In this document: positions 1-64,000 of the stretch, piece by piece | Layout of the letters: each line of letters begins with the position of its first letter | Numbering within the stretch: position 1 is the first letter of the stretch | IMG/VR virus record: IMGVR_UViG_3300025161_000004 | Span: 182,769-246,768 of that record | DNA: 64,000 bases | Direction: 5' to 3' (one strand) | Notes under the pieces: model-generated | What the model was told of the DNA's origin: nothing | What the model saw: the letters and a program-made list of their open reading frames with translations, nothing else | The model's database searches: none | Translations under genes and position numbers: made by a program

Positions 1-653
1 TTTTTAACATCACCTCTCATTGGTTTATTGAGTGGTTTATTTTTTTTACTCTCAAAAACCTTAAGTGATGTTTGGTTTCTATTTTCCGATGCCCATTTTA
101 AATAGTCTGGATTATTTTTTGCAAAGTCCATTTCCATTTTTTGCATTTTTTTTTCAGCATCTTTTATCCATTCAAAACTACCATAGTATTTGTATATTTC
201 ATTAGCTAATACTTCACTATCTGACGAGATTTTTTTATATTCTTTTTCTGAAAAATCTCCACCTTTTGACTGATTATACTTCATTATATTTTGTTGAAAT
301 TCAAGATCAATCCATTTATCAATCAAAGTATTTGTTTCTTCTGACACATCATAATCCTCAACAATATCATATAATTCATATTTTTCATCTAAATAATTCG
401 ATAAATACTCATTAATAAACTTACCGTATCTAAACAATTTTTTAGATGCCTCTTCATCAAAGTCCAAAATTTTATATGAAGTAAATAAATTAGATAGTGG
501 TATACTTACTGGTAATGCTGCTTGTTTTCTCAGAGATTTAAATTTAATTTCCCTATTCTCACCTATCATCTCTTTAAGAAGAATTTCAGCCTCATTAAGT
601 ATTTCACCGATATTATTTAATCTACTACTTTGATTTTTTTGCATAAAACGCAT
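1..653 (-). CDS. Hypothetical acidic protein, runs off the window edge (partial)
   Basis: Read by hand from ATG 653: MRFMQKNQSSRLNNIGEILNEAEILLKEMIGE..., open to position 1; GTATTTAT motif upstream on the minus strand. Confidence 0.75.
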   Translation of the reverse strand, partial: MRFMQKNQSSRLNNIGEILNEAEILLKEMIGENREIKFKSLRKQAALPVSIPLSNLFTSYKILDFDEEASKKLFRYGKFINEYLSNYLDEKYELYDIVEDYDVSEETNTLIDKWIDLEFQQNIMKYNQSKGGDFSEKEYKKISSDSEVLANEIYKYYGSFEWIKDAEKKMQKMEMDFAKNNPDYLKWASENRNQTSLKVFESKKNKPLNKPMRGDVK

Positions 654-708
654 TTTTTATAAATACTTATAAAAGGACTATTAGTATTTATGTGAAACTA
701 ATATTTTA

Positions 709-2685
709 ATGGAATTAAAGTGTCTTAATGATATAATTCATAATGGTTTAGCGATTCACATTGATTTAACTAATTCAAAATCATGGGATCTCAATAATAA
801 ATTTACATTAATTAGTTTAAATCAATGGAAAAATGCTAAATCGGATAACATATTTTTATATGATTTTGGTTTAACGGCATTTGATAATGGTAGAGTTTCT
901 AATATGTATGATACTCTGTCACTAACTCCAAACGATACCAAAGTTAAACTTTATAGAGTAGGTTATAACACTGAAACTGGTGGTACTTTCTATGATGGTT
1001 ATGGTATAACTGGTGTGACAGAAAATGGATATATATATGGTTTAGAATTTACTGGTATTACTGCAAATACTACATTTACTGGCGATAGTTTTGTGGGTAG
1101 ACATTTAAACCTTAATGGTGGTTATTTACAAGGATTTTTTAAATTATATAATTATAACTATGAGTTATTTCCATCAAGATTAAATGGCATTACAATTGAA
1201 ACTGTTGTTAGAATTGATGAGAATTCATACTCTAATAATGGTATTTTGTTCATGATGGGAGCTAGATCAGAAGATAAATATAATGATCCATTTTCTGGTG
1301 AGACAATTCTTTTGTCCACCTATAAAACTAAAACAGAAAAGAATGGAATTATTGAGTATCTTGATTCATATAATTCATATTCGGGAATAACTACTGGTGA
1401 AGCTAATTACTTAGCAGCATATAAAACTGGAACTACGATACCTAATGGTGTTAAAAATTTGGATAATAAATATAATGAAATTTATATTAGACAGAAAAAA
1501 AATTCTATAAATGGTAATGTTATTGCTTTACAGTTAACTACAGATGGTTATCTTGGTTTTAAATATATCGATGACGATGGAATATTACATAACCAAATAT
1601 CATCGAATAAAATTAGTACTGGTTGGACTATAATCACATTAACATTTAAACCATATGAAATAATTACTAATCCAGATTTACTCGAATGTGCTGAAAAAAG
1701 AAAGGGAGATTTAGCTGTATATGTAAATGGTAGACTGTTCTGGAAAATTAAAGAGTTTGATGAATTCTATTTTAAAAATATTAAAAATCAAAAAGAAAAA
1801 CAATTGGGTGTTCCATATAATATTTCTTGGGGTGGTGGTAGTTTTGGATTGAGACACTCATATCATTGGGATGTGAACAAGAGAATATTATATAATGGGA
1901 ATGATCAGTCATATATTAACTCTAATTTTAAATTAGATCTAAACCCATTAGTGGACTACTCGTGCATTACTACTACTGGAATGACTGGTACTTCAGCAAC
2001 AACAGGAATACAACTTCTAATGAATGATACTCTATTCTATAGTATTGATATTTGTGATCCACAAATAGAACTACCAGTCACTGTATTGGAGATAAGAAAT
2101 CTTACTGGAGTTACTCCGACTAAATCGAAATATTATATTGAATTTATACCCTCATTTGAATTATTAAGTAATAGAGATTATGTTTTATCTGCTAAGATTT
2201 ATGATACTGGAATATTCAGAAACACGAATAACTCAACTCAATTACCAACAATGAATAAAATATCGTTAGTTGTTTATGGAACTACAGATATCAATGTACT
2301 TAATGAAGTGACTTATCGTGGTACAACCCCTAATAAATGGTCTGATTTAAGTTTAAAGTTTAGATTAAAAGATAATACTGGTTTACAAACAATTTTTGTT
2401 GGGATATACATCGAATCAGATGAACCATTAGTAGATGGTTTTAGGTTATATATTGATGATTATACTTTAACGGGATCAGATAAATTATCAAAAGATTTAT
2501 CCAAAAACGATTTACTAATAGAAAATAATTTTAGTAATTCATTTGTTGGTGGATTACAAAAATTAAGAATTTATGACTATGCATTTACATCGGAAGAAGC
2601 ATTACATAATGCATATTGGGAATCAAAAAAGAATCCAAATTTAAATTTAAATGTTGTTAAGGGAGGTAGAATAATATTTAGATAG
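709..2685 (+). CDS. Putative virion structural protein with LamG/ConA-like segments
   Basis: 658 aa, rich in Thr/Gly/Asn; WTIITLTF...VYVNG and LQKLRIYDYAFT are LamG-like. Confidence 0.55.
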   Translation: MELKCLNDIIHNGLAIHIDLTNSKSWDLNNKFTLISLNQWKNAKSDNIFLYDFGLTAFDNGRVSNMYDTLSLTPNDTKVKLYRVGYNTETGGTFYDGYGITGVTENGYIYGLEFTGITANTTFTGDSFVGRHLNLNGGYLQGFFKLYNYNYELFPSRLNGITIETVVRIDENSYSNNGILFMMGARSEDKYNDPFSGETILLSTYKTKTEKNGIIEYLDSYNSYSGITTGEANYLAAYKTGTTIPNGVKNLDNKYNEIYIRQKKNSINGNVIALQLTTDGYLGFKYIDDDGILHNQISSNKISTGWTIITLTFKPYEIITNPDLLECAEKRKGDLAVYVNGRLFWKIKEFDEFYFKNIKNQKEKQLGVPYNISWGGGSFGLRHSYHWDVNKRILYNGNDQSYINSNFKLDLNPLVDYSCITTTGMTGTSATTGIQLLMNDTLFYSIDICDPQIELPVTVLEIRNLTGVTPTKSKYYIEFIPSFELLSNRDYVLSAKIYDTGIFRNTNNSTQLPTMNKISLVVYGTTDINVLNEVTYRGTTPNKWSDLSLKFRLKDNTGLQTIFVGIYIESDEPLVDGFRLYIDDYTLTGSDKLSKDLSKNDLLIENNFSNSFVGGLQKLRIYDYAFTSEEALHNAYWESKKNPNLNLNVVKGGRIIFR

Positions 2686-2687
2686 TT

Positions 2688-2894
2688 ATGGCTGAACTAG
2701 AAGAAATATACTCGGGCTGGAAAAATTATATTTTCCCAAATAAAGAAACTGAAGAATTGGCTAAGAAAAGAATCAGTATATGCTTTTCTTGTACGAATTA
2801 TAAACAAAAAATAAATAGATGTAATATTTGTGGATGCTTTATGCCAGCAAAGGTTAGATCAATAAATTCATCATGTCCACTAAAAAAGTGGTAA
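2688..2894 (+). CDS. Small Cys-rich protein (DUF6171-like)
   Basis: KRISICFSC...RCNICGCFMPAK...CPLKKW. Confidence 0.65.
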   Translation: MAELEEIYSGWKNYIFPNKETEELAKKRISICFSCTNYKQKINRCNICGCFMPAKVRSINSSCPLKKW

Positions 2895-2895
2895 T

Positions 2896-3306
2896 TTATT
2901 GAGCAAATACCACTAAAAATGTATCTTCAAGAAATTCTATTGAATGTGTTGTGTATTTTTTTACCTTAAAGGTTTCAAATGAATTTATTATGGTAGATGA
3001 ATTTAAAAAATTTATCTTCATTTTTCCAAATAAACAAATGTATGATTCGTTAAATTCATGAACATGATTATCAATAACAGTGTCTTTTTTTATGTAGTAA
3101 ACTTTTACCCTATCATCTTTATTTGGCATGTCATTAATACATGTAAGATGAACTCCCTTATCCTTTAAAAAATCAAGTATTTTATGATATTCAGTCTCAT
3201 GAATAATACTAAGTGCATTATTAATTTGATTGATTAATAACGCTTCCTTTTTTTTTGATATTAATCTATTAGCCTTATCGATTGCTATCTCGAAAGACGG
3301 ACTCAT
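2896..3306 (-). CDS. Cupin-domain protein
   Basis: HVHEFNESYICLFG...HSIEFLEDT cupin motifs. Confidence 0.7.
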   Translation of the reverse strand: MSPSFEIAIDKANRLISKKKEALLINQINNALSIIHETEYHKILDFLKDKGVHLTCINDMPNKDDRVKVYYIKKDTVIDNHVHEFNESYICLFGKMKINFLNSSTIINSFETFKVKKYTTHSIEFLEDTFLVVFAQ

Positions 3307-3376
3307 TTTTTTTGTATTTTTTTATAAATACTATAAATACGTCAAAAAATGAAAAAAATCATACATGATAATTACA

Positions 3377-4027
3377 TCAACCATAATTTATTAGTAATTT
3401 CTTAATAAATTTTCTTTTAAATATTGGTTTTATCGTGAATTCGAAATTTTCTTTGGGTGGTGTTTCTACTATAAAGTAGTTTTTTTGATATCTATTTTTG
3501 AAAAAAGTATTCTCGGATATATCAGTTAATTCTAATACAAATAATTCATCTGAAGTAAGTTTTTTATTTAAAAAGTATTCATAATAATATTTTTTAATAT
3601 TATCTATAATTACAATATAACCTGAGTATAATGAAAAGTTGCTAACAATATTTCCATCAATATTGATTTTTGATTCAATTTCATCATATAATTTAGAATA
3701 CGATAAAAATAAACTATCGAATATTTCCTTTCCAAATTCTGCTGTTTCTACTATGTCATTTAATGATGAATCATTTATTAATGATCTATATATAATTTTT
3801 TGTTCGATTACATCTAAACCTATAATTTCTTTTTTTCCATTTTCGAAAACATAAATATTATCTAAAAAAATGTCGATATAATTTTTATTAGCAATAATAT
3901 CAATAAAATCAGGATAAAGTAATCTATGTCTGAATCGCTCTCTTTTCTCTTTTTCATAAGCAAGCAACAAATACTTCTTGTATTCAAAATCAATTGGGTT
4001 GTTTATAAGCCAACCTTTATTTAACAT
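3377..4027 (-). CDS. Hypothetical protein
   Basis: 216 aa ORF, ATG start, GTATTTAT motif upstream. Confidence 0.75.
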   Translation of the reverse strand: MLNKGWLINNPIDFEYKKYLLLAYEKEKRERFRHRLLYPDFIDIIANKNYIDIFLDNIYVFENGKKEIIGLDVIEQKIIYRSLINDSSLNDIVETAEFGKEIFDSLFLSYSKLYDEIESKINIDGNIVSNFSLYSGYIVIIDNIKKYYYEYFLNKKLTSDELFVLELTDISENTFFKNRYQKNYFIVETPPKENFEFTIKPIFKRKFIKKLLINYG

Positions 4028-4087
4028 AGATATAATTTAAATATAAATACTTGTTTGATATTTTTAAAGTATTTATTTTTGTTGTTT

Positions 4088-4576
4088 ATGGGTATAGTTA
4101 GGATTTTAATAATTACACTTATCTTAACCCTAATAACAAACATATCTTTCTCACAATCGATTTCGAAAATTGAAACACCGCAATCAATTCCATTAAAAAA
4201 TTATCAACACATGTATTATATTGAAGTTTTTATTAATGGTAAAAGAGGAAATCTAATTATAGATACTGGAGCATCATTCACATTATTTGATATCACTCAA
4301 TCAGAAGAATATGGTTTTAAACCAGTCTATAGTGATTTTGATTTAATTGGTCTTGGTGGCAGAAAAAAAAGATATCAACTAAAAAATTGTTATGTTGTTT
4401 ATAAAGACTTTCCATTATTACTTAAGGCATATGGTACAGATATGAGTGAATTAGTTAAATCATTTTCTGAACATGGTTTACATATTTTAGGTATAATTGG
4501 ATCAGATTACTTTACAATGGCAAATGCAATAATTGATTATAAAAACAAAAAATTATTATTAAATTGGAAAATGTAA
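4088..4576 (+). CDS. Retropepsin-like (clan AA) aspartic protease with N-terminal signal
   Basis: LIIDTGAS motif and GIIGSD; hydrophobic N-terminus; start moved to ATG 4088. Confidence 0.8.
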   Translation: MGIVRILIITLILTLITNISFSQSISKIETPQSIPLKNYQHMYYIEVFINGKRGNLIIDTGASFTLFDITQSEEYGFKPVYSDFDLIGLGGRKKRYQLKNCYVVYKDFPLLLKAYGTDMSELVKSFSEHGLHILGIIGSDYFTMANAIIDYKNKKLLLNWKM

Positions 4577-4673
4577 TTTATATTAATTACGTACGCATAA
4601 AAATGTTGGAGTTTTGTTTTTTTATGTAAAATTTTAATTATATTTGAAGCTACAAATTTTAATAAATTTAAAA

Positions 4674-4787
4674 ATGGCAAAGACACCACCGAAACCAACA
4701 GGTAATCGTATTATAGATTTAATTACTATTGTAAATAATTCAAGCTGGATTTCTAAAGTAAAAGCAGTTCTTCTATTAAAGAAATAG
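4674..4787 (+). CDS. 37 aa small protein
   Basis: MAKTPPKPTGNRIIDLITIVNNSSWISKVKAVLLLKK, TATATTTG promoter upstream. Confidence 0.45.
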   Translation: MAKTPPKPTGNRIIDLITIVNNSSWISKVKAVLLLKK

Positions 4788-4861
4788 TAATTCTGCTCAG
4801 ATTCGAACTGAGAACTTAACTTTCAGAGAGTTATGTGTTTGACCAATTACACCACAGAATA
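4788..4861 (-). tRNA. tRNA-Gln(CTG)
   Basis: Cloverleaf; anticodon arm TAACT-CTCTGAA-AGTTA; T loop TTCGAAT. Confidence 0.85.
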
Positions 4862-4869
4862 ATATAAAG

Positions 4870-4941
4870 GGTGAAAGGTCGGTTACGATCCGACGACTCC
4901 ATTTTCACAGAATGGTATGTTACCATTACACCACAATCACC
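4870..4941 (-). tRNA. tRNA-His(GTG) with encoded G-1 and C73
   Basis: CCATT-CTGTGAA-AATGG; T loop ATCGTAA (A54/T58 swap). Confidence 0.8.
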
Positions 4942-4945
4942 ATAT

Positions 4946-5020
4946 TGGATGTCGTGGATGGACTTGAACCATCACTTTCAGAGTCAAAGTCTGAAGTACT
5001 ATTCATTATACTACACGACA
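4946..5020 (-). tRNA. tRNA-Gln(TTG), CCA encoded
   Basis: TCAGA-CTTTGAC-TCTGA; acceptor TGTCGTG/CACGACA. Confidence 0.9.
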
Positions 5021-5091
5021 ATATAGCTTTCAAAAAAATAATTCATATTTATCACTTCTACTTAAAGATATAACTCACATAATAAGTATTG

Positions 5092-5166
5092 TCGAGTAGG
5101 CTGGATTCGAACCAGCGACCTCTTGCTCCCAAAGCAAGTGCGTTGACCTGACTACGCTACTACTCG
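5092..5166 (-). tRNA. tRNA-Pro(TGG)
   Basis: CTTGC-TTTGGGA-GCAAG; acceptor CGAGTAG/CTACTCG. Confidence 0.9.
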
Positions 5167-5208
5167 TTTTATCAAATCTCTATTGATTACACAAAATCAA
5201 TATTTGTG

Positions 5209-5284
5209 TCGGGTAAGCAGGATTTGAACCTGCGATCTCCTGAGTCCAAGTCAGGCGAGAACGACCAAACTTCTCCATTACCCG
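5209..5284 (-). tRNA. tRNA-Pro(TGG), second copy
   Basis: CCTGA-CTTGGAC-TCAGG; acceptor CGGGTAA/TTACCCG. Confidence 0.9.
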
Positions 5285-5314
5285 ATAAATATTCAAATTC
5301 CAGCATACCCTGTA

Positions 5315-5350
5315 AAATCAAAAACCCAAGCAAATTGCTTGGGTTTTCTT
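5315..5350 (-). terminator. Attenuator terminator of tRNA operon 1
   Basis: AAAACCCAAGC-AATTT-GCTTGGGTTTTTGATTTT on the minus strand. Confidence 0.85.
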
Positions 5351-5373
5351 ATAATATCCTAATTTGGATTACT

Positions 5374-5457
5374 TTAGGATATGTGTATAGTTTGCCCAAG
5401 CAACAGCTTTTGTAGCTGATGTTTGGGTTGTGGTACTATAAACACATCCATTTTCAT
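5374..5457 (-). CDS. Leader peptide 1 (Pro/Gln/His sensing), 27 aa
   Basis: MKMDVFIVPQPKHQLQKLLLGQTIHIS; contains TTGCTTGGG, complementary to the terminator 5' arm. Confidence 0.85.
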   Translation of the reverse strand: MKMDVFIVPQPKHQLQKLLLGQTIHIS

Positions 5458-5474
5458 TTCTTTAAAATTTTACA

Positions 5475-5504
5475 CAAAGTTATAACTAAATACGTTAATG
5501 TCAA
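5475..5504 (-). promoter_or_regulatory. Promoter of tRNA operon 1
   Basis: TTGACA...GTATTTA...TAACTTTG (Bacteroidota -7 TAnnTTTG). Confidence 0.7.
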
Positions 5505-5527
5505 GCAAATGGTTATAATTATTTTTT

Positions 5528-6532
5528 TTATTCTTCGAATGCTCTATCAATATCGTCGTTTCTGAGGTCATAAAAAACATCATCAGCTATTTCTTTTAAC
5601 TTCCTTCTATTTGGTTGACCAGTTAAAATACCATTAATTAAATTAACAAACTCATTATTTTCAGATGGTACTTTATAGAGTTCTTGAAGAAAATACAATA
5701 AAAAATCGGGATACCGATCCAAATATTGTTCAAAGTTATCAATAACATAATCACGTATTTTACTATAAATATCTCTACCGTTTATAATATCATCAAATTC
5801 ACTATCAATGGTATCGGTATATTTAACAAGTTCGGTGTTTTTTTCTTTATCTAATTCAAATCCTTCAATAGAGATAATTTCGAAAAGTGCTTTAGTTATT
5901 TCATGTACCAATACAGGAAATGTTTGTGCTCTCGCAATAATTCTATACACACCATTATTGTATGAGTACGTTGAAGAGCCCGCTGCCATTCCTTGCCTAT
6001 TACTCATAATAGCCATATTGGCTAGTTGATTTTTATCTGCCAAGTGATATATAATATCGTTCGACTTACCCAACTCATCATACATACTAATCAAATTAGG
6101 GTCTATGGCATCTAATCTATCCTTGAGCATGTGAAATATACCATGAGTTGACACTGCAGAACCCTGTGTAATTGCGTTAATTATTCTTCTTTTGTATGCA
6201 GGGTTTTTAAATTCATCAGGAAGGGTTTCTTTTGGTTTTCTTCTTTCGGGTGCATTTACTGTTACATTAGAGCTTAATTTTGCATCAATTTCAATACCAA
6301 ATTTCTCAATAATTGGAAATTGTTCTTTCACTAATTCGATAGCTAAATTTTCCAATTCTTCTTTATGCTGATTTTCTATCTGTTTAACTTGATGTAAATT
6401 TCTCATTACATTACTACCGAGTTGATGTAATGATTGACCTCTCGCAATTTCTTGACTTCTTCTTTTTAGATCTTGTAGATAGTTTGGATCTAAGAAGTCT
6501 TCGTAGTCAACTTCTTTTAATTGTTTTTTCAT
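5528..6532 (-). CDS. Hypothetical protein
   Basis: 334 aa ORF coupled to the upstream ORF. Confidence 0.85.
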   Translation of the reverse strand: MKKQLKEVDYEDFLDPNYLQDLKRRSQEIARGQSLHQLGSNVMRNLHQVKQIENQHKEELENLAIELVKEQFPIIEKFGIEIDAKLSSNVTVNAPERRKPKETLPDEFKNPAYKRRIINAITQGSAVSTHGIFHMLKDRLDAIDPNLISMYDELGKSNDIIYHLADKNQLANMAIMSNRQGMAAGSSTYSYNNGVYRIIARAQTFPVLVHEITKALFEIISIEGFELDKEKNTELVKYTDTIDSEFDDIINGRDIYSKIRDYVIDNFEQYLDRYPDFLLYFLQELYKVPSENNEFVNLINGILTGQPNRRKLKEIADDVFYDLRNDDIDRAFEE

Positions 6533-6789
6533 TACTTTAATTTATTAAACTTATCTGCAATTTTATTAGCGATTGACATTTCAGACGCTGTAGCAGGTTT
6601 TTTATGACCCTTAGGAGTTGGTTCAGGAGCTTTTTCTGGTGTAGGTAAACGTCTTCTAAGTGGTTTGACTTCCTTCTCTTTATCTGGAGAAGTCTCAACC
6701 TCCTTTTCCCTTTTAGGTTTTTCTGGTTTTGGATTAGTAAATTCTAATAGGGTTTCTTTCACCAATTTTTTTAATTCCTGTAATTTCAT
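6532..6789 (-). CDS. Small Lys/Pro/Glu-rich protein with shared N-terminal motif
   Basis: MKLQELKKLVKETLLE N-terminus. Confidence 0.75.
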   Translation of the reverse strand: MKLQELKKLVKETLLEFTNPKPEKPKREKEVETSPDKEKEVKPLRRRLPTPEKAPEPTPKGHKKPATASEMSIANKIADKFNKLK

Positions 6790-6892
6790 AATTAAAATAT
6801 ATTAAAGTATATTAGTAAATACTGCTTAAATATATAAAAAATTATACTTTAAGTTATCAAAAGGGTATTTATGTATAGTGTTTGTACGTAAT

Positions 6893-9412
6893 ATGTTAAA
6901 TATAAGAACATTATTATTCGAGGATGTCGCTAAATCGAAAAAAATCCTTAGAGAGTTAAATATACCTGAAAGTGACCCAAGATATCAAAAACTTAAGAAG
7001 TTATTAGAAAAAAATATTGGCTATCTGGGTTTGTTCACAACATTCATGTTCAAAAATAGAGTCGAATATGATGAATTGGTGAGTCTATACGATGAAATTA
7101 AGAGAGAACCTGCAAAATTTAAAAAATTACCTAAGCCACTGATTCAGTATAGTTCATATGTTGAATTACAAGATGCATTAACTGAAGTAGAGAAGGATAT
7201 TAAGTTTCAGAAAGCATATAAAATGCTTCCTAAAAATGTAAGAGAGTTAATCGACAATAATTTATCTAAAGATGTTAAAGATAAATTAATATCATTGTCA
7301 GATGACTTTATTAAAGCATATGATTTTCTTTCAAAATCACAAGGTAAATCTCCTGAACAAATTGAAAGTGATAAAAACGAATTAAATAAATTTTATTCTG
7401 GATTTGCAACTATTACTCGTAATCAAGGTGATGTTTCGGATATCTTGAACAAGATTGATCTTTTTGTGAAAAAATATGCAGACCAATTAAGTTTTGAAAA
7501 AAAAGTTGAGGAAATTAAAAACACTGATGGCGCAGAAATTATTACTGCAAATCCACAAACAAAAATTATTGTTGCAGCAATATACACATATAATGCATCA
7601 AAAAAACTAGGTAGCCCATATTGGTGTATTAGTTATTCTAATAGCCATTGGAATGAAAACACAAATGGTAGAATACAATTCTTTATTTGGAACTATAATT
7701 ACCCTGTATCAGATAAAAACAATCTTCTAGGCTTAACACTTAACACAGATTTTACACTAAATAGTTTTCAAAACTCATTAAATAAGCCAGTTAATGTTAA
7801 TAGTAGAGATGAATTAATTTCGTACTTAAGCCGCATAAATATTCCTGTCGAATTAATTCAAAATAAAATACAAAACTTTAATAGAGAAAGAAATAAATTT
7901 AGACTAGAAGAAATAGAAAGAAAAAATGTAAATGAGATAACACAACAAGATATATATTTTCTAATTCAGAATTATTATAGTACTCCAGAAGAGATAATTG
8001 ATTTCTTAGCTAAGAAATATGATAGAATGCCACGTTTTGCATTGCCGATTATTTTGGAAATGAGAACTGGTGATAAGAAAAAAATTATACCTGATATAAT
8101 TAGTAAGTTTAAAGGTAAATTTGTAGATGAGGATGACTTTTATTTCATGATTAATACTGATAATTTACGTAGAATCTATCCTGAAAGTGATCCTGAAAAA
8201 TTCAGAGATGCCATTATTGCAAAATTAACTAAAGAAAGAAATCCAAAAGATATCGATAAATCATTAGCGTTTTCATATATTATTCATAATTTAGGAAGAT
8301 TGTCGGATGCAATAAAGTATATTGGCGTAGATAAATTAAAACTATTCGATAATGATGAGATAATGTTGTTGCTTAATAGAGCAATAATTGCCGATGATAG
8401 TGAAACAATAAAATTACTTAATTCGGTCGGTAGATTACCAAATTTCAAACCAAAAGACATATTAGGATTAATATATAGTTTATATAATCAGGGATATAAG
8501 AATGCGTATCAGAAAATAGTATCGTTATTTGGTGATTCATTTGTTGATGAACTCGATAATAACGCACTATTTACAGTAATAATAAACTATCCTGATGAAA
8601 TCTTTATACCAATGTTTGAAAAAAATAGAGAAAAATTATTCGATAAATTAACTCCCTCACAAATACAAATAATTTTAAAATCAGAAAATGCCGAAAGACT
8701 TAAAAATTTTAAAGGGATAGAAAAAACTAATGAACCAGATCAGGAAGATGGTAGCGAATTTAAAGATGATAAGAGTAATTATCGAATATATAGTGAATTG
8801 ATAAGAGCCAGAACTAAAAGTGAAATAATTAGTATAATAAATAAGTATGGTAAAAGTGCCATACGTCAGTTAGAGCCTGCACAAGTAGTTAAGATACTAA
8901 AAAACACAACACAAAAAAAATTACTTGCAGATACTTTCGGCAAAGATTTAGTACAGAAAGCAATTAATGATCCAACAGGAGGATCAACACTTCAATTTTT
9001 ACTGAATAGAGAAAAATTATCAATAGATAATATTGCTGAAAGTAATCATGTGTTTGAATTATTTCCTACGCTAAAAAATAATGATCTTGATGATTTACTT
9101 AACAGCAAAGAATTTCAAGTTAACTTAGTTTATGATATAATAAATTTACGAAATATACATAATATAAACTATGAAAAATCAAGTCAAACAATAATTGATA
9201 AGTACGCTGATTATAGTTGGAATTCAAATGTTCAAGAATTCGAATTTGATTATGATTTTAATGGTAAAATAGTTTCTTTGAAAATATGGATTGACAATAA
9301 CGAACCAGTTTTTATGGATAGTACTGGTACAAGATTTAGAATGGACTGGTTGAATACAGAAAAGGGTTCATTCTATAAAAAGTTAATGTTATCAAAATTA
9401 AATTCAATATAA
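6893..9412 (+). CDS. Large hypothetical protein (possible virion internal protein)
   Basis: About 840 aa; start moved to ATG 6893 (MLNIRTLLFED); WCISY motif; GTATTTAT upstream. Confidence 0.8.
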   Translation: MLNIRTLLFEDVAKSKKILRELNIPESDPRYQKLKKLLEKNIGYLGLFTTFMFKNRVEYDELVSLYDEIKREPAKFKKLPKPLIQYSSYVELQDALTEVEKDIKFQKAYKMLPKNVRELIDNNLSKDVKDKLISLSDDFIKAYDFLSKSQGKSPEQIESDKNELNKFYSGFATITRNQGDVSDILNKIDLFVKKYADQLSFEKKVEEIKNTDGAEIITANPQTKIIVAAIYTYNASKKLGSPYWCISYSNSHWNENTNGRIQFFIWNYNYPVSDKNNLLGLTLNTDFTLNSFQNSLNKPVNVNSRDELISYLSRINIPVELIQNKIQNFNRERNKFRLEEIERKNVNEITQQDIYFLIQNYYSTPEEIIDFLAKKYDRMPRFALPIILEMRTGDKKKIIPDIISKFKGKFVDEDDFYFMINTDNLRRIYPESDPEKFRDAIIAKLTKERNPKDIDKSLAFSYIIHNLGRLSDAIKYIGVDKLKLFDNDEIMLLLNRAIIADDSETIKLLNSVGRLPNFKPKDILGLIYSLYNQGYKNAYQKIVSLFGDSFVDELDNNALFTVIINYPDEIFIPMFEKNREKLFDKLTPSQIQIILKSENAERLKNFKGIEKTNEPDQEDGSEFKDDKSNYRIYSELIRARTKSEIISIINKYGKSAIRQLEPAQVVKILKNTTQKKLLADTFGKDLVQKAINDPTGGSTLQFLLNREKLSIDNIAESNHVFELFPTLKNNDLDDLLNSKEFQVNLVYDIINLRNIHNINYEKSSQTIIDKYADYSWNSNVQEFEFDYDFNGKIVSLKIWIDNNEPVFMDSTGTRFRMDWLNTEKGSFYKKLMLSKLNSI

Positions 9413-9452
9413 AAATTTGTAGATACGAAAAAAACTCATATATTTGCTATTC

Positions 9453-9854
9453 ATGAAAAATCTGTTTCTAGACGATATTAGAACACCAAAAGATGTTTTT
9501 AGGTATACACATAATAGTGATTATCTAAAATTTGAATGGGATATTGTGAGGAATTATGATGACTTTGTTGAATATATCATAAAAAACGGTTTGCCCGACT
9601 TAATTTCTTTTGATCATGATCTTGCTGATGAACATTACGATGAAGCTATGTATAATGGTGATTTGTACAACAATCTATATGATAAATTTAAAGAGAAAAC
9701 TGGTTATGATTGTGCTAAATGGTTGATTGAATACTGTATGGACAATGATATTGATGTTCCAAAAATATATGTACACTCAATGAATCCTATTGGTGCTGAG
9801 AATATTAGAAAATTATTTATAAACTATATAAATCAACGGAAAAAGAATGCTTAA
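9453..9854 (+). CDS. Cyclic-phosphate processing receiver-domain protein
   Basis: LFLDD.R.P...ISFDHDL...TGYDCAKWL...VHSMNPIGAENI. Confidence 0.75.
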   Translation: MKNLFLDDIRTPKDVFRYTHNSDYLKFEWDIVRNYDDFVEYIIKNGLPDLISFDHDLADEHYDEAMYNGDLYNNLYDKFKEKTGYDCAKWLIEYCMDNDIDVPKIYVHSMNPIGAENIRKLFINYINQRKKNA

Positions 9855-10149
9855 ACGAGATATAAAAATATTGAATATATCAAAAGGGTTAGTATTTTCA
9901 ATCACATATGAGATGAGTGATAATTACTTAACAACACTACTACTCATTCATTCCAATAACTCATCAATTGAATTTGAGCAGAGGTCATTGAAAAACCCAT
10001 ATGATATACATGGATTTAATGTTACTTGGATGTTATGTGATGAGTTAGTTGATATTGGTATATTAGTTGAAGATTATGAGTCTTTTAATGTTCGTTATGT
10101 AATAACCCCATTAGGTTTACAAATAATAAATAAAATTAAAAAACTATGA
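9847..10149 (+). CDS. Hypothetical protein
   Basis: 100 aa ORF overlapping the upstream stop. Confidence 0.65.
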   Translation: MLKRDIKILNISKGLVFSITYEMSDNYLTTLLLIHSNNSSIEFEQRSLKNPYDIHGFNVTWMLCDELVDIGILVEDYESFNVRYVITPLGLQIINKIKKL

Positions 10150-10150
10150 A

Positions 10151-10555
10151 ATGAATTATTTAAAGGTAGTTTTAACTTTTTTTAAAAAAAATTTAGTTAA
10201 AATAATAACTAAAGTAGTATTATTATTATTGATAGTAATCCATATACATTACAGACATACAACTGGAAAAAAAATAGATCACCTTATAAATTTATACGGT
10301 AAAGTAAAATATGATATAAATAAGTTACCAAATGGACTTGTAATATATAAATCAGAAAAGGCACTAATAGATAAATCAACTGGTATGGTATTTTATGAGA
10401 TCGGAATTTGGGATTATATTAATGATTTTGTGCACTATGTAAGAGTTCCATATTATGCTCATAATCGTTTTAATGTTGGAATGGAAATTAGGGCTAAACA
10501 AAAACAGAAAAATTCAGAAAAGAAAAGAATAAGAAAATCGAAATCATTAATTTAA
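10151..10555 (+). CDS. Hypothetical membrane-anchored protein
   Basis: N-terminal hydrophobic stretch VVLLLLIVIHI. Confidence 0.65.
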   Translation: MNYLKVVLTFFKKNLVKIITKVVLLLLIVIHIHYRHTTGKKIDHLINLYGKVKYDINKLPNGLVIYKSEKALIDKSTGMVFYEIGIWDYINDFVHYVRVPYYAHNRFNVGMEIRAKQKQKNSEKKRIRKSKSLI

Positions 10556-10878
10556 ATAAAAAAATAAACCCTTACAGTAAGCCAATTTATGGTTAATAAC
10601 AGTCATGTTGATATTTTAAGACCCATTATTGATAAAATAAAAAGTTCTGTTAGACCAGAAGAAATTGAAGAAAAAAAACTTTTATTATCCAACCCGATTG
10701 AACTTTTTCAAAAATGGTTAATTTATAATCTAAGGCACTATCCATAGCACCATACATAGCACAAGCAGAATCAAAATGATGTGGAAGTGTACGTTCACTA
10801 TTTGATTGTATGTAAATCATAACTACATTTGCAATGTATTACACGTAAAAGTAGTCAAAAAAAATATTTAAAAAAACT

Positions 10879-10920
10879 TGATAATTAATTAAACCTTTTA
10901 TACTTTTGTAACGTATTTAA
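10879..10920 (+). promoter_or_regulatory. Promoter of tRNA operon 2
   Basis: TACTTTTG at 10901-10908, followed by ACGTATTTA. Confidence 0.7.
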
Positions 10921-10936
10921 GGAAAAACAGAAATTA

Positions 10937-11029
10937 ATGGAAAACTTAATATTAGATATGGCAGTCGTAGCAGAAGCGTTGGTTTTAGACGCTGAGTGGA
11001 ATTGTATTGGGTTTTCTATTAAGAGATAA
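10937..11029 (+). CDS. Leader peptide 2 (Glu/Leu/Asp/Met/Ala/Val/Trp sensing), 30 aa
   Basis: MENLILDMAVVAEALVLDAEWNCIGFSIKR; GGGTTTTCTATT antiterminator segment. Confidence 0.88.
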   Translation: MENLILDMAVVAEALVLDAEWNCIGFSIKR

Positions 11030-11053
11030 TTGAATTTAAAATTATACAAATAG

Positions 11054-11090
11054 AAAACCCGATCACAAAAAAGATCGGGTTTTTTGTTTT
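11054..11090 (+). terminator. Attenuator terminator of tRNA operon 2
   Basis: AAAACCCGATC-ACAAAAAA-GATCGGGTTTTTTGTTTT. Confidence 0.9.
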
Positions 11091-11189
11091 ATAGCTTTTG
11101 TAGATGACAAAAGCAATTTTGAGATATTTGATCTATAGTCACACCCATTTACATGTGCAAAATATGTTCTTTGAAATTTTGTAATATAC

Positions 11190-11261
11190 ACATCTATAGT
11201 TTAATTGGTAAAACGATAGTCTCCAAAACTATAAATTTCAGTTCGAGTCTGAATAGATGTG
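11190..11261 (+). tRNA. tRNA-Trp(CCA)
   Basis: ATAGT-CTCCAAA-ACTAT. Confidence 0.9.
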
Positions 11262-11267
11262 CGAAAT

Positions 11268-11339
11268 GCTCGGTTCGTCTAACGGTTAGGACACATGGTT
11301 TTCAACCATGGAATAGGGGTTCGATTCCCCTATCGAGTA
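11268..11339 (+). tRNA. tRNA-Glu(TTC)
   Basis: CATGG-TTTTCAA-CCATG. Confidence 0.9.
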
Positions 11340-11375
11340 CTTTAAATTCTTTTTTCCTGTTAGGAATTAAGATAT

Positions 11376-11450
11376 GTTGCCGTAGCCAAATGGAATAAGG
11401 CACAACACTTTCAATGTTGTAATGTGTGGGTTCGAGTCCCATCGGCAATA
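11376..11450 (+). tRNA. tRNA-Glu(TTC), second copy
   Basis: CAACA-CTTTCAA-TGTTG. Confidence 0.85.
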
Positions 11451-11464
11451 CGAAAAAAATAAAT

Positions 11465-11539
11465 GCCCTTGTAGCTCAGTAGGTTCAGAGCAACACTCTT
11501 ACAAAGTGAAGGTCATAGGTTCGATTCCTGTCAAGGGCA
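11465..11539 (+). tRNA. tRNA-Val(TAC)
   Basis: CACT-CTTACAA-AGTG; acceptor GCCCTTG/CAAGGGC. Confidence 0.9.
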
Positions 11540-11624
11540 CTTAAAAATATGTTTAAGTTATGAAGAACAATTACAGCTTGGACGCAAGAGAAAATTCTCA
11601 AAAAGATTCGATAGAAACTTTGAA

Positions 11625-11975
11625 TTGTTTTTGAGAATGTATAGAACACAATTAATTACATTCTGTGGTTCTGAAGTAAAAGTTGTGTTTGATGTAAATG
11701 GTCTTGATGGAAAGAATTGTTTCAATAATTATGAAAATGGTTTATATAAACATAAAGAAACAATTGTAACAAGACACCCAAACATTGTAAGAGCTGTAAT
11801 AACATCAAAAAGGGGTTGGGGTCTTTGGGTTGGTGAATGGAGTAGAGGAATTAGTGAAGGGTTATTTAGTAAAGATGACATACTAAATGAGTTTGAAATA
11901 AGAAATATTAAATTACCAGAGTTCTTATTAAAAGAGTTTGATAATTTAATACATAAAAAAAATATGGGGCTATAG
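11625..11975 (+). CDS. Hypothetical protein within the tRNA array
   Basis: 116 aa ORF; start uncertain, possibly frameshifted from ATG 11560; 3' end overlaps tRNA-Ala by 10 nt. Confidence 0.55.
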   Translation: MFLRMYRTQLITFCGSEVKVVFDVNGLDGKNCFNNYENGLYKHKETIVTRHPNIVRAVITSKRGWGLWVGEWSRGISEGLFSKDDILNEFEIRNIKLPEFLLKEFDNLIHKKNMGL

Positions 11976-12038
11976 TTTAATTGGCTAAAATTCCTGACTT
12001 GCACTCAGGGGATCAGGGTTCAAGTCCCTGTAGCTCCA
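11966..12038 (+). tRNA. tRNA-Ala(TGC)
   Basis: CCTGA-CTTGCAC-TCAGG; GGGGCTA/TAGCTCC with G3-U70. Confidence 0.92.
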
Positions 12039-12104
12039 CTGTTCTTTACCATAGGTAGGTAAAGTACAAAGGCTTTATAACGTTGTACCCACAACGTTTA
12101 TAAC

Positions 12105-12175
12105 GTGAATGTGGTGTAATGGATTGCATATGATACTGTCACTATCAAGGTTGGGGTTCGAGTCCCCCATTCACG
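12105..12175 (+). tRNA. tRNA-Asp(GTC), short or imperfect T stem
   Basis: TGATA-CTGTCAC-TATCA. Confidence 0.75.
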
Positions 12176-12272
12176 GCAAAAACTGGTACTAATACCGAAC
12201 TGACTGCAATCAAAGTAGGTAAAAGTAAAGGTTACTTTAATTGAAATCGTTGCAGCAATAGAAATTAAAGTT

Positions 12273-12340
12273 TAGCTATAGGTGTATTGGTGCATATTCT
12301 GCGTTGAGCTGAAATGGAAAGTTCGAATTTTTATAGCTAG
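12273..12340 (+). pseudogene. Degenerate tRNA-like element
   Basis: TAGCTAT/ATAGCTA acceptor and GTTCGAAT loop; anticodon arm mismatched, no U33. Confidence 0.45.
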
Positions 12341-12348
12341 CAAAATAT

Positions 12349-12422
12349 AGTGCGTTGGTGTAGTGGTCTAACATGCTTGCCTGTCACGCAAGAGATCATG
12401 AGTTCAAATCCCATACGCACTG
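12349..12422 (+). tRNA. tRNA-Asp(GTC)
   Basis: CTTGC-CTGTCAC-GCAAG. Confidence 0.9.
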
Positions 12423-12433
12423 CAAAAATTATT

Positions 12434-12508
12434 GGTCTATTGGGGTTATGGGTATGCTTCCAAACTGTCACTTTGGAGAAACGGGTTCGAGTCCCGTATA
12501 GACCGCCA
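12434..12508 (+). tRNA. tRNA-Asp(GTC), CCA encoded
   Basis: CCAAA-CTGTCAC-TTTGG. Confidence 0.85.
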
Positions 12509-12539
12509 AAAATTATTAATAGTAAAATGGGTGAATGTT

Positions 12540-12743
12540 ATGTATATCGAGATTGTAAGAAGTGTGGGGTTGAGATATATCCGTTTGTTTCCAAAATTGT
12601 TAAATCGTTATCACAGTGATAATGATATGACAATTATAAGACTAATTAGTAATGAGATTATTAATAATAAAGAAATCACTGGTGTAATTAATAAGAAAGA
12701 ATTAGAGAAAGAAATACAAAAAACATTAGAAATAAAGAAATGA
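12540..12743 (+). CDS. Small hypothetical protein
   Basis: ATG 12540, just after the tRNA, in the frame of the predicted ORF. Confidence 0.4.
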   Translation: MYIEIVRSVGLRYIRLFPKLLNRYHSDNDMTIIRLISNEIINNKEITGVINKKELEKEIQKTLEIKK

Positions 12744-12857
12744 GAAATCATAACATATATAGTGAACGATTATACTACCAATAGTAGCGATTAGTTACTG
12801 TCAACAATAGCTTTTAAATTTTGAAAGTCTTTACTGTTATAAAATAAATTAAAGTCA

Positions 12858-13012
12858 TAAAATATAAAATCACTAAAGAAAAATTAGAATTAGTTGTTGA
12901 AAAATCATTATTTTTTTCAGATATTTGTAAAGATTTAAATATTAGATTTGTTGGCATAAATTATAAAAGTGTTAAATCAAAATTAAAAGAATATAATATT
13001 AATACTGATTTA
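12858..13012 (+). pseudogene. Remnant resembling the N-terminus of an HNH endonuclease
   Basis: Frame KYKITKEKLELVVEKSLFFSDICKDLNIRFVGINYKSVKSKLKEYNINTD with no start; resemblance judged from memory. Confidence 0.35.
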
Positions 13013-13123
13013 ATACAGATCTATTGAATCATGGAAATAGATTTAGAACTTTCGGATTAAATAAATGAGAATCATTAAAAATTTATATTAGTGTTTATCT
13101 GAAAAAAAAAGAAAAGCATAAAT

Positions 13124-13209
13124 GCCTCTGTGGTGAAATCGGTAGACACGCTACACTTAAGATGTAGTTCTCATTAATGGGAGTACAGGTTCGAGTCCTG
13201 TCAGAGGTA
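13124..13209 (+). tRNA. tRNA-Leu(TAA)
   Basis: CTACA-CTTAAGA-TGTAG; long variable arm. Confidence 0.92.
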
Positions 13210-13327
13210 CAAACTAAATTAAAATGCCTTGTGAAAAAAGAAAGTTACATTGAATGAAAGATTGAAACATTAAGAAAAGAATTAACAAACATTAAATAGT
13301 GTAGTATTTATAAGAAATTATAATACT

Positions 13328-13558
13328 ATGAAAAAAGTGATTGAATTTGTATTAAATCCACTAAAAATGCTTGCTCTTTGCGGTGTTTGTTTTGGTGTGG
13401 CATTCGTTGATTCGTTGATTCATGATGCATCATCTATGGCTGATTTGTCAATTGTTGGTAAAATATTTACTGGTATATTTATGGTTGGCTTTACCATATT
13501 AGTTATTAGATATTTATTGTTACCATTATATTATTGGTTAATCAGTTTGGTTCAATAA
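13328..13558 (+). CDS. Small membrane protein
   Basis: Two hydrophobic segments. Confidence 0.65.
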   Translation: MKKVIEFVLNPLKMLALCGVCFGVAFVDSLIHDASSMADLSIVGKIFTGIFMVGFTILVIRYLLLPLYYWLISLVQ

Positions 13559-13567
13559 AAACCAGAA

Positions 13568-13649
13568 GCACCAATGATGGAACTGGTAGTCATGCTTGTC
13601 TCAAAAGCAAGTGTCGAAAGACGTGTAGGTTCGAGTCCTACTTGGGGTA
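13568..13649 (+). tRNA. tRNA-Leu(CAA)
   Basis: CTTGT-CTCAAAA-GCAAG; variable arm GTCGAAAGAC. Confidence 0.88.
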
Positions 13650-13702
13650 CTAAACAGCATTTGACAAACATATTTTAAATGCTTATTTTGAACACATCCT
13701 AA

Positions 13703-13984
13703 TTGCTTCGGTTGCAATTATGGATTATGAACTCTAATAGTAGAGAAAATGACAAAAGATGGGTAATTCCAAGTCTTGATGTAAGACTGCCTCAACCATC
13801 TCAAGTCATAAACCGAGAACCCATCCGTTACTGGATGGTCGAACTAACCCTTACGAGTGGTGATGTTCAGAATTTTTATGTGAAGGCAAAAACATCAATT
13901 GATGCATTGGTAAAAGCAAACGAACTAAAAAATCGTTTTGAAATACCAAGACTTCGAAAACGTAAATTAATCTTAGTTGATTAA
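13703..13984 (+). CDS. Hypothetical protein (start uncertain)
   Basis: ORF track; true start may be the later ATG (MVELTLTSG). Confidence 0.5.
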   Translation: MLRLQLWIMNSNSRENDKRWVIPSLDVRLPQPSQVINREPIRYWMVELTLTSGDVQNFYVKAKTSIDALVKANELKNRFEIPRLRKRKLILVD

Positions 13985-14021
13985 TTTCCCTTGCACAATT
14001 CCCTGTTTTAACAGGGAACAT

Positions 14022-14093
14022 GGCGATATAGTATAATGGGTATTACATCTCCCTCATAAAGAGAAGATTGCAGTTCGATTCTGCATGTCGCTA
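14022..14093 (+). tRNA. tRNA-Met(CAT), elongator; lysidine Ile2 not excluded
   Basis: TCTCC-CTCATAA-AGAGA. Confidence 0.8.
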
Positions 14094-14236
14094 CTAACTA
14101 CTAATTGGAAAGTTGAATACCATTCTATTTTAAACGCTATGTAACTAATTTTTATTTAGAAATCACTTGACAAGTATTTATTATTAAGCTATATTTATAG
14201 CTTAATAATAATATCTTATTCAAAATCTTAAATCAG

Positions 14237-15034
14237 ATGTCCAAAAAGAAGGTAACAAAAACAGTCACAACAACAATTACCGAAGAAATTGTTGAAAATC
14301 AATCAAACAAAACACATATCGTATGTATCCTTGATAGATCTGGATCAATGGGTTTAGTAGCACAAGATGCTATTGGTGGGTTCAACAGATTTTTAAAAGA
14401 TCAAAAAGAAACAGAAGGTGAAGCAACAATGAGCGTAACTTTATTTGATGATGAATATACTCCACTCTATGATGGTAAAGCTATCCCATTAAAAGAAGTT
14501 CCTGAGTTAGATGAGAAGACATTTATACCAAGAGGTGCTACTGCCCTGTATGATGCTATTGGTAGAACGATAGCAAGAACCAAAGAAGATTTTGATAAGA
14601 TGACACCTTCAGAAAAACCAGATAAGGTCTTAGTAGTTATTGTCACTGATGGTAAAGAAAATTCTTCTAAAGAATATAATCAAAATCAAATTAAAGATTT
14701 AATCACTGACTTGAAGAAAAAGAACTGGCAGTTTATTTTCTTGTGTTCGACTGAAGATGCATTAACAAGAGCGAATTCTATTGGAATTGGTTATGGAAAT
14801 GCATTTAAATTTACTAATACATCTGCTGGTAATAATGTTCTTTATACTAGTGTTATCAATAACGCAACTAAGTTATATAGAAGTTTGACTACAAATAATT
14901 CAGAATATGATGTAATATCTAATAATATTATTTCATATGCCATATCTAATGTTAGTCATGTTGATCATATCAACACAAATTCTGAGTCAAATGAATCAAC
15001 AACTAATACTTATAGTACTCCACAAAAAGTATAG
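14237..15034 (+). CDS. vWA-domain protein
   Basis: ILDRSGSM MIDAS motif; TALYDAIG; VIVTDGKEN. Confidence 0.9.
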   Translation: MSKKKVTKTVTTTITEEIVENQSNKTHIVCILDRSGSMGLVAQDAIGGFNRFLKDQKETEGEATMSVTLFDDEYTPLYDGKAIPLKEVPELDEKTFIPRGATALYDAIGRTIARTKEDFDKMTPSEKPDKVLVVIVTDGKENSSKEYNQNQIKDLITDLKKKNWQFIFLCSTEDALTRANSIGIGYGNAFKFTNTSAGNNVLYTSVINNATKLYRSLTTNNSEYDVISNNIISYAISNVSHVDHINTNSESNESTTNTYSTPQKV

Positions 15035-15066
15035 AAATAATATTTTTTGGTTTGGTGTTTTTGTTT

Positions 15067-15100
15067 AAAAGGTATGGGTAATACTATACCTTTTTTATTT
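15067..15100 (+). terminator. Intrinsic terminator
   Basis: AAAAGGTATG...TATACCTTTTTTATTT. Confidence 0.6.
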
Positions 15101-15121
15101 TAGATTAATAAATTTGTAATT

Positions 15122-15865
15122 ATGGGAAAAAAAAGAATTATTTCTATTGGTGATATTCACGGAAGAACCTTTTGGAAGTCCATTAACATCATTGAATATG
15201 ATTATATTATATTTGTTGGTGACTATGTAGATTCGACCATATATGGTAATGAGCAAATATTAACTAATTTACTTGACATTATTGAATTAAAGAAAACTTA
15301 CCTAGATAAGGTAATACTATTATTAGGTAATCACGATATCCAATACATGTTTTTGAATGAAGGTTATGAATGTAGCGGTTACAGACCATCAATGGCATCA
15401 ACACTGAATCATATATTTACAGATAATAAAGAACTATTTCAAATGGCATTTCAGATAAACAATTATATCTGGACACATGCTGGTATTTCTGAAAAGTGGT
15501 ATAACCTTAATAAGGATGAAATCGATATTTTTTCTGATAAATTTAATTGTAAGAATTTATCCGACATATTTAATAGGATGATGTATACTAAAGAAAATAA
15601 ATTATTGCATCAGGTCGGAAAATTGCGTGGTGGTCTTTATCCTGCTGGTGGTATTACTTGGGCAGATCGTAATGAAACAAAATATGCATATCTTGTGGGT
15701 TATCATCAGATAGTAGGTCATACATCAATAGATGGAATTGAAAGATTTGGTGATGATAATAGTTCAATAACATATATTGATTGTCAATATAAGCTAGAGA
15801 ATTTAGAAAATTTTGACGATATTCGATTAGAAGACTATTTTTTAGTACTTGATTTGGCTGAATAA
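15122..15865 (+). CDS. Calcineurin-like metallophosphoesterase
   Basis: GDIHG, GDYVD, GNHD, HAG and GHT motifs. Confidence 0.9.
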   Translation: MGKKRIISIGDIHGRTFWKSINIIEYDYIIFVGDYVDSTIYGNEQILTNLLDIIELKKTYLDKVILLLGNHDIQYMFLNEGYECSGYRPSMASTLNHIFTDNKELFQMAFQINNYIWTHAGISEKWYNLNKDEIDIFSDKFNCKNLSDIFNRMMYTKENKLLHQVGKLRGGLYPAGGITWADRNETKYAYLVGYHQIVGHTSIDGIERFGDDNSSITYIDCQYKLENLENFDDIRLEDYFLVLDLAE

Positions 15866-16058
15866 CTAAATCTAAATATATTTCGTATAATATTATTTAA
15901 AACCGTTTTTTTTTGTGTGTGATTTCGGATAAAATCATATTAGAATTGAATTTATTGTGGAAACTATTACTGATTTTAATCCGTAAAAATATAAAAAAAT
16001 TTAACTAGAAGAAAAGACATATATCATTATAGAAATTAAAATAAAAACTAGAGCAAAA

Positions 16059-17114
16059 GTGAAATTAAATAATGATATATTGAATAAATTGATTGATGAT
16101 GGTTATGTTATGGTTAATAATCATCCATCTCTACCTTTAAGAATTTATAATTATACTCGCAAAACTCAGTTTGAAAAATATTGGAACGAATATACATTAT
16201 TATGTCGTGGACTTATTCTTGATCATGATTTAAATGTTATCGCTAGACCTTTCATGAAGTTCTTCAATTATGAAGAACATAAACCAGAAGAAATTCCAAA
16301 TACAAATTTTGAAGTCTATGAAAAGGTAGATGGTTCATTGGGTATTATATTTAATTATGCAAATGAATGGCATATTGCCACCAGAGGTTCATTTGTATCA
16401 GAACAAGCTATTAGAGCTAAATCAATGCTTAGCAGATATAATATCGATGGTTTAGATTCTGAAAAGACTTATTTGGTTGAAATTATCTATCCAGAAAATC
16501 GTATTGTTGTTGATTATTTTGGTGAAGAAAAATTAGTGTTGTTAGCTGTTGTTGACATTAAAACAGGACATGATATGCCATATTCACATATGAAATATCA
16601 TACCTATATGCGTAAAATAGATTTCCCATTAATTAAATATTATGATGGTATTAATGATATTTTTGAATTAAGCAAACGTAACAATCAAAATGAAGAGGGT
16701 TACGTGTTAAGATATGAAAATGGATTTCGTGTAAAAATTAAATTTGAGAATTATTGTCGTCTACATGCAATCATTACCAATCTATCAACTAAAGATATTT
16801 GGAAATATTTACGTGATGGTAAAGATATTAATGAATTGCTTGATCGCACACCAGATGAATTTGATGATTGGGTAAGAAATGAAATGAAGTCATTAACTGA
16901 CAGGTATTTGGCAATTGAATCTGAAGCAAAATTAATATTTTCTAAAATTTATGTGGATGGTATGTCAAGAAAAGATTTTGCAATGAAAGCATTGAATGAA
17001 AATCATTCACCAATTTTATTTAAGATATTAGAAAATAAACCATATGATAGTATTATATGGAAAATGATTGAACCAAAATATTCAAAAGCATTCTTTAAAG
17101 AAGAAGGTAATTAG
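16059..17114 (+). CDS. rnlA: T4 Rnl1-like RNA ligase
   Basis: CRGLI, ARPFMKFFN, EKVDGS (motif I), ATRGSF, EGYV, RVKIK. Confidence 0.88.
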   Translation: MKLNNDILNKLIDDGYVMVNNHPSLPLRIYNYTRKTQFEKYWNEYTLLCRGLILDHDLNVIARPFMKFFNYEEHKPEEIPNTNFEVYEKVDGSLGIIFNYANEWHIATRGSFVSEQAIRAKSMLSRYNIDGLDSEKTYLVEIIYPENRIVVDYFGEEKLVLLAVVDIKTGHDMPYSHMKYHTYMRKIDFPLIKYYDGINDIFELSKRNNQNEEGYVLRYENGFRVKIKFENYCRLHAIITNLSTKDIWKYLRDGKDINELLDRTPDEFDDWVRNEMKSLTDRYLAIESEAKLIFSKIYVDGMSRKDFAMKALNENHSPILFKILENKPYDSIIWKMIEPKYSKAFFKEEGN

Positions 17115-17517
17115 TTGAAAAGTGTATGTAAAATCACACCTAAAAGCATAAAATTCACATTTAATATACAATGTGATTAATTAAACTATTTATATAGTTT
17201 CACAGTATTAATTAAAATTATGAAAAACAGAAATTTAGATTATAACTATAATTAGGTTGCCATAAAAGAATTTTATAATAAACTAAATACTGAGTCCGTT
17301 TTTTTTATTCAATCCTTGTCCTTTAAGGGAAAGGGAGACGATAAAAAATAACCAAATTTAAAATAGAATATATATTCTATTGTTGAGTTGTAAAAAATAT
17401 ATAAAAGTAGTTAAATGTGAAACTATAGTAACTATAGTCAATAGAATAACTCTAATGATTGGCTATGTATATGATGAAAATTTTAATTTTTTATATATTT
17501 ATATATAAAGAAAGGTA

Positions 17518-17733
17518 ATGGAATTGAGAAAACTTATAGAAACCACAATAAGAGAATATCTAAATGAAAACAAGATAACGAAAACAGTCTATAAATCAGG
17601 TTCTGATATGGGTAGTAATTATTTCAATATCACATTTTACACTGATTCAAAAGATGTTGCAAAAAAATATGTAGAAAAATTACAAGGAAATAATAAAATA
17701 TATAAAGAACTATATCCTTCAATAATCCATTAG
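17518..17733 (+). CDS. Short, probably truncated protein with shared N-terminal motif
   Basis: MELRKLIETTIREYLNE...FYTDSKDVAKKY. Confidence 0.55.
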   Translation: MELRKLIETTIREYLNENKITKTVYKSGSDMGSNYFNITFYTDSKDVAKKYVEKLQGNNKIYKELYPSIIH

Positions 17734-17837
17734 CTTTGATTAAAAGTCAAATTGGGCAAAGTAAATTATATAAAATAATGGTTATAATGGTATGATGGGT
17801 AAAGTCTTTTTTTTTACGGGATTGGAAATTTAAAACT

Positions 17838-18356
17838 ATGAAATTAAGAAAATTCATAAAAACAACTATACACGAATATTTGAATGAAGACTATTTAAAG
17901 CGTGCTATCAAAAATTATTTGATCGAAGGTAAATATCTTTTTCATTATACATTAACTGATTATTTAGATGATATCAAAACCGAAGGTCTAATACCCAGAA
18001 AGAACCCAAATTCTTATTATAAAGGTGGGTCAAAAGGCGTTTTCTTAACAACATCAAGCTCATTAAATAAAGCAAATTTACCACAATCATTGTATGATGT
18101 AATGGATGATTATTATGAGAATAAGGAAAATTATGATGTTAAACCAATAGTTAGATTATGGATTGATGTTACCAAATTAGATTTAGATAAATTAACATGG
18201 GATGATGATTATATCCTGAATAGATATGGTTGGAACAAAGCGAAAACTGACAAAGAAAAAATAATCGAAAGTTTAGATATATGGGGTTCTGTTGCGTATC
18301 TTGGGACTATACCAAGTAAATTTATAGTAAAATATGATTTTGATTATAAGAATTAA
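17838..18356 (+). CDS. ADP-ribosyltransferase-like fold protein with shared N-terminal motif
   Basis: LFHYT...IKTEGLIP...GVFLTT; MKLRKFIKTTIHEYLNE. Confidence 0.5.
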   Translation: MKLRKFIKTTIHEYLNEDYLKRAIKNYLIEGKYLFHYTLTDYLDDIKTEGLIPRKNPNSYYKGGSKGVFLTTSSSLNKANLPQSLYDVMDDYYENKENYDVKPIVRLWIDVTKLDLDKLTWDDDYILNRYGWNKAKTDKEKIIESLDIWGSVAYLGTIPSKFIVKYDFDYKN

Positions 18357-18502
18357 TTTGTCGAATTTATGTTTGGGTATTGAATTTTTTAAACCAAAAT
18401 CTCAACAACATGAATGAAGTAAGAATTTGATAGAGTATTTTGTAATATTACTTATAATGGTTTGGTTTACGAGAAGGTTTGTTTATAAAAATTTTAAGTA
18501 AT

Positions 18503-18799
18503 ATGATATTTAATAGAATAGTTTTGTTAGTGTTGTATATATATACTATTATATATCGTTATATATTCCCATATAAGACATGGATTAAATTGAGAGAAAA
18601 ATCTATCGACGAATATGGTGAAAAATTATGTTACTGTGGACATACATATAGATGTTCATGTGCTAATCCAGACAAGAAGTTATTTAAAGAAAGTGTAAAG
18701 TGTGGTAGTATAATTCTGTGGGATAAAAAAAAACGGCTGGAAAAATGGAATATGATTTATTGTATATTTATGTTAGTTTTTGTATATTATGAACATTAA
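18503..18799 (+). CDS. Hypothetical protein
   Basis: CYCGH..CSC motif; start at ATG 18503. Confidence 0.5.
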   Translation: MIFNRIVLLVLYIYTIIYRYIFPYKTWIKLREKSIDEYGEKLCYCGHTYRCSCANPDKKLFKESVKCGSIILWDKKKRLEKWNMIYCIFMLVFVYYEH

Positions 18800-18889
18800 A
18801 TCACTTACAAATATCAACCACAAAATTCACACGACTAGCTTGTTGTTGCTAAGGTTGTTTAAGAATATTCATAGTAAAAACAATATAAT

Positions 18890-19192
18890 ATGAAATACAT
18901 GGGTAGTAAAAACAGAATAGCTAAGGAAATACTACCAATAATGCTAAAAGAGCGAGGTGGGAGAATTTGGATAGAGCCATTTGTTGGTGGTGGAAACATC
19001 ATTGATAAAGTAGAAGGTGAAAGAATTGGTGCTGATATAAATCCTTATGTGATTGATGCATTAATTACTATTAGAGATTCTGTGATGGATTTACCAAAAA
19101 ATAATAAAGAATTTACTGAAGATGATTACAAACGATTAAGATATAGTGACGATTATAAATACAAAGGTTATGCTGGTTTTGCGTTTTCTTAA
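18890..19192 (+). pseudogene. Truncated Dam/D12-class adenine methyltransferase
   Basis: KYMGSK...IEPFVGGG...DIN present; stops at 100 aa, before the DPPY motif. Confidence 0.75.
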
Positions 19193-19445
19193 TGTAAATA
19201 AAATTGATAGTAAAACATTTTATCAAAAAACAAAACAATATTTTCCTTCTAAAGTTTTAAGTAAAAATCCAAATTCAGCATTGTGGGAATTAATACGTTT
19301 AGATTTTGATTGTGAAATAAAAAAAACATTTCAAAGTAGAGGTTTTGATGGATTGATTATTATTGAAAAGAAAAATAACGAATTATTTGAATGTTATGTG
19401 TTATTCAACACAAACCCAATTGTTGTGTTTTTAAACGGAGGTTAA
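19146..19445 (+). pseudogene. Headless C-terminal gene fragment joined to the Dam remnant
   Basis: Open frame without a good start, ...RGFDGLIII... Confidence 0.4.
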
Positions 19446-19467
19446 AAAATAAAACTAAAATATTATT

Positions 19468-20055
19468 ATGACAAAAGAAGAAATTGACCAATTAGTCAGA
19501 CAAATTTACGAGGAGTATATCTTTGGAGGGTCTGAAACACCTACTTACGGAGTAGATTTTGACAAGAAAGATATTTTGCAGGCACTTGAAATGGTGGTAC
19601 AAAAAACCAACGAATATTGGTCAGGAAAAAGTATTTCTCCAAAACCCCTGCTGACTGGCGGTAGCGGACAGTTACCATTACCTTCCGAAAGGTTTGATGC
19701 GGAGGAATGGCTTGGGGAACAGAAAGACATTTGGAATCATCCACAAGTTACAGATAGAAATAATAAAAATAGCTATGAGGTGGCTGATTTAATGGCTGAA
19801 TTTGCTAATTGGTACTATAACAACAGTAAAGTTACCTTTAACAGTTCTCAGATTGCTGTCGGAATCAACGTAGTAACACAGCAACAAACCAATGTTATGG
19901 GCAGTGTTTTTTTAGTTTATAATCCAAATGGGCACGTTATAGCTGTTTGCAGCAACTATAAAAAAGCAGAAGAAATATTTAGGTCGGAGTTCGGTGACCT
20001 TGATCCATCTATTGGGATTGAAGAAATGGATGTTGATGTTAAACATTGCCCATAA
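19468..20055 (+). CDS. Hypothetical protein, probably a fusion of cassette units
   Basis: Contains an internal GTTATGGGCA site and ends within TGCCCATAAC. Confidence 0.6.
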   Translation: MTKEEIDQLVRQIYEEYIFGGSETPTYGVDFDKKDILQALEMVVQKTNEYWSGKSISPKPLLTGGSGQLPLPSERFDAEEWLGEQKDIWNHPQVTDRNNKNSYEVADLMAEFANWYYNNSKVTFNSSQIAVGINVVTQQQTNVMGSVFLVYNPNGHVIAVCSNYKKAEEIFRSEFGDLDPSIGIEEMDVDVKHCP

Positions 20056-20113
20056 CGGTTACAGCTATATTTAGTGCCGGTTTTAAAAAAACAAAACTTA
20101 ATAAACAGGTAAA

Positions 20114-20398
20114 ATGAAAAACGAAGAACAAAACTCAAATACTCCACAGAACTCAGCATTGAATATAGTTGATGTTAGCGACAGTTTTAAACTTCCTAAC
20201 CAAACTGGAAAGCTAATGTTTAAATTTGATGATGATGAACCACAGGAATGTGCAACAATTTATGACTACGGAAAAGTTACGATAGAATTGCAACAACAAA
20301 AAGAGTTAGACAATAATTTACGGCAAACGACCAACTCAATCGAATTTACTTCCAAAGACGGAAAGAAGTTTAAACTGTTCATAGAGAATTGCCACTAA
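20114..20398 (+). CDS. Cassette-borne hypothetical protein
   Basis: Starts inside an attC-like site (MKNEEQNSNTPQNSALNIVDVSDS); stop lies in CACTAAC. Confidence 0.7.
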   Translation: MKNEEQNSNTPQNSALNIVDVSDSFKLPNQTGKLMFKFDDDEPQECATIYDYGKVTIELQQQKELDNNLRQTTNSIEFTSKDGKKFKLFIENCH

Positions 20399-20480
20399 CT
20401 TCTGTATTAACTCAGATACGATAAAGGATGTTATGAATTATTGAAGCTAACAGTTTTCAGATCTATGTTAGTATACAATT

Positions 20481-20774
20481 TTGTACAAACCTCAAAATTT
20501 AAAATCTATGAAAATTAATTTTTTAAAGACAATTCATCTCTTTGTGGGTAGGTTGTTTTTAACAGAAAAGCCACGTATCGGTAAGTTTCCTTTAGAATTT
20601 AAATTTTCATTCCGAAGAAATGAATGGTATTTATTCCCACAAGGATGGTCTCATTTGCACACAGCAAAAGACGAGGGTACAGATAGAAGATTTGAGTATC
20701 ACTATAAGTACAATTTTTCATGGCTTTTTATTGATCTCGAATGGACACAAAGATTGTGTAATGTTGATTTTTAA
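20481..20774 (+). CDS. Cassette-borne hypothetical protein
   Basis: ORF followed directly by TACCCACAAC. Confidence 0.55.
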   Translation: MYKPQNLKSMKINFLKTIHLFVGRLFLTEKPRIGKFPLEFKFSFRRNEWYLFPQGWSHLHTAKDEGTDRRFEYHYKYNFSWLFIDLEWTQRLCNVDF

Positions 20775-20905
20775 ACTTACCCACAACGGTTTTAAATATA
20801 AGAAGTAAATTTTACTCATAAAATTTGGATAAATGAAAATTTATTTATTATATTTGTTCTTATAATTTATTAAAAAATAATTATACAAATTTAAAAAATA
20901 AAATT

Positions 20906-21094
20906 ATGAAAACATTATTAAGTAGAGTAGAAGAAGAAAGTGTTAATTATCCAACAGCAGAACACGCAGCAATAGACCATTTGAAAATGGCATCTGCACA
21001 TTTATTTGAAGAAACAGAAGGTAGAGACATTGATAATTGTTTATCTGATATTGAAAAAATAATTAAAAAACTTGAAAATAGAATAAACTCATAA
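20906..21094 (+). CDS. Small hypothetical protein
   Basis: ATG after an A-rich leader; TATATTTG upstream. Confidence 0.65.
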   Translation: MKTLLSRVEEESVNYPTAEHAAIDHLKMASAHLFEETEGRDIDNCLSDIEKIIKKLENRINS

Positions 21095-21377
21095 TTTTTT
21101 TTTATTACTTATAACGGTTGGATGTATAAGTGGTCTAAGATTAGAAACGCTTAACTTCACTTAAGCACAACTGTTGATTAGAATTATAAACTTAAACAAC
21201 CAACTAAACATCAGATTACATATATACCATCTTATACACTTTTAAATTTTATATATTATGAGAATATAGGAAAAACTTTAAATCGAAACATTCAGGCTCG
21301 TAGCAGCATTTTGCCTACCTGCTGTTAGATGTCTGTGAAAAATAAATTTAGTGTTGGGCAATTAAACAAATTTTAAA

Positions 21378-21659
21378 ATGAAAGCAGAAAGAAAAAATTA
21401 TTTAACCCTAAAATGGGGAACATTGAAAGAGTATGATTTTAGTAATTCAAAAAAAGGACAAAAGTTGCTAAAAGAGTACAAACGAATTGGAGCATCTTTT
21501 AGTAGAATGTTACAAGAAGACACTCCGAGACAAAAGGAAATTATTTGTGAATTGATAGACCTTTGTGATGGGGATAAAATTTATTTAGAGTGGGATGGAA
21601 AATATGTGTCAAAACAAAAAGCAAAAGACTATGTCCTAAATTATGGTAAAGAAGACTGA
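21378..21659 (+). CDS. Cassette-borne hypothetical protein
   Basis: 93 aa, LTLKWGTLK N-terminal motif. Confidence 0.7.
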   Translation: MKAERKNYLTLKWGTLKEYDFSNSKKGQKLLKEYKRIGASFSRMLQEDTPRQKEIICELIDLCDGDKIYLEWDGKYVSKQKAKDYVLNYGKED

Positions 21660-21893
21660 TACTGTTGATGCGATAAGAAATTTATTTTTTTATTGTATCT
21701 AACGTACAGGTGCGGTGAAGTTCAGATAGAATTTAATTAGAACCACAGACAAAAACAAAAAAGAATATTACAATGAAACTTAATAAGAAGTGATAACGTA
21801 GTATTTCTTATAAAGGTTGATAAGAACTTTTTAAAAATATTTGGTGGGAAATTTAATTCTAAGTATTTATATATAATAAACTATTTATTCTAT

Positions 21894-22202
21894 ATGGAAA
21901 ACGATAAAAAAATAAGGGACTTAGTTAAAACTACTCTTAGAGAGGTTTTGAACGAAAACAAAGATATTGAACCATATTATAATGAAGATTTTAAAGATAA
22001 ATTAAAAAAATTATTAATTGAACTTGGTTATGAGGATATTGAATTTGAAGTGGATGGTGTGTCTTTTCATAATCCCTATGGGGATGATGTGTTAGTGAAT
22101 AAAAAAAGTTCGGTAATATATGATTTCATTGAGAATTATGGTTATGATCCGGATGATTTTATTATAGGAAATTTTAGAATATTTTATCCAACTAATTTTT
22201 AA
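21894..22202 (+). CDS. Acidic protein with shared N-terminal motif
   Basis: MENDKKIRDLVKTTLREVLNE; GTATTTAT upstream. Confidence 0.7.
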   Translation: MENDKKIRDLVKTTLREVLNENKDIEPYYNEDFKDKLKKLLIELGYEDIEFEVDGVSFHNPYGDDVLVNKKSSVIYDFIENYGYDPDDFIIGNFRIFYPTNF

Positions 22203-22328
22203 TTTTTTTTACGAAGAACTATAACTGTAACACGAATGTAGTATTGTGTATAACGGTTAGGGTATTGCTGCCGTGTGGTATTCCTTGCACGTCAGCCGAA
22301 TAAATTACTAATGTTAAATAGAAATACT

Positions 22329-22802
22329 ATGGATGAAAATTTAAGCGTCAGCCCACATGGAAGCAATACCATGTTAGCGGCTGTTACGGTGGGTAGAATT
22401 ACTCCCGAAAATATTACAAGCATTTCAGAAAATGAAGTATTTGTCTTTGGTAGTAATTTGTCTGGAAGGCACGGGAAAGGTGCTGCAAAAACTGCTTTAG
22501 GTTGGGGTGCAAAATGGGGTCAAGCCGCAGGAATACAAGGCAAAACCTACGGAATACCAACCAAAGATGCTTCGATAAAAAGAACGCTCCGAATTGATGA
22601 AATAAAGCCATTTGTAGATGATTTTATTGAATGGGCAAAGCATCACACAGGGAATACTTTTTATGTAACTGAAATAGGCTGTGGTTTGGCTGGATACAAG
22701 CCTAAAGATATTGCTCCACTATTTGCAGAATGTGTCAATTTGAAAAATGTCAAACTGCCACAAAGGTTCTGGCACGAGTTGGTTGGTAGTAATAGCCGCT
22801 AA
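22329..22802 (+). CDS. A1S_2505-family (macro-like) phage protein, cassette-borne
   Basis: VFVFGSNLSGRHGKGAA...TYGIPT...VTEIGCGLAG; start moved to ATG 22329. Confidence 0.8.
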   Translation: MDENLSVSPHGSNTMLAAVTVGRITPENITSISENEVFVFGSNLSGRHGKGAAKTALGWGAKWGQAAGIQGKTYGIPTKDASIKRTLRIDEIKPFVDDFIEWAKHHTGNTFYVTEIGCGLAGYKPKDIAPLFAECVNLKNVKLPQRFWHELVGSNSR

Positions 22803-22994
22803 CGGTTGCAAATATAAAACGTTGCAACATAAATGTTAATTAAATACGACAATTTTTAAAATTTAACATATAATAATAATTGAAACACGACAGCAACGTT
22901 TTTGTTGTTATAAGTTATATTGAAATTTATCTTGATACTAAGCTAAATTTATCCATCCGATAATCAATATATTATAAAATAATTTAAAATTTTC

Positions 22995-23035
22995 TTGACA
23001 AATCTGAATAATTCGTGTACTTTTGACACGAATTA
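22995..23035 (+). promoter_or_regulatory. NAD operon promoter overlapped by a candidate NrtR operator
   Basis: TTGACA at 22995; perfect palindrome TAATTCGTGT-ACTTTTG-ACACGAATTA (23009-23035) containing the TACTTTTG -7 box. Confidence 0.75.
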
Positions 23036-23048
23036 ATAGTATTTATAA

Positions 23049-23504
23049 GTGAATGGTAAAATAAAAACTGTTTTTTTTGACCAGATTAATTTGTGTATAA
23101 ATTACAATAATATGATGACATTTAGGGATATAGTTCAAATTATTGAAAACATAACCTATAAAAGGGGGTGGTCAATTTTAGTGAATGTGGATGGTCTTGA
23201 AAAAAGACCATATCTTCAAGTAGAATTTAATGCTGAAGATGCTGAAACTGGGAATGTGGAAAAGCAGAGATGTAGAAAATGGATGTTGTCATATCACATG
23301 ACCACTACTGAAATTGTGTATACCGCATTAAAAGCTATTCAAGCTGCAGAAGACCATGAAACAAGAGAATTCTTCAGATATAAGAATGTTCGTATTGTCA
23401 ATCCACACTTTTCGGTGGATGATATTGTTAAAATGGTGAATCAAAAGAAATTAAACGAAGAATCAAGAATCTTAATCCCTTCATGTGGGACTGATAAAAA
23501 TTAA
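23049..23504 (+). CDS. Hypothetical protein, first gene of the NAD operon
   Basis: RKWMLSYHMTTTEIV.TA...HE.RE.F; true start probably a later ATG. Confidence 0.7.
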   Translation: MNGKIKTVFFDQINLCINYNNMMTFRDIVQIIENITYKRGWSILVNVDGLEKRPYLQVEFNAEDAETGNVEKQRCRKWMLSYHMTTTEIVYTALKAIQAAEDHETREFFRYKNVRIVNPHFSVDDIVKMVNQKKLNEESRILIPSCGTDKN

Positions 23505-23533
23505 ACTTTTATGAATAAAAAATCACAGATAAT

Positions 23534-24466
23534 ATGGAGGAAGTTAAAAAAAAATATGATATAGGGGTAATCATAGGACGTTTTCAAGTTCACGAATTAC
23601 ACGATGCACATAAGGGAATGATAGAAGAGGTTCTATCAAGACATGAAAAGGTAATTTTGTTTTTAGGGGTATCTCCTACACTTTCTACAAAAAGAAATCC
23701 ACTTGATTTCTTATCAAGAAAAGTAATGTTTGAAGAAGAATATGGTAATCGCATTTCTGTGATCTTACCATTATACGATAAAAAATCTGACTATGTTTGG
23801 TCTAAACAAGTCGATACTAAAATTCGTGAAGTATTTCCGCTTGGCTCTGTTGTTCTTTATGGGTCAAGAGATTCGTTTATCCCACATTATAAGGGAGAAT
23901 TTGATGTGATTGAATTAGTACCAAGTTCTTTAGTATCCGCAACTGAAATCAGAGAATCTGTATCTAAAAGAGTTGAGCGTAAAAAAGAATTTCGTGCAGG
24001 TGTTATTTATGCATGTTATAATACATTTGATTTGGTTCATCCTGTAGTCGATGTTGCAATTATGAATGATGATGAAACAATGGTTCTTCTTGGTAGAAAG
24101 AAAGATGAAACAGAATTTCGATTTATTGGTGGATTTGTTGATGTTACAGATGAATCTTTGGAACAGACAGTAAGACGTGAAGTATATGAGGAAACTGGAT
24201 TAGAAATTGACAATATTCAATACATCGCATCAATAAAGGTAAATGATTGGAGATATCGTTTAGATAAAGAACGTTCTGTTATGACATCATTTTTTAAGGC
24301 AAAGAAGATTTTTGGTGGTGGTTCTGAACAAGCCAAAGATGATATTGCTGAAGTAAAATGGTTTGACATTAATAAAATTAATGGAACTCAAATTGTTAGT
24401 GAGCATTTGAAACTACTCAACATCCTAAAAAATTTACTAAAAACCCAAAAGCTAAATAATTCTTAA
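23534..24466 (+). CDS. nadM: Bifunctional NMN adenylyltransferase / Nudix ADP-ribose pyrophosphatase
   Basis: GRFQVHELHDAH...RNPL...SAT, then Nudix box GG...EQTVRREVYEETG. Confidence 0.9.
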   Translation: MEEVKKKYDIGVIIGRFQVHELHDAHKGMIEEVLSRHEKVILFLGVSPTLSTKRNPLDFLSRKVMFEEEYGNRISVILPLYDKKSDYVWSKQVDTKIREVFPLGSVVLYGSRDSFIPHYKGEFDVIELVPSSLVSATEIRESVSKRVERKKEFRAGVIYACYNTFDLVHPVVDVAIMNDDETMVLLGRKKDETEFRFIGGFVDVTDESLEQTVRREVYEETGLEIDNIQYIASIKVNDWRYRLDKERSVMTSFFKAKKIFGGGSEQAKDDIAEVKWFDINKINGTQIVSEHLKLLNILKNLLKTQKLNNS

Positions 24467-24483
24467 CTAAAAATTATTAATTT

Positions 24484-25941
24484 ATGAAAACAATTAATTT
24501 AATCCCGAATTTAATTCTAAGAACTGATAGCTATAAACTTAGTCACTGGAAACAATATCCGAAAGGTATGACTAAAGTATATTCATATCTTGAAAGTAGA
24601 GGTGGTGCATATCCTGCAACACTATTCTTTGGATTGCAATATTTCTTAAAGCAATTAGAGGGTGTTGTGATTACCATGAAAGACGTTGAAGACGCTGATA
24701 AATTTTCAAAAGCACACTTTGGGAGTGATATCTTTAATAAAGAAGGTTGGAAATATATTGTTAAAGTACATGGTGGCAAACTCCCAATTCGTATTAAAGC
24801 GGTGAAAGAGGGTACATTAGTACCAACACGTAATGTTTTGATGACTATTGAAAATACTGATGAAAATTGTTTCTGGTTAACTAATGCAATGGAAACAATG
24901 CTAATGCGTATTTGGTATCCGATTACAATTGCAACAAATAGTTTTTATGCAAAACAAATGATAGCAAAATATTTAAAAACCAGTGCAAATGATTTAAATT
25001 CATTACCTTTTAAACTTCATGATTTCGGATATCGTGGTGTGTCAAGTGAAGAAAGTGCTGGTGTTGGTGGTATGGCTCACTTGGTAAATTTCATGGGTAC
25101 AGATACTCTTGCAGCAATTGTATATTCTAATGAATATTATAATGCTGGTGGTGTAAATGCATTTTCAGTTCCTGCATCTGAACACTCTGTGGCTTGTTCA
25201 TTTGGAAAAGAAAATGAAGAAGAATATTTCTTGAACATGCTTAATCAGTATCCTACAGGTATTGTATCGATAGTATCTGACACATATGATGTATTCAATT
25301 TTGTTGATTCTATGTCGAAGAAACATAAAAAGAAAATTCTTGAACGTCAAGGTACTACAGTATTTCGTCCTGATTCTGGGGATCCGATTGATGTTAATGT
25401 TAAATTAATCAACATCCTTTGGAATGTGTTTGGTGATGTAGGTTCTATTACTAAAACAGGACATAAATTATTACCACCACAAGTACGACTTATTCAAGGT
25501 GATGGTATTGATTTGAAAACATTAGATCAAATTCTTAAAACTGTTACTGACTTAGGATTCTCAGCTGAAAATTGGGTGTTCGGTTCTGGTGGTGGGCTTC
25601 TTCAAAAATTTGATCGTGATACATTGAAGTTTGCGATTAAAGCATCCTATGGTGAGAGAATAGTTGATGGAAATCGTCTAGAATTTGATATTCAGAAAGA
25701 CCCTATCACTTCATCTGGTAAGAAAAGTAAAGCAGGTAAATTGAAATTGGTAAAATCTCAATTAGATGGTGAGTTTTTCACTGTAACAAGTGAGCACCCA
25801 CATTTCGAAAAATTTAAAGATGAATTAGAGGTTGTATTTGAAAACGGTGAGATTAAGAGAACTCAGCAATTCGAAGAGATAAGAGTTCTTGCAAATTCAT
25901 TTATAAAAATTAATTCAGATGTAGAATATCAGAATCACTGA
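24484..25941 (+). CDS. nadV: Nicotinamide phosphoribosyltransferase
   Basis: TDSYKLSHW, LHDFGYRG, PASEHS, VSDTYD, RPDSG, QGDG, GSGGGLLQ. Confidence 0.95.
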   Translation: MKTINLIPNLILRTDSYKLSHWKQYPKGMTKVYSYLESRGGAYPATLFFGLQYFLKQLEGVVITMKDVEDADKFSKAHFGSDIFNKEGWKYIVKVHGGKLPIRIKAVKEGTLVPTRNVLMTIENTDENCFWLTNAMETMLMRIWYPITIATNSFYAKQMIAKYLKTSANDLNSLPFKLHDFGYRGVSSEESAGVGGMAHLVNFMGTDTLAAIVYSNEYYNAGGVNAFSVPASEHSVACSFGKENEEEYFLNMLNQYPTGIVSIVSDTYDVFNFVDSMSKKHKKKILERQGTTVFRPDSGDPIDVNVKLINILWNVFGDVGSITKTGHKLLPPQVRLIQGDGIDLKTLDQILKTVTDLGFSAENWVFGSGGGLLQKFDRDTLKFAIKASYGERIVDGNRLEFDIQKDPITSSGKKSKAGKLKLVKSQLDGEFFTVTSEHPHFEKFKDELEVVFENGEIKRTQQFEEIRVLANSFIKINSDVEYQNH

Positions 25942-25994
25942 ATTATAAAATAAGATAGTTCAATACTTAAATTTACAATATTAATAGAAGCAAT

Positions 25995-26924
25995 ATGATA
26001 AAAATTTTCCCACAATCGAATAGTCTTAAATTTACTGAGCAACTGGTAAATTCTAATTCTGTATTGGAAACTGGTAGAGCAAATTACTATAGTTTGGGTA
26101 AAATACATAAGACCAAATTTGCTAATGGTGAGATTACTGTTGTATTTGAAGAATCGGTTCGAAATGAATCGATTGTGATTGTATCACAACCAAAAACATA
26201 TGAAGATATTTTCGAACTTCTTGAGACAATTGATGCAGCAAGAAGATCTTCAGCGAAAGAAATCATCGGAGTGATACCATCATTACCACATTCAAGACAA
26301 GAAAGAAGAGAGAATGGTGTAAGAACAACAATCTCGGCAAGATTAATTGCTGATATATTACAAGTTGCTGGTCTTGACAGATTAATAACTATGGATGTTC
26401 ATACTACCGCCATTGAAGGATTTTATAAAATACCATTTGATAATATTGATCCTTTTGATAGTATTCTAAAAAAAATAAAAACATTGAATTTGCAAAACCC
26501 TACAATTGTATCACCAGATTTTGGCGGTATGAAACGAGCAAAAAAATATGCTAATAAGTTAGGGTATAATATAGCATTCATTAGTAAGGAAAGATTAAAA
26601 GCAAATGAAGTTGAAAGTATGACATTAATTGGATCAGTAAAAGATTCGGATGTCATTATTGTTGATGATATGATTGATACTGGTGCTACTATATTGAAAG
26701 GGCTTGATTTGCTTAAAGAGAATGGTGCAAAGAACTTTTATGTATTTGCTACACATGGTGTATTTTCTAATGACGCTATTAATAAGTTTGCAACTAATCA
26801 TAATTTTCCACATGTTTACATAACAAATACAATACCTGTAGATAATCATAGTAATTTTGTTAACATTAAAGAAATTAATGTTATTTCCGAATTTGATAAG
26901 GCATTAAGAAAAATTTTTATATAA
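25995..26924 (+). CDS. prs: Ribose-phosphate pyrophosphokinase family protein
   Basis: FANGE, SRQERR, DVH, SPDFGG, IVDDMIDTGAT, THGVFS. Confidence 0.9.
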   Translation: MIKIFPQSNSLKFTEQLVNSNSVLETGRANYYSLGKIHKTKFANGEITVVFEESVRNESIVIVSQPKTYEDIFELLETIDAARRSSAKEIIGVIPSLPHSRQERRENGVRTTISARLIADILQVAGLDRLITMDVHTTAIEGFYKIPFDNIDPFDSILKKIKTLNLQNPTIVSPDFGGMKRAKKYANKLGYNIAFISKERLKANEVESMTLIGSVKDSDVIIVDDMIDTGATILKGLDLLKENGAKNFYVFATHGVFSNDAINKFATNHNFPHVYITNTIPVDNHSNFVNIKEINVISEFDKALRKIFI

Positions 26925-27337
26925 TGTGCATAATAAAAGCAATCGATAAAGCACTAAAAAATAAAGAAAAAAAGGGTTGGGATAAGATTTATTTTTATTT
27001 TGACATTCATGAGACAATTCTTTATCCCGATTATAATAATGAAGAACCTTTAAAATTTTACAAACACGCTAAAGAAGTTTTACAATATCTTTCTAATAGA
27101 AGTGATATTGAATTGGGTTTATTTACTTGTTCGTATCCACAAGAAATAAAGCGTTATAGAAAATTTTTTATGGATAATGGTATTATTTTTAGGTATGCAA
27201 ATAAAAATCCTGATGTTGAAGATACTGCATATGGATATTATGAAGATAAACCCTATTTTAATGTATTATTTGAAGATAAAGCAGGTTTTGATGCTGAAAA
27301 TGATTGGATATTAGTAAAAAATTATTTTGGTATTTAA
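26924..27337 (+). CDS. Hypothetical HAD-like protein
   Basis: FDIHETI...KPYFNVLFEDKAGFD. Confidence 0.6.
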   Translation: MCIIKAIDKALKNKEKKGWDKIYFYFDIHETILYPDYNNEEPLKFYKHAKEVLQYLSNRSDIELGLFTCSYPQEIKRYRKFFMDNGIIFRYANKNPDVEDTAYGYYEDKPYFNVLFEDKAGFDAENDWILVKNYFGI

Positions 27338-27358
27338 TTTTTTTATTATATTTGTGAT

Positions 27359-27973
27359 ATGAGAAAAAAGTACATAACAACAATTTTGTTAGTTACGACT
27401 CTCGTATCAACAGCTAACAATAAAAAAATAGATTTACATGCCCTTAATGATTCTTCAAAAAAGGGTATGATTAATTCTAATTTAATACTTGAAGAACCTA
27501 AAGTGGTATGTCCTGAAGATATTGTTATTAGGGATTTTCACGTATTACATCCAGCTTTTAGAAATAAAGTAGTATTATTATTTATTGAAGCTAAAAAACA
27601 GGGTATTGATTTAGTTATTTCGGAAACATATAGAACACCTGAAAGGCAAAATATGTTATATAATAAAAAATTAACTAAAGTTAAGTCAGGTAAATCAAAA
27701 CATCAATATGGTTTAGCAATTGATCTTATACCAGTGATAAATAATAAATCACAGGCAAATAATGATGAAGTATTAAAACGTGTTGGAATTATTGGTGAAA
27801 AATTAGGATTAAAATGGGGTGGTAGATGGAAATTCTATGATCCTGTCCATTTTGAATATAAATGGAATATTAATGATGCATTGAGTGGTAGATTACCTGA
27901 AATACCCGATACATTAATTATTCCAGATACTGATTTTTTCTACAAAAATATTAAAAGAACAAATATAGAATAA
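27359..27973 (+). CDS. M15-family peptidoglycan peptidase with N-terminal signal
   Basis: ETYRTPERQ...SKHQYGLAIDL...WGG.W...D..HFE. Confidence 0.85.
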   Translation: MRKKYITTILLVTTLVSTANNKKIDLHALNDSSKKGMINSNLILEEPKVVCPEDIVIRDFHVLHPAFRNKVVLLFIEAKKQGIDLVISETYRTPERQNMLYNKKLTKVKSGKSKHQYGLAIDLIPVINNKSQANNDEVLKRVGIIGEKLGLKWGGRWKFYDPVHFEYKWNINDALSGRLPEIPDTLIIPDTDFFYKNIKRTNIE

Positions 27974-28437
27974 TGATTGAGTATAAACCACCATACGACA
28001 TTCGCACCATTAATTTATCCAATAAATCAGTATTTCTTGCAGGCACAATTGAAATGGGTAAATCAATTGATTGGCAAAGAGAAATTGTTGAATTGTTAAA
28101 AGATGAAGATATAATTGTTTTAAATCCAAGAAGAGATGATTGGGATTCATCATGGGTTCAAAGTATCGAGAACCCGCAATTTAAAGAACAAGTTGAATGG
28201 GAATTGTATGGTATAGAAAATGTAACGAAGGTAATAATGTGTTTTATGCCTAATACATTATCACCAATATCTATGCTTGAATTGGGATTATGTTTGAAAA
28301 GGGGTAATGTCATAGTTTATTGTCCAAAAGATTTTTGGAGAAAGGGAAATATAGATGTAACTTGCTCAGTGTATGGTATTCCAGTGTTTGATGACTTCGA
28401 TCTTTTTAAAGATAAGATTAAATCAATTTTAAAATAA
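27973..28437 (+). CDS. Nucleoside 2-deoxyribosyltransferase-like protein
   Basis: VFLAGTIEMG...WQ...NPRRDDW...QVEWEL...SPISMLELG. Confidence 0.85.
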   Translation: MIEYKPPYDIRTINLSNKSVFLAGTIEMGKSIDWQREIVELLKDEDIIVLNPRRDDWDSSWVQSIENPQFKEQVEWELYGIENVTKVIMCFMPNTLSPISMLELGLCLKRGNVIVYCPKDFWRKGNIDVTCSVYGIPVFDDFDLFKDKIKSILK

Positions 28438-28442
28438 CAAAT

Positions 28443-29111
28443 ATGAAAGTTGCTGTTGATGCAGTGGTATTTGCTTATATTAATAAAGAATTGAATATTC
28501 TTCTTATTGAAAGAGCATTTGAACCATTTAAGGGTAAATTATCTTTGGCTGGTGGTTTTATTAATGAAAATGAGACTGCAGATCAGGCAGTTATTAGAAA
28601 ATTAAAAGAAGAAACTAATGTGAAATTGAACTATCTTGAACAACTATTTACATTCACAGACGTGGATCGTGATCCAAGAGAGAGAATTATATCTATAGCA
28701 TATTATGCTTTAATTAATCCAACAAATCATAATTTAGAAGCTAATATTCATGCTAAAGACGTTAACTGGTATCCAGTTAGTAAACTGGAATATTTACCAA
28801 TAGCTTTTGATCACTATAAGATTATAAACTATGGGATAACACGTTTAAAGAATAAGGTGATTTATGAACCAATAGGGTTTGAATTATTACCAAAATATTT
28901 TTCAATGAGTGATTTGTATGATTTATACTGTGCAATACTTGGTAATAATTTAGATAGAAGAAATTTTATTAAAAAAATAACCAGTTTTGGTTTATTAAAA
29001 AAAACTAAATTTAAAACAAAAGGTCATATAGGTAGACGTGCTCAGTTATTTGAGTTCGATCAAAAAAAATATGAAAAACTTAAACTGAATGGATTTAAGT
29101 TTGATATTTGA
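28443..29111 (+). CDS. nrtR: NrtR-family Nudix/wHTH regulator
   Basis: VAVDAVVF...LAGGF...EETN...RDPRER...AFDH; C-terminal LDRRNF...GRRAQLF wHTH. Confidence 0.9.
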   Translation: MKVAVDAVVFAYINKELNILLIERAFEPFKGKLSLAGGFINENETADQAVIRKLKEETNVKLNYLEQLFTFTDVDRDPRERIISIAYYALINPTNHNLEANIHAKDVNWYPVSKLEYLPIAFDHYKIINYGITRLKNKVIYEPIGFELLPKYFSMSDLYDLYCAILGNNLDRRNFIKKITSFGLLKKTKFKTKGHIGRRAQLFEFDQKKYEKLKLNGFKFDI

Positions 29112-29393
29112 TATGTAAAAACTGATTGAGATATCACATATTTATTAGGGAATGATAAATCAAATCATCATATACATTGTGAACATGATTGTTTGTTAAT
29201 TTTGAAATATTAATCCATTAATCCATATAATGTGTCAGAAGAAGACGTGAAGAAACTTGATAAGTTAGGGTTCTTCATTGGAGAAGATTTTAAATTATAT
29301 AAATGTTGTTTTATAATGGAAATAAAGAACGAATATCATCGAAAATGAGAAATGTGAATAACTAAAATATCTGATATATCGTATACTATAATA

Positions 29394-30308
29394 ATGGAAA
29401 ATTTAAAAATTATATTAACAATAGGGATACCAGCGTCAGGTAAATCTACATGGTCAAAAGAATTTGTACGCATAAACAATAACTATGTCCGTGTTTGCCG
29501 TGATGATTATCGTTTAATGTTAGCTCAATCTAATATGCTCAATCCTAAGGGCGAAAAATTAGTTAGCCGATTAGTTAAGAGTGCTATTTCTAATGCAATC
29601 GATTCTAAATATAATGTTATTGTTGATCAAACAAATGTTAATATTAAATATTTGGATGAGTTGGTTGATTTTTGTCAAAAATTGGCTGATGTTGAGTTTA
29701 AAATATTTGATATACCAATAGAATTAGCTATCGAAAGAGATAAGAAAAGAGGTTCTGCTATGGTTGGTGAGGAAATTATAAGAAAAATGTATAAAAATTA
29801 TTTAGATTTATGTTATTCTTTTAATTATGATTTTTCTTATAGGAAGAAAAAATCAAGAATCGTCACAAACATTGATTGGAAACCAAAAAATGAATTACCT
29901 AATGCTGTTATTTTTGATATTGATGGTACTCTTGCACATATAAATGGTAGAAGGGATTACTTTGATTGGGATCAAGTCGATAAAGATTTAGTTGATGAAC
30001 GTGTCCGTCAAACATTAGATGTACATAGATATGCTGGTTACCATATTATTATCGTAACTGGACGTGATGGTTCTTGTGAGAAATTAACTAAGATGTGGTT
30101 AGCAAAAAATAAAATACACTATAATCATTTCTTTATTAGACCTGCAGGTGATTTTCGTAAAGACACTGTCATTAAAAAAGAAATATTCGATAAGTATATT
30201 AATGGAAAATTTAACGTGCTTAGTGTTTATGAAGACAGAGATCGAGTAGTTTCTATGTGGAGAGAAATGGGATTAAAGTGTTTTCAAGTTATTGATGGTA
30301 ATTATTAA
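29394..30308 (+). CDS. pseT: Polynucleotide kinase/3'-phosphatase (T4 Pnkp-like)
   Basis: GIPASGKST P-loop, RDD; HAD DIDGT, TGR, D.VIKKE, EDR. Confidence 0.92.
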   Translation: MENLKIILTIGIPASGKSTWSKEFVRINNNYVRVCRDDYRLMLAQSNMLNPKGEKLVSRLVKSAISNAIDSKYNVIVDQTNVNIKYLDELVDFCQKLADVEFKIFDIPIELAIERDKKRGSAMVGEEIIRKMYKNYLDLCYSFNYDFSYRKKKSRIVTNIDWKPKNELPNAVIFDIDGTLAHINGRRDYFDWDQVDKDLVDERVRQTLDVHRYAGYHIIIVTGRDGSCEKLTKMWLAKNKIHYNHFFIRPAGDFRKDTVIKKEIFDKYINGKFNVLSVYEDRDRVVSMWREMGLKCFQVIDGNY

Positions 30309-30309
30309 C

Positions 30310-30642
30310 ATGAAATTCTATAGATATACATTAGTACAATATGCCGTTAAAGATATAGATGGTGAATATGTTCGTTCCGAACATCCAAGTCCAACATTAA
30401 CTTTATATGAATATGATATAATATCCGAAACTCCTAAAGGGTATTGGATTGGTATGTCAGGTCTAAAAATCAAATGGATATCAAAGAAATCTAAAAACTG
30501 TTTTGCATATCCTACAAAAAGAGAGGCATTACTGGACTTAATAAAAAGAACTGAAAAGAGAGTGAGAATACTTGATTATCAATTAAGATTCTGTAAAATT
30601 GGATTAGGTATACTTAAATCTAAGCAAAATAAAGAATCATAA
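30310..30642 (+). CDS. Hypothetical protein
   Basis: ATG 30310; ETPKGYWI motif. Confidence 0.7.
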   Translation: MKFYRYTLVQYAVKDIDGEYVRSEHPSPTLTLYEYDIISETPKGYWIGMSGLKIKWISKKSKNCFAYPTKREALLDLIKRTEKRVRILDYQLRFCKIGLGILKSKQNKES

Positions 30643-30762
30643 ATTATCCTAATATAATTATTGTTTTTTTATAATTTATTTTGCTATCATATCTATTGAA
30701 TACCCAACCTTCTATTTTTAAAGGTAAATTTCTAATTTCAGTTCTGATGATTTTATTTTAAA

Positions 30763-31959
30763 TTATTTATGTTTTGATTTATCAATCATTCTTATTAATT
30801 TATCTTTGCCTCTCTCAGCAGACATTTTTTTTAATTCTTCTTTAACTGTCGGATCATCAATGTACTTTTCCATCGAAATCGGTGATTCAATTGTTTCATC
30901 TATAGAACCTCTCATTAATAGTTTTGACATAACATCACCAATCCTATCCATCATCCCCTCTATCATTGGTATATTAGGTGTAGAACCTCTGTATTTTAAT
31001 ACATCAATTATGAATTTTGGATCGCTGAAAAATGCATTTTTCAACATTATAGTATGAGTAGTTAGTTGTCCACCATCCATCACTTCCTTTATCGCTTTAG
31101 TGATGATTTTTTTATACTTAGCTAAGTATTCTGGATTACTATCAATTACATCCATCATATCAGAAAAATCATCCATCTTTTTATTTATACCTTTAATACG
31201 AAGAATACTTTCTATAATATATGATTTTTCTTTATTGTGTGATATTGATTCATTTTGTTCTGTTTCTAATTCGGATGATTGCTCATCATTACGCATAACA
31301 GCTACCATACCTTTTGTCAATGAATGATAAACATCATCACCAAATCTTTCTTTAATTCTATTTTTTTCTCTCATGTCAAATAATTCACCACCTGTTAAAA
31401 ACGCCAGTACGTTACCAAGATTTATATTTCTAAAACTTTCTTTTGCAGCCAAATCATCACTACCAAGTTCCCTTTTTTTCTTAATAAAAACATTAGTATC
31501 GTATACATTTAATAAATTGTTGTTTTTTAACATGTTTATTTGAGCATCTGTTTTGGGTGCATCACTTTTTTTATAAGATTTTAGATTTCTTCTAAAAGCC
31601 ATGTGTCTAACTGTACCATCCTTTTTTACAAATGCTACACTAATAGTAATATTCTTATAAAAATTATTTTTAACTTTTTCAGGTAATTGATCAAATGTTA
31701 ATAAACCCTTCATATCATTAGATTCATCCACGTGAGATAAACCAAGATCTTCTTTACATGCTGCAATTGCTTCTTTTAATGAACCATATTGGAAATATAT
31801 TTCTTCAATAATTTGTGCTATATCACCATGACCCATGTCTTCAGCATGTGTCCATGCAGCATCTGGATCAGACAATTTAACTAATTCAATAGCCTCAACT
31901 ACCTTTTTTGGGTCATGCCCTAACCATTTAGCAAATTGTTGTACAGTTAATTTAGCCAT
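30763..31959 (-). CDS. Multidomain hypothetical protein with SH3-like (WYL_2/DUF2693-like) segment
   Basis: VAFVKKDGTVRHM...YD...FRNINL; start moved to ATG 31959. Confidence 0.65.
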   Translation of the reverse strand: MAKLTVQQFAKWLGHDPKKVVEAIELVKLSDPDAAWTHAEDMGHGDIAQIIEEIYFQYGSLKEAIAACKEDLGLSHVDESNDMKGLLTFDQLPEKVKNNFYKNITISVAFVKKDGTVRHMAFRRNLKSYKKSDAPKTDAQINMLKNNNLLNVYDTNVFIKKKRELGSDDLAAKESFRNINLGNVLAFLTGGELFDMREKNRIKERFGDDVYHSLTKGMVAVMRNDEQSSELETEQNESISHNKEKSYIIESILRIKGINKKMDDFSDMMDVIDSNPEYLAKYKKIITKAIKEVMDGGQLTTHTIMLKNAFFSDPKFIIDVLKYRGSTPNIPMIEGMMDRIGDVMSKLLMRGSIDETIESPISMEKYIDDPTVKEELKKMSAERGKDKLIRMIDKSKHK

Positions 31960-32026
31960 ATATTGTTTTTTTTTATATAAATACATTTTTTTTTGTATTT
32001 ATATAAAGTAAACACAAAAAAATATC

Positions 32027-32527
32027 ATGAAAAATCATGGTAAAAAAAGATTATTTGAAATGATGGGTAGATTAAACCCCGATTTTAAGAGAGATAATTA
32101 TCATGAAAATGATGGTACTTATTTTAAGCCTAAATTGAAGGATATTATTAAAATGGCAACCGAAATTGATTCCATGTTAAAGAATTCTGATGATCTTGAT
32201 GCTTGGATACAAGATAAGCTAAGTATTTCTTACCATAATATGGATGCCGTTTTGGGATATTTTAAAAGAAAAATGGATAATGATTTTGTGAAAAAAACTA
32301 ATTTGATTACTGGCGGTAGAGCAGATAAACTAACAGTGGATGATATCGCCAAAAAACATAATGTATCTGTCGATTTAATTAAGCATCAGTTAGAGAAAGG
32401 TAAGAGAGTTGAGATGGAACACACTAATAATATTGAAATGGCTGAAGAAATTGCCATGGATCATCTTTATGAAATACCAGATTATTATGAACGATTAGCT
32501 AAGATTGAAAAAGATACTAAAAAATAA
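32027..32527 (+). CDS. DUF5661-like protein
   Basis: GGRAD...IAKKH...G..VEMEHT...AEEIAMDHL.E.PDYY..L. Confidence 0.75.
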   Translation: MKNHGKKRLFEMMGRLNPDFKRDNYHENDGTYFKPKLKDIIKMATEIDSMLKNSDDLDAWIQDKLSISYHNMDAVLGYFKRKMDNDFVKKTNLITGGRADKLTVDDIAKKHNVSVDLIKHQLEKGKRVEMEHTNNIEMAEEIAMDHLYEIPDYYERLAKIEKDTKK

Positions 32528-32565
32528 TTTTTTAAAAAAAAAATAAGTTTTTTTTGATTTAAAAG

Positions 32566-32583
32566 TATTTAGTACTATATTTG
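32566..32583 (+). promoter_or_regulatory. Promoter of tRNA operon 3
   Basis: GTATTTA, then TATATTTG at 32576-32583. Confidence 0.7.
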
Positions 32584-32599
32584 CAAAATATTTAAGGGA

Positions 32600-32668
32600 A
32601 TGATAACTATTAAGAAATATTATTATAAAAAGTCTTCAAAAGTGAAGATCAGTAATACTATATCTTAA
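32600..32668 (+). CDS. Leader peptide 3 (Lys/Tyr sensing), 22 aa
   Basis: MITIKKYYYKKSSKVKISNTIS; GTGAAGATCAG antiterminator segment. Confidence 0.9.
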   Translation: MITIKKYYYKKSSKVKISNTIS

Positions 32669-32685
32669 CAGTAATATAAAAAAAT

Positions 32686-32728
32686 AAAAACCCTGATCTT
32701 CACAAAAAGATCAGGGTTTTTATTTTTT
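32686..32728 (+). terminator. Attenuator terminator of tRNA operon 3
   Basis: AAAAACCCTGATCTT-CACAAA-AAGATCAGGGTTTTTATTTTTT, abutting tRNA-Tyr. Confidence 0.92.
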
Positions 32729-32812
32729 GGGAGTGCGCTAACGTTGGAGTGTTAGGCTTGTCTGTAAAACAAGTGCCTGTTGGCTTAGTAGGTTCGAATC
32801 CTACCACTCCCA
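32729..32812 (+). tRNA. tRNA-Tyr(GTA)
   Basis: CTTGT-CTGTAAA-ACAAG; long variable arm. Confidence 0.9.
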
Positions 32813-32833
32813 CAATAAACCATATAGAAAAAA

Positions 32834-32866
32834 ATGAAAGCTAAACAAAGTAAACGAAAACACTAA
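32834..32866 (+). CDS. Lys-rich mini-ORF before tRNA-Lys, 10 aa
   Basis: MKAKQSKRKH with four AAA codons. Confidence 0.55.
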   Translation: MKAKQSKRKH

Positions 32867-32869
32867 TTT

Positions 32870-32899
32870 AATCACACCTCATGACTAAGAGGTGTGATT
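32870..32899 (+). other. 11-bp hairpin between the mini-ORF and tRNA-Lys
   Basis: AATCACACCTC-ATGACTAA-GAGGTGTGATT, no U tract. Confidence 0.75.
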
Positions 32900-32906
32900 G
32901 GTCAAT

Positions 32907-32993
32907 CCCCTCTTAGCTCTAATTGGCGAGTCGAAAGACGAGAGCTTCTGACTTTTAATCAGAAGGTTGCTGGTTCGAATCCAGCAGAGGGGA
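32907..32993 (+). tRNA. tRNA-Lys(TTT) with expanded D loop
   Basis: TCTGA-CTTTTAA-TCAGA; 22-nt D loop containing a GTC-GAAA-GAC hairpin. Confidence 0.85.
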
Positions 32994-33404
32994 CAAAAAA
33001 AATATTTTTTATTATAATTATCTTTGATAACCATTGTAAGACATATAGTATTTTATACCAGTTCTTATTTACGTAAAAGTTATATAGTATTGAATATTAT
33101 TCAAATTAATGTGTTTTAGTGTTTAGCTTTTTTATTTATATTTGTACTTATAGAAATAAGTTATTATGAATAAAGTGATTGAAAAAGCAAAAACGATAAT
33201 TATATCATTAATTTCATATGAGGTTGCAAGTAAAAAATTTGGTTTTAGATTATATTCTAAAAAGTTTATCGATAATCAAGTTAATCGATACACCCATATC
33301 TAAAGGGATGATTATATTATTTTTTTCGTGTCTTGAATTATCTAATATATTCAATTGACAAATTGAAACTACTGATATATATTTGTTTTTTTAGTTTAAA
33401 ATCT

Positions 33405-33680
33405 ATGTCAAAGAAAAAAAATATATCTAAATACTACTTGCTTTACAATAATGAATATCAAGAAAAATTACTTACAACAGCTTCATCTGAAGAAATGCTA
33501 TTAGAAGAAACTTCCTACTACTCTGGCGGTACTTGGTTCGAATATGATGTTGTAAGTGGCTCAAGTATTTTATTCAATGAAAAAATAAAAACAGGAATTA
33601 AATTCCCAAAACAACCAAAAGAAAGAGAAAGTTTTAAAAGTTCTTCTTTATCTAATGAAAAAAAATTTTGGTTGAAGTAA
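33405..33680 (+). CDS. Hypothetical protein
   Basis: ATG 33405 in the frame of the predicted ORF. Confidence 0.65.
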   Translation: MSKKKNISKYYLLYNNEYQEKLLTTASSEEMLLEETSYYSGGTWFEYDVVSGSSILFNEKIKTGIKFPKQPKERESFKSSSLSNEKKFWLK

Positions 33681-33849
33681 CTGATAATCATTACTATTTT
33701 TTTAGGATAAAAATATTTATCTATTTTTTTTTGATATTGGTTGACGATATTAGTATTTATCCATAAGATTGTAAAAAATATTCAAAAAATATTCTGATGC
33801 TGTCAGTATCAGAAACAAATTATTTTATTAAAAAATTATATAATCAAAA

Positions 33850-36432
33850 ATGGAAACACTATCGTTGGAAGATTCAAAAAAACAAGAAAAAACTATTTTA
33901 AAACGTTACACGAGAGATGAGGTTTATAAATCGACGTTAGATTATTTTAAAGGTGACACATTAGCTACAGAGGTATGGATTAACAAATATTGTTTGAAAG
34001 ATTCTAGTGGTAATCTGTATGAGTTAAATCCCAATGATATGCATTGGAGGTTAGCTAATGAACTTGCAAGAATTGAAGCTAAGTATCCAAATCCACTTAC
34101 AGCACAAGAAATTTACGACAAGATTAAATATTTTGAAAAGATAGTTCCACAAGGATCACCAATGGCTGGTATCGGTAATAACTTTCAAACTATTTCGATT
34201 TCAAATTGCTTTGTGATTGGTAATGATCAAGATGCGGACTCATATGGTGGTATTTTTAAATTAGATCAGGAGATTGCTCAATTACAAAAAAGGCGAGCTG
34301 GTGTTGGTGTTGACTTATCATTTATCAGACCACAAGGTTTACCAGTAAAAAACTCAGCACTAACCTCTACTGGAGTTGTTCCTTTTATGGAACGTTTTTC
34401 AAATACAACAAGAGAAGTTGCACAGGACGGGAGAAGAGGTGCATTAATGGAATCAATATCTATCAAGCATCCTGATTCAGAGTCATTTATTGATGCTAAA
34501 ATGACTATGGGTAAAGTAACTGGTGCTAATGTGTCGGTTCGTATTGATGACGCATTTATGGAGGCAGCAATAAATAATAAATCATATACTACTCAATATC
34601 CTGTAGAATCGAAAAACCCAATTTATACTAAAGAAATTAATGCAAATAAATTATGGAAAAAAATAATCCATAATGCATGGAAATCTGCAGAGCCTGGTAT
34701 CTTATTTTGGGATACTATTATACGTGAATCAATTCCAGATTGCTATGCTGATTTAGGCTTTAAAACTATTTCGACAAATCCATGTGGCGAAATTACTCTT
34801 TGTGCTAATGATTCTTGTCGTTTATTAGCCATAAATCTGTATGGTTATGTCGTGAATCCTTTTACTAAAGAAGCATATTTTGACTGGGATGCATTTAAAA
34901 AGGATGTGATTATTGCAGAAAGATTAATGGATGATATTGTTGATCTTGAATTAGAAAAAATCGATAAAATTCTTGATAAAATTAATAGTGATCCAGAAAA
35001 TGACGATATCAAAAGAGTAGAAAGACAGCTTTGGATAAATATAAAAGATAAAGCAATTAGAGGTAGAAGAACAGGATTAGGCGTAACTGCAGAAGGTGAT
35101 ATGCTTGCAGCACTTGGATTGAAATATGGTACTGATGAAGCCAATGATTTTTCGGAAGAAGTTCATAAAGTACTAAAACTCGAAGCGTATCGTTCATCGG
35201 TAATAATGGCAAAAGAACGTGGCGCATTTCCAATATATGACCATAAGCGTGAAGTAAATAATCCATTCATTCAAAGAATTAAGGCTGAAGACCCTGAATT
35301 ATATGAGGAGATGATTAAGTACGGTAGAAGAAACCTTGCATTACTAACCATTGCTCCAACTGGTTCAGTATCTATTATGACACAAACATCTTCAGGTATT
35401 GAATGTGTATTTTTAGTCTATTATACTCGTAGAAGAAAAATTAATCCTAATGATAAAAATGTTAGAATAGATTTTACTGATGAACTTGGTGATCATTGGA
35501 TGGAGTATCCAGTATTTCATCATAAATTTGAAACTTGGTTAGCTGTTAATGGTTATGATGTTGAAAATATAAAACAAAATTATACGAAGGAACAAATTAA
35601 TGAACTTGTAAAACTTTCACCATACTACGGAGCAACATCTAATGATGTTGATTGGGTAAAAAAGGTTGAAATGCAAGGTCGTATACAAAAACACGTAGAT
35701 CATTCTATTTCTGTTACAGTAAATTTACCAAACGAAATTAGTGAAGAAATGGTAGGTAAGGTTTATGAAACTGGATGGAGAACAGGCTGCAAAGGTATTA
35801 CTGTTTATCGTGATGGTTCTCGTTCTGGTGTTTTGATTTCAGATACCGATAAGAAGAAAATGGAGAAGGAAGAACTTTTCAAAGATAATCATGCACCAAA
35901 GAGACCAAAGAGATTAAAGGGTGAGATTATTCGTTTCCAAAACAATCTTGAAAAATGGATTGCTGTTGTTGGATTACTTGATGGGAGACCTTACGAAATT
36001 TTTACTGGAAAACTAGAGAACGGTTTAAGTGAATTACCCACTACTATCACTGAGTGTGAGATAGTTAAAAAGAAGTATGAAGATGGTACTAAACGTTATG
36101 ATATTGAATATATAGATGCTAACGGTGAGAAAAAAATTCATACTGGTTTAAATCACACTTTTAATCCAGAATTTTGGAATTACGCTAAGCTGATTTCGTC
36201 CGTATTACGACATGGTATGCCAATAGTATATGTATTGAATTTAGTGCAGTCACTTAATTTAAATGACGATCATCTTAATACGTGGAAAAATGGTGTTGCG
36301 AGAGTGATTAAGAGATATATTCGAGACGGTGAAAAGGGTAATGGTAAATGTCCTAGTTGTGGGAGTGAAAATCTCGAATATAAGGAAGGTTGTTTAACAT
36401 GTATTTCTTGTGGTAATTCGAAATGCGGTTAA
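33850..36432 (+). CDS. nrdJ: Class II (B12-dependent) ribonucleotide reductase
   Basis: SNCFV, TNPCGE, CRLLAINL, TIAPTG, KGITVYRDG, C-terminal TSCP region and Zn ribbon; no nrdB nearby. Confidence 0.93.
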   Translation: METLSLEDSKKQEKTILKRYTRDEVYKSTLDYFKGDTLATEVWINKYCLKDSSGNLYELNPNDMHWRLANELARIEAKYPNPLTAQEIYDKIKYFEKIVPQGSPMAGIGNNFQTISISNCFVIGNDQDADSYGGIFKLDQEIAQLQKRRAGVGVDLSFIRPQGLPVKNSALTSTGVVPFMERFSNTTREVAQDGRRGALMESISIKHPDSESFIDAKMTMGKVTGANVSVRIDDAFMEAAINNKSYTTQYPVESKNPIYTKEINANKLWKKIIHNAWKSAEPGILFWDTIIRESIPDCYADLGFKTISTNPCGEITLCANDSCRLLAINLYGYVVNPFTKEAYFDWDAFKKDVIIAERLMDDIVDLELEKIDKILDKINSDPENDDIKRVERQLWINIKDKAIRGRRTGLGVTAEGDMLAALGLKYGTDEANDFSEEVHKVLKLEAYRSSVIMAKERGAFPIYDHKREVNNPFIQRIKAEDPELYEEMIKYGRRNLALLTIAPTGSVSIMTQTSSGIECVFLVYYTRRRKINPNDKNVRIDFTDELGDHWMEYPVFHHKFETWLAVNGYDVENIKQNYTKEQINELVKLSPYYGATSNDVDWVKKVEMQGRIQKHVDHSISVTVNLPNEISEEMVGKVYETGWRTGCKGITVYRDGSRSGVLISDTDKKKMEKEELFKDNHAPKRPKRLKGEIIRFQNNLEKWIAVVGLLDGRPYEIFTGKLENGLSELPTTITECEIVKKKYEDGTKRYDIEYIDANGEKKIHTGLNHTFNPEFWNYAKLISSVLRHGMPIVYVLNLVQSLNLNDDHLNTWKNGVARVIKRYIRDGEKGNGKCPSCGSENLEYKEGCLTCISCGNSKCG

Positions 36433-36623
36433 TATATATTAATAAAGAGATTTATTGTCAGATATGTGACATACTTGATCATAAGTATGTCACATTATTT
36501 GACTATGAAGAAAATCTTCTAGATATCATTAGAAGAGAAATTAATTCAAAAAAATTTACTGTATTAGACGGAAATATTATATTGGATGATAATAACAATA
36601 AATATAAATTAATATTAATATAA
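36423..36623 (+). CDS. Small hypothetical protein
   Basis: Overlaps the nrdJ stop. Confidence 0.4.
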   Translation: MRLIYINKEIYCQICDILDHKYVTLFDYEENLLDIIRREINSKKFTVLDGNIILDDNNNKYKLILI

Positions 36624-36671
36624 TGTATACTTATTTAGGAATCGAATGTTGGGTTTATACTCAATTTATTT

Positions 36672-37547
36672 ATGAAACAAGAAAGATTTAAGACTTACAC
36701 TAAAGACCATTGTTGGCAATACGATATTAGATTAAATAATTTTGAAGAAGATTTGAAATTATCAGGTCTAGATATTAACACAGTTAAAAATTTGAAATGT
36801 AGTGACTTTACATTTCAACATGAGGAAAAATCATCGGTCTATTCGGAAGTTAAATCATTTATCGAAAGACATGAATGGCTTGGGAAAATGTCTTTATATC
36901 CAACACATATCTTTACTGCAAGATATAATGGTATATTAGCTGGTGTTGTTATAATGGATATGCCCAATTCTTTTAGTAAGATGTTAGGTGAAGACACAAG
37001 AAAAATAGAGCGATTAATAAGTAGAGGTGCTTGCATATCTTGGAGTCCAAAAAATTTAGCAAGTAGTTTACTTTCTTTTGCAATAAGATGGATGGTAAAG
37101 AATACACAATATCGTTTATTTGTAGCGTACAGTGATACTGAAGCAAAAGAGCTCGGAACTATTTATCAGGCATGTAATTTTTATTATTTGGGTAAAAAAT
37201 CTGGTGCGACCTTTCAATATAAAATAGAAAATGGTAAATGGGTATCTGATAGATACTTTAGAAGTAGAAGTGTTTATAAAAGACTTGCATTGAAAGACGG
37301 TATTATTTGGAAGGATGAATGGCAAAAAGGAGATAGAGTTCTTTTTGATTTGATGCCTAAAGATATTGCTGATAGAATAAAAGAATTATCTAAAAATTAT
37401 ATGAACTCATGTGAAAAAAGAAGAATAAACCCAAAACATAAATATGCTTATGTTTTAAGTCACAATAAATATGATACAAAAAGACTAAGAAGCATATTTT
37501 TAGCTAATAATAAAATTTATCCATATCCAAAAGAAAGAGGTAACTAA
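36672..37547 (+). CDS. Mom-like (GNAT-fold) DNA modification protein
   Basis: FIERHEWLG...LISRGAC..WSPKNLAS.L...AYSD....GTIYQACNFYYLG. Confidence 0.75.
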   Translation: MKQERFKTYTKDHCWQYDIRLNNFEEDLKLSGLDINTVKNLKCSDFTFQHEEKSSVYSEVKSFIERHEWLGKMSLYPTHIFTARYNGILAGVVIMDMPNSFSKMLGEDTRKIERLISRGACISWSPKNLASSLLSFAIRWMVKNTQYRLFVAYSDTEAKELGTIYQACNFYYLGKKSGATFQYKIENGKWVSDRYFRSRSVYKRLALKDGIIWKDEWQKGDRVLFDLMPKDIADRIKELSKNYMNSCEKRRINPKHKYAYVLSHNKYDTKRLRSIFLANNKIYPYPKERGN

Positions 37548-37548
37548 T

Positions 37549-38109
37549 ATGCGTAAAATATTAATGATTGAGAAAGGTAAGAGATTTGGTAAATGGACAG
37601 TAATTGATACTTTGCCACGAAGAAAAAATAAACAAACATATTGGCTATGTAAATGTGATTGTGGTTGTGTTTTGGAAGTTAAATCTAATTCACTAATGAA
37701 TGGTAAATCAACACAATGTTCTAATTGTGCTAAAAAACTAATTGGATTAAAAAATAGAAAGGGATTTGGAGAAATATCTGGTGATATGTGGGCACAAATA
37801 AAAAGAAATGCTATAAAGAAAAAAATTGTATTTGATATTAGAATAGAAGAGGCATGGAATTTATTTATCTTACAAAATAAAAAGTGTGCATTAAGTGGTA
37901 TGGATTTAAAATTCTCTGCATATCCATATGATCCAGCAAATACAACTGCAACACTTGATTTGATAAATCCCGAATTTGGTTATGTAATTAATAATATACA
38001 ATGGATACATAAAGAAATATCAATTAGTAAGAAATCGATGTCAAATACACAATATATAAGATTATGTTCTTTAGTATCAAATTATTGTATTCACAATGGC
38101 AAAAAATAA
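37549..38109 (+). CDS. HNH-type endonuclease-like protein
   Basis: GKRFGKWTV...WLCKCDCG N-terminus; CALSG...TLD..N...GY...NIQWIHK. Confidence 0.75.
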   Translation: MRKILMIEKGKRFGKWTVIDTLPRRKNKQTYWLCKCDCGCVLEVKSNSLMNGKSTQCSNCAKKLIGLKNRKGFGEISGDMWAQIKRNAIKKKIVFDIRIEEAWNLFILQNKKCALSGMDLKFSAYPYDPANTTATLDLINPEFGYVINNIQWIHKEISISKKSMSNTQYIRLCSLVSNYCIHNGKK

Positions 38110-38258
38110 TTTAATTGTAGGTATTGATTATGTTATTGAGTCAGGTAAAATTGTTTTTACTAAAACATATCATTTAAAAAGAGGATATTGTTGTAAAAAT
38201 AAATGCAAAAACTGTCCATATAAAAAATAGACTGAAAAAATATAAATTAATTGATAAC

Positions 38259-38540
38259 TTATTTTATTTTGATAGCTTTATTACCCTTTACAATATATTC
38301 AACCTTCGGCGGTAAAGATTTGTATAGCGTATCAATACATCTTTTTTTAACTCTATCATAAAAAGCATTATATTCTTTTGGGTAGTTCATTCTCCATTCA
38401 AGACATTCTCTTTTCATGTTATCATCATCTAAATAGAAACAAGGATTTGTATTATAGATGCCTCTATTCGATACGATACAAGAGTCTACTGATATTAATA
38501 TAATTAACGTTGATATAATTTTAATTAATTTTTTCTTCAT
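38259..38540 (-). CDS. Putative lipoprotein or secreted protein
   Basis: MKKKLIKIISTLIILISVDSC; start moved to ATG 38540. Confidence 0.6.
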   Translation of the reverse strand: MKKKLIKIISTLIILISVDSCIVSNRGIYNTNPCFYLDDDNMKRECLEWRMNYPKEYNAFYDRVKKRCIDTLYKSLPPKVEYIVKGNKAIKIK

Positions 38541-38634
38541 CCGAATATAAATACATTTTTTATGTATATAAAATTTTATAATCGTATTGATTATTATCAA
38601 TTATTATTTAAATTTGTTTTTTAAAAAAAAATTT

Positions 38635-39330
38635 ATGGATATTAATAAAGAATTTAGAAATTATGCAGTTAAACACATAGGTATTTCATCGTTATCATTA
38701 CATAGATATGATAATGCATTAATTAATCATGGTGTTACCAATATGACTCGTTCAATTATAGAAGAAAGGCAAGTTAACTTCAGAGAAATCGACGTTTTCT
38801 CAAGATTAATGCAAGATAGAATCATATTTTTAGGTATGCCCATTGATGATATTGTATGTAATATTGTGACTGCACAATTATTATTTCTTGATAATCTCGA
38901 TCCAAGTAAAGAAATCACAATGTACATAAACTCCCCTGGTGGTTCAGTTTATGATGGTTATGGGATTAGAGATGTTATGCAATATGTTACACCAGAAGTA
39001 TCAACCGTTGCAATATCATTAGCAGCATCAATGGCGGCTATTCTTTTAACTTCTGGTGCTGCAGGCAAAAGATACTCACTTCCTTACTCTCGTATTATGT
39101 TACATCAACCATTAGGTGCTATGCAAGGTCAAGCATCTGATATGGAAATTAGCTATAAGCAAATTTCAATAATAAAGAAAGAACTTTATGAAATTATTCA
39201 AATGCACTTACCAGACAATAAAAAGAAATCACTTGAGCAGATTGAAAAAGATTGTGATAGAGATTATTGGATGAATGGTAAAGAAGCTGTTGAATACGGC
39301 ATTATTGATGAAGTAATAGAAAGAAGATAA
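38635..39330 (+). CDS. clpP: ClpP protease subunit
   Basis: FSRLMQDRIIFLG, YINSPGG, AASMAA, MLHQP, DRDYWM; Bacteroidota-style N-terminus. Confidence 0.95.
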   Translation: MDINKEFRNYAVKHIGISSLSLHRYDNALINHGVTNMTRSIIEERQVNFREIDVFSRLMQDRIIFLGMPIDDIVCNIVTAQLLFLDNLDPSKEITMYINSPGGSVYDGYGIRDVMQYVTPEVSTVAISLAASMAAILLTSGAAGKRYSLPYSRIMLHQPLGAMQGQASDMEISYKQISIIKKELYEIIQMHLPDNKKKSLEQIEKDCDRDYWMNGKEAVEYGIIDEVIERR

Positions 39331-39387
39331 ATAAAAATGAACTTTTTCTAAAAAAGAATGTATTTAATAATATATTACGATAAAACT

Positions 39388-39465
39388 ATGAAAAATATAA
39401 TCACAATTACCCAAATTACAAGGATAAGAGGTACAAAAACCTCAAGTAATGGGTTTATTGTGTGA
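39388..39465 (+). CDS. Leader peptide 4 (Ile/Thr/Arg sensing), 25 aa
   Basis: MKNIITITQITRIRGTKTSSNGFIV; GGGTTTATTGTGT antiterminator segment. Confidence 0.88.
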   Translation: MKNIITITQITRIRGTKTSSNGFIV

Positions 39466-39493
39466 AATTTTTTAGTTAATATCTTTAACACAT

Positions 39494-39524
39494 AAACCCG
39501 ATAAAAAATCGGGTTTTTTTGTTT
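39494..39524 (+). terminator. Attenuator terminator of tRNA operon 4
   Basis: AAACCCGAT-AAAAA-ATCGGGTTTTTTTGTTT. Confidence 0.88.
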
Positions 39525-39631
39525 ATATATCTTGATGATATGGAGTAAATTATGTTTATTTGCCATAATAAAATCTAAATTCCATTTTTAGTCAAGGTAT
39601 AGAGATTGTTATTTGATATATTGGGTTTTAT

Positions 39632-39716
39632 GCTTGGGTCGCATAGAGGTCGATTGCGCCTGACTTGTAATCAGGAGAGTTTATACTCCACGTGGGTTCG
39701 AATCCCACCTCAAGCT
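39632..39716 (+). tRNA. tRNA-Thr(TGT) with long variable arm
   Basis: CCTGA-CTTGTAA-TCAGG; 16-nt variable region. Confidence 0.85.
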
Positions 39717-39721
39717 CATTT

Positions 39722-39793
39722 GCCTCTGTAGTTCAATGGATAGAACATTTGACTTCTAATCAAAAGATACAGGTTCGACTCCTGTCAGGGGTA
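39722..39793 (+). tRNA. tRNA-Arg(TCT)
   Basis: TTTGA-CTTCTAA-TCAAA. Confidence 0.92.
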
Positions 39794-39887
39794 CTAAAAC
39801 TTAGTTCAGTATTTTTTTTTAAATAAGCAATAATTTTAATTTAAAAATATTTTATTTTAGATAAATGGTTTTCAGGTTAAAGTTTAT

Positions 39888-39960
39888 ATCTCCATAGTTT
39901 AATTGGACAAAATAGATGACTACGAATCATCAGTTATAGGTTCGAATCCTATTGGAGATA
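39888..39960 (+). tRNA. tRNA-Arg(ACG)
   Basis: GATGA-CTACGAA-TCATC. Confidence 0.9.
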
Positions 39961-39964
39961 CAAA

Positions 39965-40088
39965 GAAGTGTGTTTAGCTTAAAATGTCCATTAGTAATGA
40001 TAGAGAGAGTTACTAATGCTTAAATGATAGAGTCCCTCGCTCTCTGTAAGAGGTGGATGTAGAAATTGACTAACTACAACACACTTCA
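39965..40088 (+). ncRNA. Structured tRNA-like element of unclear identity
   Basis: 10-bp closing stem GAAGTGTGTT/AACACACTTC; internal 9-bp hairpin CATTAGTAA/TTACTAATG. Confidence 0.4.
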
Positions 40089-40112
40089 TATGATATTACT
40101 ATATATCTTAAT

Positions 40113-40171
40113 TAGTTAAGGTATGAAGTCGATACTTACGAGATTACGGGTTCAAATTCAGTCTTGACTAC
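40113..40171 (+). pseudogene. tRNA remnant lacking the anticodon arm
   Basis: TAGTTAAG/CTTGACTA acceptor, GTAT/ATAC D stem, GGTTCAAAT loop. Confidence 0.4.
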
Positions 40172-40202
40172 TAAGTGGGTTATGTGGAATTTCTTTCAAC
40201 AT

Positions 40203-40277
40203 TGTCGGATAGCTCAGTTTGGTTAGAGCACAAAGCTGATACCTTTGGGGTCGCTGGTTCGAATCCAGTTCCGACAA
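40203..40277 (+). tRNA. tRNA-Ile(GAT)
   Basis: CAAAG-CTGATAC-CTTTG. Confidence 0.9.
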
Positions 40278-40291
40278 CATTATTTTTTTTT

Positions 40292-40753
40292 ATGGAAAAG
40301 CAAATACGATTAACAATTGAATTAGTGCCAAGTACATGTTGGTATACTAATGTACGTAGTCATGTATCAGAATTTACTTGGGATATAATAAGAAAAAAAT
40401 GCTATAGACTTGCTAATCATAAATGTGAAATATGTGGTTCTACGGGTAAAGAGCAAGGATATAATCACAATGTTGAATGTCATGAAATATGGTATTATGA
40501 TGATGTAAATCACAAACAAATCCTTACGGGATTAATTGCGTTATGTCCTTATTGTCACAAAACTAAACACGTTGGTTTAGCTCAAATTAATGGTGAAAAA
40601 GAAATTGTTATTAATCAATTAATGAAGGTTAATGGTATGTCTAGAGAAGAAGCAATAAAATACATAACGGAATCATTTTCGATTTGGAAAAAAAGAAGTG
40701 AATTTAAATGGGAAACCGATATTACCTATATAAAAAAATATATCAATGATTAA
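40292..40753 (+). CDS. HNH endonuclease-family protein
   Basis: CEICG...ECHEIW...LCPYCHKTKH; start moved past the tRNA to ATG 40292. Confidence 0.85.
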   Translation: MEKQIRLTIELVPSTCWYTNVRSHVSEFTWDIIRKKCYRLANHKCEICGSTGKEQGYNHNVECHEIWYYDDVNHKQILTGLIALCPYCHKTKHVGLAQINGEKEIVINQLMKVNGMSREEAIKYITESFSIWKKRSEFKWETDITYIKKYIND

Positions 40754-41033
40754 TAGAAAAAATAAAATAGTATTTTATGATTATCAATTAACTAAAGATA
40801 TTGATAAGTTTGGTTTGGATGCTCATCCTAAATTAGGATTTGAAAATCAAAGAAACGTAATTAAATATATCGAAGATAATTTTGATAAATCTGATTTATC
40901 AAATAGCACACTAGAGATTATGATTTACAAAGTAGAAGTAATTAAAACAATTAGAGTAGGAATTGATAAAAATAATAGTATTATCATAAAAAAATCACAT
41001 AACCAAAATTTGAATAAATTATTGACGGCATAG
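40746..41033 (+). CDS. Hypothetical protein
   Basis: 95 aa, coupled to the upstream gene. Confidence 0.65.
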   Translation: MINRKNKIVFYDYQLTKDIDKFGLDAHPKLGFENQRNVIKYIEDNFDKSDLSNSTLEIMIYKVEVIKTIRVGIDKNNSIIIKKSHNQNLNKLLTA

Positions 41034-41163
41034 TATCGGTTTTAAAACAATTTTTTAGATAAAAATTATTTACTAAATCCCATATTTTTTTCATTACTAA
41101 AATAACCGAATTATAAAATTTATCGTATAATATATTTATACTTAATATTTAATTTATTCTATT

Positions 41164-41433
41164 ATGAATTTTGGTTTAAAAGAAAAAATCATTGAATTGC
41201 GCAAACAAAAATTAACTTACAATCAGATAGCCGAAAGGCTGAATTGTGCCAAATCTACTATTTCATATCATTGTCAAAAAGAGGGTTTAGATGACATCGG
41301 ATTAAAACTTAATCCTGTCGAAAAAAATGTCGTGAAACAAATTAAGAGCTTTACTCGTAATAATTCTTTAAATGCTGCTGTCAAACATTTTGGATTGTCA
41401 AAAACGACAATTATAAAATATAAGAAATTATAA
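41164..41433 (+). CDS. Double-HTH small protein (possibly a truncated homing endonuclease)
   Basis: TYNQIAERLNCAKSTISYH; AVKHFGLSKTTI. Confidence 0.6.
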   Translation: MNFGLKEKIIELRKQKLTYNQIAERLNCAKSTISYHCQKEGLDDIGLKLNPVEKNVVKQIKSFTRNNSLNAAVKHFGLSKTTIIKYKKL

Positions 41434-41434
41434 A

Positions 41435-41881
41435 ATGCTTGTGGAAAGTATAGGTGGTGAGTGTCCATGCTGTAACTATGATAAAATGTTACAACGACAT
41501 GGCTCATCGGAGTACTATCTTTTGGATGGCTGTCCAAATTGTGGTTTTGGATATGGTACTAATCATCATGATTTACATAATTTCGGTATTGATGCTTGGA
41601 TTGATTACGGTAGACATGTGTTAGCATCCATATTCTCTCATTCTATTGATGGTGAGTTTTATTTAGTAGATGATAGTAAATTTGAGCATGATGATATACG
41701 ATATTATTTGTTGAATAATGATTTAAAAAAGTTGGATAAAGATGTTCTCAGAAAAAGAATATTTGATTGGATGGAAACACAAGATATAAAGTCTGACAGT
41801 ATCACCGTATTTCGATATAATCGTGTTGATGTTGAAAGATGGTTATCTACTAATCCAATGATATTTAAAAAAATTGATTGA
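41435..41881 (+). CDS. Zn-finger hypothetical protein
   Basis: CPCC...CPNCG. Confidence 0.65.
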   Translation: MLVESIGGECPCCNYDKMLQRHGSSEYYLLDGCPNCGFGYGTNHHDLHNFGIDAWIDYGRHVLASIFSHSIDGEFYLVDDSKFEHDDIRYYLLNNDLKKLDKDVLRKRIFDWMETQDIKSDSITVFRYNRVDVERWLSTNPMIFKKID

Positions 41882-42050
41882 TGATTAAGGAAAAAAAATA
41901 TCAAACACAATTTTGTAAAATAAGGTAGTGAAAGAAGAAATCTATAAGAAACATTACAATGGAATGATTGAATGTTTTAAATTATCTGAATTACCTACAA
42001 ATCTAGAACCTGACGATTTAATTGTATTCCATTAAATTATATGATTAATT

Positions 42051-42278
42051 ATGATTTGGATTGACGCTAATGTAGAACTCCCAGATGAATTTATACATGT
42101 ATATGTTAAAATTCGCAGAAGAAAAAGAATTATAAAGGAGGTTGCTTTTTATTCCGCAGAAAGAAAAGAATTTTTTACTAAGTCAGGTGATACGTTTAAA
42201 ACAAAATATGTTCAATGGCTAAAAGATAACGACTACTTAAAAGAATCAAGTAAAATGAAAAAAATAATCAAAAAATAA
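42051..42278 (+). CDS. Small hypothetical protein
   Basis: MIWIDANVELP N-terminus. Confidence 0.6.
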   Translation: MIWIDANVELPDEFIHVYVKIRRRKRIIKEVAFYSAERKEFFTKSGDTFKTKYVQWLKDNDYLKESSKMKKIIKK

Positions 42279-42299
42279 TAAACCTTTTCTTGGCAAGAA

Positions 42300-42319
42300 C
42301 GTATTTATGTGTATATTTG
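42300..42319 (+). promoter_or_regulatory. Promoter of tRNA operon 5
   Basis: CGTATTTAT, then TATATTTG at 42312-42319. Confidence 0.7.
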
Positions 42320-42338
42320 CAGAAAAATAAGAAGAAAA

Positions 42339-42458
42339 ATGAAATTTTTAAATCTAAATAATAATCCTTCGAACCTGAATAGTAATTTTATATCAGGGAA
42401 TATTTTTCTTGGTACTTGTCAAGAGAAGTCGGGTTATTCTTTAGATTTTGGTGGATGA
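42339..42458 (+). CDS. Leader peptide 5 (Phe/Leu/Asn/Ser/Ile/Gly/Cys sensing), 39 aa
   Basis: MKFLNLNNNPSNLNSNFISGNIFLGTCQEKSGYSLDFGG; GTCGGGTTATTCTT antiterminator segment. Confidence 0.88.
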   Translation: MKFLNLNNNPSNLNSNFISGNIFLGTCQEKSGYSLDFGG

Positions 42459-42485
42459 TAAACTAAAACAACTAAAGAAATCAAG

Positions 42486-42516
42486 AAAACCCGACACAAA
42501 AGTCGGGTTTTTTATT
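42486..42516 (+). terminator. Attenuator terminator of tRNA operon 5
   Basis: AAAACCCGAC-ACAAAA-GTCGGGTTTTTTATT. Confidence 0.9.
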
Positions 42517-42595
42517 ATAAGTATATGACATGGAGATGAGGTTATTGATTATTATCAAAAAAGTATGGTTTTGATTCATATCAAATTTACAATAT

Positions 42596-42668
42596 GTGGT
42601 AGTTACCGAGTAGGTCAAGGTGACGGTCTGAAAAACCGTTAATGTGGGTTCGATTCCCACCTACCACA
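42596..42668 (+). tRNA. tRNA-Phe(GAA)
   Basis: ACGGT-CTGAAAA-ACCGT. Confidence 0.9.
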
Positions 42669-42738
42669 CAGTTTAATATGAAAACTAAAGATCTTTGACA
42701 GATTGATATTTTTTTTCTACCTTTATGTGTAGGTTTAT

Positions 42739-42811
42739 GCTCATGTGGCGCAATGGTTAGCGCAGGATGCTTATATCATCAAGGTTGCAGGTTCGAGTCC
42801 TGCCATGAGTA
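42739..42811 (+). tRNA. tRNA-Ile(TAT)
   Basis: GATG-CTTATAT-CATC; canonical D and T arms. Confidence 0.8.
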
Positions 42812-42814
42812 CAT

Positions 42815-42904
42815 AGAGAGTTGGCAGAGTTGGTTTATTGCACTTGTTTGCTAAACAAGCAGTCGAGATAACTTGACTCAAGGGTTCGAATCCCTTACTC
42901 TCTA
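42815..42904 (+). tRNA. tRNA-Ser(GCT)
   Basis: CTTGT-TTGCTAA-ACAAG; long variable arm. Confidence 0.9.
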
Positions 42905-42912
42905 CTTATTAT

Positions 42913-42985
42913 GCAGTAATAGCTCATTTGGTAGAGCATTGCATTGCCAATGCAAGGGCGGCGGGTTCGAATCCCGTTTACTGCA
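42913..42985 (+). tRNA. tRNA-Gly(GCC)
   Basis: TTGCA-TTGCCAA-TGCAA. Confidence 0.9.
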
Positions 42986-43039
42986 CAATAGACTTGGAAA
43001 AACCTCTTATCTTGTTAAAGATAAAGTAACCAAGTTGTT

Positions 43040-43110
43040 GCCCGAATGGTGTAAATAGTAGCATACTTGCTACGCAGCAAGAGGTGTTGGTTCAAGTCCA
43101 ACTTCGGGCC
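43040..43110 (+). pseudogene. Atypical tRNA with a 6-nt anticodon loop (Arg ACG-like)
   Basis: CTTGC-TACGCA-GCAAG; D loop lacks GG; acceptor and T stems intact. Confidence 0.5.
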
Positions 43111-43239
43111 TAATAACATATTACTACTGAAGTAGATTAATATGTGTGAATAGAATATAGAAATGTGATTATAGAGATAAAAATAGAAACAAAAAAAACT
43201 ATTTTTATTATGGATTTAAAACCTACTGACACAGTAATT

Positions 43240-43311
43240 GCGATATAGGTGTTGATGGTTACATAGCAGACTTCCAATCTGCAGTAGCGGGTTCGAGCCC
43301 CGCATATCGCT
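43240..43311 (+). tRNA. tRNA-Gly(TCC)
   Basis: GCAGA-CTTCCAA-TCTGC; U73. Confidence 0.88.
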
Positions 43312-43369
43312 CATAACTATATTTGGTTAGTATAATTAATATAATAAATATTTTATTATAAAATAATAC

Positions 43370-43454
43370 AGAGAGTTGGCAGAGCGGTCGAATGCACCTG
43401 TCTTGAAAACAGGAATCCTTTCGGGGATCGGGGGTTCGAATCCCTCACTCTCTG
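43370..43454 (+). tRNA. tRNA-Ser(TGA)
   Basis: CCTGT-CTTGAAA-ACAGG; long variable arm; G73. Confidence 0.93.
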
Positions 43455-43573
43455 CAAACAAATTAAATTGATATTTTAATTCAGTTAGTGCATATTTTAG
43501 CTTTACCAATAATATGTTGATATTTTAATAGACAAAATAATGATATATTTATATAATTAATATAGAATTTTAT

Positions 43574-43664
43574 TCTGGTGTAGCTGATGTGGTTTTAGCT
43601 GCGGACTGTTAATCCGTGAATGAAATATATTGAAATAAAGTAGGTTCGAGTCCTACCACCAGAG
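43574..43664 (+). tRNA. tRNA-Asn(GTT) with a 22-nt variable region
   Basis: GCGGA-CTGTTAA-TCCGT; G73. Confidence 0.82.
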
Positions 43665-43665
43665 C

Positions 43666-44079
43666 ATGGAAATTAAGAAGCAATTTAGAGTTATCGTTGC
43701 AGGTAGCAGAAACTTTAATGATTATGATTTCTTAAAAGAAAAACTTGATCGTTTATTAATTAATAAAATTAAAGATTCTGAAATCATAATAGTATCTGGT
43801 ACTGCATATGGTGCTGATAAATTGGGAGAAAAATATGCAAAAGAAAGGGGATTCAAAATCCATAGATATCCAGCTGATTGGGGAAAATTTGGTAAAGCAG
43901 CTGGATATATAAGAAATATTGAAATGTTAGAAAATGCTGACGCATGTATTGTTTTTAGGGTAAATAATTCGAAAGGTTCAACACACATGATAGATATTGC
44001 AAAAGAGAAAAATATCCCACTGAGATACTATGATATATACGACACACGCTCCAATGATGGAATTGGTAGACATGCCTGA
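43666..44079 (+). CDS. SLOG/DUF2493-family protein
   Basis: IVAGSRNF...VSGTAYGAD...YPADW...GKAAG.IRN.EM...SKGS; 3' end overlaps tRNA-Leu. Confidence 0.85.
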   Translation: MEIKKQFRVIVAGSRNFNDYDFLKEKLDRLLINKIKDSEIIIVSGTAYGADKLGEKYAKERGFKIHRYPADWGKFGKAAGYIRNIEMLENADACIVFRVNNSKGSTHMIDIAKEKNIPLRYYDIYDTRSNDGIGRHA

Positions 44080-44135
44080 TTTAGAATCAGGTGCGAACTA
44101 ATAGTAGCGTGTAGGTTCGAATCCTACTTGGAGTA
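44048..44135 (+). tRNA. tRNA-Leu(TAG)
   Basis: CCTGA-TTTAGAA-TCAGG; long variable arm. Confidence 0.9.
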
Positions 44136-44207
44136 CAAAAGGTATGGTTAATGATTGGTGTTCTATCAATTATAAATCTCAATTTATTAATTAAACAATA
44201 CTAAAAT

Positions 44208-44289
44208 GCCCTTATGGTGGAAATGGTAGTCACGCTGGTCTAAGAAGCCTGTGTCGAAAGACGTGTAGGTTCGAATCCTACTAAGGGCA
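44208..44289 (+). tRNA. tRNA-Leu(AAG)
   Basis: CTGGT-CTAAGAA-GCCTG (one mismatch); variable arm GTCGAAAGAC. Confidence 0.8.
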
Positions 44290-44297
44290 CTTAGTAT

Positions 44298-44374
44298 GTG
44301 GGAGTCGCCAAGTGGTTCAAGGCGCAAGTCTGCAAAACTTGTATATGTCGTGGGTTCGAATCCCACCTCCCACT
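44298..44374 (+). tRNA. tRNA-Cys(GCA)
   Basis: CAAGT-CTGCAAA-ACTTG; U73. Confidence 0.9.
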
Positions 44375-44583
44375 CGAATAAAATTTAGTAATACGGATTG
44401 ACTTTTTTATTATACTTTCTATTTTTACAATCCATACCAAAACAAATTAAATAAAACATATTATCAATTTAATTAAGTGATAATATTTTTATGCTTATTA
44501 TTACCAATTTAAATTGTATTGTTTTCTTAGATAAAAAAATTTATTCTCAAAATTTTTCATGTAATTTAAATTAAACAGAAATA

Positions 44584-45714
44584 ATGAATATATTCCATAA
44601 CTTCATTCATAGTAATGAAATATTTGTTAAACCTAATGACTGGATTTCCATAAAAGAAAATTACAGTCAGGAATTTATTATTAAACAATTATCAGATGCC
44701 ATTGTTGAATATAATATAAAATTACCATATCAAATAATCACACATCAAGATATGGTTGACAGCTATAATGATCTTATGAATTTCGATTCTCTAACTCTAA
44801 TTAAAAATGGGAAATGGGTAAGTAAATTTGAATATAAATATCACTTTAACGAAATCTATATTGATCTGAGTTCTGTTGGTGCTAAAGCATCTAACTATTT
44901 TCATCAAGTTGAGAGATGGAAGTGTGATGCAACAGGTTATCCTTCACCGCAAAAAACATGGGAAAAAGAACGATTCAGAATTACACTATTGAAAGCGTTA
45001 TTTTCATTGAAAGTTTCAGAGATAAACCCTCATATTTTACGTAATATTATTTCTCTTAGAAAATATATAGCACCTCAATTTAGACCAAGTGCAGCGAAAG
45101 CAATATATGATTACTTTAAGGCTGAAAGAGTTCTTGATTTTAGTATGGGTTGGGGTGATAGATTATTAGCGGCACATACTTCGAAATATGTGAAGAAATA
45201 TATCGGATTTGACCCTAATAAAAACCTTTATAGTGGTTATTTAAGTCAAATTGAGGAGTATAATAAATTAAATCTGTTAAAAAAAGAATTTGTTCTATAT
45301 CCACTTTGTGCTGAAGATGAGAATATTGATTTGTCTAATGAACAATTTGATTTAATATTCACATCACCACCATATTTTGATAAAGAAAAGTATGATCAAT
45401 CGGATAGACAATCATATAAGAGATATAAAAAGTTTGATGATTGGTTGAATAATTTTTTATGTAAGACTATTGAGTTAAGAATTAAGAATTTAAAAGTTGG
45501 TGGATATTTAGTAATCAATATAAGTGATATTTATACCAGAAAAAAACTTTATAAGATATGCGATGGTATGAATAATTTTATTCATAATAACTTACCTGAT
45601 ATGAAATATATTGGTGCTATAGGATATAGAATGCCTAAAAGACCACAGAGTATTTCAAGTGATCAAGTAGGTATATATGGTGAACCTATGTGGGTTTATC
45701 AAAAAATATCATGA
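44584..45714 (+). CDS. Amino-DNA methyltransferase (N4C/N6A)
   Basis: VLDFSMGWGDRL SAM motif, then FTSPPYF. Confidence 0.85.
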   Translation: MNIFHNFIHSNEIFVKPNDWISIKENYSQEFIIKQLSDAIVEYNIKLPYQIITHQDMVDSYNDLMNFDSLTLIKNGKWVSKFEYKYHFNEIYIDLSSVGAKASNYFHQVERWKCDATGYPSPQKTWEKERFRITLLKALFSLKVSEINPHILRNIISLRKYIAPQFRPSAAKAIYDYFKAERVLDFSMGWGDRLLAAHTSKYVKKYIGFDPNKNLYSGYLSQIEEYNKLNLLKKEFVLYPLCAEDENIDLSNEQFDLIFTSPPYFDKEKYDQSDRQSYKRYKKFDDWLNNFLCKTIELRIKNLKVGGYLVINISDIYTRKKLYKICDGMNNFIHNNLPDMKYIGAIGYRMPKRPQSISSDQVGIYGEPMWVYQKIS

Positions 45715-45980
45715 GCAAATTTACTTTATTAAAAAGAACATACCCAACATCTAAAGTCGATAGAGAATGTGATGGTTATAAATATATTATGGAGTCATTT
45801 ACTAAAGAACAAAGAGATGCTGCAGGTATTGACGAAAGTAAATTAAAAAAGATAATATATTCTGGTGAGACATATATGTATCAAGTAGGAAAAGAAGATG
45901 GCGAATTTAAAACGAAATATATCTCATTAGAAAACTTTGAAATTATAAGAATGAAATTTTTTGGTAACCAAGATGATTAA
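45711..45980 (+). CDS. Hypothetical protein
   Basis: ATG overlaps the upstream TGA; ends NQDD. Confidence 0.65.
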   Translation: MSKFTLLKRTYPTSKVDRECDGYKYIMESFTKEQRDAAGIDESKLKKIIYSGETYMYQVGKEDGEFKTKYISLENFEIIRMKFFGNQDD

Positions 45981-46036
45981 TTTTTCGTATTATCTACATA
46001 TACGATATATTAACATAGTGGTTAATACTGGACTCT
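45964..46036 (+). repeat. Diverged copy of 47691-47764, including the 5' half of the suppressor tRNA
   Basis: GTAACCAAGATGATTAA.TTTTCGTAT...CATAGTGGTTAAT...GGACTCT occurs at both places. Confidence 0.85.
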
Positions 46037-46040
46037 ATAA

Positions 46041-47328
<1,288 letters not shown>

Positions 47329-47352
47329 TGCCACACCAAATTCCCAAATTAA

Positions 47353-47565
47353 ATGAGAAACAAAATTTTCATAAGCCATGCTGCACCTGATGACAACGAT
47401 TTTACTAAATGGTTGGCATTAAAGCTAATTGCCTTGGGTTATGAGGTATGGTGTGATGTTTTATTCTTAGATAGAGGAGTTCACAGTAAACTTATGTATG
47501 AGTTGACAGTAAATTTCTGTAAAATAGCCAATAGCGGCAACATTCCAAATGTTATTATGTTTTAA
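47353..47565 (+). pseudogene. 3'-truncated TIR-domain gene
   Basis: KIFISHAAPDDNDFTKWLALKLIALGYEVWCD, then diverges and stops at 70 aa. Confidence 0.75.
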
Positions 47566-47690
47566 GACATCGTCTTATAACAAGACAGTTTGTAAGTTTT
47601 GATGTTAAACCACCATTAATGGACTTCAAAATATTAAATTTAGCTATATGAAATTATCTTGGGACAAACTTGATGTGTTAGCAAAAAAGT

Positions 47691-47764
47691 GTAACCAAGA
47701 TGATTAAATTTTCGTATAATACAACAAATACGATCCATTAGCATAGTGGTTAATGTAGGACTCT
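47691..47764 (+). repeat. Second copy of the direct repeat (intact tRNA 5' half)
   Basis: See 45964-46036. Confidence 0.85.
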
Positions 47765-47803
47765 CTAAAAGTCTTGAGGTGGGTTCGATTCCCACATGGA
47801 TCA
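47732..47803 (+). tRNA. Amber suppressor tRNA(CTA)
   Basis: GATCCAT/ATGGATC acceptor; GGACT-CTCTAAA-AGTCT; GTGGG-TTCGATT-CCCAC. Confidence 0.88.
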
Positions 47804-47932
47804 CAAAAATTTATTAAATATGATCTTAAAGATATATCACAACACCAATCGGAAGGTTGAATATGAACTGTGGGCTGTGGTGTTTTTATTTAAAAATCAT
47901 AAAAAATAACTTAACAATTTGAAACTTTTTAA

Positions 47933-47950
47933 TAACTTTGTACGTATATA
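47933..47950 (+). promoter_or_regulatory. Promoter of the amber-gated unit
   Basis: TAACTTTG at 47933-47940, then ACGTATATA. Confidence 0.65.
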
Positions 47951-47970
47951 TAAAAAAAAACAGCACAACA

Positions 47971-48324
47971 ATGAAAAGGTAGATATCTAAACTAATTACT
48001 ATAACCAGACAGGATTTACCTATTGGTTATCAAATTGCACAATGCTGCCATTCTGTTGCAGATTTTGCGTACTATCAACCAGAATTATTTAAATATTGGA
48101 GAGAAAATTCTAACTATAAAATATGTCTCTCTGTTAAAGACGAACAATCTCTAATCAAACTTCATAAAAAACTTATTGATAAAGGCGCACAAGTTGTCGC
48201 ATTTATTGAACCTGATTTACAAAATCAAATGACGGCAATTACCTTCTATGGTACTCCTGAGTATCAGAAAGTAACATCATATCTACCACTTGCAGGCAAA
48301 CAATTAAACCATAATATACTATGA
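47971..48324 (+). CDS. Pth2-like peptidyl-tRNA hydrolase with in-frame TAG at codon 4 (missed by the ORF track)
   Basis: ATG AAA AGG TAG ATA...; readthrough gives 117 aa with TRQDL..GYQIAQ..HS...W...K..LSVKDE..L...F.EPDL.NQ.TAI...YLPL. Confidence 0.8.
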
Positions 48325-48578
48325 AATAGATAGTCGATTCAAATCAGAAAGAAGTGATTGTATTCCACTTTAACAAGAAACATTTGGAGGATCCAAATAT
48401 TCCTATGTGGACAATCAAACATAAAGGTAAAACCTATTATGTACATCACTTAACAAGCTATATTGGATTTTCGACAAAAGAAACTCCAGATAATGAGCAT
48501 ACTAAAGGTAGTTTAAAATTTAAAGGTAAATTAAAGATATATGAAAAAGATAATCAGATACTTGCAGAGATAAGCTAA
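48321..48578 (+). CDS. Hypothetical protein with in-frame TAG at codon 3
   Basis: ATG overlaps the upstream TGA (ATGA); ATG AAA TAG ATA GTC... is in frame with ORF 48354-48578. Confidence 0.7.
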
Positions 48579-48586
48579 TATCTAAA

Positions 48587-48659
48587 GCAGGGATAGCCAA
48601 GAGGTAAGGCATGACACAGCAAATGTCACATTCAGGTGGTTCGAGTCCCCTTCCCTGCT
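48587..48659 (+). tRNA. tRNA-Cys(GCA)-like with A33
   Basis: TGACA-CAGCAAA-TGTCA; U73. Confidence 0.65.
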
Positions 48660-48665
48660 CGATAA

Positions 48666-48736
48666 GTCGATGTGGCTGAGTGGTTAGGCATAGGATCGCA
48701 AGTCCTATTAGATTGGTTCGATTCCAGTCATCGACT
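48666..48736 (+). tRNA. tRNA-Cys(GCA)-like with C33
   Basis: TAGGA-TCGCAAG-TCCTA; U73. Confidence 0.65.
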
Positions 48737-48880
48737 CTTTAATTAATAAAGGTATGAATTACAAGTAGGTAACAGCAAGACCACCATAATTGGTGTATTA
48801 TATCATCTTATATATGTTGTATGTAGCTCTGATGATATGAAACATGATCAATAATAAATTTAAGTTAAAAAAAAACAATT

Positions 48881-49321
48881 ATGGAAACAAAAAAAATTAA
48901 TCACATTCACGTTAGTGAATTAAATGCTGGATTAGTATATCTAACAATCGAGAACATCGAAAAATTCGCAAATAGAAATCTATATCAACTTAAAGATTGG
49001 AATAATGTAACAAACATTATCCCTACACAAATCAACACTGGTATTATAAACTTGAGCAAGAAAAAGAAGAAGAAATTGGCATCAATAATAAAAAGTATTG
49101 AAGTATCACCCACATTAAAGAAGGTGAATATCTTTCTTCATTTCTTGGTAAAGAATGTGCTTGGTTCTGATTTAACTGCTAAGGTTGTTTTAAGTGAAAA
49201 AGAAATTGCTATTCAAAAGAAAAGAGCAGAATATAAAGCATTACTTGAAAAATTGAAGCAAGTATATTCTGAATATAAGGCTGAGAAGGGTAATTTTTAT
49301 AAATTGAGATTGGGTGGATAA
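48881..49321 (+). CDS. Basic hypothetical protein
   Basis: 146 aa, Lys-rich, C-terminal coiled coil. Confidence 0.75.
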   Translation: METKKINHIHVSELNAGLVYLTIENIEKFANRNLYQLKDWNNVTNIIPTQINTGIINLSKKKKKKLASIIKSIEVSPTLKKVNIFLHFLVKNVLGSDLTAKVVLSEKEIAIQKKRAEYKALLEKLKQVYSEYKAEKGNFYKLRLGG

Positions 49322-49477
49322 TTAAACTTACGAGGATAAAAAATTTATAAAATACCACAAAAAAGTTGATCCTTCTGGTAAGTTTGTGTAATGAATAAAT
49401 GATGTTGGATTTTGTCCTGAGACAGGAAAGAGGGTGGAGAATTAGTTAATACTAAAATAGTATAAATCTTAATTATG

Positions 49478-49511
49478 AAAAGGTTAATAGAAATATTAAC
49501 CTTTTTTGTTT
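49478..49511 (+). terminator. Intrinsic terminator
   Basis: AAAAGGTTAATA-GAAA-TATTAACCTTTTTTGTTTT. Confidence 0.75.
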
Positions 49512-49563
49512 TACTTGACACATTTGTTATTATTGGTTAAATTTGTTAAAAAAATATTTGTTT

Positions 49564-49848
49564 ATGGACAAAAACGATAAACCATTAGACAATCCAGAAT
49601 TTTTAGTGGAAAATGAACCACATAAAAATGAGTTAACTAAAGAAGAAAAAGATGGTCGTATTAATGACGATAAATTAACTGAGAAAGATAGTCAAAATTT
49701 ATATGAGTCACTTGAAAAGCATGCAGAAATACTGCCACGTTATTATTTGAGTAAACCGATAAGAAATATTTCATTTAAAGAAAGAAAAATTAAAAAGAAG
49801 AAAAGAAGAATGACAAACGCATCCCGTAAAAAAAATAGAAAAAGATAA
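49564..49848 (+). CDS. Hypothetical protein with basic tail
   Basis: ATG 49564. Confidence 0.65.
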   Translation: MDKNDKPLDNPEFLVENEPHKNELTKEEKDGRINDDKLTEKDSQNLYESLEKHAEILPRYYLSKPIRNISFKERKIKKKKRRMTNASRKKNRKR

Positions 49849-49853
49849 ATTAT

Positions 49854-50216
49854 ATGGGAAAAGAGGAAGCAATAAAAGAATTTTATTGGGAAAGAATTAG
49901 AGGATTTATATCCGAAAATGATATTGATGCTCGTTGGATTCTTCGTAAATATACAGACAATAAAGCTCATGGTTCATTACGTATTGTAAGTCATCCAGAT
50001 TTGAAACCTGGGTATTTACGTGCATTCTGGACTGTTGTTACTAAGCGTAGTCCTAAAACACAACAAGAAATTCTTGAAACAATTGAAAAATATAAAATGG
50101 ATATAAAAGAACTTGAGTTGTATTCTGTTGATGAAAATATCGAAACAACTTCAAGAATAATAGAAGAACCGCTAAAAAAAATTGAAGAATTATTTGGAGT
50201 AAAAATTTTTGAATGA
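49854..50216 (+). CDS. Hypothetical protein
   Basis: 120 aa ORF in operon. Confidence 0.75.
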   Translation: MGKEEAIKEFYWERIRGFISENDIDARWILRKYTDNKAHGSLRIVSHPDLKPGYLRAFWTVVTKRSPKTQQEILETIEKYKMDIKELELYSVDENIETTSRIIEEPLKKIEELFGVKIFE

Positions 50217-50479
50217 AAATGGAAGAGAAAAATTTAACACAAGAAGAATACGATTATATTAGACCTCAACATTATAAAGAGAAAGATGGTCGTGAAACTT
50301 GGGAAGTAATGGTTGAATTATTTGGTGCTGAAAGAGTGGCAGATTGGTGCGAATTAACTGCATACAAATACAAAGCACGCATGGGTAAGAAGCCTAATGA
50401 AAGTATTGAACGTGAACAAGCTAAAATTGAATGGTATGAAAATAAAGCAAGAGAAATTAGAGAATCACTTAAAAAGTAA
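50213..50479 (+). CDS. DUF3310-family protein
   Basis: P.HY...ETWE.M......C...AYKY..R.GKK. Confidence 0.8.
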   Translation: MKMEEKNLTQEEYDYIRPQHYKEKDGRETWEVMVELFGAERVADWCELTAYKYKARMGKKPNESIEREQAKIEWYENKAREIRESLKK

Positions 50480-50513
50480 TATTTCTGATATTGTGACTAA
50501 AACAATTGATGTT

Positions 50514-51353
50514 ATGAACAGTCAATCAGAAAATGAGGATACTAAAGCTCTTAGATATAATAAAGGGAAGAACCGTCATGACTTACTTCATCCTCAAGCA
50601 ATAGAAGATTTAGTTAAAGTTCTTACGATTGGTGCTAATAAATATGCAGATCGTAATTGGGAAATGGGTATGTCGTGGTCATCCGTGCTTGCCTCACTTA
50701 AAAGACATTTAAATGAATTTGAAAAATCAAAAGATTATGATGCGGAAAGTGGGCTACTTCATATTGCACATGTTGCGGCTAATGCGCATTTTTTAAATGC
50801 ATACTATTATCTCTATCCACAAGGTGATGATAGACCTAAAAGATGGCTTGAATTACCAAGAATAGGTTTGGATATTGACGAAGTATTAGCTGATTGGTTA
50901 AATCCTTGGAGAGAGAAATTTAACATAACTAACGTTCCAAATTCATGGTATTTCGACAGAGAAATACGTCATAGATTTGAAGCACTTAGAGATCGAAATG
51001 AACTTGATGATTTTTATTTGAGTCTTAAACCATTGATAGACGCTAAAGATTTACCTTTTGAACCACATTGCTACATTACGTCAAGACCAATAGCCACTGA
51101 AACAACCATCAAATGGTTAGATCATCATGGCTTTCCTGCAAGACCAGTATTTACTGTTAACGTTGGAGAATCTAAAGTAGATGTTGCAAAGAAAGCTGGT
51201 GTGGAAATATTTATTGATGATTCATTTGATAACTTCAGGGATTTCAATAAAAATAAAATCTTTTGCTATCTATATGATAAACCACATAATAGAAGATACG
51301 ATGTTGGACATATGAGAATAAAATCGTTACATGATTTACCAATATTGAAATGA
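50514..51353 (+). CDS. dATP/dGTP diphosphohydrolase (DUF5664) fused to a HAD 5'-nucleotidase-like domain
   Basis: RYNKGK...GANKYADRNW.MG...SLKRH...D.ESGL.H.AH.AAN; GLDIDEV...FIDD. Confidence 0.82.
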   Translation: MNSQSENEDTKALRYNKGKNRHDLLHPQAIEDLVKVLTIGANKYADRNWEMGMSWSSVLASLKRHLNEFEKSKDYDAESGLLHIAHVAANAHFLNAYYYLYPQGDDRPKRWLELPRIGLDIDEVLADWLNPWREKFNITNVPNSWYFDREIRHRFEALRDRNELDDFYLSLKPLIDAKDLPFEPHCYITSRPIATETTIKWLDHHGFPARPVFTVNVGESKVDVAKKAGVEIFIDDSFDNFRDFNKNKIFCYLYDKPHNRRYDVGHMRIKSLHDLPILK

Positions 51354-51410
51354 ACTAAAAATTAATTGAATAATGAAACATTAATACAAAGATTAAAAAA
51401 AAATATAATT

Positions 51411-51752
51411 ATGGAAGACCAAATTTTAACAAAATTAAATGAAATTAATTCTCAGTTACAAGCATTGAGACAAGAAATTGAATCATTGAAGCTATCAATA
51501 TTGTATATTAAACAAGCACCCTTACCTCAAGACCCTAATGCTTGTATTGATGGATTTGGTCATGATTATCCAAGTCCTTGGTTTGGTACTATACCACCTA
51601 GGTGTAAAAAATGTGGTAAAGAATCAACTTATACAATTATTTCATATAGAAAAAGTGGAACTGGTGATGCTCCAGATTTTAATCTATTTGGTGGTAATAT
51701 GATGTATACAAATATTAATACTACACAATATGTTATTGATAATGGAAAATGA
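51411..51752 (+). CDS. Hypothetical protein
   Basis: Coiled N-terminus, C..GH...CKKCG. Confidence 0.6.
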   Translation: MEDQILTKLNEINSQLQALRQEIESLKLSILYIKQAPLPQDPNACIDGFGHDYPSPWFGTIPPRCKKCGKESTYTIISYRKSGTGDAPDFNLFGGNMMYTNINTTQYVIDNGK

Positions 51753-51769
51753 TTTAATAGCAAGAAGTT

Positions 51770-52771
51770 ATGGGAGGTAATGCATTAAAATCTGTATCCA
51801 CCAGAAGATATCAAAAAGATGAATATGAAGAAATAAAAAACGAAGTCTTATATAAATTAAATAAAAAAAATATAATCTGTCAATCGACAATCTCATATAA
51901 ATCTAAAGATTCCTTTGGCGATCTTGACATTCTTGTTCTAAAAAGGATGGATATGGATGAATTTATACCCATAGCAAGGGATATATTTCAACCCAAAGAA
52001 GAGTATCGTAACGGTAATTGTTTTACAATCAATTACAAAGAACTTCAAGTAGATTTTATTTTGATTAAACCAGAGGAATGGGATACCTCTATTGTATATT
52101 ACTCATATAATGAACTAAGTAATTTCATGGGTAGGATTGCACGTAAACTTGGATTCAGATATGGTAATTATGGATTAGCGTATACATTTCCAGAAGGTGA
52201 ACGTGTTATTGTGAGCAGAAATGTAAAAAAAATATTTACTTTCCTTGGTTTTAATCATGATAGATATCTACAGGGATTTAATACACTTGAGGATATTTTT
52301 AATTATGTTATAGATTCAGAATACTACAATAAAGAATTATTTCTCTTCAAAAATCTAAACCATCCTACTAGAGCTAGAAATATGAAAAGAAAATCATATA
52401 TACAATTTGTAGAGTATATACAAACTAAAAAAATTACTAAGGAGGATTATTCGTTTAATAATAAAGAATTTTATTTAACAATGGCATTCAATTTCTTTGA
52501 TGAGGAAGCCTTTAAGGTTAGATATGATGAAATTGTAAGCATTAAAAATCTAAAAATGAAAGCCAAAGAATTCTTCAATGGTAATTTAATAAGTCTTTAT
52601 TATCCAAATGTAGATCATAAAGAATACAGTTTTTTAATTTCAAATTATAGAAGAGCTATTGAGAAGATAATTAATTCTGATGATGAACTATGTTTTGAAA
52701 AGTATCTTATCAATATTGGCGATCCAGAACTCATTATGAATGAGTTTGGGTATATTAATAATCTGAATTAA
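51770..52771 (+). CDS. Pol-beta-superfamily nucleotidyltransferase
   Basis: MGGNA...SFGDLDILV...QVDFI. Confidence 0.75.
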   Translation: MGGNALKSVSTRRYQKDEYEEIKNEVLYKLNKKNIICQSTISYKSKDSFGDLDILVLKRMDMDEFIPIARDIFQPKEEYRNGNCFTINYKELQVDFILIKPEEWDTSIVYYSYNELSNFMGRIARKLGFRYGNYGLAYTFPEGERVIVSRNVKKIFTFLGFNHDRYLQGFNTLEDIFNYVIDSEYYNKELFLFKNLNHPTRARNMKRKSYIQFVEYIQTKKITKEDYSFNNKEFYLTMAFNFFDEEAFKVRYDEIVSIKNLKMKAKEFFNGNLISLYYPNVDHKEYSFLISNYRRAIEKIINSDDELCFEKYLINIGDPELIMNEFGYINNLN

Positions 52772-52919
52772 AGACACAAAAAAATAGAAAATGAGTTTAA
52801 GTAAAATTTTAATGAAAAAAATCCTTTAATAAAAGGGTTATACTCAACATGGATTTAACTATGCACTAATAACTAAAATCATGTCATTTTCGTATATTAT
52901 ATGAAATTAAGGAATAGAT

Positions 52920-53294
52920 ATGATAACTAAATTAATGTATTATTTTGCGATATTTGGGAAGATAGTTGTTTTTTTATTTATTTTGATGGTTATGCTAACT
53001 GCAATAATTAATCATGGTAAACCTAAGATTTCGGTACATGATAAGTTATTTGCAAGCATAATACTGCATTTGATATTAATAACATTCTATGCGATAAATG
53101 GAATATTAAATAATTTAACAATAGGTCTTATATGTGTTGCATTATTTCATCTCGTTGATATTGTTGAGACAATCCGTAAAAATGGATATGTCGAATTTAC
53201 AATATTCAATGCATATAAATCAGTACCTACTATGATATTTTATTTTATGTCATTATATTTGACTAATTTTTGGAGTCCAGTGCTCGTTTTTTAG
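52920..53294 (+). CDS. Membrane protein
   Basis: Three to four hydrophobic segments. Confidence 0.7.
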   Translation: MITKLMYYFAIFGKIVVFLFILMVMLTAIINHGKPKISVHDKLFASIILHLILITFYAINGILNNLTIGLICVALFHLVDIVETIRKNGYVEFTIFNAYKSVPTMIFYFMSLYLTNFWSPVLVF

Positions 53295-53314
53295 TGTAAT
53301 ATAACTAATCTATG

Positions 53315-53350
53315 AAACGGCACTTAATTTAAAAAGTGCCGTTTTTTTTT
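53315..53350 (+). terminator. Intrinsic terminator
   Basis: AAACGGCACT...AGTGCCGTTTTTTTTT. Confidence 0.8.
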
Positions 53351-53362
53351 ACTTCGTAAACT

Positions 53363-54223
53363 ATGCCACAGATATTAAGGAAAGGTAGTAAAAATTTGGG
53401 TATAGAAAACTGGAAGGTATATCATCCGAACGGTAAACATATGTTTACTTGTAGTGAAAGAAAAGCTGAATGGTATCTTAAAAGAAATCTTGCAGAAATT
53501 ATTGGTGAAAAGGAGATACAATTAACATTCATACCGAAAGGATATGGTTTCAGTGCTGATGAGACATTTGGTCTTTCAGGTAGAAATATTATATGTGTGG
53601 TGACAGGTAGCAAAGATGACCTTCAAAGACATCATATAGTACCGTATTGTTATAGAAAGCATTTTAAAGAAGAATATAAAAGTAAAAATCATCATGATGT
53701 GGTTTTGGTTACTTATTCTGTTCACCAGTACTATGAAACATTGGCAACTAAATTTAAAGATGAATTAGCGATTAAATATGGGGTCAGAAATCTTAATGAA
53801 GCAAACAGTATGTTCACTAAAGAAATGTCTGAATTTGCTAAAGAAAAAGTCAAATCATTAAGCGGACTACATTCAATATTCAAAGCATATGGTAAATTAC
53901 CTCAAGACAAGATAAATCAAATATTAAAGTTAGTTGCAAATACATCAGGAATGGACTTGGAGTATATAAAAAAACTTAACTATATTCAACTTTACAAGTT
54001 ATATCAAATCCTCAAAGATAGGTATAATGAGGAATTTAAAAATTTTAAAGCAAAAAAATCACTTGAATACGATCATGGATATCAAATAGTGAAACAACTA
54101 GATACTCATGAGAAAATTGAGGATTTTATAAAGATGTGGAGAAAACACTTTATTGAAACTATGAATCCACTTTATATGCCAGAAGGTTGGTCTATTGATT
54201 TTAGATGTAGAGTGGAATTATGA
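53363..54223 (+). CDS. HNH-domain protein
   Basis: KAEWYL.RNLA...CVVTG...RHHIVPYCYR...HHDVV. Confidence 0.75.
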   Translation: MPQILRKGSKNLGIENWKVYHPNGKHMFTCSERKAEWYLKRNLAEIIGEKEIQLTFIPKGYGFSADETFGLSGRNIICVVTGSKDDLQRHHIVPYCYRKHFKEEYKSKNHHDVVLVTYSVHQYYETLATKFKDELAIKYGVRNLNEANSMFTKEMSEFAKEKVKSLSGLHSIFKAYGKLPQDKINQILKLVANTSGMDLEYIKKLNYIQLYKLYQILKDRYNEEFKNFKAKKSLEYDHGYQIVKQLDTHEKIEDFIKMWRKHFIETMNPLYMPEGWSIDFRCRVEL

Positions 54224-54286
54224 TATAATTGACTTGACATCATAATTCTTGCTTAATATATTTGTATATTATTATTCATTACTGGT

Positions 54287-54718
54287 ATGAAACTATATCA
54301 AGCTCTTAAAGAAAAAAATAAAATCATTAATAAAATTAATGAATTAACCATTATAATTCAAAATAAAAATTCGACTCTTAAAACTAACCCTTCAAATTTT
54401 AATCTACATGAGATATTGGCTGAGTTAGATTCTCAAAGAGAGTTGCTTGTGTCATTAAAGACCCGTATCTACAAAACCAATATGCCTATTCAGCATAAAA
54501 TTTTTAAACTTGCAGAATTAAAAGCGGAAATTAAATTTTGGTCATCTTTGAATACTAAAGAAGGTGTTGAATTTGAACGTTTTTCAAAAGAAAAATTTGA
54601 ATATACTGCTCATTTCAACGATGTTTTTGTTCGTAATAAAAAAGAAGAACTTCAAAAGGAAATAGAAAAAATACAAGAAGAACTTGATTATTTTAATCAC
54701 GTTACCGATCTAATCTAA
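54287..54718 (+). CDS. Coiled-coil protein (DIP1984-like)
   Basis: MKLYQALKEKN...LKTRIYKTN...IQEELDYFN. Confidence 0.6.
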   Translation: MKLYQALKEKNKIINKINELTIIIQNKNSTLKTNPSNFNLHEILAELDSQRELLVSLKTRIYKTNMPIQHKIFKLAELKAEIKFWSSLNTKEGVEFERFSKEKFEYTAHFNDVFVRNKKEELQKEIEKIQEELDYFNHVTDLI

Positions 54719-54724
54719 AGGTAT

Positions 54725-54918
54725 AATTGGGTATGATGTGATAATTAGTAATTTTAAGTCGATTTCAAACACACATATATAACTATACTAAATTGATAGC
54801 CGTAGTTGGTATTAAGGTCAAAATGTAAATTTTAAGTATTCAAGATTTAAAAATAAAACTTCAAAACGCAACTATTGGAATCAGATTATTAAAATGAACG
54901 TTATCCATCAACCCAATT
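54725..54918 (+). ncRNA. Candidate structured RNA between the coiled-coil gene and thg1
   Basis: Ends pair: AATTGGGTATGATG / CATCAACCCAATT; repeated TCAA motifs inside. Confidence 0.35.
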
Positions 54919-54933
54919 TAATCATGAATTTTT

Positions 54934-55662
54934 ATGGGAAAAAATGATAGTCTTAGTGACAGGATGAAGCGTTATGAGGATACGTCACGCATATTCCTTT
55001 TAAGAAGGATGTATACCATAATACGTATTGATGGTAAGGCATTTCACACATACACTAAAGAATTAAAGAAACCGTTCGACCATGACTTAATTTATGATCT
55101 GGACGAAACAGCAAAATTCCTTTGTAGAAATATTCAGGGTTGTAAATTGGCGTATATGCAATCGGATGAAATTTCATTGGTTCTCACTGATTTTGATGAA
55201 TTAAATACTTCTGCTTGGTTTGATAATAACATTCAAAAAATTGTATCAGTGTCTGCAAGTATGGCTACATCAAAATTTAATCAAATGAGAGTGCTGAGAA
55301 ATAAAGAATTTTTAAATAAACTAGCATTTTTCGATGCAAGAGCATTTCAAGTCCCAACTAAAACTGAGGTAATTAATTATTTGATTTGGAGACAAAATGA
55401 TGCGATAAGAAATAGTGTACTATCAGTAGCACAATCATTTTACTCACATGAAGAGTTACAAGGTAAAAACATAAATCAGATGTTAAATATGATTTCCAAG
55501 ATAGGTCTTAACTGGGATAATTTACCATCTGGATTGAAAAGAGGTAGATTAATCTATAAAAGACAAGAGAATAAACGTAGTTTTTGGGATTTATTGTCAG
55601 TTACTCCATCACTAAAAGAGGATAAAGAACTAGTTAATAAAATATTACCAAATAATTTTTGA
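54934..55662 (+). CDS. thg1: tRNA-His guanylyltransferase / Thg1-like protein
   Basis: RMKRYE...IRIDGKAFH...QSDEIS...QKIVSVSAS...FDAR...WRQNDA.RNS. Confidence 0.93.
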   Translation: MGKNDSLSDRMKRYEDTSRIFLLRRMYTIIRIDGKAFHTYTKELKKPFDHDLIYDLDETAKFLCRNIQGCKLAYMQSDEISLVLTDFDELNTSAWFDNNIQKIVSVSASMATSKFNQMRVLRNKEFLNKLAFFDARAFQVPTKTEVINYLIWRQNDAIRNSVLSVAQSFYSHEELQGKNINQMLNMISKIGLNWDNLPSGLKRGRLIYKRQENKRSFWDLLSVTPSLKEDKELVNKILPNNF

Positions 55663-55665
55663 TCT

Positions 55666-56694
55666 ATGAATTTTAAGATTGACTTTGATGATTTAATTAT
55701 TGTTCCTAATATATTAACCGATATCAAATCAAGAAAAACAGTTAACCCCTATGATAAATATGGTTATTTACCATTATTTACTGCACCTATGAGTACTGTA
55801 GTTAATAGTAGTAATGCTCAACAATTCACATCCAATAATATCCATGTCGTTTTACCAAGAACAGAAAAATATAAATTCAATCAAAACTATTTTAATTCAT
55901 TTAGTTTAAATGAATTCGAAAGAGAGTTCTTAATTAAAAAATATGATGGTGATGATATAAAAATTTTAATTGATATTGCTAATGGACACATGCAAGACAT
56001 AATTAGATTAGCTAAAGAAGCGAAAAGTAAATATCTTAAAGCAAATCAAACATCTAAATTAACTATTATGGCTGGTAATATCGCTTCACCCGAAACATAT
56101 GAGCTATATTGTAAATCTGGAGCAATAGATTACGTAAGATTGGGAATAGGTAACGGTAATGGTTGTCTTACGACCCAACAGACAGGTATTGGATATCCCA
56201 TTGCTTCACTAATTATTGAGTGTAATCAAATCAAAAATAAATTTAAAAATCCCACTAAAATAGTTGCTGATGGTGGAATGAAAAAATATGCTGATATTAT
56301 AAAAGCATTGGCTTTGGGTGCTGATTATGTAATGGTAGGTTCATTGTTTAATAAAGCATTAGAAAGTGCATCACCTAACTATTGGTATAATTTTAAATTA
56401 CCTAATATTCTCGCAGAATACTTATATAAAAATGGTTATAGTATCTATAAAGAGTTTTATGGAATGAGCACCAAAAAGGCACAAAAGGAAATGGGTAATA
56501 CTCAACTAAAAACAAGTGAGGGAGTTATACGTAAACAAAAAGTAGAATATACATTGTATCAATGGAAGGATAATTTTGAATCTTATTTGAGAAGTGCCAT
56601 GAGTTATACAAATTCCCATAATTTGACTGAATTTATCGGGTCAGTAAATTATGTTCTAATCACTGAAAATTCTTTTTTAAGATATAATAAATAA
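55666..56694 (+). CDS. GMP reductase / IMPDH-family protein
   Basis: FDDLIIVP, APM, DIANGH, GIGNG.GC.T, ADGG...KALALGAD.VM.GS, LRSAMSY. Confidence 0.85.
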   Translation: MNFKIDFDDLIIVPNILTDIKSRKTVNPYDKYGYLPLFTAPMSTVVNSSNAQQFTSNNIHVVLPRTEKYKFNQNYFNSFSLNEFEREFLIKKYDGDDIKILIDIANGHMQDIIRLAKEAKSKYLKANQTSKLTIMAGNIASPETYELYCKSGAIDYVRLGIGNGNGCLTTQQTGIGYPIASLIIECNQIKNKFKNPTKIVADGGMKKYADIIKALALGADYVMVGSLFNKALESASPNYWYNFKLPNILAEYLYKNGYSIYKEFYGMSTKKAQKEMGNTQLKTSEGVIRKQKVEYTLYQWKDNFESYLRSAMSYTNSHNLTEFIGSVNYVLITENSFLRYNK

Positions 56695-56821
56695 TGTTAA
56701 TAATATAATTAATATATAATATGGAAAAAGTTGATAAAGAAGTATTAAATTTTTCTATGGTACTAACAATATTACTTGTTGTAATAATGTTGGGATGTTG
56801 GATATTTACACTTCTAAAATA

Positions 56822-57022
56822 ATGAGAAAAAATAAAATTGTTGTTATCAGTAGCTGTGAGCAATGCCCATTTTATGATTACGATGATACTTTCCACGTGC
56901 ATAAATGGGGTAGACATTGGTGTAATAAATTAGATATTGATTTAGGTAGTAATGTGGACATTATTCCAGAAGTTTGCCCATTACCAGATGAAAATGGACA
57001 AGAAAATGAGAGAAATAACTAA
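56822..57022 (+). CDS. Small Cys-rich protein
   Basis: SCEQCPFY...WC...CPL. Confidence 0.6.
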   Translation: MRKNKIVVISSCEQCPFYDYDDTFHVHKWGRHWCNKLDIDLGSNVDIIPEVCPLPDENGQENERNN

Positions 57023-57280
57023 ACTTAATATTATTATATTCAAATAATGTCGAATCAACTAAACATAATATTTAATCTACATCAAATAAATTAATAATCA
57101 ATTTAAATGTAATGATTTGGATTTTATATAATTTTGGATTTTATTGGCTATGTATTGAAAATAATACTGTATATAAGAGTTGAAATGGAAATGAACATTC
57201 TATAATATTGGATGCAATGTTGACACTATAAGTAAAATTTTAAAAAAACGCAAACCAAAATTTATTATATATTTATCACA

Positions 57281-57694
57281 ATGAATACTAATTTTGATTA
57301 TTTAGTTGAAAGTCTTGACGACTTAACGGAAGATGAAAAGGCTAGGTTAGTAACCTATTTTAAAGAATCGATAACATACATTAATTCAAATTATAAACAT
57401 GAAGAGTTGTATAAAAAACAACTTGTTGTATGGATGATAAGAAACCTTATAAATGAAATTAAATTAAATGAAGTGCAATCATTTATTGATGACTGGTTTA
57501 AACGTACCAACATAAACAGTGATGAAATAATTAAATTAAAGGGGTGTTATTATTATTATGAGGATAATGATCAACTCTATTTAGGTATTGCTGAAAAAAT
57601 AATGCAAGAAAGAAGAAATAATGGATCATTATCTGGATTATTAAATTTAGTAATATCTTTATTCACTTTACAATGTTTCAAAATATTTCATTGA
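57281..57694 (+). CDS. Hypothetical protein
   Basis: 137 aa ORF. Confidence 0.65.
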   Translation: MNTNFDYLVESLDDLTEDEKARLVTYFKESITYINSNYKHEELYKKQLVVWMIRNLINEIKLNEVQSFIDDWFKRTNINSDEIIKLKGCYYYYEDNDQLYLGIAEKIMQERRNNGSLSGLLNLVISLFTLQCFKIFH

Positions 57695-57990
57695 GAACCA
57701 ATATAAAAATATTACCCAATAGCTCAACCATACTTAGTTTTTTTATGTTAAATGGGATTTTGCATGAAAAATCGAGTACTCATTTATTAGTTAATTATAG
57801 TTTCTTTAAGAGAAATAATTCTGATGAATCGACACCAAAATATGAGGGTGAGGTGCTACTATATCCTTTTAATCGCACACATACTTATTATAAATTAATC
57901 GATAAGACAATTCATTATTCAAAAATAAATAGAGCTAAAAAGAAATATAGGACAGAATTTCTAAACTTAATTAGAAATGAAAGTTTTTAA
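57673..57990 (+). CDS. Hypothetical protein
   Basis: 105 aa ORF; start uncertain. Confidence 0.5.
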   Translation: MFQNISLRTNIKILPNSSTILSFFMLNGILHEKSSTHLLVNYSFFKRNNSDESTPKYEGEVLLYPFNRTHTYYKLIDKTIHYSKINRAKKKYRTEFLNLIRNESF

Positions 57991-58323
57991 AAATACTATT
58001 TGATTCAAATTTGTTTAATAAGACCGTAACATCTTGATTTCAATATTCTGCGTTTACCAATAAAAGATATATTAATGGAGAAGACTAAACTATTCTCTAT
58101 ACCATTCCAGATGGTGTTAAAAAATTAAAAATTGCTGGTATTTATTATATTCTTAATAAATCACATGAAAAATCTCATTAAATCAAAACAAGAGCTATTT
58201 TTGAACTAAAGAAGATAAGTAAACAAAAGTATTATCTAAATAAGATGGTAAATCTAATTGGGATAAATCACATAAAAAATTTACAAAAAAAGAAAAGCCT
58301 AAAAATACATGTATTTATTAAAT

Positions 58324-59361
58324 ATGGCAAGTAAACAACGTCTTTTCGAGATTTTTCAATACGTAACAAAAGCCAAAATAAATGAAGCTAATAGCCATGA
58401 TATAATAATTAAAAAGGGTACTGAATTATTCCATGGTACAATAGAACAATTCAAAAAAGAAAAGGCTGGTGTTGGTGGATATGATAATATATTTTGGACA
58501 ACAGATTCACCTGCTATAGCTCAAACATATATCCCTGTTGCAAGTAAATACCATATTAAGAGTGAACATCTTGCAATGCCAACGAATAATAAAATAATAC
58601 AAGACTTTCAAAAAAGCATAGGTATAGATTATGATTATACTCAGGTAGAATTTGATGGTAATAGATTGATATCCTATAAAGAAGCACCAATATTTAGGGA
58701 TTATTCCAATAAAGTAAATGAATTAAATTATGCTGTTGTTCGTGCCTATACCAAATTGAATGACATGCATAAGAAATTTCTTGAAATGTATAAAGCCGAC
58801 CAAGATGTTCCAGATGATTTTCTTGAAGAATATAAGAGGGTTGAAGATGAATATCATAGATTAGAAACAGAAAATAAAAAATATAATCTTGAAAAATATA
58901 AAAACGATTATGTAAATCAGCAATTAGCTAAGTTAGGGTACACCCCAATAAATATAGGTAGTAACGGTAATCATAGTTGGGAATTATTATATGATAATAA
59001 TAAAATTCAACCTGCAAATTATAGAGCTAAGGGTAGACTCCTAATAGTTACTCCTAAACGTGATCTTAGAATTTATGATAATACTTTGGGTGGCAGCACC
59101 GAAGGAGATTTAACCGATCCTGAATATCATAAATTAGATTTATTCAAAATTGTCGAAAAACAAGGCTACGATGGTATTAAAATTAATGATTTTGCCCAAA
59201 GTAGTGATTGGGGTAACGTTAACCACACATCAATAGGACTTTTTAAAAAAACCCTAAAAGATCTTAATTTTGAAGAAATTGAGGCAATTCACCACGATTT
59301 ATCTGATGTGTCTAAAGACTGGAAAACGCCTGAATACAAAAAATTCAAAGGTTTAGCATAA
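58324..59361 (+). CDS. Protein with a split ADP-ribosyltransferase-like fold and shared N-terminal motif
   Basis: LFHGT...FWTTDSPAIAQTY...GYDGIKIND; MASKQRLFE; GTATTTAT upstream. Confidence 0.55.
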   Translation: MASKQRLFEIFQYVTKAKINEANSHDIIIKKGTELFHGTIEQFKKEKAGVGGYDNIFWTTDSPAIAQTYIPVASKYHIKSEHLAMPTNNKIIQDFQKSIGIDYDYTQVEFDGNRLISYKEAPIFRDYSNKVNELNYAVVRAYTKLNDMHKKFLEMYKADQDVPDDFLEEYKRVEDEYHRLETENKKYNLEKYKNDYVNQQLAKLGYTPINIGSNGNHSWELLYDNNKIQPANYRAKGRLLIVTPKRDLRIYDNTLGGSTEGDLTDPEYHKLDLFKIVEKQGYDGIKINDFAQSSDWGNVNHTSIGLFKKTLKDLNFEEIEAIHHDLSDVSKDWKTPEYKKFKGLA

Positions 59362-59547
59362 TTACTTATTTTTGTGTATATTTGAATTTAATGATGAATT
59401 CCAATGCTTCTGGTAAATAACCAGAAGCAAGTTTGTTTCATTGATAATGAGATTTTTAATCATGAATTTAAAATTATTTTTTAGATTAAAATTAGATGGT
59501 AAAAAAATACTATATTGATATTGATTACAAACTAAAATAAATATCAT

Positions 59548-59754
59548 ATGGAAAATAAAAGAAAAAAATATTTATCCCACATAACATCAAATAACGGAGA
59601 GTTTGTATCCTGTTTAATAATAATTGATAATTTACGATATAATTTGGAAGGTGGGGCTATAACCTATAATGAACCCATACCCGAATATCATTTAGATAAA
59701 TATAATGCATCTAAAAGTTATCTTACTACAACGACTTTAACACCGATAGATTAG
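59548..59754 (+). CDS. Small hypothetical protein
   Basis: 68 aa ORF. Confidence 0.5.
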   Translation: MENKRKKYLSHITSNNGEFVSCLIIIDNLRYNLEGGAITYNEPIPEYHLDKYNASKSYLTTTTLTPID

Positions 59755-59777
59755 GATTAAATTTAAAACACTTTATC

Positions 59778-60269
59778 GTGAATAAAAAGATGGTGACACC
59801 ATATATAAATCAATATAAAAATCTATATACTTCTCAGCATAATAAATTGATTATGGAATATGAAAAACAATTAGATGCACAAATGGCTGAATTAGATATG
59901 CATTTTTCTATGCTGATGAAGCGACTTTATTTTTCAGATAATGAATTCGAAAGAATTACTATGTTAGTTTATTATGACCAAAAACTAATTATAAAATATG
60001 GTCTTAGAGTTGATTTTTATTTTTCGAGACATGACCGAGATGGTGAACATATATACTACACCTATACAATAAAGACTCAAGAACAACTCAAAGCCTTAGT
60101 TAATTACATCCTACTTAATAATCAAAATAGCATTCAAACAATTTTCAATACCTTTTATAACTATGAAAATAGTTCACAGAAAAAATGGAAATTGAAAATA
60201 AATAAATTAGGATTCTATATTAGATCATTCTTATTTCCAAAGAAATGGATATCAGAACATATGAATTAA
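59778..60269 (+). CDS. Hypothetical protein
   Basis: 163 aa ORF. Confidence 0.6.
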   Translation: MNKKMVTPYINQYKNLYTSQHNKLIMEYEKQLDAQMAELDMHFSMLMKRLYFSDNEFERITMLVYYDQKLIIKYGLRVDFYFSRHDRDGEHIYYTYTIKTQEQLKALVNYILLNNQNSIQTIFNTFYNYENSSQKKWKLKINKLGFYIRSFLFPKKWISEHMN

Positions 60270-60343
60270 TATTTGCAGATCATTAAATAATTGAATTTAG
60301 ATTTTTTTATTTAGCAAATAGGATAATTTCCTATTATAGTGTT

Positions 60344-61375
60344 TTAATTTGTATATCCTTTCATTTTCTTAAGTAACTTCTGATTTTTTATTGCTTGTGT
60401 ATTTAAACCAGATTTCTTTGGCTGTTTACCGTGTAATAGTAAAGCAAAATTTTTATCGGAATTATAAGCTAAACTATCATCTACATCGATAGGTAGTTTC
60501 AATTCCTTTGCTTCTTCTGGGCTAGTCACTATTTGTGAATATCTTAAATTATATTTATCAATCAAGTGATCATATTTTCCGCCCTTGCTAGCAATTAATT
60601 TAAGATTAGGTGGTATCTGTCCTAATCTGGCAACCCAATATGGTAATGCTTTTGTGTAGGTATAAAACTTAATATTCGGATTATTTTTTGCAACCTCCAA
60701 CCAAGCATCAAAGTATTCCTGACTAAAAAAATCACCCGATTCATGTATTCTGAATAATGAGAAGTTCTTACCAGCATATTCCAATGATTTTTCAATCAAT
60801 TCAGCCATTCCCTTCACGTCACCCTTGAATTTTTGTAATAAGTCAAAATTTCTCCATCTTGAATTTTGTACATTTGGATAGATTAATTCTGTGGATGCAG
60901 CATAGCAACGAATATCACCAGTATCCATAATCTTCATGCCCGAGGATTTAAATTTGCTTCTATCTTTTTTGACGAATGATTTGCAAACATTAGCAAATGG
61001 ACATGTATTTCCTGCAGGTAATGAGAAATATGGATGATTCAGTTTAGCATTACCACCCATAGAAATAGATAATACACAATCATTCTTTTCATCTATCTTA
61101 TCTGTTTTTACTAAATGAGCAAATGGATCGAAATTATCATTTTCTAGTAGTAAAGAGAATTCCTTTAGATAGGCTACATCTTCTCTTAAATTACCAGTTA
61201 ATTTATTATGGGCAGAAAAATGCTCTACTAAATTATGATATAATTCAGTATAATGACCTTCATTTAATTTTTTTAAGTATGAGTTCTTTGCAGCTTGTTC
61301 CAGTAAAGAACCCTTTTTTATACAACCCTTATTATATATAAATAGCTCCAGTAATCTTAATGAATTATCTTTCAT
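60344..61375 (-). CDS. Gp88-like (radical-SAM-related) phage protein
   Basis: FSLPAG.TCP.A..C...CYA...FRIHESGDFFSQEY..AW...FY.YTK. Confidence 0.8.
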   Translation of the reverse strand: MKDNSLRLLELFIYNKGCIKKGSLLEQAAKNSYLKKLNEGHYTELYHNLVEHFSAHNKLTGNLREDVAYLKEFSLLLENDNFDPFAHLVKTDKIDEKNDCVLSISMGGNAKLNHPYFSLPAGNTCPFANVCKSFVKKDRSKFKSSGMKIMDTGDIRCYAASTELIYPNVQNSRWRNFDLLQKFKGDVKGMAELIEKSLEYAGKNFSLFRIHESGDFFSQEYFDAWLEVAKNNPNIKFYTYTKALPYWVARLGQIPPNLKLIASKGGKYDHLIDKYNLRYSQIVTSPEEAKELKLPIDVDDSLAYNSDKNFALLLHGKQPKKSGLNTQAIKNQKLLKKMKGYTN

Positions 61376-61845
61376 ATTTTTTATAAATACTTAATTGATT
61401 CTAATTCGTAAGAACACTTAACATACTCAAATAATTATGAATCAAATATTTAAATTCATATCTGATTCGTATCTGGATAAAATGACTATATAATTATTTC
61501 ATTCGATAAAGATATTATACACTAATATAACTTACACAAAAGAATCTCATGGCAATGAGCGAGGTCCCGAACTCGGAAAATTTAATTTATAATCTAAAAT
61601 ACTTTATCAGACATATTAATTTATAATCTAAAATACTTTATCAGACACATAATATTTATCCCTTAAACCAAATGTATATCAGATATTACCATATTACCAT
61701 GTAACTACCACCAACAAAACACTACAATTTTAAAAATGATGCAAAAAAGGGAAACAGAATTGACATTTCAATTATTAGTGCCATTTTAAATAATGACAAA
61801 AATGAATATATTTACAACCCATACTTTAAAAATGGATAACATCTA

Positions 61846-62079
61846 TTGAAACCCATGAAAAATAAAATTGAAGTTGAGAATGTGATATTTATAACGAATC
61901 TTTCTGATATTGTTTATTGTGCCAATATTAAGGGTGATACATTTAATCCTGAAGGTGAGTTTATTATATATGAAGACATATGCTTTTATGAAAAAAAATC
62001 ACCAGAATCTATGATTCAACCATATCAAATCAACAAGAATAAAAAAACTATGATATTTGTGGAAAATCCACAGACATAA
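61846..62079 (+). CDS. Small hypothetical protein
   Basis: 77 aa ORF. Confidence 0.45.
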   Translation: MKPMKNKIEVENVIFITNLSDIVYCANIKGDTFNPEGEFIIYEDICFYEKKSPESMIQPYQINKNKKTMIFVENPQT

Positions 62080-62313
62080 AAATTACATTTAAATTGAATA
62101 TCATGTGTATCATAGGTTATTATTGAAGTCAGATGTTTTATTCATCATCATAATTCTTTTTAACGATTACTCCATTAACAGTTTTGAATATTCTTTTTGA
62201 AGTCCCATCCACTATTAGCTATATATTCTACATATTTTTTTATATTGATTAAAATTCACCTAAACCTAAGATGGAAAGTTCATCATATAAAACATCATAC
62301 TCTTATCAGGAAT

Positions 62314-62434
62314 TTTTTATAAAAAATTATAAAATTCTATATGTAAATTTTTAGATACAAAAAAAATGAAAGTACATCATATGAAAATATGATTCGCTTA
62401 ATAAGGTTTTTATAAAAAATTATAAAATTCTATA
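62314..62434 (+). repeat. Two direct copies of an approximately 27-bp AT-rich unit
   Basis: TTTTTATAAAAAATTATAAAATTCTATA near 62314 and 62407. Confidence 0.75.
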
Positions 62435-62496
62435 GCTAAATTTTTGGATCCCCAAAAAAATTTTTTTTATCTGGGATATAGGATTTCTAAAACCCA

Positions 62497-62605
62497 TATA
62501 AAACTGAAATTTCCTAAAAAAAAATATAAAACTGAAATTTCCTAAAAAAAAATATAAAACTGAAATTTCCTAAAAAAAAATATAAAACTGAAATTTCCTA
62601 AAAAA
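62497..62605 (+). repeat. Tandem repeat, 28 bp x about 3.9
   Basis: TATAAAACTGAAATTTCCTAAAAAAAAA at 62497, 62525, 62553 and 62581 (partial). Confidence 0.95.
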
Positions 62606-62619
62606 TTTTTTTCATGTAA

Positions 62620-62700
62620 GACCCCACCATACGGGTGGTGGGCCTGGACGGGGGTAGGGCCAAGGGGGGGATATGGTAATAGGTAGGGGGGGTATGGTAA
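62620..62700 (+). other. G-rich tract with G-quadruplex potential
   Basis: GGGTGGTGGGCCTGGACGGGGGTAGGGCCAAGGGGGGG...GGGGGGG in an AT-rich background. Confidence 0.7.
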
Positions 62701-62750
62701 GTAATTCCTATATATGCAAGGAAAATCAGATATATATTTAAACCTGAAAA

Positions 62751-62783
62751 AAAGAAAAGGGCTTTTCATGCCCTTTTCTTTCG
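62751..62783 (-). terminator. Bidirectional-looking terminator after the DUF932-like gene
   Basis: AAAGAAAAGGGC-TTTTCAT-GCCCTTTTCTTT. Confidence 0.75.
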
Positions 62784-62796
62784 TTTTAAACCTACT

Positions 62797-63615
62797 TTAA
62801 TTAAGTAGGTATTTCATGATATTTAAATCTAATTGTGCCCTCTTATCAGGCGTAAGACGGTTTAAATCGTTATTGTAAACGTAGCCCTCATTGAAAGCGT
62901 TGTAAATATCCCATCTATTGTTGGCATACAATGCACGCTCTAAAACTGCTCTTTTGTTTTTACCATCCTTACCGTATCCATTACTTATTTTTGTTGCGCT
63001 CATTACTTTTTCAACAAGTTCTGATGGCTTGTCAACTTTGGTTATTAACAAGGTTTCGATAGCCTTTGTTATCTCTTCTTTGTGTTTAATAATTTGTTCG
63101 ACGGTATCAAAAAAATCTATACTTGCCCTTAACGATTTTTTTGTGTGTTTACCGCCTTTTAAAAAGTCTTGGTCCACTACTGGAATTGACTTTCTGTACT
63201 CGGGCTTATCCCTCCCTATTAAGCCCGCAAAGAAAGAATATGTTAGCCAGCCATCATAGGAATGAATAACCGAAATCGTCAGAGACAAGTTTATATGCCG
63301 AATATCAAACGTTTCGGTGAACAATCTGTATTCGGCATAAAACTTAGAATAGTTAATGTGTGTATAAATCGAATCAAAGGGTATGTTTTTTTCTTTCAGG
63401 CTTGCCTCAATCACAGGAAATATTTCCGAATTGGGTATAAGGCAATAGACATCACTACACGACTGCAATTTGCGTTTGACGTTATTAATAGTTGCGACAA
63501 CATCGAATGCGCAATCAGGATTGCTTTCAGGGTACGGAGTCGGTACAATTTCAACAGGAAATAAAAAATCTTTCATTGTTGCTTTGTAGTACTTGTTTTT
63601 TGCTGTGTTTTTCAT
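62797..63615 (-). CDS. DUF932/DUF945-like protein
   Basis: CSDVYCLIPNSEIF...HSYDG...KHT...WD.YNAFN; CATATTTG promoter upstream. Confidence 0.7.
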   Translation of the reverse strand: MKNTAKNKYYKATMKDFLFPVEIVPTPYPESNPDCAFDVVATINNVKRKLQSCSDVYCLIPNSEIFPVIEASLKEKNIPFDSIYTHINYSKFYAEYRLFTETFDIRHINLSLTISVIHSYDGWLTYSFFAGLIGRDKPEYRKSIPVVDQDFLKGGKHTKKSLRASIDFFDTVEQIIKHKEEITKAIETLLITKVDKPSELVEKVMSATKISNGYGKDGKNKRAVLERALYANNRWDIYNAFNEGYVYNNDLNRLTPDKRAQLDLNIMKYLLN

Positions 63616-64000
63616 AGTTGCTGTATTTAAGTGTTTGTGTTTAACTGATGCAAATATGAAGAGTATTTTTTAATTACAAAATATTTTTTTAATTTTTTTT
63701 TTTCAAAAAAATGAAATTTAGAATTGTTCTAAATAATACAGAATGTAGGGTAGGTTGGAGTACACTCGGTACTGCATTATGATGCATTACAGGTACAAAG
63801 GTTTTAATAAAAAATGAGAATTCCAAATTTTTAACTAAAAAAATTTTACGGTGAAATTTAATAATTTGCCGTAAAAATTTGGATAATTCGAACCTTTGTT
63901 CTATATTTGTTTTATCGGTTCGAGTATTGCCGATGGTGGGGCGTTAATGCACTACCGCATCATCAAGGTACAAATGTAAATAGTAGTGCAAATTGTTCAA

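Follow-up and report, generated by a model that had tools for sequence, protein, structure and literature searches.

Putative leader-peptide attenuators in front of the tRNA gene clusters of a huge bacteriophage

Ribosome-mediated (leader-peptide) transcription attenuation of the trp/his/ilv type is normally placed in front of amino acid biosynthesis or synthetase genes, whereas T-box leaders, which also choose between a terminator and an antiterminator, respond to tRNA by binding its uncharged form directly. In full-text literature searches and in the huge-phage paper, no prior description of trp-operon-style control of tRNA genes was found. Here, a stretch of 64,000 nucleotides (the window; positions 182,769 to 246,768 of IMG/VR record IMGVR_UViG_3300025161_000004) was analysed, in which a preliminary description had proposed that five attenuators of this kind gate phage tRNA operons covering all 20 amino acids. 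The described elements were all confirmed at their places, and their combination is far beyond chance. A short ORF of 22–39 codons, enriched in the amino acids of the tRNA cluster that follows, is in each case followed after 20–29 nt by an AAACCC...GGGTTT hairpin, which lies just ahead of the cluster. The pattern AAACCC(N8-30)GGGTTT occurs exactly 5 times in the window, always at these sites (0.11 matches expected; 0 of 100 shuffles reached 5).

tRNA genes were identified with ARAGORN and Rfam. Cluster 1 (4787–5284, minus strand) comprises Pro(TGG) x2, Gln(TTG), His(GTG) and Gln(CTG), in the order Pro, Pro, Gln, His, Gln. Cluster 2 (11190–14094, plus strand) comprises Trp, Glu x2, Val, Ala, Asp x3, Leu(TAA), Leu(CAA) and Met, with small ORFs in the gaps and no internal terminator detectable by a simple scan. 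Cluster 3 (32729–32994, plus strand) required manual confirmation: the tRNA at 32729–32812 was found only by Rfam and folds as a class II cloverleaf with anticodon GUA (Tyr), whereas the tRNA at 32907–32994 is miscalled Leu(gag) by ARAGORN but folds with the anticodon loop CUUUUAA (Lys UUU) plus an extra hairpin in the D region, its homologue in the close relative being called Lys(ttt). Cluster 4 (39632–40278, plus strand) comprises Thr(TGT), Arg(TCT), Arg(ACG) and Ile(GAT). Cluster 5 (42596–44375, plus strand) comprises Phe, Ile(TAT), Ser(GCT), Gly(GCC), one odd tRNA, Gly(TCC), Ser(TGA), Asn, Leu(TAG), Leu(AAG) and Cys, with a SLOG-family gene at 43666–44079. Together, the five groups cover all 20 amino acids. 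Because the clusters contain small genes and possibly internal promoters, co-transcription of the distal tRNAs is not shown, and three tRNAs in the window (47732, 48587 and 48666), as well as some in relatives, have no leader.

The leader ORFs have 27, 30, 22, 25 and 39 codons and are located at 5374–5457 (minus strand), 10937–11029, 32600–32668, 39388–39465 and 42339–42458 (plus strand). The counts given in the preliminary description (Pro/Gln/His at 8 of 27 residues in leader 1 and 3 of 116 in the other four) are correct. After exclusion of the initial Met, cognate residues amount to 8/26 (Pro/Gln/His), 18/29 (W/E/V/A/D/L/M), 9/21 (Tyr/Lys), 13/24 (Thr/Arg/Ile) and 30/38 (F/I/S/G/N/L/C), compared with proteome expectations of 0.08, 0.35, 0.15, 0.18 and 0.42 (binomial P = 5.5e-4, 2.7e-3, 2.1e-3, 5.9e-5 and 3.8e-6, respectively). 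Leaders 3, 4 and 5 rank first among all 298 ATG-started ORFs of 20–45 codons in the window for their own amino-acid set. All four Leu codons of leader 2 are TTR, matching the downstream tRNA-Leu TAA and CAA, although the codon-box match is only moderate (Leu 15 in, 5 out; Ser 31 in, 11 out), and some amino acids are represented by a single codon (Trp, Cys, internal Met), which should give weak sensitivity. Leader 3 contains the core KKYYYKK.

A shared promoter-like motif, TTGACnnnAACGTATTTAnnnnTAnnTTTG, precedes leaders 1, 3 and 5 and occurs nowhere else in the window. It is matched exactly at leader 1 (5475–5504, minus strand; TTGAC-N3-AACGTATTTA-N4-TAnnTTTG), with 2 mismatches at leader 3 (32554–32583) and with 1 mismatch at leader 5 (42290–42319); TAnnTTTG appears to correspond to the Bacteroidota -7 box. 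Leader 2 has the same elements in another order (TACTTTTG followed by CGTATTTA, 10901–10919), an arrangement also seen in front of most family leaders. Leader 4 lacks a good promoter in this phage and has only a degenerate element (GTATTTA at 39360–39366), but a canonical version is found in the close relative.

Each ORF also carries an exact Watson-Crick complement of the 5' arm of its own terminator. The longest matches are 9, 12, 11, 8 and 8 nt, with leader 4 reaching 13 when one bulged base is allowed, so that the 9–13 bp of the preliminary description is slightly generous. Random genomic segments reached these lengths in 103, 7, 57, 165 and 246 of 5000 trials, respectively. In the following, this antiterminator segment is referred to as region 2, the segment pairing with it from upstream as region 1, and the two arms of the terminator as regions 3 and 4. 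In leader 1 (minus strand), region 1 (5414–5427; codons CCC AAA CAT CAG CT), which resembles the terminator 5' arm, pairs with region 2 (5395–5408) as an anti-antiterminator in MFE folds; TTGCTTGGG in region 2 is an exact complement of 5335–5343, and the terminator with its T tract lies at 5320–5348 (hairpin -17 kcal/mol). In leader 2, region 1 (10937–10952) pairs with 11004–11019 in the full-length MFE, region 2 spans 11004–11020, of which 11009–11020 is an exact 12-nt complement of 11049–11060, and the terminator lies at 11048–11089 (-21 kcal/mol). In leader 3, region 1 (32632–32638; GTCTTCA, directly after the Lys codons) pairs with 32643–32649, region 2 (32642–32652) is an exact 11-nt complement of 32693–32703, and the terminator lies at 32679–32728 (core 32688–32719). 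In leader 4, region 1 (39402–39419) is placed inside the Ile/Thr codons and pairs with region 2 (39446–39463), of which 39451–39458 is an exact complement of 39492–39499; the terminator with its T tract lies at 39494–39523. In leader 5, region 1 (42352–42367; Asn/Leu codons) pairs with 42431–42446 in the full-length MFE, region 2 spans 42427–42446 (GTCGGGTT being the complement of AACCCGAC in the terminator 5' arm), and the terminator lies at 42484–42513.

To simulate a stalled ribosome, folds were repeated with the occupied stretch masked. Leaders 1 and 4 show the full 1:2 / 2:3 / 3:4 switch under these conditions; in leader 4, the 1:2 helix forms and region 3 is free without a ribosome, whereas masking at codon 8 or 12 switches the fold to 2:3. 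However, equilibrium folding does not separate a ribosome at the stop codon from a stalled one for leaders 1, 2, 3 and 5, because the antiterminator is predicted in both cases. The switch would therefore have to be kinetic, and tight transcription-translation coupling does not appear to be established in Bacteroidota. An RNA-only sensor, such as a T-box-like leader, is highly unlikely, since no T-box or other riboswitch hit was obtained even at E = 1, the leaders span only 120–180 nt from the start codon to the end of the terminator and lack a specifier or T-box fold, and the signal is an in-frame ORF holding many different cognate codons.

The comparative test proposed in the preliminary description was then performed. 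In the close relative (L002, L191), all five leaders are conserved: leader 1 in L191 with the core VPQPQHQPQ, and leaders 3 (with its core), 4 (with the start at 39388) and 5 in L002. The leader 4 homologue has four Arg codons (CGA, AGA, AGA, CGT) in front of four Arg tRNAs (TCT, TCT, GCG, TCG), against two and two in the window. In the wider family, 64 non-redundant units were found in IMG/VR around RNR and RNA-ligase anchors, and 5 units in GenBank LR745206.1 (634,780 bp), all of which keep the same layout; the core of leader 3 recurs in the family as YYYGKKSYKK. One of the LR745206.1 units is a 16-codon leader with 7 Gln codons in front of three tRNA-Gln genes. As a negative control, an unrelated tRNA-rich phage (L259, 23 tRNAs) was inspected, which shows no leader or terminator in front of the two tRNA clusters that were read and in which the family terminator pattern finds no unit.

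The tRNA groupings differ between phages (YK, YE, Q alone, PD, IGMA, NRLVITM, DEVLAWM and others), and leader composition follows them. The unit's own tRNA set scores best for 10 of 11 representative leaders, with 0 of 100,000 permutations reaching the observed total, and for 20 of 20 amino acids, leader frequency is higher when that tRNA is in the operon. Cognate residues total 770 of 1480 against 389 expected. Two further predictions of the attenuation geometry, which the preliminary description had not made, also hold. The in-frame fraction exceeds both other frames in 44 of 44 units, and enrichment is confined to the codons upstream of the antiterminator segment (883/1551, 0.57 against 0.26 expected), as compared with 151/565 (0.27 against 0.23) from there to the stop. 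It is conceivable that the same hardware reports general translation capacity or amino-acid charging (starvation, or a phase of infection), acting as a timer or global throttle for tRNA synthesis, because low amino acid and low tRNA are indistinguishable at the ribosome and leaders with 7–9 cognate amino-acid types look like broad sensors. This possibility is considered unlikely, as a general sensor would not need its composition to follow each operon's content across reshuffled groupings, single-amino-acid leaders such as the Gln run exist, and making more tRNA does not relieve amino-acid starvation.

A complement of the terminator 5' arm is present in nearly all units, a median of 18 nt before the stop, and differs between classes in step with the arm. 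At this distance, a terminating ribosome may not cover region 2 fully. RNAalifold on 18 YK leaders returns the 2:3 helix, with 3 of 8 pairs compensated. The 1:2 helix is 94% paired, against 44–58% when slid, and a synonymous Lys change (AAG to AAA) is compensated by a non-synonymous CTT to TTT change in 5 sequences. In the D/E/V/L/A/W class, there is a C-G to U-A change in the terminator; in 2 of those 3 sequences, the antiterminator base changes to match (G to A), while the third keeps a G-U wobble. Reverse polarity, in which stalling causes termination and tRNA operons are expressed only when translation works well, would be compatible with the ambiguous masks and with the nearest cognate codon lying a median of 9 nt from region 2, where a stalled ribosome would mask part of it. 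It is nevertheless very unlikely: 83% of cognate codons lie more than 15 nt upstream of region 2, region 1 overlaps or abuts the cognate codons in leaders 1, 3, 4 and 5 and the YK class, region 2 overlaps the stop codon in the D/E/V/L/A/W class (the classical trp geometry), and positive feedback on a scarce tRNA would lock the operon off.

The hairpins might alternatively be ordinary terminators of the upstream genes, with tRNAs transcribed from their own promoters and small ORFs that are due to chance or encode peptides with another role. Consistent with this view, the hairpins are symmetric with A and T tracts and could stop transcription from either side, similar hairpins follow ordinary genes in relatives, and 35–110 nt separate some terminators from the first tRNA. 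An absence of regulation is, however, very doubtful given the very small chance probabilities, ORFs of 22–48 codons kept open in 28% GC DNA in 64 non-redundant sequences, the frame and position specificity of the enrichment, the tracking of tRNA content, a compensatory change that alters the peptide in order to keep an RNA helix, and a promoter-like motif between the upstream gene and the leader.

We therefore consider it likely that each of the five units is a ribosome-mediated transcription attenuator controlling a phage tRNA operon, although, without expression data for this uncultured phage, translation of the leaders, the direction of the switch and the response of read-through to tRNA supply are inferred. 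In this reading, transcription starts just upstream of the leader, and a ribosome translates the short ORF, whose first two thirds are built from codons read by the tRNAs encoded downstream. When those charged tRNAs are plentiful, the ribosome runs through to the stop codon, region 2 is covered or re-pairs with region 1 behind the ribosome, the 3:4 hairpin forms, and RNA polymerase terminates before the tRNA genes. When any cognate tRNA is scarce, the ribosome stalls on or before region 1, and region 2 stays free and pairs with the terminator 5' arm, so that polymerase reads into the cluster. The physiological trigger is the most inferential element; candidates are loss of host tRNAs to anticodon nucleases, host shut-off, or simple excess demand during phage protein synthesis. 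Anticodon nucleases, as suggested in the preliminary description, are plausible because the phage carries a T4-type Rnl1 plus Pnkp tRNA-repair pair (Rnl1-like ligase and Pnkp, both encoded in the window), whereas amino-acid starvation, its other suggestion, is a poor rationale. Because the sensed molecules are the operon's own products, together with the host's equivalents, the circuit would be a negative-feedback supply controller for tRNA, with the phage probably making those tRNAs only when they run short.

The window has a GC content of 28% and forms the last 64 kb of a 246,768-bp IMG/VR contig (IMGVR_UViG_3300025161_000004). It encodes ribonucleotide reductase (RNR), ClpP, 37 tRNA genes, a Mom-family protein (DNA modification; 36672-37547) downstream of the ribonucleotide reductase gene, and an NAD salvage block (23534-26924) in which a NUDIX protein, NAMPT and PRPP synthetase lie in a row. 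It also encodes a T4-type tRNA repair pair (16059-17114 and 29394-30308), consisting of an Rnl1-like RNA ligase and a polynucleotide kinase-phosphatase (Pnkp) with kinase and HAD phosphatase domains, and the ligase sits next to the tRNA clusters throughout the phage family. Promoter-like sequences carry the TAnnTTTG box that appears to be typical of Bacteroidota. A megablast comparison of 20 kb with GenBank phages gave no match. The nearest GenBank relative is LR745206.1, a 634,780-bp uncultured phage with 68% identity in RNR. [quoted passage not shown]

Inspection of the five sites and mapping of the ORFs confirmed the layout proposed in the preliminary description, in which a promoter-like motif is followed by a short ORF, an intrinsic terminator and a group of tRNA genes. 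The ORFs comprise 27, 30, 22, 25 or 39 codons and are separated by a spacer of 20-29 nt from an AAACCC...GGGTTT hairpin with a T tract, after which the tRNAs follow. The hairpin pattern occurs exactly five times in the window, only at these sites (0.11 expected). In the third group, ARAGORN missed tRNA-Tyr and miscalled tRNA-Lys (32907-32994) as Leu(gag), but Rfam, folding and comparison with the close relative settled these genes as Tyr(GUA) and Lys(UUU), so that the five groups cover all 20 amino acids. The tRNA-Lys carries an extra small hairpin inserted in the D region and is matched by Rfam only at positions 7-64 of the model. A tRNA-like gene at 43040-43110 (Rfam 49.7 bits) has an irregular anticodon loop of 6 or 8 nt around ACG and was given no amino acid by ARAGORN, which likewise left one tRNA unassigned at about the same place in the large cluster of L002, a locus of the close relative, and in loci L136, L147, L149 and L179. 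A SLOG/YspA-family gene (43666-44079) sits inside tRNA cluster 5, between tRNA-Asn and tRNA-Leu, and other small ORFs fill gaps in cluster 2 (11625-11975, 13328-13558, 13703-13984). Small genes, and possibly promoters, lie inside the clusters, although a simple scan found no internal terminator.

Cognate residues make up 31-79% of each leader, against 8-42% expected (P 5e-4 to 4e-6), and leaders 3-5 rank highest among all 298 small ORFs of the window for their own amino-acid set. Leader 2 uses only TTR Leu codons and is followed by tRNA-Leu TAA and CAA, whereas leader 5 uses mostly CTN and is followed by tRNA-Leu TAG and AAG. A wider test of codon-box agreement (Leu TTR against CTN, Ser, Arg) was only moderately supportive, because many downstream sets are cut off by locus ends. 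Each leader holds an exact complement of its terminator's 5' arm, with lengths of 9, 12, 11, 8 and 8 nt. A sigma-70 promoter scan was no better than shuffled sequences and was not used. The motif CGTATTTA was considered as a leader-specific element and, next to TAnnTTTG, is conserved in front of nearly all leaders in the family. However, TTGAC followed within a few bases by GTATTTA recurs before genes at many intergenic sites (e.g. 14174, 33753, 3340 minus strand) and is probably a general promoter element of this phage. Leader 4 lacks a good promoter in this phage. The possibility that the hairpins are plain gene-end terminators was not supported, since a promoter-like motif and a conserved ORF of 22-48 codons lie between the upstream gene and the hairpin. 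Three tRNAs in the window, the suppressor and Cys tRNAs at 47.7-48.7 kb, lie outside any unit and have no leader, and neither do the tRNAs on the minus strand of L136. The suppressor, a tRNA with anticodon CTA at 47732-47804 (amber suppressor; labelled 'Pyl' by ARAGORN), is also present in relatives L002 and L161 and suggests TAG recoding in part of this phage family.

A close relative (IMGVR_UViG_3300032103_000216 and _000260; loci L002 and L191) keeps all five leaders, with substitutions falling mostly outside the cognate cores. Its Thr/Arg/Ile operon has four Arg tRNAs and its leader has four Arg codons that match their anticodons, while the window has two of each. A search of IMG/VR with the shared promoter motif returned 107 stretches, of which only those of the window phage and its one close relative had a leader downstream, and searches with ClpP and the 844-aa neighbour reached only the close relative. 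With RNR and then an RNA-ligase alignment as anchors, about 160 loci were retrieved from related huge phages with contigs up to 676 kb. A fixed rule was applied, requiring a terminator of this type followed by a tRNA within 350 nt and then taking the longest ATG ORF ending 8-65 nt upstream, and this gave 64 non-redundant units with a stop-to-terminator gap of 20-52 nt (median 28). The units fall into classes. Tyr/Lys clusters lie behind leaders with the core YYYGKKSYKK, Asp/Glu/Val/Leu/Ala/Trp/Met clusters behind leaders rich in exactly those residues, Pro/Gln(/His) clusters behind leaders such as one with the core TQPQPKQQPQ, and large Thr/Cys/Asn/Ile/Ser/Phe/Gly/Arg clusters behind leaders of 38-45 codons rich in those residues. 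In the window lineage this last class is split into two operons (T,R,I and F,I,S,G,N,L,C), and the leader composition is split the same way. In locus L164, the distal half of a Tyr/Lys leader (6376-6459) resembles the distal half of the large-class leaders (DTGSG...), as if leaders recombine between operons.

In LR745206.1 the groupings are different again and the leaders follow. This genome has a 16-codon leader with seven Gln codons before three tRNA-Gln genes, a Tyr/Glu leader before Tyr and Glu tRNAs, an Ile/Gly/Ala-rich leader before I,G,M,G,G,A, a Thr/Asn/Leu/Met/Val/Ile/Arg leader before 19 tRNAs of those types, and a Pro/Asp leader before P,D,D,D,D,?,P. By contrast, an unrelated, higher-GC phage with 23 tRNAs (L259) shows no leader or terminator in front of the two tRNA clusters that were read.

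Across the family, cognate residues amount to 770 of 1480, against 389 expected, and in all 44 units tested the in-frame cognate fraction exceeds both other reading frames of the same DNA (means 0.50 and 0.23). When 11 representative leaders were compared with their tRNA sets, the unit's own set scored best for 10, and none of 100,000 random pairings reached the observed total. For every one of the 20 amino acids, leader frequency is higher when its tRNA is in the operon, as for Gln (0.17 against 0.017), Pro (0.098 against 0.003) and Tyr (0.137 against 0.023). The units are related by descent, so these counts are not independent events, but the reshuffled groupings and the split or fused classes are nonetheless separate evolutionary changes that the leaders have followed. 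Some amino acids, however, have a single sensor codon.

In nearly all units, the distal part of the ORF holds a complement of the terminator's 5' arm (region 2), ending a median of 18 nt before the stop, whose sequence changes with the arm, for example TTGCTTGGG with CCCAAGCAA, GTGAAGATCAG with CTGATCTTCAC, GAATCGGG with CCCGATTC, and CGTGTCGGG with CCCGACAC. The antiterminator (2:3) is mutually exclusive with the terminator and is placed so that a ribosome stalled at regulatory codons would leave it free. RNAalifold on 18 Tyr/Lys leaders returned this 2:3 helix as the consensus, with three of eight pairs compensated. A 9-bp 1:2 helix built on the Ser-Tyr-Lys codons is 94% paired, against 44-58% when slid, and in five sequences a synonymous AAG to AAA change is matched by CTT to TTT, which changes the peptide from Leu to Phe. 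This indicates selection on the RNA helix rather than on the peptide. In the Asp/Glu/Val... class, region 2 overlaps the stop codon. Three sequences of this class carry a C-G to U-A change in the terminator; in two of them the antiterminator base changes to match (G to A), and the third keeps a G-U wobble.

Of the window leaders, L1 and L4 fold into 1:2 plus 3:4 when no ribosome is present and switch to 2:3 when a ribosome footprint is masked at codon 8 or 12. For L2, L3 and L5 the equilibrium model is less discriminating; the 1:2 helix appears in the full-length MFE but is not favoured over 2:3 in truncated transcripts. The switch would have to be kinetic. Cognate enrichment is confined to the part of the ORF upstream of region 2 (0.57 against 0.26 expected) and disappears from region 2 to the stop (0.27 against 0.23). 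Moreover, 83% of cognate codons lie more than 15 nt upstream of region 2, beyond the reach of a stalled ribosome's footprint, which is what the classical polarity requires.

In the absence of expression data from this uncultured phage, it is concluded that these units are probably leader-peptide attenuators, in which slow reading of codons served by the operon's own tRNAs frees region 2, which blocks the terminator and allows transcription of the tRNA cluster, whereas fast reading leads to termination. The loop would thus sense the usable pool of the very tRNAs it controls. Translation of the leaders, the direction of the switch and the trigger are inferred, with plausible candidates for the trigger being destruction of host tRNAs by anticodon nucleases, host shut-off, and demand from AT-rich phage messages. 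The first is the most attractive, because the phage carries the Rnl1 and Pnkp repair pair and phage tRNAs are known counter-measures (PMC10264068, PMC11464382). Amino-acid starvation would also stall ribosomes, but it gives no benefit from extra tRNA.

The system would work like the multivalent leader-peptide attenuators of amino-acid operons, such as E. coli ilvGMEDA with Ile/Leu/Val codons, thr with Thr/Ile, his with a run of His codons, and trp. It shares with them a short ORF rich in regulatory codons, RNA segments forming 2:3 and 3:4 helices and, clearly only in L1, L4 and the Tyr/Lys class, a 1:2 helix, an intrinsic terminator before the regulated genes, and probably the sensing of several amino acids by one leader, and the Gln-run leader in LR745206.1 looks like the his leader. 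It differs from them in that the regulated genes are tRNA genes rather than biosynthetic enzymes, so that the sensed species would be the product itself, in that up to 7-9 amino-acid types would be sensed per leader, and in being phage-encoded. No homology to the Rfam leader families was found, as the window gave only tRNA hits at gathering thresholds. At E values up to 1, the only leader-family hit was Trp_leader at 39449-39522, on the antiterminator and terminator of leader 4, and it was not significant (25.1 bits against a threshold of 41, E = 0.89). The T-box riboswitches of Firmicutes likewise choose between terminator and antiterminator in response to the state of a specific tRNA, but they bind uncharged tRNA directly, need no ribosome, and control synthetase, biosynthesis and transport genes, and no match to the T-box covariance model was obtained here.

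The E. coli pheST attenuator (pheM leader) probably offers a parallel among translation-apparatus genes, in that attenuation raises the capacity to supply charged tRNA when a cognate codon is read slowly, but it would control the synthetase rather than the tRNA gene, sense one amino acid only, and is cellular. In the cysteine-responsive polycysteine short ORFs of mycobacteria (bioRxiv 10.1101/834739) and, apparently, in the predicted Bacteroid-trp leader motif of Bacteroidetes, short ORFs with runs of regulatory codons gate downstream expression, and the latter motif suggests that hosts of this phylum can use ribosome-mediated attenuation. Both control amino-acid metabolism genes, not tRNA genes, and neither is viral. 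Studies of phage tRNA arrays as counter-defence, in which phage tRNAs replace host tRNAs destroyed by anticodon nucleases or PARIS (PMC10264068; PMC11464382), concern what the tRNAs do and, as far as their abstracts indicate, describe no demand-sensing control of tRNA transcription. Full-text searches of PMC and bioRxiv, which leave out many subscription papers so that absence is not proof, found no description of attenuation in front of tRNA genes in phages or cells and did not substantiate a possible attenuator of the E. coli tRNA-Phe genes, and the words attenuation, leader and terminator do not occur in the huge-phage study (PMC7162821).

Attenuation is a textbook mechanism, but the described cases, as far as is known to us, gate enzymes, transporters or synthetases. 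Here, known hardware is probably combined with a new class of regulated gene and a new feedback topology that closes a direct product-sensing loop and is widespread in one clade of huge phages. The feature is present in already published huge-phage genomes (LR745206.1) whose GenBank record carries no annotated features at all, so it can be mined widely. It also offers about 70 natural multi-codon sensors whose composition has co-evolved with operon content, useful for studying how attenuator sensitivity depends on codon number and position and for building synthetic tRNA-level sensors. The finding gives a concrete and testable answer to the old question of how and when phages express their tRNA arrays and links it to current work on tRNA-targeting defence systems. 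In a further reading, considered only slightly more likely than not, the tRNA genes are under autogenous, translation-read feedback, with each operon carrying a miniature message written in its own codons, so that the phage measures the usable pool of exactly those tRNAs and transcribes the operon only on shortfall. The sensors would be modular and rewritten whenever tRNA genes move between operons, and they would let a huge phage restore single tRNA species destroyed by host anticodon nucleases without paying for constitutive expression of 35-70 tRNA genes. This would be the first attenuation system for tRNA genes in any organism and a new layer of phage counter-defence.

Follow-up and report, generated by a model that had tools for sequence, protein, structure and literature searches.

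How does a large phage control the expression of its own tRNA genes? In a 247-kb phage, the tRNA genes for proline, glutamine and histidine are preceded by a short open reading frame (ORF) that is rich in proline, glutamine and histidine codons and by a predicted switchable terminator, and four more such units precede the other tRNA clusters in the analyzed window (the whole stretch of 64,000 nucleotides). This arrangement suggests that the phage makes these tRNAs only when ribosomes run short of them. No earlier description of this kind of control for tRNA genes was found in our literature searches. The first-pass annotation of this locus proposed that stalling of a ribosome on the Pro/Gln/His codons frees a segment, region 2, that then blocks the terminator. 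The sequence statements in that annotation are confirmed, and every computational test that could be applied agrees with the proposed interpretation although, in the absence of any experimental or expression data, it remains a prediction.

Anatomy of the leader region

The elements of the Pro/Gln/His unit (unit 1) are as follows.
5475–5504, minus strand: promoter-like site, TTGACA (5504–5499), then GTATTTA-N4-TAACTTTG (5493–5475)
5374–5457, minus strand: leader ORF of 27 codons plus TAA, MKMDVFIVPQPKHQLQKLLLGQTIHIS, with the ATG at 5457 and the stop codon at 5376–5374
5410–5433, minus strand: regulatory codon run, codons 9–16, CCA CAA CCC AAA CAT CAG CTA CAA (PQPKHQLQ)
5414–5449, minus strand: 5' strand of a long predicted anti-antiterminator hairpin (P1), including region 1 (5427–5414)
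5377–5408, minus strand: 3' strand of P1, containing region 2 (core TTGCTTGGG, 5403–5395), which can pair either with region 1 or with the terminator 5' arm
5354–5382, minus strand: inner hairpin ATATCCTAA/TTAGGATAT, predicted to form only in the antiterminated state, in which it closes the loop of the 2:3 helix; its 5' arm contains the leader stop codon
5314–5348, minus strand: intrinsic terminator, AAAACCCAAGCA-ATT-TGCTTGGGTTTT plus T-tract, with the core arms at 5343–5336 and 5332–5325
4787–5284, minus strand: tRNA operon, tRNA-Pro(UGG) 5284–5208, tRNA-Pro(UGG) 5166–5091, tRNA-Gln(UUG) 5020–4946, tRNA-His(GUG) 4940–4869 and tRNA-Gln(CUG) 4861–4787

The tRNA assignments made with ARAGORN and Rfam agree. 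The -7 element of the promoter-like site is of the Bacteroidota TAnnTTTG type (PMC7366714), and the exact motif GTATTTA-N4-TAnnTTTG occurs in the window only at three of the five leader units. The leader ORF has no Shine–Dalgarno sequence but, given that only 1 of the 36 long ORFs in the window has one, the A/T-rich start context of the leader is normal for this phage. The long ORFs of the window show no general signal of TAG recoding.

The core of region 2 is complementary at 9 of 9 positions to CCCAAGCAA (5343–5335) in the terminator 5' arm, and the helix between regions 1 and 2, CCCAA..CAGC/GCTG..TTGGG, is predicted in the minimum free energy structure. However, the hairpin that includes this helix is much longer than described in the first-pass annotation, and its base competes with the inner hairpin. 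Furthermore, two codons of the run, AAA (Lys) and CTA (Leu), are not cognate to this operon, so that six of the eight codons match the downstream tRNAs. The terminator is a 12–13 bp GC-cored hairpin followed by a T-tract, and P1 is present in both the minimum free energy and the centroid structures.

These features are unlikely to have arisen by chance. The fold z-score is -6.6, and none of 200 shuffled sequences folds as well. Only 11 of 72,897 stop-free 8-codon windows in all six frames reach 6/8 Pro/Gln/His codons, and the binomial tail for the enrichment of cognate codons in this leader is 5.5e-4. A control based on the longest exact upstream complement of each terminator 5' arm was not clean: unit 1 scored 9 nt and unit b (see below) 11 nt, whereas units a, c and d require G-U pairs or bulges, and this control was not used as evidence.

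A predicted ribosome-dependent switch

Equilibrium folding of the full transcript always yields the terminator (P = 1.00) wherever the ribosome is placed, and is therefore uninformative with respect to regulation. Thus, the condition under which the first-pass annotation would have considered its model refuted, namely, that the 2:3 helix is not competitive with the terminator, is formally fulfilled at equilibrium. The E. coli trpL leader is likely to show the same imbalance (2:3 about -12 versus 3:4 about -20 kcal/mol), so that the criterion has to be kinetic, and regulation would rest on a kinetic window that is postulated rather than observed.

Accordingly, the nascent transcript that lacks the 3' arm of the terminator was folded with a 28-nt ribosome footprint. 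Without a ribosome, region 2 is sequestered, and the probability that the terminator 5' arm is paired is 0.18. With the A site on codons 1–15, region 2 is freed and the antiterminator forms (P 0.98–1.0) whereas, from codon 16 on, the ribosome covers region 2 and this probability falls to about 0.1. The switch is absent in all 300 shuffled sequences, with an observed difference of 0.82 against 0.00 +/- 0.11. With the ribosome at the stop codon, the model again predicts the 2:3 helix (P 0.9 in the window), which would require a steric or timing argument to explain away.

Conservation in related phage contigs

A megablast search of GenBank phages with 11 kb of this sequence gave no match, and tblastn with the neighboring protein gave only two weak hits, both to huge uncultured phages. 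Homologues were obtained instead by searching for homologous proteins and retrieving the contigs that encode them. Five homologues in other phage contigs (designated L002/L011, L004, L005, L007 and L107) keep the promoter, an ORF of 27–30 codons, P1, the terminator and a Pro/His/Gln tRNA set, and show the same switch zone, codons 7–15. In four of these, the regulatory run is the purer PQPQHQPQ (8/8 cognate), and in L007 it reads QHPQQHQPQGQ; the Pro codons vary synonymously (CCA/CCG/CCC), whereas the flanking residues diverge. A pattern scan of viral contigs for PQPQHQPQ gave 65 hits, among which only L107 was a new true homologue and one more (L154) is the L002 contig; the rest are frames of unrelated genes, including a recurring MMPQPQHQPQQYQQSPSS frame in GC-rich contigs with no tRNAs nearby. 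A looser DNA pattern applied to viral and genome contigs gave no further true homologues.

P1 is present in the RNAalifold consensus, and P1 and the terminator carry 5–6 pairs with compensatory changes, including A-U to C-G and A-U to U-A changes in the terminator. By contrast, the core of the 2:3 antiterminator is invariant and so has no covariation support, and in L005 a compensated change within the terminator leaves a mismatch in 2:3. The inner hairpin is partly conserved, without double compensatory changes. In the relatives, the T-tract ends 13–16 nt before the first tRNA, so that, judging from this lack of space for a promoter, the tRNAs can only be made by reading through the terminator.

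Matched leaders in four sister units

Four further units in the window have the same design, with each leader matched to the tRNAs downstream.
10937–11089, plus strand: unit a, leader MENLILDMAVVAEALVLDAEWNCIGFSIKR (10937–11029) and terminator core 11058–11079, followed by Trp, Glu, Glu, Val, Ala, Asp x3, Leu, Leu, Met
32600–32722, plus strand: unit b, leader MITIKKYYYKKSSKVKISNTIS (32600–32668) and terminator 32685–32722, followed by Tyr(GTA) and Lys(TTT)
39388–39520, plus strand: unit c, leader MKNIITITQITRIRGTKTSSNGFIV (39388–39465) and terminator core 39497–39513, followed by Thr, Arg, Arg and Ile
42339–42515, plus strand: unit d, leader MKFLNLNNNPSNLNSNFISGNIFLGTCQEKSGYSLDFGG (42339–42458) and terminator core 42490–42507, followed by Phe, Ile, Ser, Gly, ?, Gly, Ser, Asn, Leu, Leu, Cys

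The true assignment of the five leaders to the five tRNA clusters ranks first of the 120 permutations, with a z-sum of 18.5 against 10.7 for the next best. The per-unit binomial tails run from 5.5e-4 to 4e-6, but unit a is weaker, at 0.07/0.01. Relatives of units a, b and d also carry matched leaders: in the unit a homologue in L011 the stretch MAVVAEALVLDAEW is fully conserved, and the unit b homologues in contigs L013/L014/L047/L048/L088 carry ..TYYYGKKSYKK.. before Tyr, Lys, Tyr, Lys, Lys.

A model of attenuation and its alternatives

Taken together, these observations are best explained if unit 1 is a ribosome-mediated (leader-peptide) transcription attenuator that controls a phage tRNA operon, a reading that appears likely even though translation of the ORF, actual termination and readthrough, the kinetic competition and the physiological trigger are all inferred, for an unknown host and RNA polymerase. 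Under this model, transcription starts at a Bacteroidota-type promoter about 10–15 nt before the leader ATG, and a ribosome translates the 27-codon leader while RNA polymerase moves toward the terminator, which lies just ahead of the first tRNA gene. If the Pro, Gln and His codons are decoded quickly, the ribosome moves onto or past region 2, or P1 re-forms, so that region 2 is unavailable, the terminator forms and the tRNA genes are not transcribed. If charged tRNA-Pro, tRNA-Gln or tRNA-His is scarce, the ribosome stalls within codons 9–15, covering the 5' strand of P1 and leaving region 2 free to pair with the terminator 5' arm, with the help of the inner hairpin; the terminator cannot form and the tRNA genes are transcribed. 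Because the products are the very tRNAs that are sensed, this would be a negative-feedback loop on decoding capacity and, given that any one of the three amino acids can trigger it, it would act as an OR gate, with the four sister units applying the same logic to the other tRNA clusters. The trigger could be, for example, host tRNA depletion or cleavage during infection, or the codon demand of an AT-rich phage; amino-acid starvation would also derepress the operon, uselessly.

Several alternatives appear less plausible. It is unlikely, although possible, that the attenuator is real and translation-dependent but reads general translation status or amino-acid supply, for example, as a timing device that opens when the phage shuts down or overloads host translation, so that the codon match is only partly relevant. 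Indeed, in the model, a stall anywhere in codons 1–15 opens the switch, the run in the window tolerates non-cognate Lys and Leu codons, and amino-acid starvation and tRNA shortage cannot be told apart by sequence. However, a generic sensor would not need five different matched leaders, and the composition of the leaders tracks the downstream tRNA sets in the five units and in their relatives. Still less likely, the terminator and the alternative hairpins might act without leader translation, as a constitutive partial terminator that damps tRNA output or under the control of a protein or RNA factor that binds the leader, with the short ORFs being incidental or serving another role. This possibility is compatible with the lack of direct evidence of translation and of a Shine–Dalgarno sequence, the lack of covariation in the 2:3 helix and the dominance of the terminator at equilibrium, but the conservation of ORF length and frame, the synonymous substitutions at Pro codons, the enrichment of cognate codons and the location of the cognate run exactly in the zone where a footprint flips the structure argue against it.

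The possibility that this is an ordinary terminator of the upstream 334-aa gene (5531–6532, minus strand), followed by a separately transcribed tRNA cluster, with the ORF and the repeats due to chance, seems remote. The terminator does lie about 190 nt downstream of that gene on the same strand, and the hairpin is symmetrical and could work in both directions. Nevertheless, a promoter-like site and a conserved ORF lie between the gene and the terminator, a competing structure is present, in L007 the module follows a different gene and a separate upstream terminator, and the space between the terminator and the first tRNA in the relatives leaves no room for a promoter; the statistics and the conservation described above further argue against this explanation.

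A broader reading, which we consider fairly likely, is that a clade of large phages, probably infecting Bacteroidota, governs each of its tRNA operons with a dedicated leader-peptide attenuator that spells out the amino acids of the tRNAs encoded downstream. Phage tRNA synthesis would then be switched on codon family by codon family, whenever the decoding capacity of the cell for exactly those codons drops, as could happen after host tRNA depletion or cleavage by anticodon nucleases. This would be, as far as the literature searched shows, the first case of ribosome-mediated attenuation controlling tRNA genes and a natural, modular sensor of tRNA supply. In textbook accounts, bacterial and phage tRNA genes are controlled at promoters (growth rate, stringent response) or simply co-transcribed, whereas a codon-matched attenuator would provide direct feedback from decoding capacity to tRNA synthesis. 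With regard to the open question of why large phages carry tRNA arrays, the arrays would be an on-demand supply, triggered when particular host tRNAs become limiting, which fits ideas on host tRNA degradation and anticodon-nuclease defense. The five short modules (about 150 nt each) would also be orthogonal sensors for the availability of defined charged tRNAs, potentially useful as reporters in translation research.

Relationship to known systems

The leader-peptide attenuators of amino-acid biosynthetic operons (E. coli/Salmonella trpL, hisL, pheL and leuL; Rfam Trp_leader, His_leader and Leu_leader) also combine a short leader ORF with a run of regulatory codons, mutually exclusive 1:2, 2:3 and 3:4 helices, and an intrinsic terminator that precedes the first structural gene and is more stable than the antiterminator, so that the choice is kinetic. 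In unit 1, however, the downstream genes are tRNA genes rather than genes for biosynthetic enzymes, three amino acids would be sensed at once, the stop codon lies far downstream of region 2, inside an extra inner hairpin, P1 is unusually long, and the unit is phage-encoded with a Bacteroidota-type promoter. Nor does it belong by sequence to an Rfam leader family (Trp_leader, His_leader, Leu_leader or Thr_leader): a scan at the gathering thresholds found only tRNAs, and a permissive scan gave Leu_leader at 20–23 bits against a cutoff of 50, which reflects terminator resemblance only. The multi-amino-acid leaders thrL (Thr and Ile) and ilvL/ivbL (Ile, Val and Leu), in which shortage of any of several charged tRNAs derepresses the operon, are the closest analogues of PQPQHQPQ and of the sister leaders, but in thr and ilv the mix of codons reflects the end products of the pathway, whereas here it is the list of tRNA species encoded downstream.

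The pheM leader of the E. coli pheST operon (phenylalanyl-tRNA synthetase) is likewise an application of leader-peptide attenuation to a component of the translation apparatus that responds to the level of charged cognate tRNA, but the product is a synthetase, not the tRNA, a single amino acid is sensed, and it is a host gene. In E. coli K-12, the tRNA-Phe genes pheU/pheV have only a plain promoter directly upstream, with no leader. T-box riboswitches have the same functional goal, transcription attenuation that reads the status of a specific tRNA and controls translation-related genes, but bind uncharged tRNA directly through a specifier codon and the T-box sequence and have no translated leader; no T-box hit was detected here at either threshold. 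Arrays of tRNA genes are carried by large phages, such as T4, large vibriophages and huge phages, and are thought to sustain translation when host tRNAs are limiting or degraded, but in the literature searched, no description was found of such arrays being preceded by codon-matched leader ORFs and attenuators. More distant relatives in this data set (contigs L017 and L019) have plain promoters.

Genomic context of the tRNA clusters

The region analysed, the last 64 kb of the 246,768-bp viral contig IMGVR_UViG_3300025161_000004 (Ga0209381_1000103), has a G+C content of 28.8% and carries 35-36 tRNA genes along with genes for ribonucleotide reductase, ClpP, a Mom-like protein and DNA methylases. 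The only GenBank phage relatives of the 334-aa protein encoded next to the first tRNA cluster are huge uncultured phages of more than 600 kb. Only 1 of 36 long ORFs in the window has a Shine-Dalgarno-like motif. The promoter-like sites have a TTG...TAnnTTTG form, which is the Bacteroides/Bacteroidota -33/-7 consensus (e.g. PMC7366714), so that a Bacteroidota host is likely, although this remains an inference. A shared motif, GTATTTA-N4-TAnnTTTG preceded by TTGaca, is exact only at three leader units (5475-5493 on the minus strand, 32565-32583 and 42301-42319 on the plus strand). Near matches lie at 39360, 33753, 6804 and 6865, with copies that differ at one or two positions occurring at unit c (the leader unit at 39388), before the ribonucleotide reductase gene and in the divergent region around 6800-6880; this may be a temporal promoter class.

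The leader and terminator upstream of the Pro/Gln/His tRNA genes

Every sequence statement of the first-pass annotation, which described a PQPKHQLQ leader with complete 1:2, 2:3 and 3:4 pairing over a Pro/Pro/Gln/His/Gln tRNA operon, is correct. The elements of this unit (unit 1), all on the minus strand, are as follows.

5457 (ATG) to 5376-5374 (TAA), minus strand: leader ORF encoding MKMDVFIVPQPKHQLQKLLLGQTIHIS, with codons 9-16 CCA CAA CCC AAA CAT CAG CTA CAA
5403-5395, minus strand: region 2, TTGCTTGGG, complementary 9/9 to CCCAAGCAA (5343-5335), the 5' arm of the terminator
5382-5354, minus strand: inner hairpin ATATCCTAA/TTAGGATAT
5348-5314, minus strand: terminator, AAAACCCAAGCA-ATT-TGCTTGGGTTTT plus T-tract
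5284-4787, minus strand: genes for tRNA-Pro(UGG) x2, Gln(UUG), His(GUG) and Gln(CUG)

The region folds far better than its shuffled versions (-50.3 kcal/mol, z = -6.6, with 0 of 200 shuffles as good), and windows of eight codons with at least six Pro/Gln/His are rare (11 of 72,897 over all six frames). The first-pass annotation, however, has to be corrected on two points. The 1:2 hairpin is much longer than described: it pairs 5449-5414 with 5408-5377, that is, codons 4-8 and 11-15 with codons 17-27, and its base competes with the inner hairpin. In addition, AAA (Lys) and CTA (Leu) inside the codon run are not cognate to this operon.

A predicted ribosome-dependent structure switch

When the complete transcript is folded at equilibrium, the terminator is present with a probability of 1.00 wherever a 28-nt ribosome footprint is placed. 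Taken literally, this result satisfies the condition under which the first-pass annotation considered its interpretation refuted, namely, that the 2:3 helix is not competitive with the terminator. The same imbalance, however, appears to hold for E. coli trpL (about -12 kcal/mol for 2:3 and about -20 kcal/mol for 3:4), and in attenuators the choice is made while the 3' arm is still unmade. Therefore, the nascent transcript ending at the terminator loop was folded instead. Without a ribosome, region 2 is locked in the long hairpin and the terminator 5' arm is free (mean pairing probability 0.18); with the A site on any of codons 1-15, region 2 pairs with the 5' arm and the inner hairpin forms inside the loop (0.98-1.00); from codon 16 on, the ribosome covers region 2 (about 0.1). 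The Pro/Gln/His run (codons 9-16) thus occupies the 3' end of the zone in which a stall opens the switch. One oddity is that, with the ribosome at the stop codon, the model again predicts the 2:3 helix (0.9), although this helix would have to close a loop containing the ribosome, which the algorithm ignores. Among 300 shuffles of the upstream part, none showed such switching behaviour (observed difference 0.82, compared with 0.00 +/- 0.11 and a maximum of 0.54 for the shuffles).

Conservation of unit 1 in related phage contigs

Five homologous loci were recovered through the neighbouring 334-aa protein and through a pattern scan. All five show the same order, with a promoter-like site followed by an ORF of 27-30 codons, a long hairpin, a terminator and Pro/His/Gln tRNAs.

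Homologous loci of unit 1 and their leaders
L002/L011: 178-kb contig, neighbouring protein 86% identical; leader (L002) MKRVMFIVPQPQHQPQKLLLGDTMYVS
L004: Logan assembly; leader MKKVMFIVPQPQHQPQKLLLGDTMTVS
L005: JGI metagenome; leader MKKVMFIVPQPQHQPQKPVLGDTMYVS
L107: 362,603-bp viral contig; leader MKKIVNVVPQPQHQPQNLLLGDTMIVS
L007: contig binned into a 'Richelia' MAG, neighbouring protein 58% identical; leader MKTIANIQHPQQHQPQGQMLGNSLSTKEVI

The run is thus purer in the relatives, 8/8 cognate, and the Lys and Leu codons of the window copy look derived. The Pro codons change synonymously (CCA/CCG/CCC) whereas the N- and C-terminal residues diverge, a pattern that is expected if the codons are read but the peptide itself does not matter. 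The RNAalifold consensus retains the long hairpin and the terminator, with 5-6 pairs that changed on both sides. The weak point is the 2:3 helix, the core of which never varies, so that it has no covariation support; moreover, in L005, a compensated A-U to U-A change inside the terminator is not matched in region 2. Little variation is expected given that region 2 has to pair with two partners, but the point stands. The footprint model yields the same switch zone, codons 7-15, in L002, L004, L007 and L107, and a weaker one in L005.

In L007, the module is not adjacent to the 334-aa gene but follows the terminator of another gene and has its own promoter-like site, so it is a self-contained unit. 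In the relatives, the first tRNA begins 13-16 nt after the terminator hairpin, and, as inferred from the lack of space for a promoter, the tRNAs can then be transcribed only by reading through it. In the window, the distance is 40 nt because a remnant of the relatives' first tRNA lies in between. In three relatives (L002 5230-5325, L004 2150-2246 and L005 5259-5355), this first tRNA-Pro(UGG) is 96-97 nt long, with a long extra arm, which is unusual for tRNA-Pro; the window keeps only its first 15 or so bases (acagggtatgctgga, at about 5313-5290 on the minus strand) between the terminator and the present first tRNA.

Leader units preceding the other tRNA clusters

The same design precedes four other tRNA clusters in the window, and together with unit 1, these units form one system. 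Each has a GC-cored terminator and an upstream segment complementary to its 5' arm, and each leader is enriched in the amino acids of its own downstream tRNAs.

Leader units upstream of the other tRNA clusters (plus strand)
Unit a, 10937-11089: leader MENLILDMAVVAEALVLDAEWNCIGFSIKR; followed by Trp, Glu, Glu, Val, Ala, Asp x3, Leu, Leu, Met
Unit b, 32600-32722: leader MITIKKYYYKKSSKVKISNTIS; followed by Tyr(GTA), Lys(TTT)
Unit c, 39388-39520: leader MKNIITITQITRIRGTKTSSNGFIV; followed by Thr, Arg, Arg, Ile
Unit d, 42339-42515: leader MKFLNLNNNPSNLNSNFISGNIFLGTCQEKSGYSLDFGG; followed by Phe, Ile, Ser, Gly, ?, Gly, Ser, Asn, Leu, Leu, Cys

When every leader is scored against every tRNA set, the true assignment ranks first of 120 permutations (z-sum of 18.5, compared with 10.7 for the next). 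The per-unit binomial tails are 5.5e-4 (unit 1), 0.07/0.01 (a), 2e-3 (b), 6e-5 (c) and 9e-5/4e-6 (d).

The two tRNA identities of unit b were read by eye; ARAGORN misses the first and miscalls the second. The first (32729-32812, plus strand) is found by Rfam and reads as a class II tRNA-Tyr(GTA). The second (32907-32994, plus strand) is called Leu(gag) by ARAGORN but has the anticodon stem-loop TCTGA-CTTTTAA-TCAGA, i.e. Lys(UUU), and a 22-nt D-loop that contains a small GAAA hairpin (an insertion). The 241-nt gap between tRNA-Arg(acg) and tRNA-Ile(gat) (39962-40202, plus strand) contains a T-arm-like GGGTTCAAATTC and inverted repeats, and may be a degenerate or interrupted tRNA. Furthermore, tRNA-like genes with abnormal anticodon loops are present in the window (43040-43110, plus strand), where ARAGORN reports '???' with a 2-base 'cg' anticodon, and in the relative L011 (5958-6030, minus strand), with a 4-base 'acgg' anticodon; the one in the relative sits directly after the unit-a terminator.

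An automatic survey of 79 related loci found matched leaders in relatives. The leader MENLVLNMAVVAEALVLDAEWDRIGFSDTELI precedes ?, Trp, Glu, Glu, Val, Ala, Asp x3, Met, Leu, Leu, and all 14 codons of MAVVAEALVLDAEW are cognate to that array; MTIFGTYYYGKKSYKKQ... precedes Tyr, Lys, Tyr, Lys, Lys, with the same switch; and MKRIAYILVSSLTTTSRIGEGTFCSDFGRNN... precedes Thr, Cys, Asn, Phe, Ser. In contrast, more distant, higher-GC phages (loci L017 and L019) have tRNA clusters without such modules. The system therefore belongs to one clade.

Proposed mechanism and alternative explanations

The proposal of the first-pass annotation, that stalling on the Pro/Gln/His run frees region 2, is supported by the computational tests available. 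The best explanation, which has fairly high confidence although translation of the leader, termination and readthrough are inferred, is classical ribosome-mediated attenuation applied to tRNA operons: a stall at cognate codons keeps region 1 covered and region 2 free, the antiterminator pre-empts the terminator, and the tRNA genes are transcribed, whereas fast decoding leads to termination. Since the output is the sensed tRNAs, this is negative feedback on decoding capacity. Alternatively, the switch might depend on translation but read general translation or amino-acid status, which is unlikely; still less likely is a translation-independent damping terminator or a factor-controlled switch, and a gene-end terminator with a chance ORF is very improbable. 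Each of these alternatives is weakened by the five-fold correspondence between leaders and tRNAs, the conservation pattern and the position of the run in the switch zone.

The element works like trpL/hisL-type attenuators, and its mixed runs resemble thrL and ilvL. Its logic, the control of a translation component by the cognate charged tRNA, resembles pheM-pheST and, functionally, T-boxes. It is not a member of any curated Rfam leader family, and its targets are tRNA genes, which, to our knowledge, no described member regulates. Full-text literature searches, in which most subscription journals were not covered so that the absence of a precedent is not proven, yielded no description of leader-peptide attenuators before tRNA genes, in phages or in cells; no Phe-rich leader precedes E. 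coli pheU/pheV.

Other features of the contigs

A recurring 18-codon frame, MMPQPQHQPQQYQQSPSS (or TKPQPQ...), appears in at least 11 unrelated viral contigs of about 52% GC (those of loci L094, L097, L100, L103, L104, L124 and others from the pattern scan), with no tRNAs nearby. It probably lies in an alternative frame or on the opposite strand of a conserved protein gene and is unrelated to the attenuator.

In the window, an amber-suppressor tRNA with the anticodon CTA (47732-47804, plus strand) is followed by two ORFs (47971-48321 and 48321-48575, plus strand) whose only ATG precedes an in-frame TAG, at codon 4 (MKR, then TAG) and codon 3 (MK, then TAG), respectively. The piece after the first TAG is a PTH2 peptidyl-tRNA hydrolase, the Pfam match of which starts at residue 3 (E 3.5e-9). 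Although the long ORFs in the window show no general TAG recoding, these genes may need the suppressor tRNA.

Follow-up and report, generated by a model that had tools for sequence, protein, structure and literature searches.

What controls the expression of the tRNA arrays that huge phages carry? This question was raised by a locus in an uncultured huge phage (IMG/VR record IMGVR_UViG_3300025161_000004), in which a 30-codon ORF and a strong predicted terminator precede eleven tRNA genes, and the codons of the ORF are those that the downstream tRNAs read. We examined a stretch of 64,000 nucleotides of this record (positions 182,769 to 246,768, hereafter the window, whose own numbering is used below), in which the first-pass annotation had proposed that a single leader integrates seven tRNA pools over an operon of about 3 kb. 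Our analyses confirmed the observation and support in silico the interpretation that the locus is a leader-peptide attenuator, so that the phage probably makes these tRNAs only when ribosomes run short of them.

The leader ORF, on the plus strand, runs from an ATG at 10937 to a TAA at 11027-11029. Of codons 2-21, which we refer to as the sensor codons, 18 encode E, L, D, M, A, V or W, the exceptions being AAC (codon 3) and ATA (codon 5). The Leu codons are three TTA and one TTG, with no CTN, and the only TGG is at 10997-10999, the first gene of the array being tRNA-Trp (11190-11262). This codon composition is unlikely to be due to chance. Among 409 ATG-initiated ORFs of at least 21 codons in the six frames of the window (18,896 windows of 20 codons), this ORF is the single maximum for this codon set, with 18 codons compared to 15 in the next best and a mode of 6. 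Over the whole ORF, 18 of 29 non-start codons are cognate to the array, a 1.96-fold enrichment relative to the codon usage of long ORFs (binomial p = 7e-4).

The array itself, also on the plus strand, was identified with ARAGORN and the Rfam tRNA model. It begins with tRNA-Trp(CCA), Glu(UUC), Glu(UUC) and Val(UAC) at 11190-11540 (61-70 bits), continues with tRNA-Ala(UGC) and three tRNA-Asp(GUC) at 11966-12508, and then has tRNA-Leu(UAA) at 13124-13210, tRNA-Leu(CAA) at 13568-13650 and tRNA-Met(CAU) at 14022-14094. The tRNA-Met is elongator-like, as it lacks the three G-C pairs of initiator anticodon stems. Interspersed among the tRNA genes are small ORFs with no known family, at 11637-11975 (112 aa), 12537-12743 (68 aa from the ATG), 13328-13558 (76 aa, hydrophobic) and 13727-13984 (85 aa). 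Whether the array is a single operon remains open. No plus-strand terminator was found between 11090 and 15066. However, a possible internal promoter or start region (GTATTTA...TATAAT) lies at 13304-13327, in a stretch that is conserved in a relative while the sequence upstream of it is not, and this element could give ORF 13328, tRNA-Leu(CAA) and tRNA-Met a promoter of their own, freeing these distal tRNAs from the attenuator.

Upstream of the leader there is a promoter-like site at 10878-10908 (+), consisting of TTG, a 20-nt spacer and TACTTTTG, in a Bacteroidota-type -33/-7 layout. Its function is inferred. In this window there are four further leaders (A, C, D and E, described below; the present leader and its class in relatives are referred to as B). 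The same TTG-N19/20-TAnnTTTG layout was found upstream of leaders A, C and E and of B-class leaders in relatives. Adjacent to the promoter-like site, at 10911-10919 (+), is the motif ACGTATTTA, which occurs four times in the window compared to 1.06 expected, three of the copies being at leaders; CGTATTTA holds the same place in 10 of 13 B-class relatives. The GTATTTA core is enriched 12-75 nt upstream of ordinary ORFs (15 of 37 against 1.6 expected), indicating that leaders share the gene-start motif of ordinary phage genes. No Shine-Dalgarno sequence precedes the leader, which is expected if the host is a member of the Bacteroidota, although that host assignment is itself inferred.

The RNA of the leader region can adopt alternative pairings between four segments of the plus strand. 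Segment 1 (10934-10952) covers the start codon, segment 2 (11004-11022) comprises ORF codons 23-29, segment 3 (11048-11064) is the 5' arm of the terminator, and segment 4 (11073-11092) is the 3' arm plus the T tract. The terminator (11048-11089) has 17 pairs followed by a T run, with a hairpin energy of -20.5 kcal/mol. Within segment 2, GGGTTTTCTATT (11009-11020) is a perfect reverse complement of AATAGAAAACCC (11049-11060) in segment 3, and the duplex between the 3' end of the ORF and the 5' arm of the terminator is -19.2 kcal/mol, compared to -4.6 +/- 2.3 for 300 random segments of the window. The 181-nt leader folds with z = -7.0 against dinucleotide shuffles, and in the minimum free energy structure of 10920-11100 segment 2 is paired with segment 1 (duplex -19.1 kcal/mol against -8.8 +/- 2.3 for controls, p 0.003). 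This 1:2 pairing is strong here and in some B-class relatives, but it is not a general feature of the family (8/64 units at p <= 0.05). Segment 2 lies 5-23 nt upstream of the stop codon, so a terminating ribosome would cover most of it. Constrained folds gave the antiterminator when a ribosome was placed at codons 3-20, and masked it when the ribosome was at the stop codon.

Is this arrangement unique to one array? All five tRNA arrays in the window were found to have the same design. Attenuator A, at 5323-5457 on the minus strand, has its leader at 5374-5457 and terminator at 5323-5345, ahead of Pro, Pro, Gln, His and Gln tRNAs (8/26 codons cognate, 4.0x, p 6e-4). The other three are on the plus strand. 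Attenuator C (32600-32725) has its leader at 32600-32668 and terminator at 32682-32725, ahead of tRNA-Tyr (32729-32812) and a probable tRNA-Lys (32907-32994) (9/21 codons, 2.9x). Attenuator D (39388-39516) has its leader at 39388-39465 and terminator at 39494-39516, ahead of Thr, Arg, Arg and Ile tRNAs (11/24 codons, 3.1x). Attenuator E (42339-42511) has its leader at 42339-42458 and terminator at 42486-42511, ahead of Phe, Ile(UAU), Ser, Gly, Gly, Ser, Asn, Leu(UAG), Leu(AAG) and Cys tRNAs (27/38 codons, 2.3x, p 4e-7). The resulting 5x5 matrix of leaders by arrays is strictly diagonal: own-array enrichment for A to E is 4.0, 2.0, 2.9, 3.1 and 2.3x (p from 2e-3 to 4e-7), and all 20 off-diagonal cells are at or below 1.3x. 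The first-pass annotation had noted that CTN codons sit in leaders 1 and 5 (A and E here), and this requires a correction. The CTN codons of leader A lie in its antiterminator arm, and its array has no Leu tRNA; only leader E precedes Leu(UAG) and Leu(AAG) tRNAs.

About 70 distinct units of this kind were found in related huge phages, probably of Bacteroidota. Of the leaders tested, 46/46 distinct leaders are enriched for the codons of their own array (median 2.1x), whereas the same DNA read in frames +1 and +2 gives 0.59x and 0.93x (Wilcoxon 3.5e-9). In addition, 23 of 24 codon families are more frequent in leaders whose array carries the matching tRNA. The exception is Met (0.5x), and as the Met sensor of the present leader also rests on one internal ATG, the proposal of seven sensed amino acids is weak for Met, while D, E, V, L(UUR), A and W are solid. 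A short ORF ending 10-50 nt upstream was found at 63/67 strong terminators in front of arrays of at least 3 tRNAs, compared to 71/479 other terminators. In 65/72 units the 3' end of the ORF pairs with the 5' arm of the terminator better than 95% of random segments, with a median duplex of -12.8 kcal/mol, against -4.8 for random segments and -3.4 for the 5' end of the ORF. The paired sequences differ from unit to unit yet stay complementary. Many of the units are homologous, so these counts overstate the number of independent events, and the independent support comes from about seven compositional classes.

For the B class specifically, a relative at 74-75% protein identity (L002) has a homologous leader (L002:5187-5297) in which the promoter-like site is almost invariant, the sensor core and terminator are kept, and the antiterminator has two compensatory pair changes (CTAT/ATAG to CTGA/TCAG). 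The sensor core of 42 nt is identical between the window and L002 even at synonymous sites, which codon identity alone does not require, and some extra RNA-level constraint is therefore likely. More distant relatives carry D/E/V/L/A/W-rich leaders ahead of Asp-Glu-Val-Leu-Ala-Trp arrays, and the array of the relative L073 lacks tRNA-Ala, its leader having a single Ala codon. A search of IMG/VR with the RNA motif alone returned 28 loci, of which 27 are followed by Asp-first tRNA arrays and about 24 have this class of leader. As further support, not specific to this class, the published 634.8-kb phage LR745206.1 has a 15-codon leader with seven Gln codons and a -19 kcal/mol terminator ahead of three tRNA-Gln genes. 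In contrast, the tRNA cluster of T4, which served as a negative control, gave no unit with the same pipeline.

Overall, we consider that the data are best explained, with good though not complete confidence, by ribosome-mediated transcription attenuation gating a phage tRNA array; translation of the leader, stalling, read-through and the physiological trigger are all inferred from sequence. In this model, transcription starts at a host-type promoter at about 10878-10908 and the leader is translated while the RNA is being made. If any aminoacyl-tRNA for Glu, Leu(UUR), Asp, Ala, Val or Trp (perhaps Met) is limiting, the ribosome lingers in codons 2-21, and segment 2 is free to pair with segment 3 as it emerges, so that the terminator cannot form and RNA polymerase runs on into the tRNA genes. 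If all supplies are good, the ribosome reaches the UAA at 11027 and covers segment 2, segments 3 and 4 fold into the terminator, and transcription stops at about 11090. If no ribosome loads, segments 1:2 and 3:4 form, and the default state is off. The leader would therefore work as an OR gate over six or seven codon families, closing a negative feedback loop between decoding capacity and the supply of exactly the tRNAs that restore it. One difficulty is that in several sister units segment 2 lies 18-30 nt upstream of the stop codon, outside the footprint of a terminating ribosome, and for those units the off state rests on kinetics that we could not model. Possible triggers are a mismatch between the host tRNA pool and the AT-rich phage codons, loss of host tRNA during infection, or cleavage by host anticodon nucleases.

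Other explanations were considered less likely. The same device could report amino-acid starvation or general translation stress of the host, as biosynthetic attenuators do, with the match to the downstream tRNAs serving another purpose, such as timing. Stalling depends on aminoacyl-tRNA, so sequence cannot separate charging from abundance, and the predicted structures fit either signal. We regard this as possible but unlikely, as making more tRNA does not relieve amino-acid starvation, and the one-to-one partition of codon families among the five leaders and their own arrays, and its tracking across phages, is what a supply loop predicts and a general stress sensor does not need. Opposite polarity, in which efficient translation keeps a ribosome close behind RNA polymerase and suppresses termination, so that good decoding gives more tRNA and stalling terminates, is more doubtful still. 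Coupling-type control of this kind appears to exist (the pyrBI type), and in some sister units a terminating ribosome would not cover segment 2. However, stop codons lie 13-47 nt upstream of the terminator stem (19 nt here), too far for a terminating ribosome to melt it, a conserved, co-varying antiterminator segment within the 3' end of the ORF has no role in such a model, and the constrained folds gave the antiterminator with an early-stalled ribosome.

It is also very unlikely that the leader RNA binds tRNAs or a protein directly, in a T-box-like manner, with the ORF being incidental. Alternative helices alone could work as a riboswitch, and the conservation of the sensor core at synonymous sites could be read in this way, but the codon match holds only in the frame of the ORF, an ATG-to-stop ORF is present in 63/67 units, and no single binding site could specify up to ten tRNA species. 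Only tRNA models passed Rfam gathering scores in the window, and a permissive scan of 10850-11200 gave no T-box hit or other family match. Least likely of all is coincidence, that is, that the ORF encodes an ordinary small (amphipathic or membrane) peptide and the hairpin is simply the terminator of an upstream transcription unit. The peptide is hydrophobic and acidic and could look like a small helix, and gene callers did predict it once. This reading is strongly disfavored by the diagonal matrix in 5 of 5 cases, the enrichment in 46/46 leaders, the 27/28 motif-only loci linked to tRNA arrays, and the promoter-like site directly upstream of the leader.

The closest known systems are the leader-peptide attenuators of amino-acid operons (E. 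coli trp, his, leu and thr), some of which sense more than one amino acid (Ile, Val and Leu by ilvGMEDA; Thr and Ile by thr). These have a short translated leader with regulatory codons, an intrinsic terminator, and an antiterminator that shares the 5' arm of the terminator, and a 1:2 helix is also predicted in the present unit, although it is not a general feature of the family. Here, however, the regulated genes are tRNAs rather than biosynthetic enzymes, the sensor codons mirror the anticodons encoded downstream, six to ten codon families are sensed per leader, and the element belongs to a virus and occurs as a set of five that partitions the genetic code. There is no sequence relationship, as Rfam Trp_leader scores 16 bits against a gathering score of 41. 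The pheST attenuator of E. coli likewise appears to control a component of the decoding apparatus, phenylalanyl-tRNA synthetase, in response to decoding of its own codons, but it is cellular, acts on a synthetase rather than tRNAs, and senses one amino acid. T-box riboswitches link the state of a specific tRNA to read-through of a terminator by way of a competing antiterminator, but they bind uncharged tRNA directly through a specifier codon and need no translation, whereas the signal here is frame-dependent. Known phage tRNA clusters, such as that of T4, are also interspersed with small ORFs and have tRNA-repair enzymes nearby; an Rnl1-type RNA ligase lies at 16110-17114 here. We found no description of such control of tRNA genes in the literature searched.

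A broader hypothesis, which we consider somewhat more likely than not, is that a whole clade of huge phages, probably infecting Bacteroidota, runs a demand-driven tRNA economy, in which every tRNA array sits behind its own leader-peptide attenuator. The set of leaders together would monitor decoding capacity across nearly the whole genetic code and would switch on only the arrays that are needed. This could also act as a built-in alarm for host tRNA depletion or anticodon-nuclease defense, and a phosphoesterase and a PTH2 peptidyl-tRNA hydrolase are encoded nearby, in addition to the RNA ligase.

The design gives a rule for finding short regulatory ORFs in front of tRNA arrays in huge-phage genomes, including the unannotated record LR745206.1, and it offers compact, composable sensors of specific tRNA pools for engineering. 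It would extend classical attenuation from metabolism to the translation apparatus of a virus. Why large phages carry tRNA arrays is debated (codon-usage matching, host tRNA decay, escape from anticodon nucleases), and how the arrays are regulated is largely unknown. Each leader's codon list states which tRNAs the phage treats as limiting in its host, which makes the question of why phages carry tRNAs open to experiment, and a leader that reads out the availability of exactly the tRNAs encoded behind it would be the first direct feedback from decoding capacity to tRNA gene transcription of which we are aware.

The window, which is part of the 246,768 bp IMG/VR contig IMGVR_UViG_3300025161_000004, has 28.8% G+C and carries 35 tRNAs identified by ARAGORN. 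Within it we found, in order, a promoter-like site, TTG-N20-TACTTTTG, at 10878-10908, the motif ACGTATTTA at 10911-10919, a 30-codon ORF at 10937-11029, and a 17-pair terminator with a T run at 11048-11089. After 100 nt these are followed by eleven plus-strand tRNA genes from 11190 to 14094 (Trp, Glu, Glu, Val, Ala, Asp, Asp, Asp, Leu(UAA), Leu(CAA), and Met), among which lie four small ORFs of unknown family, for which Pfam and PHROGs found nothing. Every sequence detail given in the first-pass annotation is correct, including that 18 of 20 sensor codons are read by the downstream tRNAs, that Leu is encoded only by TTA and TTG, that a single TGG is the last sensor codon, and that 11009-11020 and 11049-11060 are complementary at 12/12 positions. 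A scan for the sigma-70 consensus was uninformative in this AT-rich DNA (39 sites found, 38 expected).

These features are more than would be expected by chance. Among 409 ATG-ORFs in six frames (18,896 windows of 20 codons), the leader ORF is the single maximum for codons read by the tRNAs of the array, with 18, whereas the next best has 15 and the mode is 6. The leader RNA also folds far better than shuffled sequences (z = -7.0), and the fold has four segments, in which segment 1 (10934-10952, over the start codon) pairs with segment 2 (11004-11022) and segment 3 (11048-11064) pairs with segment 4 (11073-11089). Segment 2 can instead pair with segment 3, and that duplex is -19.2 kcal/mol, in comparison to -4.6 +/- 2.3 for random segments. 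To assess the effect of a ribosome on these alternatives, we masked a ribosome footprint and folded the RNA as it exists before segment 4 is made. The 2:3 antiterminator forms when the ribosome is at codons 3-20 and is largely masked when the ribosome is at the stop codon.

The same design precedes every multi-tRNA array in the window. In addition to the leader described here (leader B), leader A (5374-5457, minus strand; whole unit with its terminator, 5323-5457) precedes tRNAs for Pro, Pro, Gln, His, and Gln, and leader C (32600-32668; unit 32600-32725) precedes Tyr and a probable Lys. Leader D (39388-39465; unit 39388-39516) precedes Thr, Arg, Arg, and Ile, and leader E (42339-42458; unit 42339-42511) precedes Phe, Ile(UAU), Ser, Gly, Gly, Ser, Asn, Leu(UAG), Leu(AAG), and Cys. 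The leader-by-array codon matrix is strictly diagonal, as own-array enrichment is 4.0, 2.0, 2.9, 3.1, and 2.3x for A to E, with binomial p from 2e-3 to 4e-7, and all 20 off-diagonal cells are at or below 1.3x. Together the five arrays cover every sense codon except CGG, and they are sorted roughly by codon type, with C-starting codons (Pro, Gln, His) in A, mostly G-starting codons (Glu, Asp, Val, Ala) in B, Tyr and Lys in C, and A- and T-starting codons in D and E.

Some of the tRNA genes in the window are unusual. In array C, ARAGORN missed a tRNA-Tyr(GUA) with a long variable arm at 32729-32812 that Rfam finds, and it typed 32907-32994 as Leu(GAG). The latter gene has a CUUUUAA anticodon loop and reads better as Lys(UUU) with an insertion of about 14 nt in the D-loop, an assignment also indicated by its orthologue in the related locus L058, and Lys would otherwise be the only amino acid with no tRNA here. 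Among the genes at 39632-39717, 43574-43665, and 43040-43110 are Thr(UGU) and Asn(GUU) tRNAs with long variable arms (86 and 92 nt) and one tRNA-like gene with a two-base “anticodon” call. A suppressor-type tRNA with the anticodon CUA (typed “Pyl”) at 47732-47804 lies 170 nt upstream of a PTH2 peptidyl-tRNA hydrolase gene at 47971-48324 (Pfam E = 3.5e-9 for 47983-48321). The only upstream ATG of that gene (47971) is followed by an in-frame TAG at 47980, which suggests TAG read-through or recoding. Just downstream of the tRNA array behind leader B, at 15122-17114, are a calcineurin-like phosphoesterase and a T4 Rnl1-type RNA ligase (PF09511), a pairing typical of tRNA repair after anticodon-nuclease attack.

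Megablast of 10500-14500 against GenBank phages gave no match, and searches of IMG/VR anchored on the neighboring 839-aa and 265-aa proteins, or with a back-translated pattern of the sensor peptide, found only the source contig and one relative. An exact look-up of the leader peptides found singletons without names, and the tRNA-Trp gene was too divergent, even between the two close relatives, to be of use in searching. The relative, IMGVR_UViG_3300032103_000260, has neighboring proteins 74-75% identical to those of the window. It keeps the promoter-like site, leader, and terminator at 88% column identity, with a 42-nt identical sensor core, and its antiterminator shows two compensatory pair changes, CTAT/ATAG to CTGA/TCAG. 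The sensor core is conserved even at synonymous sites, which suggests an added RNA constraint. The array of this relative holds the same tRNA set in a different order, and its leader A homologue has K-to-Q and L-to-P replacements that add sensed codons.

To sample the wider family, we fetched 80 IMG/VR loci from phage contigs of up to 675 kb using the ribonucleotide reductase (RNR) as an anchor, and 27 more using a 148-aa protein. A fixed pipeline was applied to all of them: ARAGORN, then identification of a hairpin plus T run no more than 260 nt upstream of a tRNA, and then of the ATG-ORF that ends just before that hairpin. This gave 46 distinct leaders in the first set, all 46 of which are enriched for the codons of their own array (median 2.1x), whereas the same DNA read in frames +1 and +2 gives 0.59x and 0.93x (Wilcoxon 3.5e-9). 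Of 24 codon families, 23 are more frequent in leaders whose array carries the matching tRNA. The exception is Met, and in relatives lone tRNA-Met(CAU) genes have a terminator upstream but no leader ORF (loci L020:1704-1735, L043:2734-2758, and L065:2917-2950), which fits that result. Such an ORF was found for 63/67 strong terminators in front of arrays of at least 3 tRNAs, against 71/479 other terminators. In 65/72 distinct units the 3' end of the ORF is complementary to the 5' arm of the terminator beyond 95% of random segments, and the paired sequences differ between units and change together. The 1:2 helix, although strong in the unit described here, was not significant across the family and is not claimed as a family feature, and in several sister units segment 2 lies outside the footprint of a terminating ribosome.

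The leaders fall into recurring compositional classes, each matched to its array: Tyr/Lys; Thr/Cys/Asn/Ile/Ser/Phe/Gly; Pro/Gln/His; Asp/Glu/Val/Leu/Ala/Trp; Thr/Arg/Ile; Pro/Asp; and Gln alone. The Asp/Glu/Val/Leu/Ala/Trp class, to which leader B belongs, is widespread. In most members the ORF ends GTC GGG TAA, in which the GTCGGG copies the 3' arm of the terminator, and an early CTCGAC mimics its 5' arm. A search of IMG/VR with this RNA motif alone returned 28 loci, 27 of which are followed by Asp-first tRNA arrays and about 24 of which have a leader of this class. The array in locus L073 lacks tRNA-Ala, and its leader has a single Ala codon. Many leaders of this class (in loci L090, L093, L095, L098, L103, L107, L110, and L111) carry CCTCCTTTCT-like sequence, which resembles the 3' end of 16S rRNA, in the spacer between the leader stop and the terminator. 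This sequence is unpaired in the predicted folds, its role is unexplained, and it is absent from the window's own leader.

A unit was also identified in a published genome, the 634.8-kb LR745206.1 (RNR 68% identical, record unannotated), which has a 15-codon leader with seven Gln codons, plus a terminator, ahead of three tRNA-Gln genes. In contrast, phage T4, used as a negative control, gave no unit with the same pipeline, and LR756500.1 and MT835965.1 have no tRNAs near their RNR genes. A contig filed under a “Candidatus Paceibacterota” MAG (JBAZIW010000001.1, 362,763 bp) has the same length as IMG/VR phage contig 3300029288_000055 and carries the same tRNA arrays with leaders, and so is probably a mis-binned huge-phage genome. 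We infer that the hosts are Bacteroidota, based on the TTG-N19/20-TAnnTTTG layout of the promoters and the absence of a Shine-Dalgarno sequence from the leaders, on the identity of about 64-65% between the phage RNR and chromosomal RNRs of Flavobacteriaceae and Bacteroidales, and on the next-closest phage hits being crAss-like and Bacteroides phages. The 79 Bacteroidota chromosomal RNR loci examined held only a few single tRNAs and no unit, but these loci say nothing about host tRNA operons.

The first-pass annotation had proposed that one leader integrates seven tRNA pools over an operon of about 3 kb. Our data support the underlying attenuator reading in silico, with caveats on Met, which is not supported as a sensed input, and on the extent of the operon. 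No plus-strand terminator was found between 11090 and 15066, and our own scan flagged only a weak hairpin at 13470-13509 (-8 kcal/mol). However, the distal Leu(CAA) and Met tRNAs may also have their own promoter, as one copy of the motif GTATTTA, at 13304, is conserved in the relative. GTATTTA occurs no more often than chance overall in the window (37 sites, e.g., 684, 4069, 6865, 13304, 14174, 21863, 27330, and 31995), but 15 of the 37 copies lie 12-75 nt upstream of ORFs of at least 70 aa on the same strand (1.6 expected, p 1e-11), and 5 more lie upstream of the leaders. The motif is associated with gene starts and is probably part of the phage's promoters or 5' regions. Its position relative to the TAnnTTTG box differs between leader B and leaders A, C, D, and E.

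In this interpretation the element works like the trp, his, leu, thr, and ilv attenuators, and like the pheST attenuator, and it has the short ORF, matched regulatory codons, intrinsic terminator, and antiterminator of that class. It is not a T-box, and Rfam gave no known leader or T-box. It differs from those attenuators in that its target is tRNA genes, the number of codon families per leader is larger, it is carried by a virus, and it is deployed as a set that partitions the code. We found no report of leader-peptide control of tRNA genes in the literature searched, although that literature was incomplete and prior description cannot be excluded.

The best explanation of these data is classical ribosome-mediated attenuation, in which translation of the leader, stalling, read-through, and the natural trigger are inferred. 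Slow decoding of any sensor codon would leave segment 2 free to capture segment 3, so that the polymerase reads through into the tRNA genes, whereas fast decoding would bring the ribosome onto segment 2 at the stop codon, and the terminator would form. With no translation, 1:2 and 3:4 would form, so the default would be off. Because the regulated genes are the tRNAs that read the sensor codons, the loop would be a negative feedback on decoding capacity.

Follow-up and report, generated by a model that had tools for sequence, protein, structure and literature searches.

The small-gene array and its hairpins

The window, by which we mean the whole stretch of 64,000 nucleotides analyzed here, carries at positions 19894-22910 about seven units of small genes; between them lie copies, some reduced to remnants, of a single hairpin that we call element E (Table 1). 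The motif AACGGTT is found five times on the + strand (20054, 20785, 21113, 22252, and 22801), each time at or just past a stop codon. Counting both strands, the expectation for the whole window is about 4.7 occurrences, and five within 2.75 kb correspond to a Poisson P of 8e-8. The AACGGTT/hairpin pattern is real and not a product of chance. We searched for E with a covariance model (CM) in the window, in phage contigs, and in bacterial genomes. Four significant sites were detected in the window, all inside one 2.9-kb segment, and no recombinase was found in the phage record. Most E copies in the window are decayed. Possibly most of the array is a fossil: E1, E2, E3, and E5 have drifted toward AT or are missing a box, and the E1 hairpin is thermodynamically unstable.

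A first-pass annotation, made from the sequence alone, had described GTT/AAC bounds at stop codons, imperfect palindromes of 120-140 nt, gene starts lying inside the palindromes, and decayed units. The bounds are confirmed by the five AACGGTT motifs and the palindromes by elements such as E4, and several units of the window are indeed decayed. The claim on gene starts held only in part: the ATG of gene D overlaps TGTTA, and the start of ORF 20114 falls in the E1 loop, its true position being uncertain.

Decayed tRNA genes were considered and rejected: TAACGGTTAGG also occurs in the D-arm of tRNA-Glu (11268-11340), but the region gives no tRNA or Rfam signal. Only tRNAs pass the Rfam gathering threshold, and nothing relevant appears at an E-value of 10 or below in 19400-23600. 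Lone E copies are also present elsewhere in the phage genome.

Table 1. Units, genes, and E elements of the array, with one further E copy at the contig end
Feature	Position	Strand	Remarks
First unit, 5' end (GTTA + 12 nt)	19894..19909	+	Inside ORF 19468-20055; no intact hairpin before it
52-aa ORF, first unit	19897..20055	+	In frame with 142 upstream codons; TAA stop is the TAA of TAAC; no family match
E1, complete hairpin, TAAC to GTTA	20053..20177	+	CM 85.5 bits; AT-rich, thermodynamically weak
94-aa cassette ORF	20114..20398	+	Alternative start 20216; TAA stop within TAAC at 20396; no family match
38-nt TAAC...GTTA mini-hairpin, possibly a collapsed element	20396..20433	+	Read from the sequence; not detected by CM
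97-aa cassette ORF	20481..20774	+	No family match
E2 remnant: CAACGGTT and AT-rich stem, without GTTA box	20784..20862	+	Motif and inverted repeat; CM 15.9 bits, E = 2.3, not significant alone
62-aa cassette ORF	20906..21094	+	From ORF list
E3, left box and stem intact, right box TTTA instead of GTTA	21112..21234	+	CM 53.5 bits
93-aa cassette ORF	21378..21659	+	From ORF list
Left-arm-only remnant (TAAC, GTACAG, stem with GAAG motif)	21700..21731	+	Read from the sequence; no right arm found; not detected by CM
102-aa cassette ORF	21894..22202	+	N-terminal motif shared with ORFs 17518 and 17838; weak PF25734 match
E4, family-typical hairpin	22251..22376	+	CM 89.4 bits; 18-nt arm at 89% complementarity
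Gene D, 143 aa, phrog_2072, function unknown	22371..22802	+	ATG overlaps TGTTA; TAA stop is part of TAAC
Gene D unit, terminal repeats	5' 22373..22387; 3' 22789..22803 ending in TAAC	+	14/15 complementary; mismatch is the G.T wobble
E5, last array element, AT-rich	22800..22910	+	CM 44.1 bits; 10-bp stem on both strands
Further E copy, TATC for TAAC, cut by contig end	63913..64000	+	CM 27.8 bits, model positions 1-89

Element E is a covarying and strand-asymmetric hairpin

Element E consists of a TAAC box, a 6-nt spacer, an 18-bp covarying stem, a loop, the return stem, 1-3 nt, and a GTTA box. Its usual length of about 125 nt is nearly fixed across genomes, and the TAAC and GTTA boxes are invariant in the family; copies are also dispersed and decaying, with lengths from 49 to 189 nt. 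The invariant sequence amounts to only about 5 nt per end. Across 84 copies, 94.7% of the stem cells are paired, compared to 56% in shuffles. The stems covary (17 of the 18 pairs) while the sequence itself is not kept, and one G.T pair is invariant in 84/84 copies. Folding thermodynamics do not single out E1 or E5, and E1 as DNA folds no better than shuffles (z = +1.5). The support for E is covariation, not folding energy.

On the + strand we counted 149 G.T pairs versus 37 A.C, 29 of the latter in one column, and DNA folding yields the long hairpin of E4 on the + strand and not on the - strand. No extrahelical bases of the attC type were seen in E, which has instead conserved G.T wobbles and one position-specific C.A mismatch. 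The orientation of E relative to the genes flips between phages and bacteria: the coding strand is the stable hairpin strand in 25/26 phage intervals, and the non-coding strand is the stable one in 26/32 intervals of bacterial arrays.

These data bear on the possibility that E acts as an RNA, for instance as a processing site, terminator, or stabilizer between cistrons. In favor of it, G.U-type wobbles are conserved on the strand transcribed in phages, E starts at stop codons and ends near start codons in the window, and runs labeled RNA-Seq hold a gene-plus-E unit, with DNA carry-over not excluded. However, the stable strand is coding in phages but non-coding in bacterial arrays, no Rfam family matches, and an RNA role leaves the mobility at the boxes, described below, unexplained. 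We consider this explanation very unlikely.

Complementary cassette ends

In each unit, the two ends are complementary to each other over 11-15 nt. In the first unit, 19894-19909 and 20041-20056 are complementary at 15/16 positions, and the mismatch is the G.T wobble that the family has at position 7 after GTTA. Two such pairs had been listed at 10/10 in the first-pass annotation; both are confirmed, and they extend to 15/16 and, for the gene D unit, 14/15. Over 71 neighboring element pairs from the window, phage loci, and bacterial arrays, the complementarity across a cassette averages 8.97/14, compared to 4.36/14 for the two flanks of one element and 4.27 (sd 1.88) for random pairs. Homologous gene D units found elsewhere have different end sequences and retain the complementarity.

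E arrays in Bacteroidota lie next to an Xer-like recombinase

The CM found E in 73 of the 151 sampled Bacteroidota genomes. On bacterial chromosomes it forms arrays of 10 to more than 25 copies, usually with an Xer/IntI-like tyrosine recombinase at a distance of 0.3-5 kb, as seen in at least 11 genomes. Among the 16 genomes with a close homologue of this recombinase, 15 contain E (p = 9e-5), and no such homologue was found in about half of the E-positive bacterial genomes. The array recombinases match the IntI model TIGR02249 only over positions 3-180 and 239-315 and align end to end with XerA, and thus are without the IntI-specific insertion. They have an N-terminal extension of about 70 aa, and the 3' end of their gene faces the array. 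In the arrays that we read, the cassettes carry unrelated accessory genes, such as toxin-antitoxin pairs, defense-like ATPases, and a beta-lactamase-fold gene. In a Flavobacterium isolate, the unit nearest the recombinase is a gene D cassette. An array is located at 206-228 kb of contig C12 in Flavobacterium sp. TSSA_36, and WP_438065630 is one array recombinase, with a homologue in L035. At another locus, L035, an IS91 transposase and a second Xer-like recombinase adjoin an E-like copy.

One sampled genome encodes a bona fide IntI (429.7 bits for a cut-off of 265). It was set aside as uninformative: the gene is at the end of its contig, and E is absent from the nearest 11 kb.

E-bearing phages without a recombinase

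E was also detected by CM in many unrelated phage contigs. The absence of an integrase, noted in the first-pass annotation, held: we found no tyrosine recombinase in the record of this jumbo phage (246.8 kb, 79% complete), PF00589 was unmatched in six phage records, and a complete 34-kb E-bearing phage encodes none. Two phage records searched for homologues of the bacterial array recombinase (G000 and G001) have none. Besides gene D, no protein is common to all five phage records compared, and the annotated phage collection holds no close relative of the phage. In Polaribacter phage P12002L, E gives one weak hit of 28 bits (14502-14625), away from the recombination sites reported for this phage.

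The gene D cassette is gained, lost, and relocated at the boxes

E4 and gene D form a mobile unit of 549 bp (22251-22799). In a contig from run X3, which represents a near-identical phage from another metagenome, exactly 22251-22799 is absent, and TAACGGTT fits both sides of the joint. The same unit is found at 99% identity or more in other contexts in wastewater, and runs X6, X13, X16, and X17 contain it in other contexts with 0-3 mismatches. A contig from a Saprospiraceae bin carries a gene D unit at 93% protein identity, with homology stopping at TAAC. Homology to locus L034 runs from TAAC at 22251 to TAACGGT at 22806, the E4 stems being identical and the loop diverged. Loci L004-L009 have no DNA in common except the gene D unit, whose bounds are GTTA and TAAC, and in run X16 E4 alone is common to different neighbors. 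The homology junctions thus fall at both ends of E, at TAAC in some comparisons and at GTTA in others. Gene-plus-E units move as one piece with junctions exact at the boxes, the exact crossover base remaining unresolved. These sequence comparisons, without any experiment, show that one phage cassette has been gained, lost, and moved at E boxes in natural samples; this cassette is the best documented, and its hairpin moves along on the upstream side of the gene. The X3 deletion on its own could possibly come from slippage at an 8-bp direct repeat. No cassette circles were seen, the sequencing runs having been examined as contigs only.

The X3 variant also has an unrelated microhomology deletion (20265-22190). 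A joint in run X4 (19774->23057) was discarded, one side having only 21 letters and unknown letters lying between. The runs labeled RNA-Seq mentioned above contain the E4-gene D unit, with the same reservation about DNA carry-over.

Two further explanations were weighed against these junctions. In the first, E would be a selfish hairpin repeat of the REP, MITE, or IS-end kind that a transposase (HUH or other) has spread, and the cassettes merely the DNA between insertions. This would fit the dispersed, decaying copies of 49-189 nt, the lone copies elsewhere in the phage genome, the IS91 transposase and second Xer-like recombinase of L035, and the solitary E4 of run X16. However, repeat insertion explains neither the complementary, covarying unit ends nor the joint movement of gene-plus-E units, and no HUH gene is consistently near E. 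The synteny with a tyrosine recombinase is consistent. We regard a selfish repeat as very improbable.

In the second, E would be a regulatory module whose units are swapped by homologous recombination, like the PeSLs of T4-type phages, reported as composite promoter-terminator motifs (PMC2839356, PMC4122927). The small-ORF units in a hyperplastic region, the conserved AT-rich stretch between GTTA and the start codon at some loci, and the microhomology deletion of the X3 variant speak for it. PeSL cassettes resemble E cassettes in that small accessory ORFs of hyperplastic regions are flanked by repeated stem-loops and shuffled between relatives. They differ from E in its length of about 125 nt, its covarying structure, its exact junctions, and its recombinase-linked array system in hosts. 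The repeat of PeSL cassettes is made up of an early promoter and a short stem-loop; E keeps no single orientation to the genes, which flips between phages and bacteria. Homologous exchange at E is disfavored because some 5 invariant nt per end are too short. Stem covariation, exact junctions at the boxes, and bacterial chromosomal arrays beside a recombinase all argue against a regulatory module, which we likewise hold to be very unlikely.

A proposed integron-like system of Bacteroidota

We propose that this region represents a small cassette array, decayed for the most part, and that the integron-like system to which it belongs is native to Bacteroidota, a reading that we consider likely (probability of roughly 0.7). 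The analysis shows the structure and covariation of E, that the ends of cassettes are complementary, that units are gained, lost, and relocated at the boxes, and that recombinase and arrays are syntenic. The role of the neighboring recombinase as catalyst, the single-stranded DNA substrate, and the circle intermediate are inferred, with nothing experimental behind them.

In the proposed mechanism, a cassette would comprise one gene or a few genes and one E site of about 125 nt. Single-stranded E (+ strand) would fold with an R box of about 11-15 bp ending in TAAC and paired with GTTA, an asymmetric internal loop of 6 nt opposite 1-3 nt, and an 18-bp L stem with the invariant G.T wobble, followed by a loop of about 60 nt. 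A tyrosine recombinase would exchange strands at the hairpin foot, within TAAC or GTTA. Excised cassettes would be circular, with an R box completed by their two ends, and would integrate again at a different E site. The phage, having no recombinase, would therefore carry the equivalent of a CALIN (an attC cluster lacking an integrase), served in trans. The enzyme is likely, by inference, a host Xer-like recombinase, which would act on the phage array during infection. A CALIN is defined by at least two attC sites within a few kb and no integron integrase nearby, and the name would fit the phage array only if E is counted as attC.

Several observations count against the integron-like reading. 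Junctions occur at both ends of E, which a single-site, single-strand integron reaction does not predict. Moreover, the phage lacks a recombinase, gene D is the sole protein common to the five phage records compared, and about half of the E-positive bacterial genomes showed no close homologue of the array recombinase. The possible slippage origin of the X3 deletion and the decay of most copies in the window also weigh against it.

The integron-like array claimed in the first-pass annotation is supported, with corrections concerning the site, which is not a canonical attC, the enzyme, and the gene strand. The annotation had proposed a search for a tyrosine recombinase elsewhere; one lies beside the bacterial arrays and is absent from the phage. 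It had also named two outcomes that would refute it, neither of which was borne out: units are gained, lost, and moved at TAAC/GTTA junctions, and similar sites recur elsewhere in this genome, among unrelated phages, and among the Bacteroidota genomes counted above. The array-linked recombinase is Xer-like and without the IntI insertion, and we therefore call the system integron-like rather than a canonical integron.

The site known from integrons, attC, is an imperfect palindrome of 57-141 nt in which R''(..AAC) and R'(GTT..) boxes enclose the inner L boxes and a loop of variable size; its extrahelical bases and roughly symmetric, unpaired 5/6-nt central spacer set the strand choice. E meets this layout with a palindrome bearing AAC/GTT boxes, an 18-bp stem, and about 125 nt. 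It fails on extrahelical bases and spacer symmetry (6 nt vs 1-3 nt). A complete integron requires an intI with the IntI insertion beside the array, which was found neither in the phage record nor in the bacterial arrays. Complete integrons also have an attI site and a Pc promoter next to the integrase, and the window contains no integrase. As expected of cassettes, the 5' end is complementary to the unit's own 3' R'' box, and units are gained and lost at the site.

E arrays share with integrons mostly single, unrelated accessory genes between imperfect palindromes with AAC...GTT boxes. In both, the hairpins are strand-biased and consist of an R box and an L stem with an unpaired spacer between them; the R box is completed by the ends of the cassettes; one end of the array is occupied by a tyrosine recombinase; and clusters without an integrase occur. 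The bacterial E arrays also resemble integrons in that their genes are opposite the stable (bottom-like) strand. E arrays differ in their recombinase, which lacks the IntI-specific insertion, is closest to XerA, and has its 3' end toward the array; the comparison took in integrons in which integrase and cassettes have the same orientation. Further differences are the spacers of 6 and 1-3 nt, the fixed G.T wobbles with no extrahelical bases seen, an R box of 11-15 bp, the nearly fixed length, the junctions at both site ends, and, in phages, genes on the stable strand.

The closest alternative is that these are classical attC sites recombined by a true IntI, the region being a plain CALIN as already reported in virulent phages, including a phage of the Bacteroidota host Polaribacter (Qi et al., 2023; PMC9892861). 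It is favored by the AAC/GTT triplets, the R/L box layout, the complementary cassette ends, a site length within the attC range, the bona fide IntI of one sampled Bacteroidota genome, and the published CALINs themselves, which are likewise recombination-site clusters without integrase in lytic phage genomes. Those CALINs, however, were found with canonical attC models and are recombined by IntI1, and E is not clearly present in P12002L, a published CALIN phage whose only E hit is weak and in a different place. The spacers, the fixed wobbles without visible extrahelical bases, and the array recombinases without the IntI insertion also argue against it. Finally, integrons are almost absent from Bacteroidetes in surveys made with IntegronFinder (PMC9024848), as opposed to E in about half of the sampled genomes. 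We judge classical attC sites unlikely.

Xer-dependent elements offer a further comparison with the integron-like system. The attP of CTX phage is a folded single-stranded hairpin that mimics a two-arm site with an unpaired center, and the host supplies Xer. CTX attP and pdif modules thus share with our proposal a host-supplied Xer-type tyrosine recombinase. In contrast, E sites have one orientation, with the hairpin between units, and are found not at dif but next to a dedicated recombinase whose N terminus is extended by about 70 aa.

A bolder reading, which we hold to be slightly less likely than not, is that E and its Xer-like recombinase make up a second, undescribed integron-type system common in Bacteroidota, with a recombinase without the IntI insertion and a differently marked hairpin. 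Virulent or jumbo phages would exchange cassettes with the chromosomes of bacteria and would borrow the host enzyme to sample accessory genes, and the stable-strand genes would be a phage-adapted class. We found no description of this hairpin family in the literature searched, Cury et al. (2016) included, which is no proof of absence.

Standard-tool surveys find integrons nearly absent from Bacteroidetes (PMC9024848); if a parallel system recombines at E, then a major phylum holds a large, overlooked pool of mobile cassettes. The IntI insertion is reported to be essential for integron function (PMC8138268), and a hairpin-site system without it would therefore bear on the origin of integrases from Xer-like enzymes. 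For phage biology, E suggests a concrete route by which unrelated phages and hosts may trade single genes, a route backed by one cassette present, absent, and relocated in natural samples.

A hairpin element follows the small genes of the array

Five copies of the motif AACGGTT lie on the + strand between positions 20054 and 22801, all of them at or just past a stop codon, which in two cases is supplied by the TAAC itself. About 4.7 copies are expected over the whole window on both strands, and five within 2.75 kb correspond to a Poisson P of 8e-8. An imperfect palindrome begins at each copy, the clearest (E4) having arms of 18 nt with 89% complementarity. Gene D (22371-22802, phrog_2072, 143 aa, unknown function), which follows E4, has homologues in 432 phage records from many host genera. 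Retrieving homologues of its protein led to unrelated phage contigs (30-46% G+C) with the same type of element after their genes. This element, named E, starts with TAAC and a roughly 6-nt spacer, whose first letter is mostly G; an approximately 18-bp stem then encloses a loop of some 60 nt, and 1-3 nt separate its return arm from a closing (T)GTTA. Its lengths cluster tightly near 125 nt.

An alignment of 22 copies showed compensatory changes in 16 of the 18 consensus stem pairs. The covariance model built from it (R1) gave 68 matches in the loci collected by then, nearly all on the gene D strand. When 84 copies were aligned to the model, 94.7% of the stem cells were paired versus 56% after shuffling, both-sided changes were seen in 17/18 stem pairs and one G.T pair was invariant (84/84). 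Pairing is somewhat inflated here because this alignment was fitted to the model; a MAFFT alignment agrees. On the + strand, G.T pairs exceed A.C pairs (149 versus 37, 29 of the latter in a single column), and therefore the + strand is the one selected to fold. DNA folding of individual copies gave a long hairpin on the + strand only for E4, a stability no better than that of shuffles for E1 and a 10-bp stem on both strands for E5.

Copies and remnants of element E in the window
Feature	Position	Strand	Remark
E1	20053-20177	+	Significant covariance-model match
E remnant (E2)	20784-20862	+	
E3	21112-21234	+	Significant match; right box is TTTA
E4	22251-22376	+	Significant match
E5	22800-22910	+	Significant match
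Left-arm-only remnant	at 21700	+	
TAAC...GTTA mini-hairpin	20396-20433	+	38 nt, classed among remnants
Copy truncated by contig end	from 63913	+	

The array region comprises about 7 units, of which only E4 with gene D looks fresh. Three more copies of E are found elsewhere in the phage genome. Copies lie at both ends of the phage contig (G000:C1:80-128 on the - strand, and 63913-64000 at the 3' end of the window, cut off), and the assembly may possibly have broken at this repeat.

The ends of each cassette are complementary

The first-pass annotation had claimed complementarity across single genes. This held, and the complementary runs are longer than it first stated: 19894-19909 pairs with 20041-20056 at 15/16 positions and 22373-22387 with 22789-22803 at 14/15. 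We then compared the 14 nt after the GTTA of one E with the 14 nt before the TAAC of the next in 71 neighbouring pairs. The mean match across a cassette was 8.97/14, versus 4.36 for the flanks of a single element and 4.27 (sd 1.88) for random pairs. Usually the first six positions pair, position 7 is a G.T wobble and three or four more pairs follow. Gene D homologues in the window and in the homologous loci L004, L005/L007/L009 and L035 differ in their end sequences while each pair is still complementary, so it is the complementarity as such that has been kept. Were the unit circular, its two ends would lengthen the base of the hairpin to roughly 15 bp.

The gene D cassette moves as a unit

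In loci L004-L009, the gene D unit (89-95% identity) is the sole DNA in common within about 10 kb on either side, and the alignments stop at (CT)GTTA and TAAC. The window is homologous to L034, a contig of 2.6 kb in a Saprospiraceae genome bin, from the TAAC at 22251 to the TAACGGT at 22806; the stems are identical to those of E4 and the loop has diverged.

A contig from a hot-spring metagenome (run X3) joins 19453-20264 to 22191-22250 and then to 22800-23400 with 0-1 differences. This near-identical phage lacks exactly 22251-22799, and eight letters (TAACGGTT) match both sides of the joint. From the same phage 20265-22190 (1,926 bp) is missing as well; that joint is a 4-nt microhomology inside two ORFs, unrelated to E, so ordinary illegitimate deletion also removes DNA from this region. 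In wastewater runs X6, X13, X16 and X17, 22250-22807 is present with 0-3 differences in other contexts, and contigs end or branch at 22251/2, 22374/5 (inside GTTA) and 22803-6. Both ends of E are thus junctions in natural populations. The hairpin that moves with gene D in the window is the one upstream of it.

In the phage locus L009 (9044-10405), the gene D cassette consists of a short N-terminal gene fragment, a 268-aa ORF that carries NUMOD3 and endonuclease I domains, and a full gene copy, an arrangement that resembles a homing-endonuclease insertion with partial duplication.

Arrays of E adjoin a tyrosine recombinase in Bacteroidota

No tyrosine recombinase was found in six E-bearing phage records, including a complete 34-kb genome, and gene D was the only protein common to all five records compared. 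In an evenly drawn sample of Bacteroidota genomes, E was present in 73/151 (R1, E <= 1e-5). Several of these, such as Flavobacterium sp. TSSA_36 (G022) and G133, carry arrays of 10 to >25 copies spaced by 0.5-3 kb. The bacterial cassettes encode unrelated accessory proteins, including an Xre/RES pair, a Gp49-like protein, AAA_15/21 ATPases, a beta-lactamase fold, nucleases and several DUFs. At least 11 genomes encode a tyrosine recombinase of 346-366 aa past the end of the array, at a distance of 0.3-5 kb; its gene is oriented opposite to E, its 3' end facing the array. A close homologue of this recombinase (E <= 1e-108) occurs in 16 genomes, 15 of which have element E, versus 58 of the 135 others (p = 9e-5).

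The array recombinase, which is extended at its N terminus by about 70 residues, scores just below the XerA/integron-integrase model. It matches the integron-integrase model TIGR02249 only at positions 3-180 and 239-315. XerA structures (4a8e, 5hxy) align with it from end to end, but IntI4 (2a3v) in two pieces. The recombinase therefore lacks the IntI-defining insertion.

Flavobacterium sp. RSP15, an isolate, has a gene D cassette (ends complementary at 14/15 positions) next to the array recombinase, and in a second array of its genome the ends of a 3.8-kb multi-gene unit are complementary at 14/15 positions. On the contig bearing the gene D cassette, a 278-aa Xer-like recombinase and an IS91-family transposase are directly preceded by an E-like copy whose boxes read CAAC and GTTG (L035, 1066-3308).

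The longest ORF between elements lies opposite the strand of the stable hairpin in 26/32 intervals of bacterial arrays, whereas it lies on that strand in 25/26 intervals of phage arrays, a flip that argues against an RNA function. The bacterial arrays fit the geometry of integrons, gene then site with the stable hairpin on the bottom strand; by analogy, the crossover would map to the AAC of the bottom strand's 5' arm. The phage cassettes form the reverse-oriented class.

A probable integron-like cassette system

The integron-like cassette array proposed in the first-pass annotation held as the best reading, with a recombinase lacking the IntI insertion. We consider it likely (about 0.7) that E arrays are an integron-like cassette system of Bacteroidota and that this phage carries an integrase-less, largely decayed offshoot. 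A host recombinase acting in trans on the phage array, a single-stranded DNA substrate and circular intermediates are all inferred. Two observations do not match a simple integron reaction: E has junctions at each end, and many E-positive genomes have no close recombinase homologue.

Clusters of attC sites lacking an integrase (CALINs) are known in virulent phages, including a Polaribacter phage (PMC9892861), although that phage is not clearly an E carrier. According to IntegronFinder 2.0, Bacteroidetes have only In0 elements and one complete integron (PMC9024848). No description of the E hairpin family was found in the literature searched, and we see a reasonable, if slightly less than even, chance that E marks an undescribed system.

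Genomic surroundings of the phage array

The virus record is linear (246,768 bp, 28.5% G+C, estimated 79% complete), the window being its final 64 kb, and has no close relatives in the annotated phage collection. Among the 35 tRNA genes of the window, one (47732-47804) has the anticodon CTA and would read the TAG stop codon; the anticodon of a tRNA-like gene at 43040-43110 could not be assigned. Directly after the array region lie genes for a NUDIX-domain protein, a nicotinamide phosphoribosyltransferase and a PRPP synthetase (cluster 23534-26924). Upstream are a T4 Rnl1-type RNA ligase gene (16059-17114) and, just before the array, a 100-aa ORF (18890-19192) matching the D12 (Dam-type) adenine methyltransferase profile PF02086 (E = 5e-10) over positions 1-77 of 253 only, apparently a truncated methyltransferase gene. 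Three ORFs (17518-17733, 17838-18356 and 21894-22202) have in common an N-terminal motif of about 20 residues (..LRK.I.TTI.EYLNEN..) followed by unrelated C-terminal parts, and one of them weakly matches PF25734.
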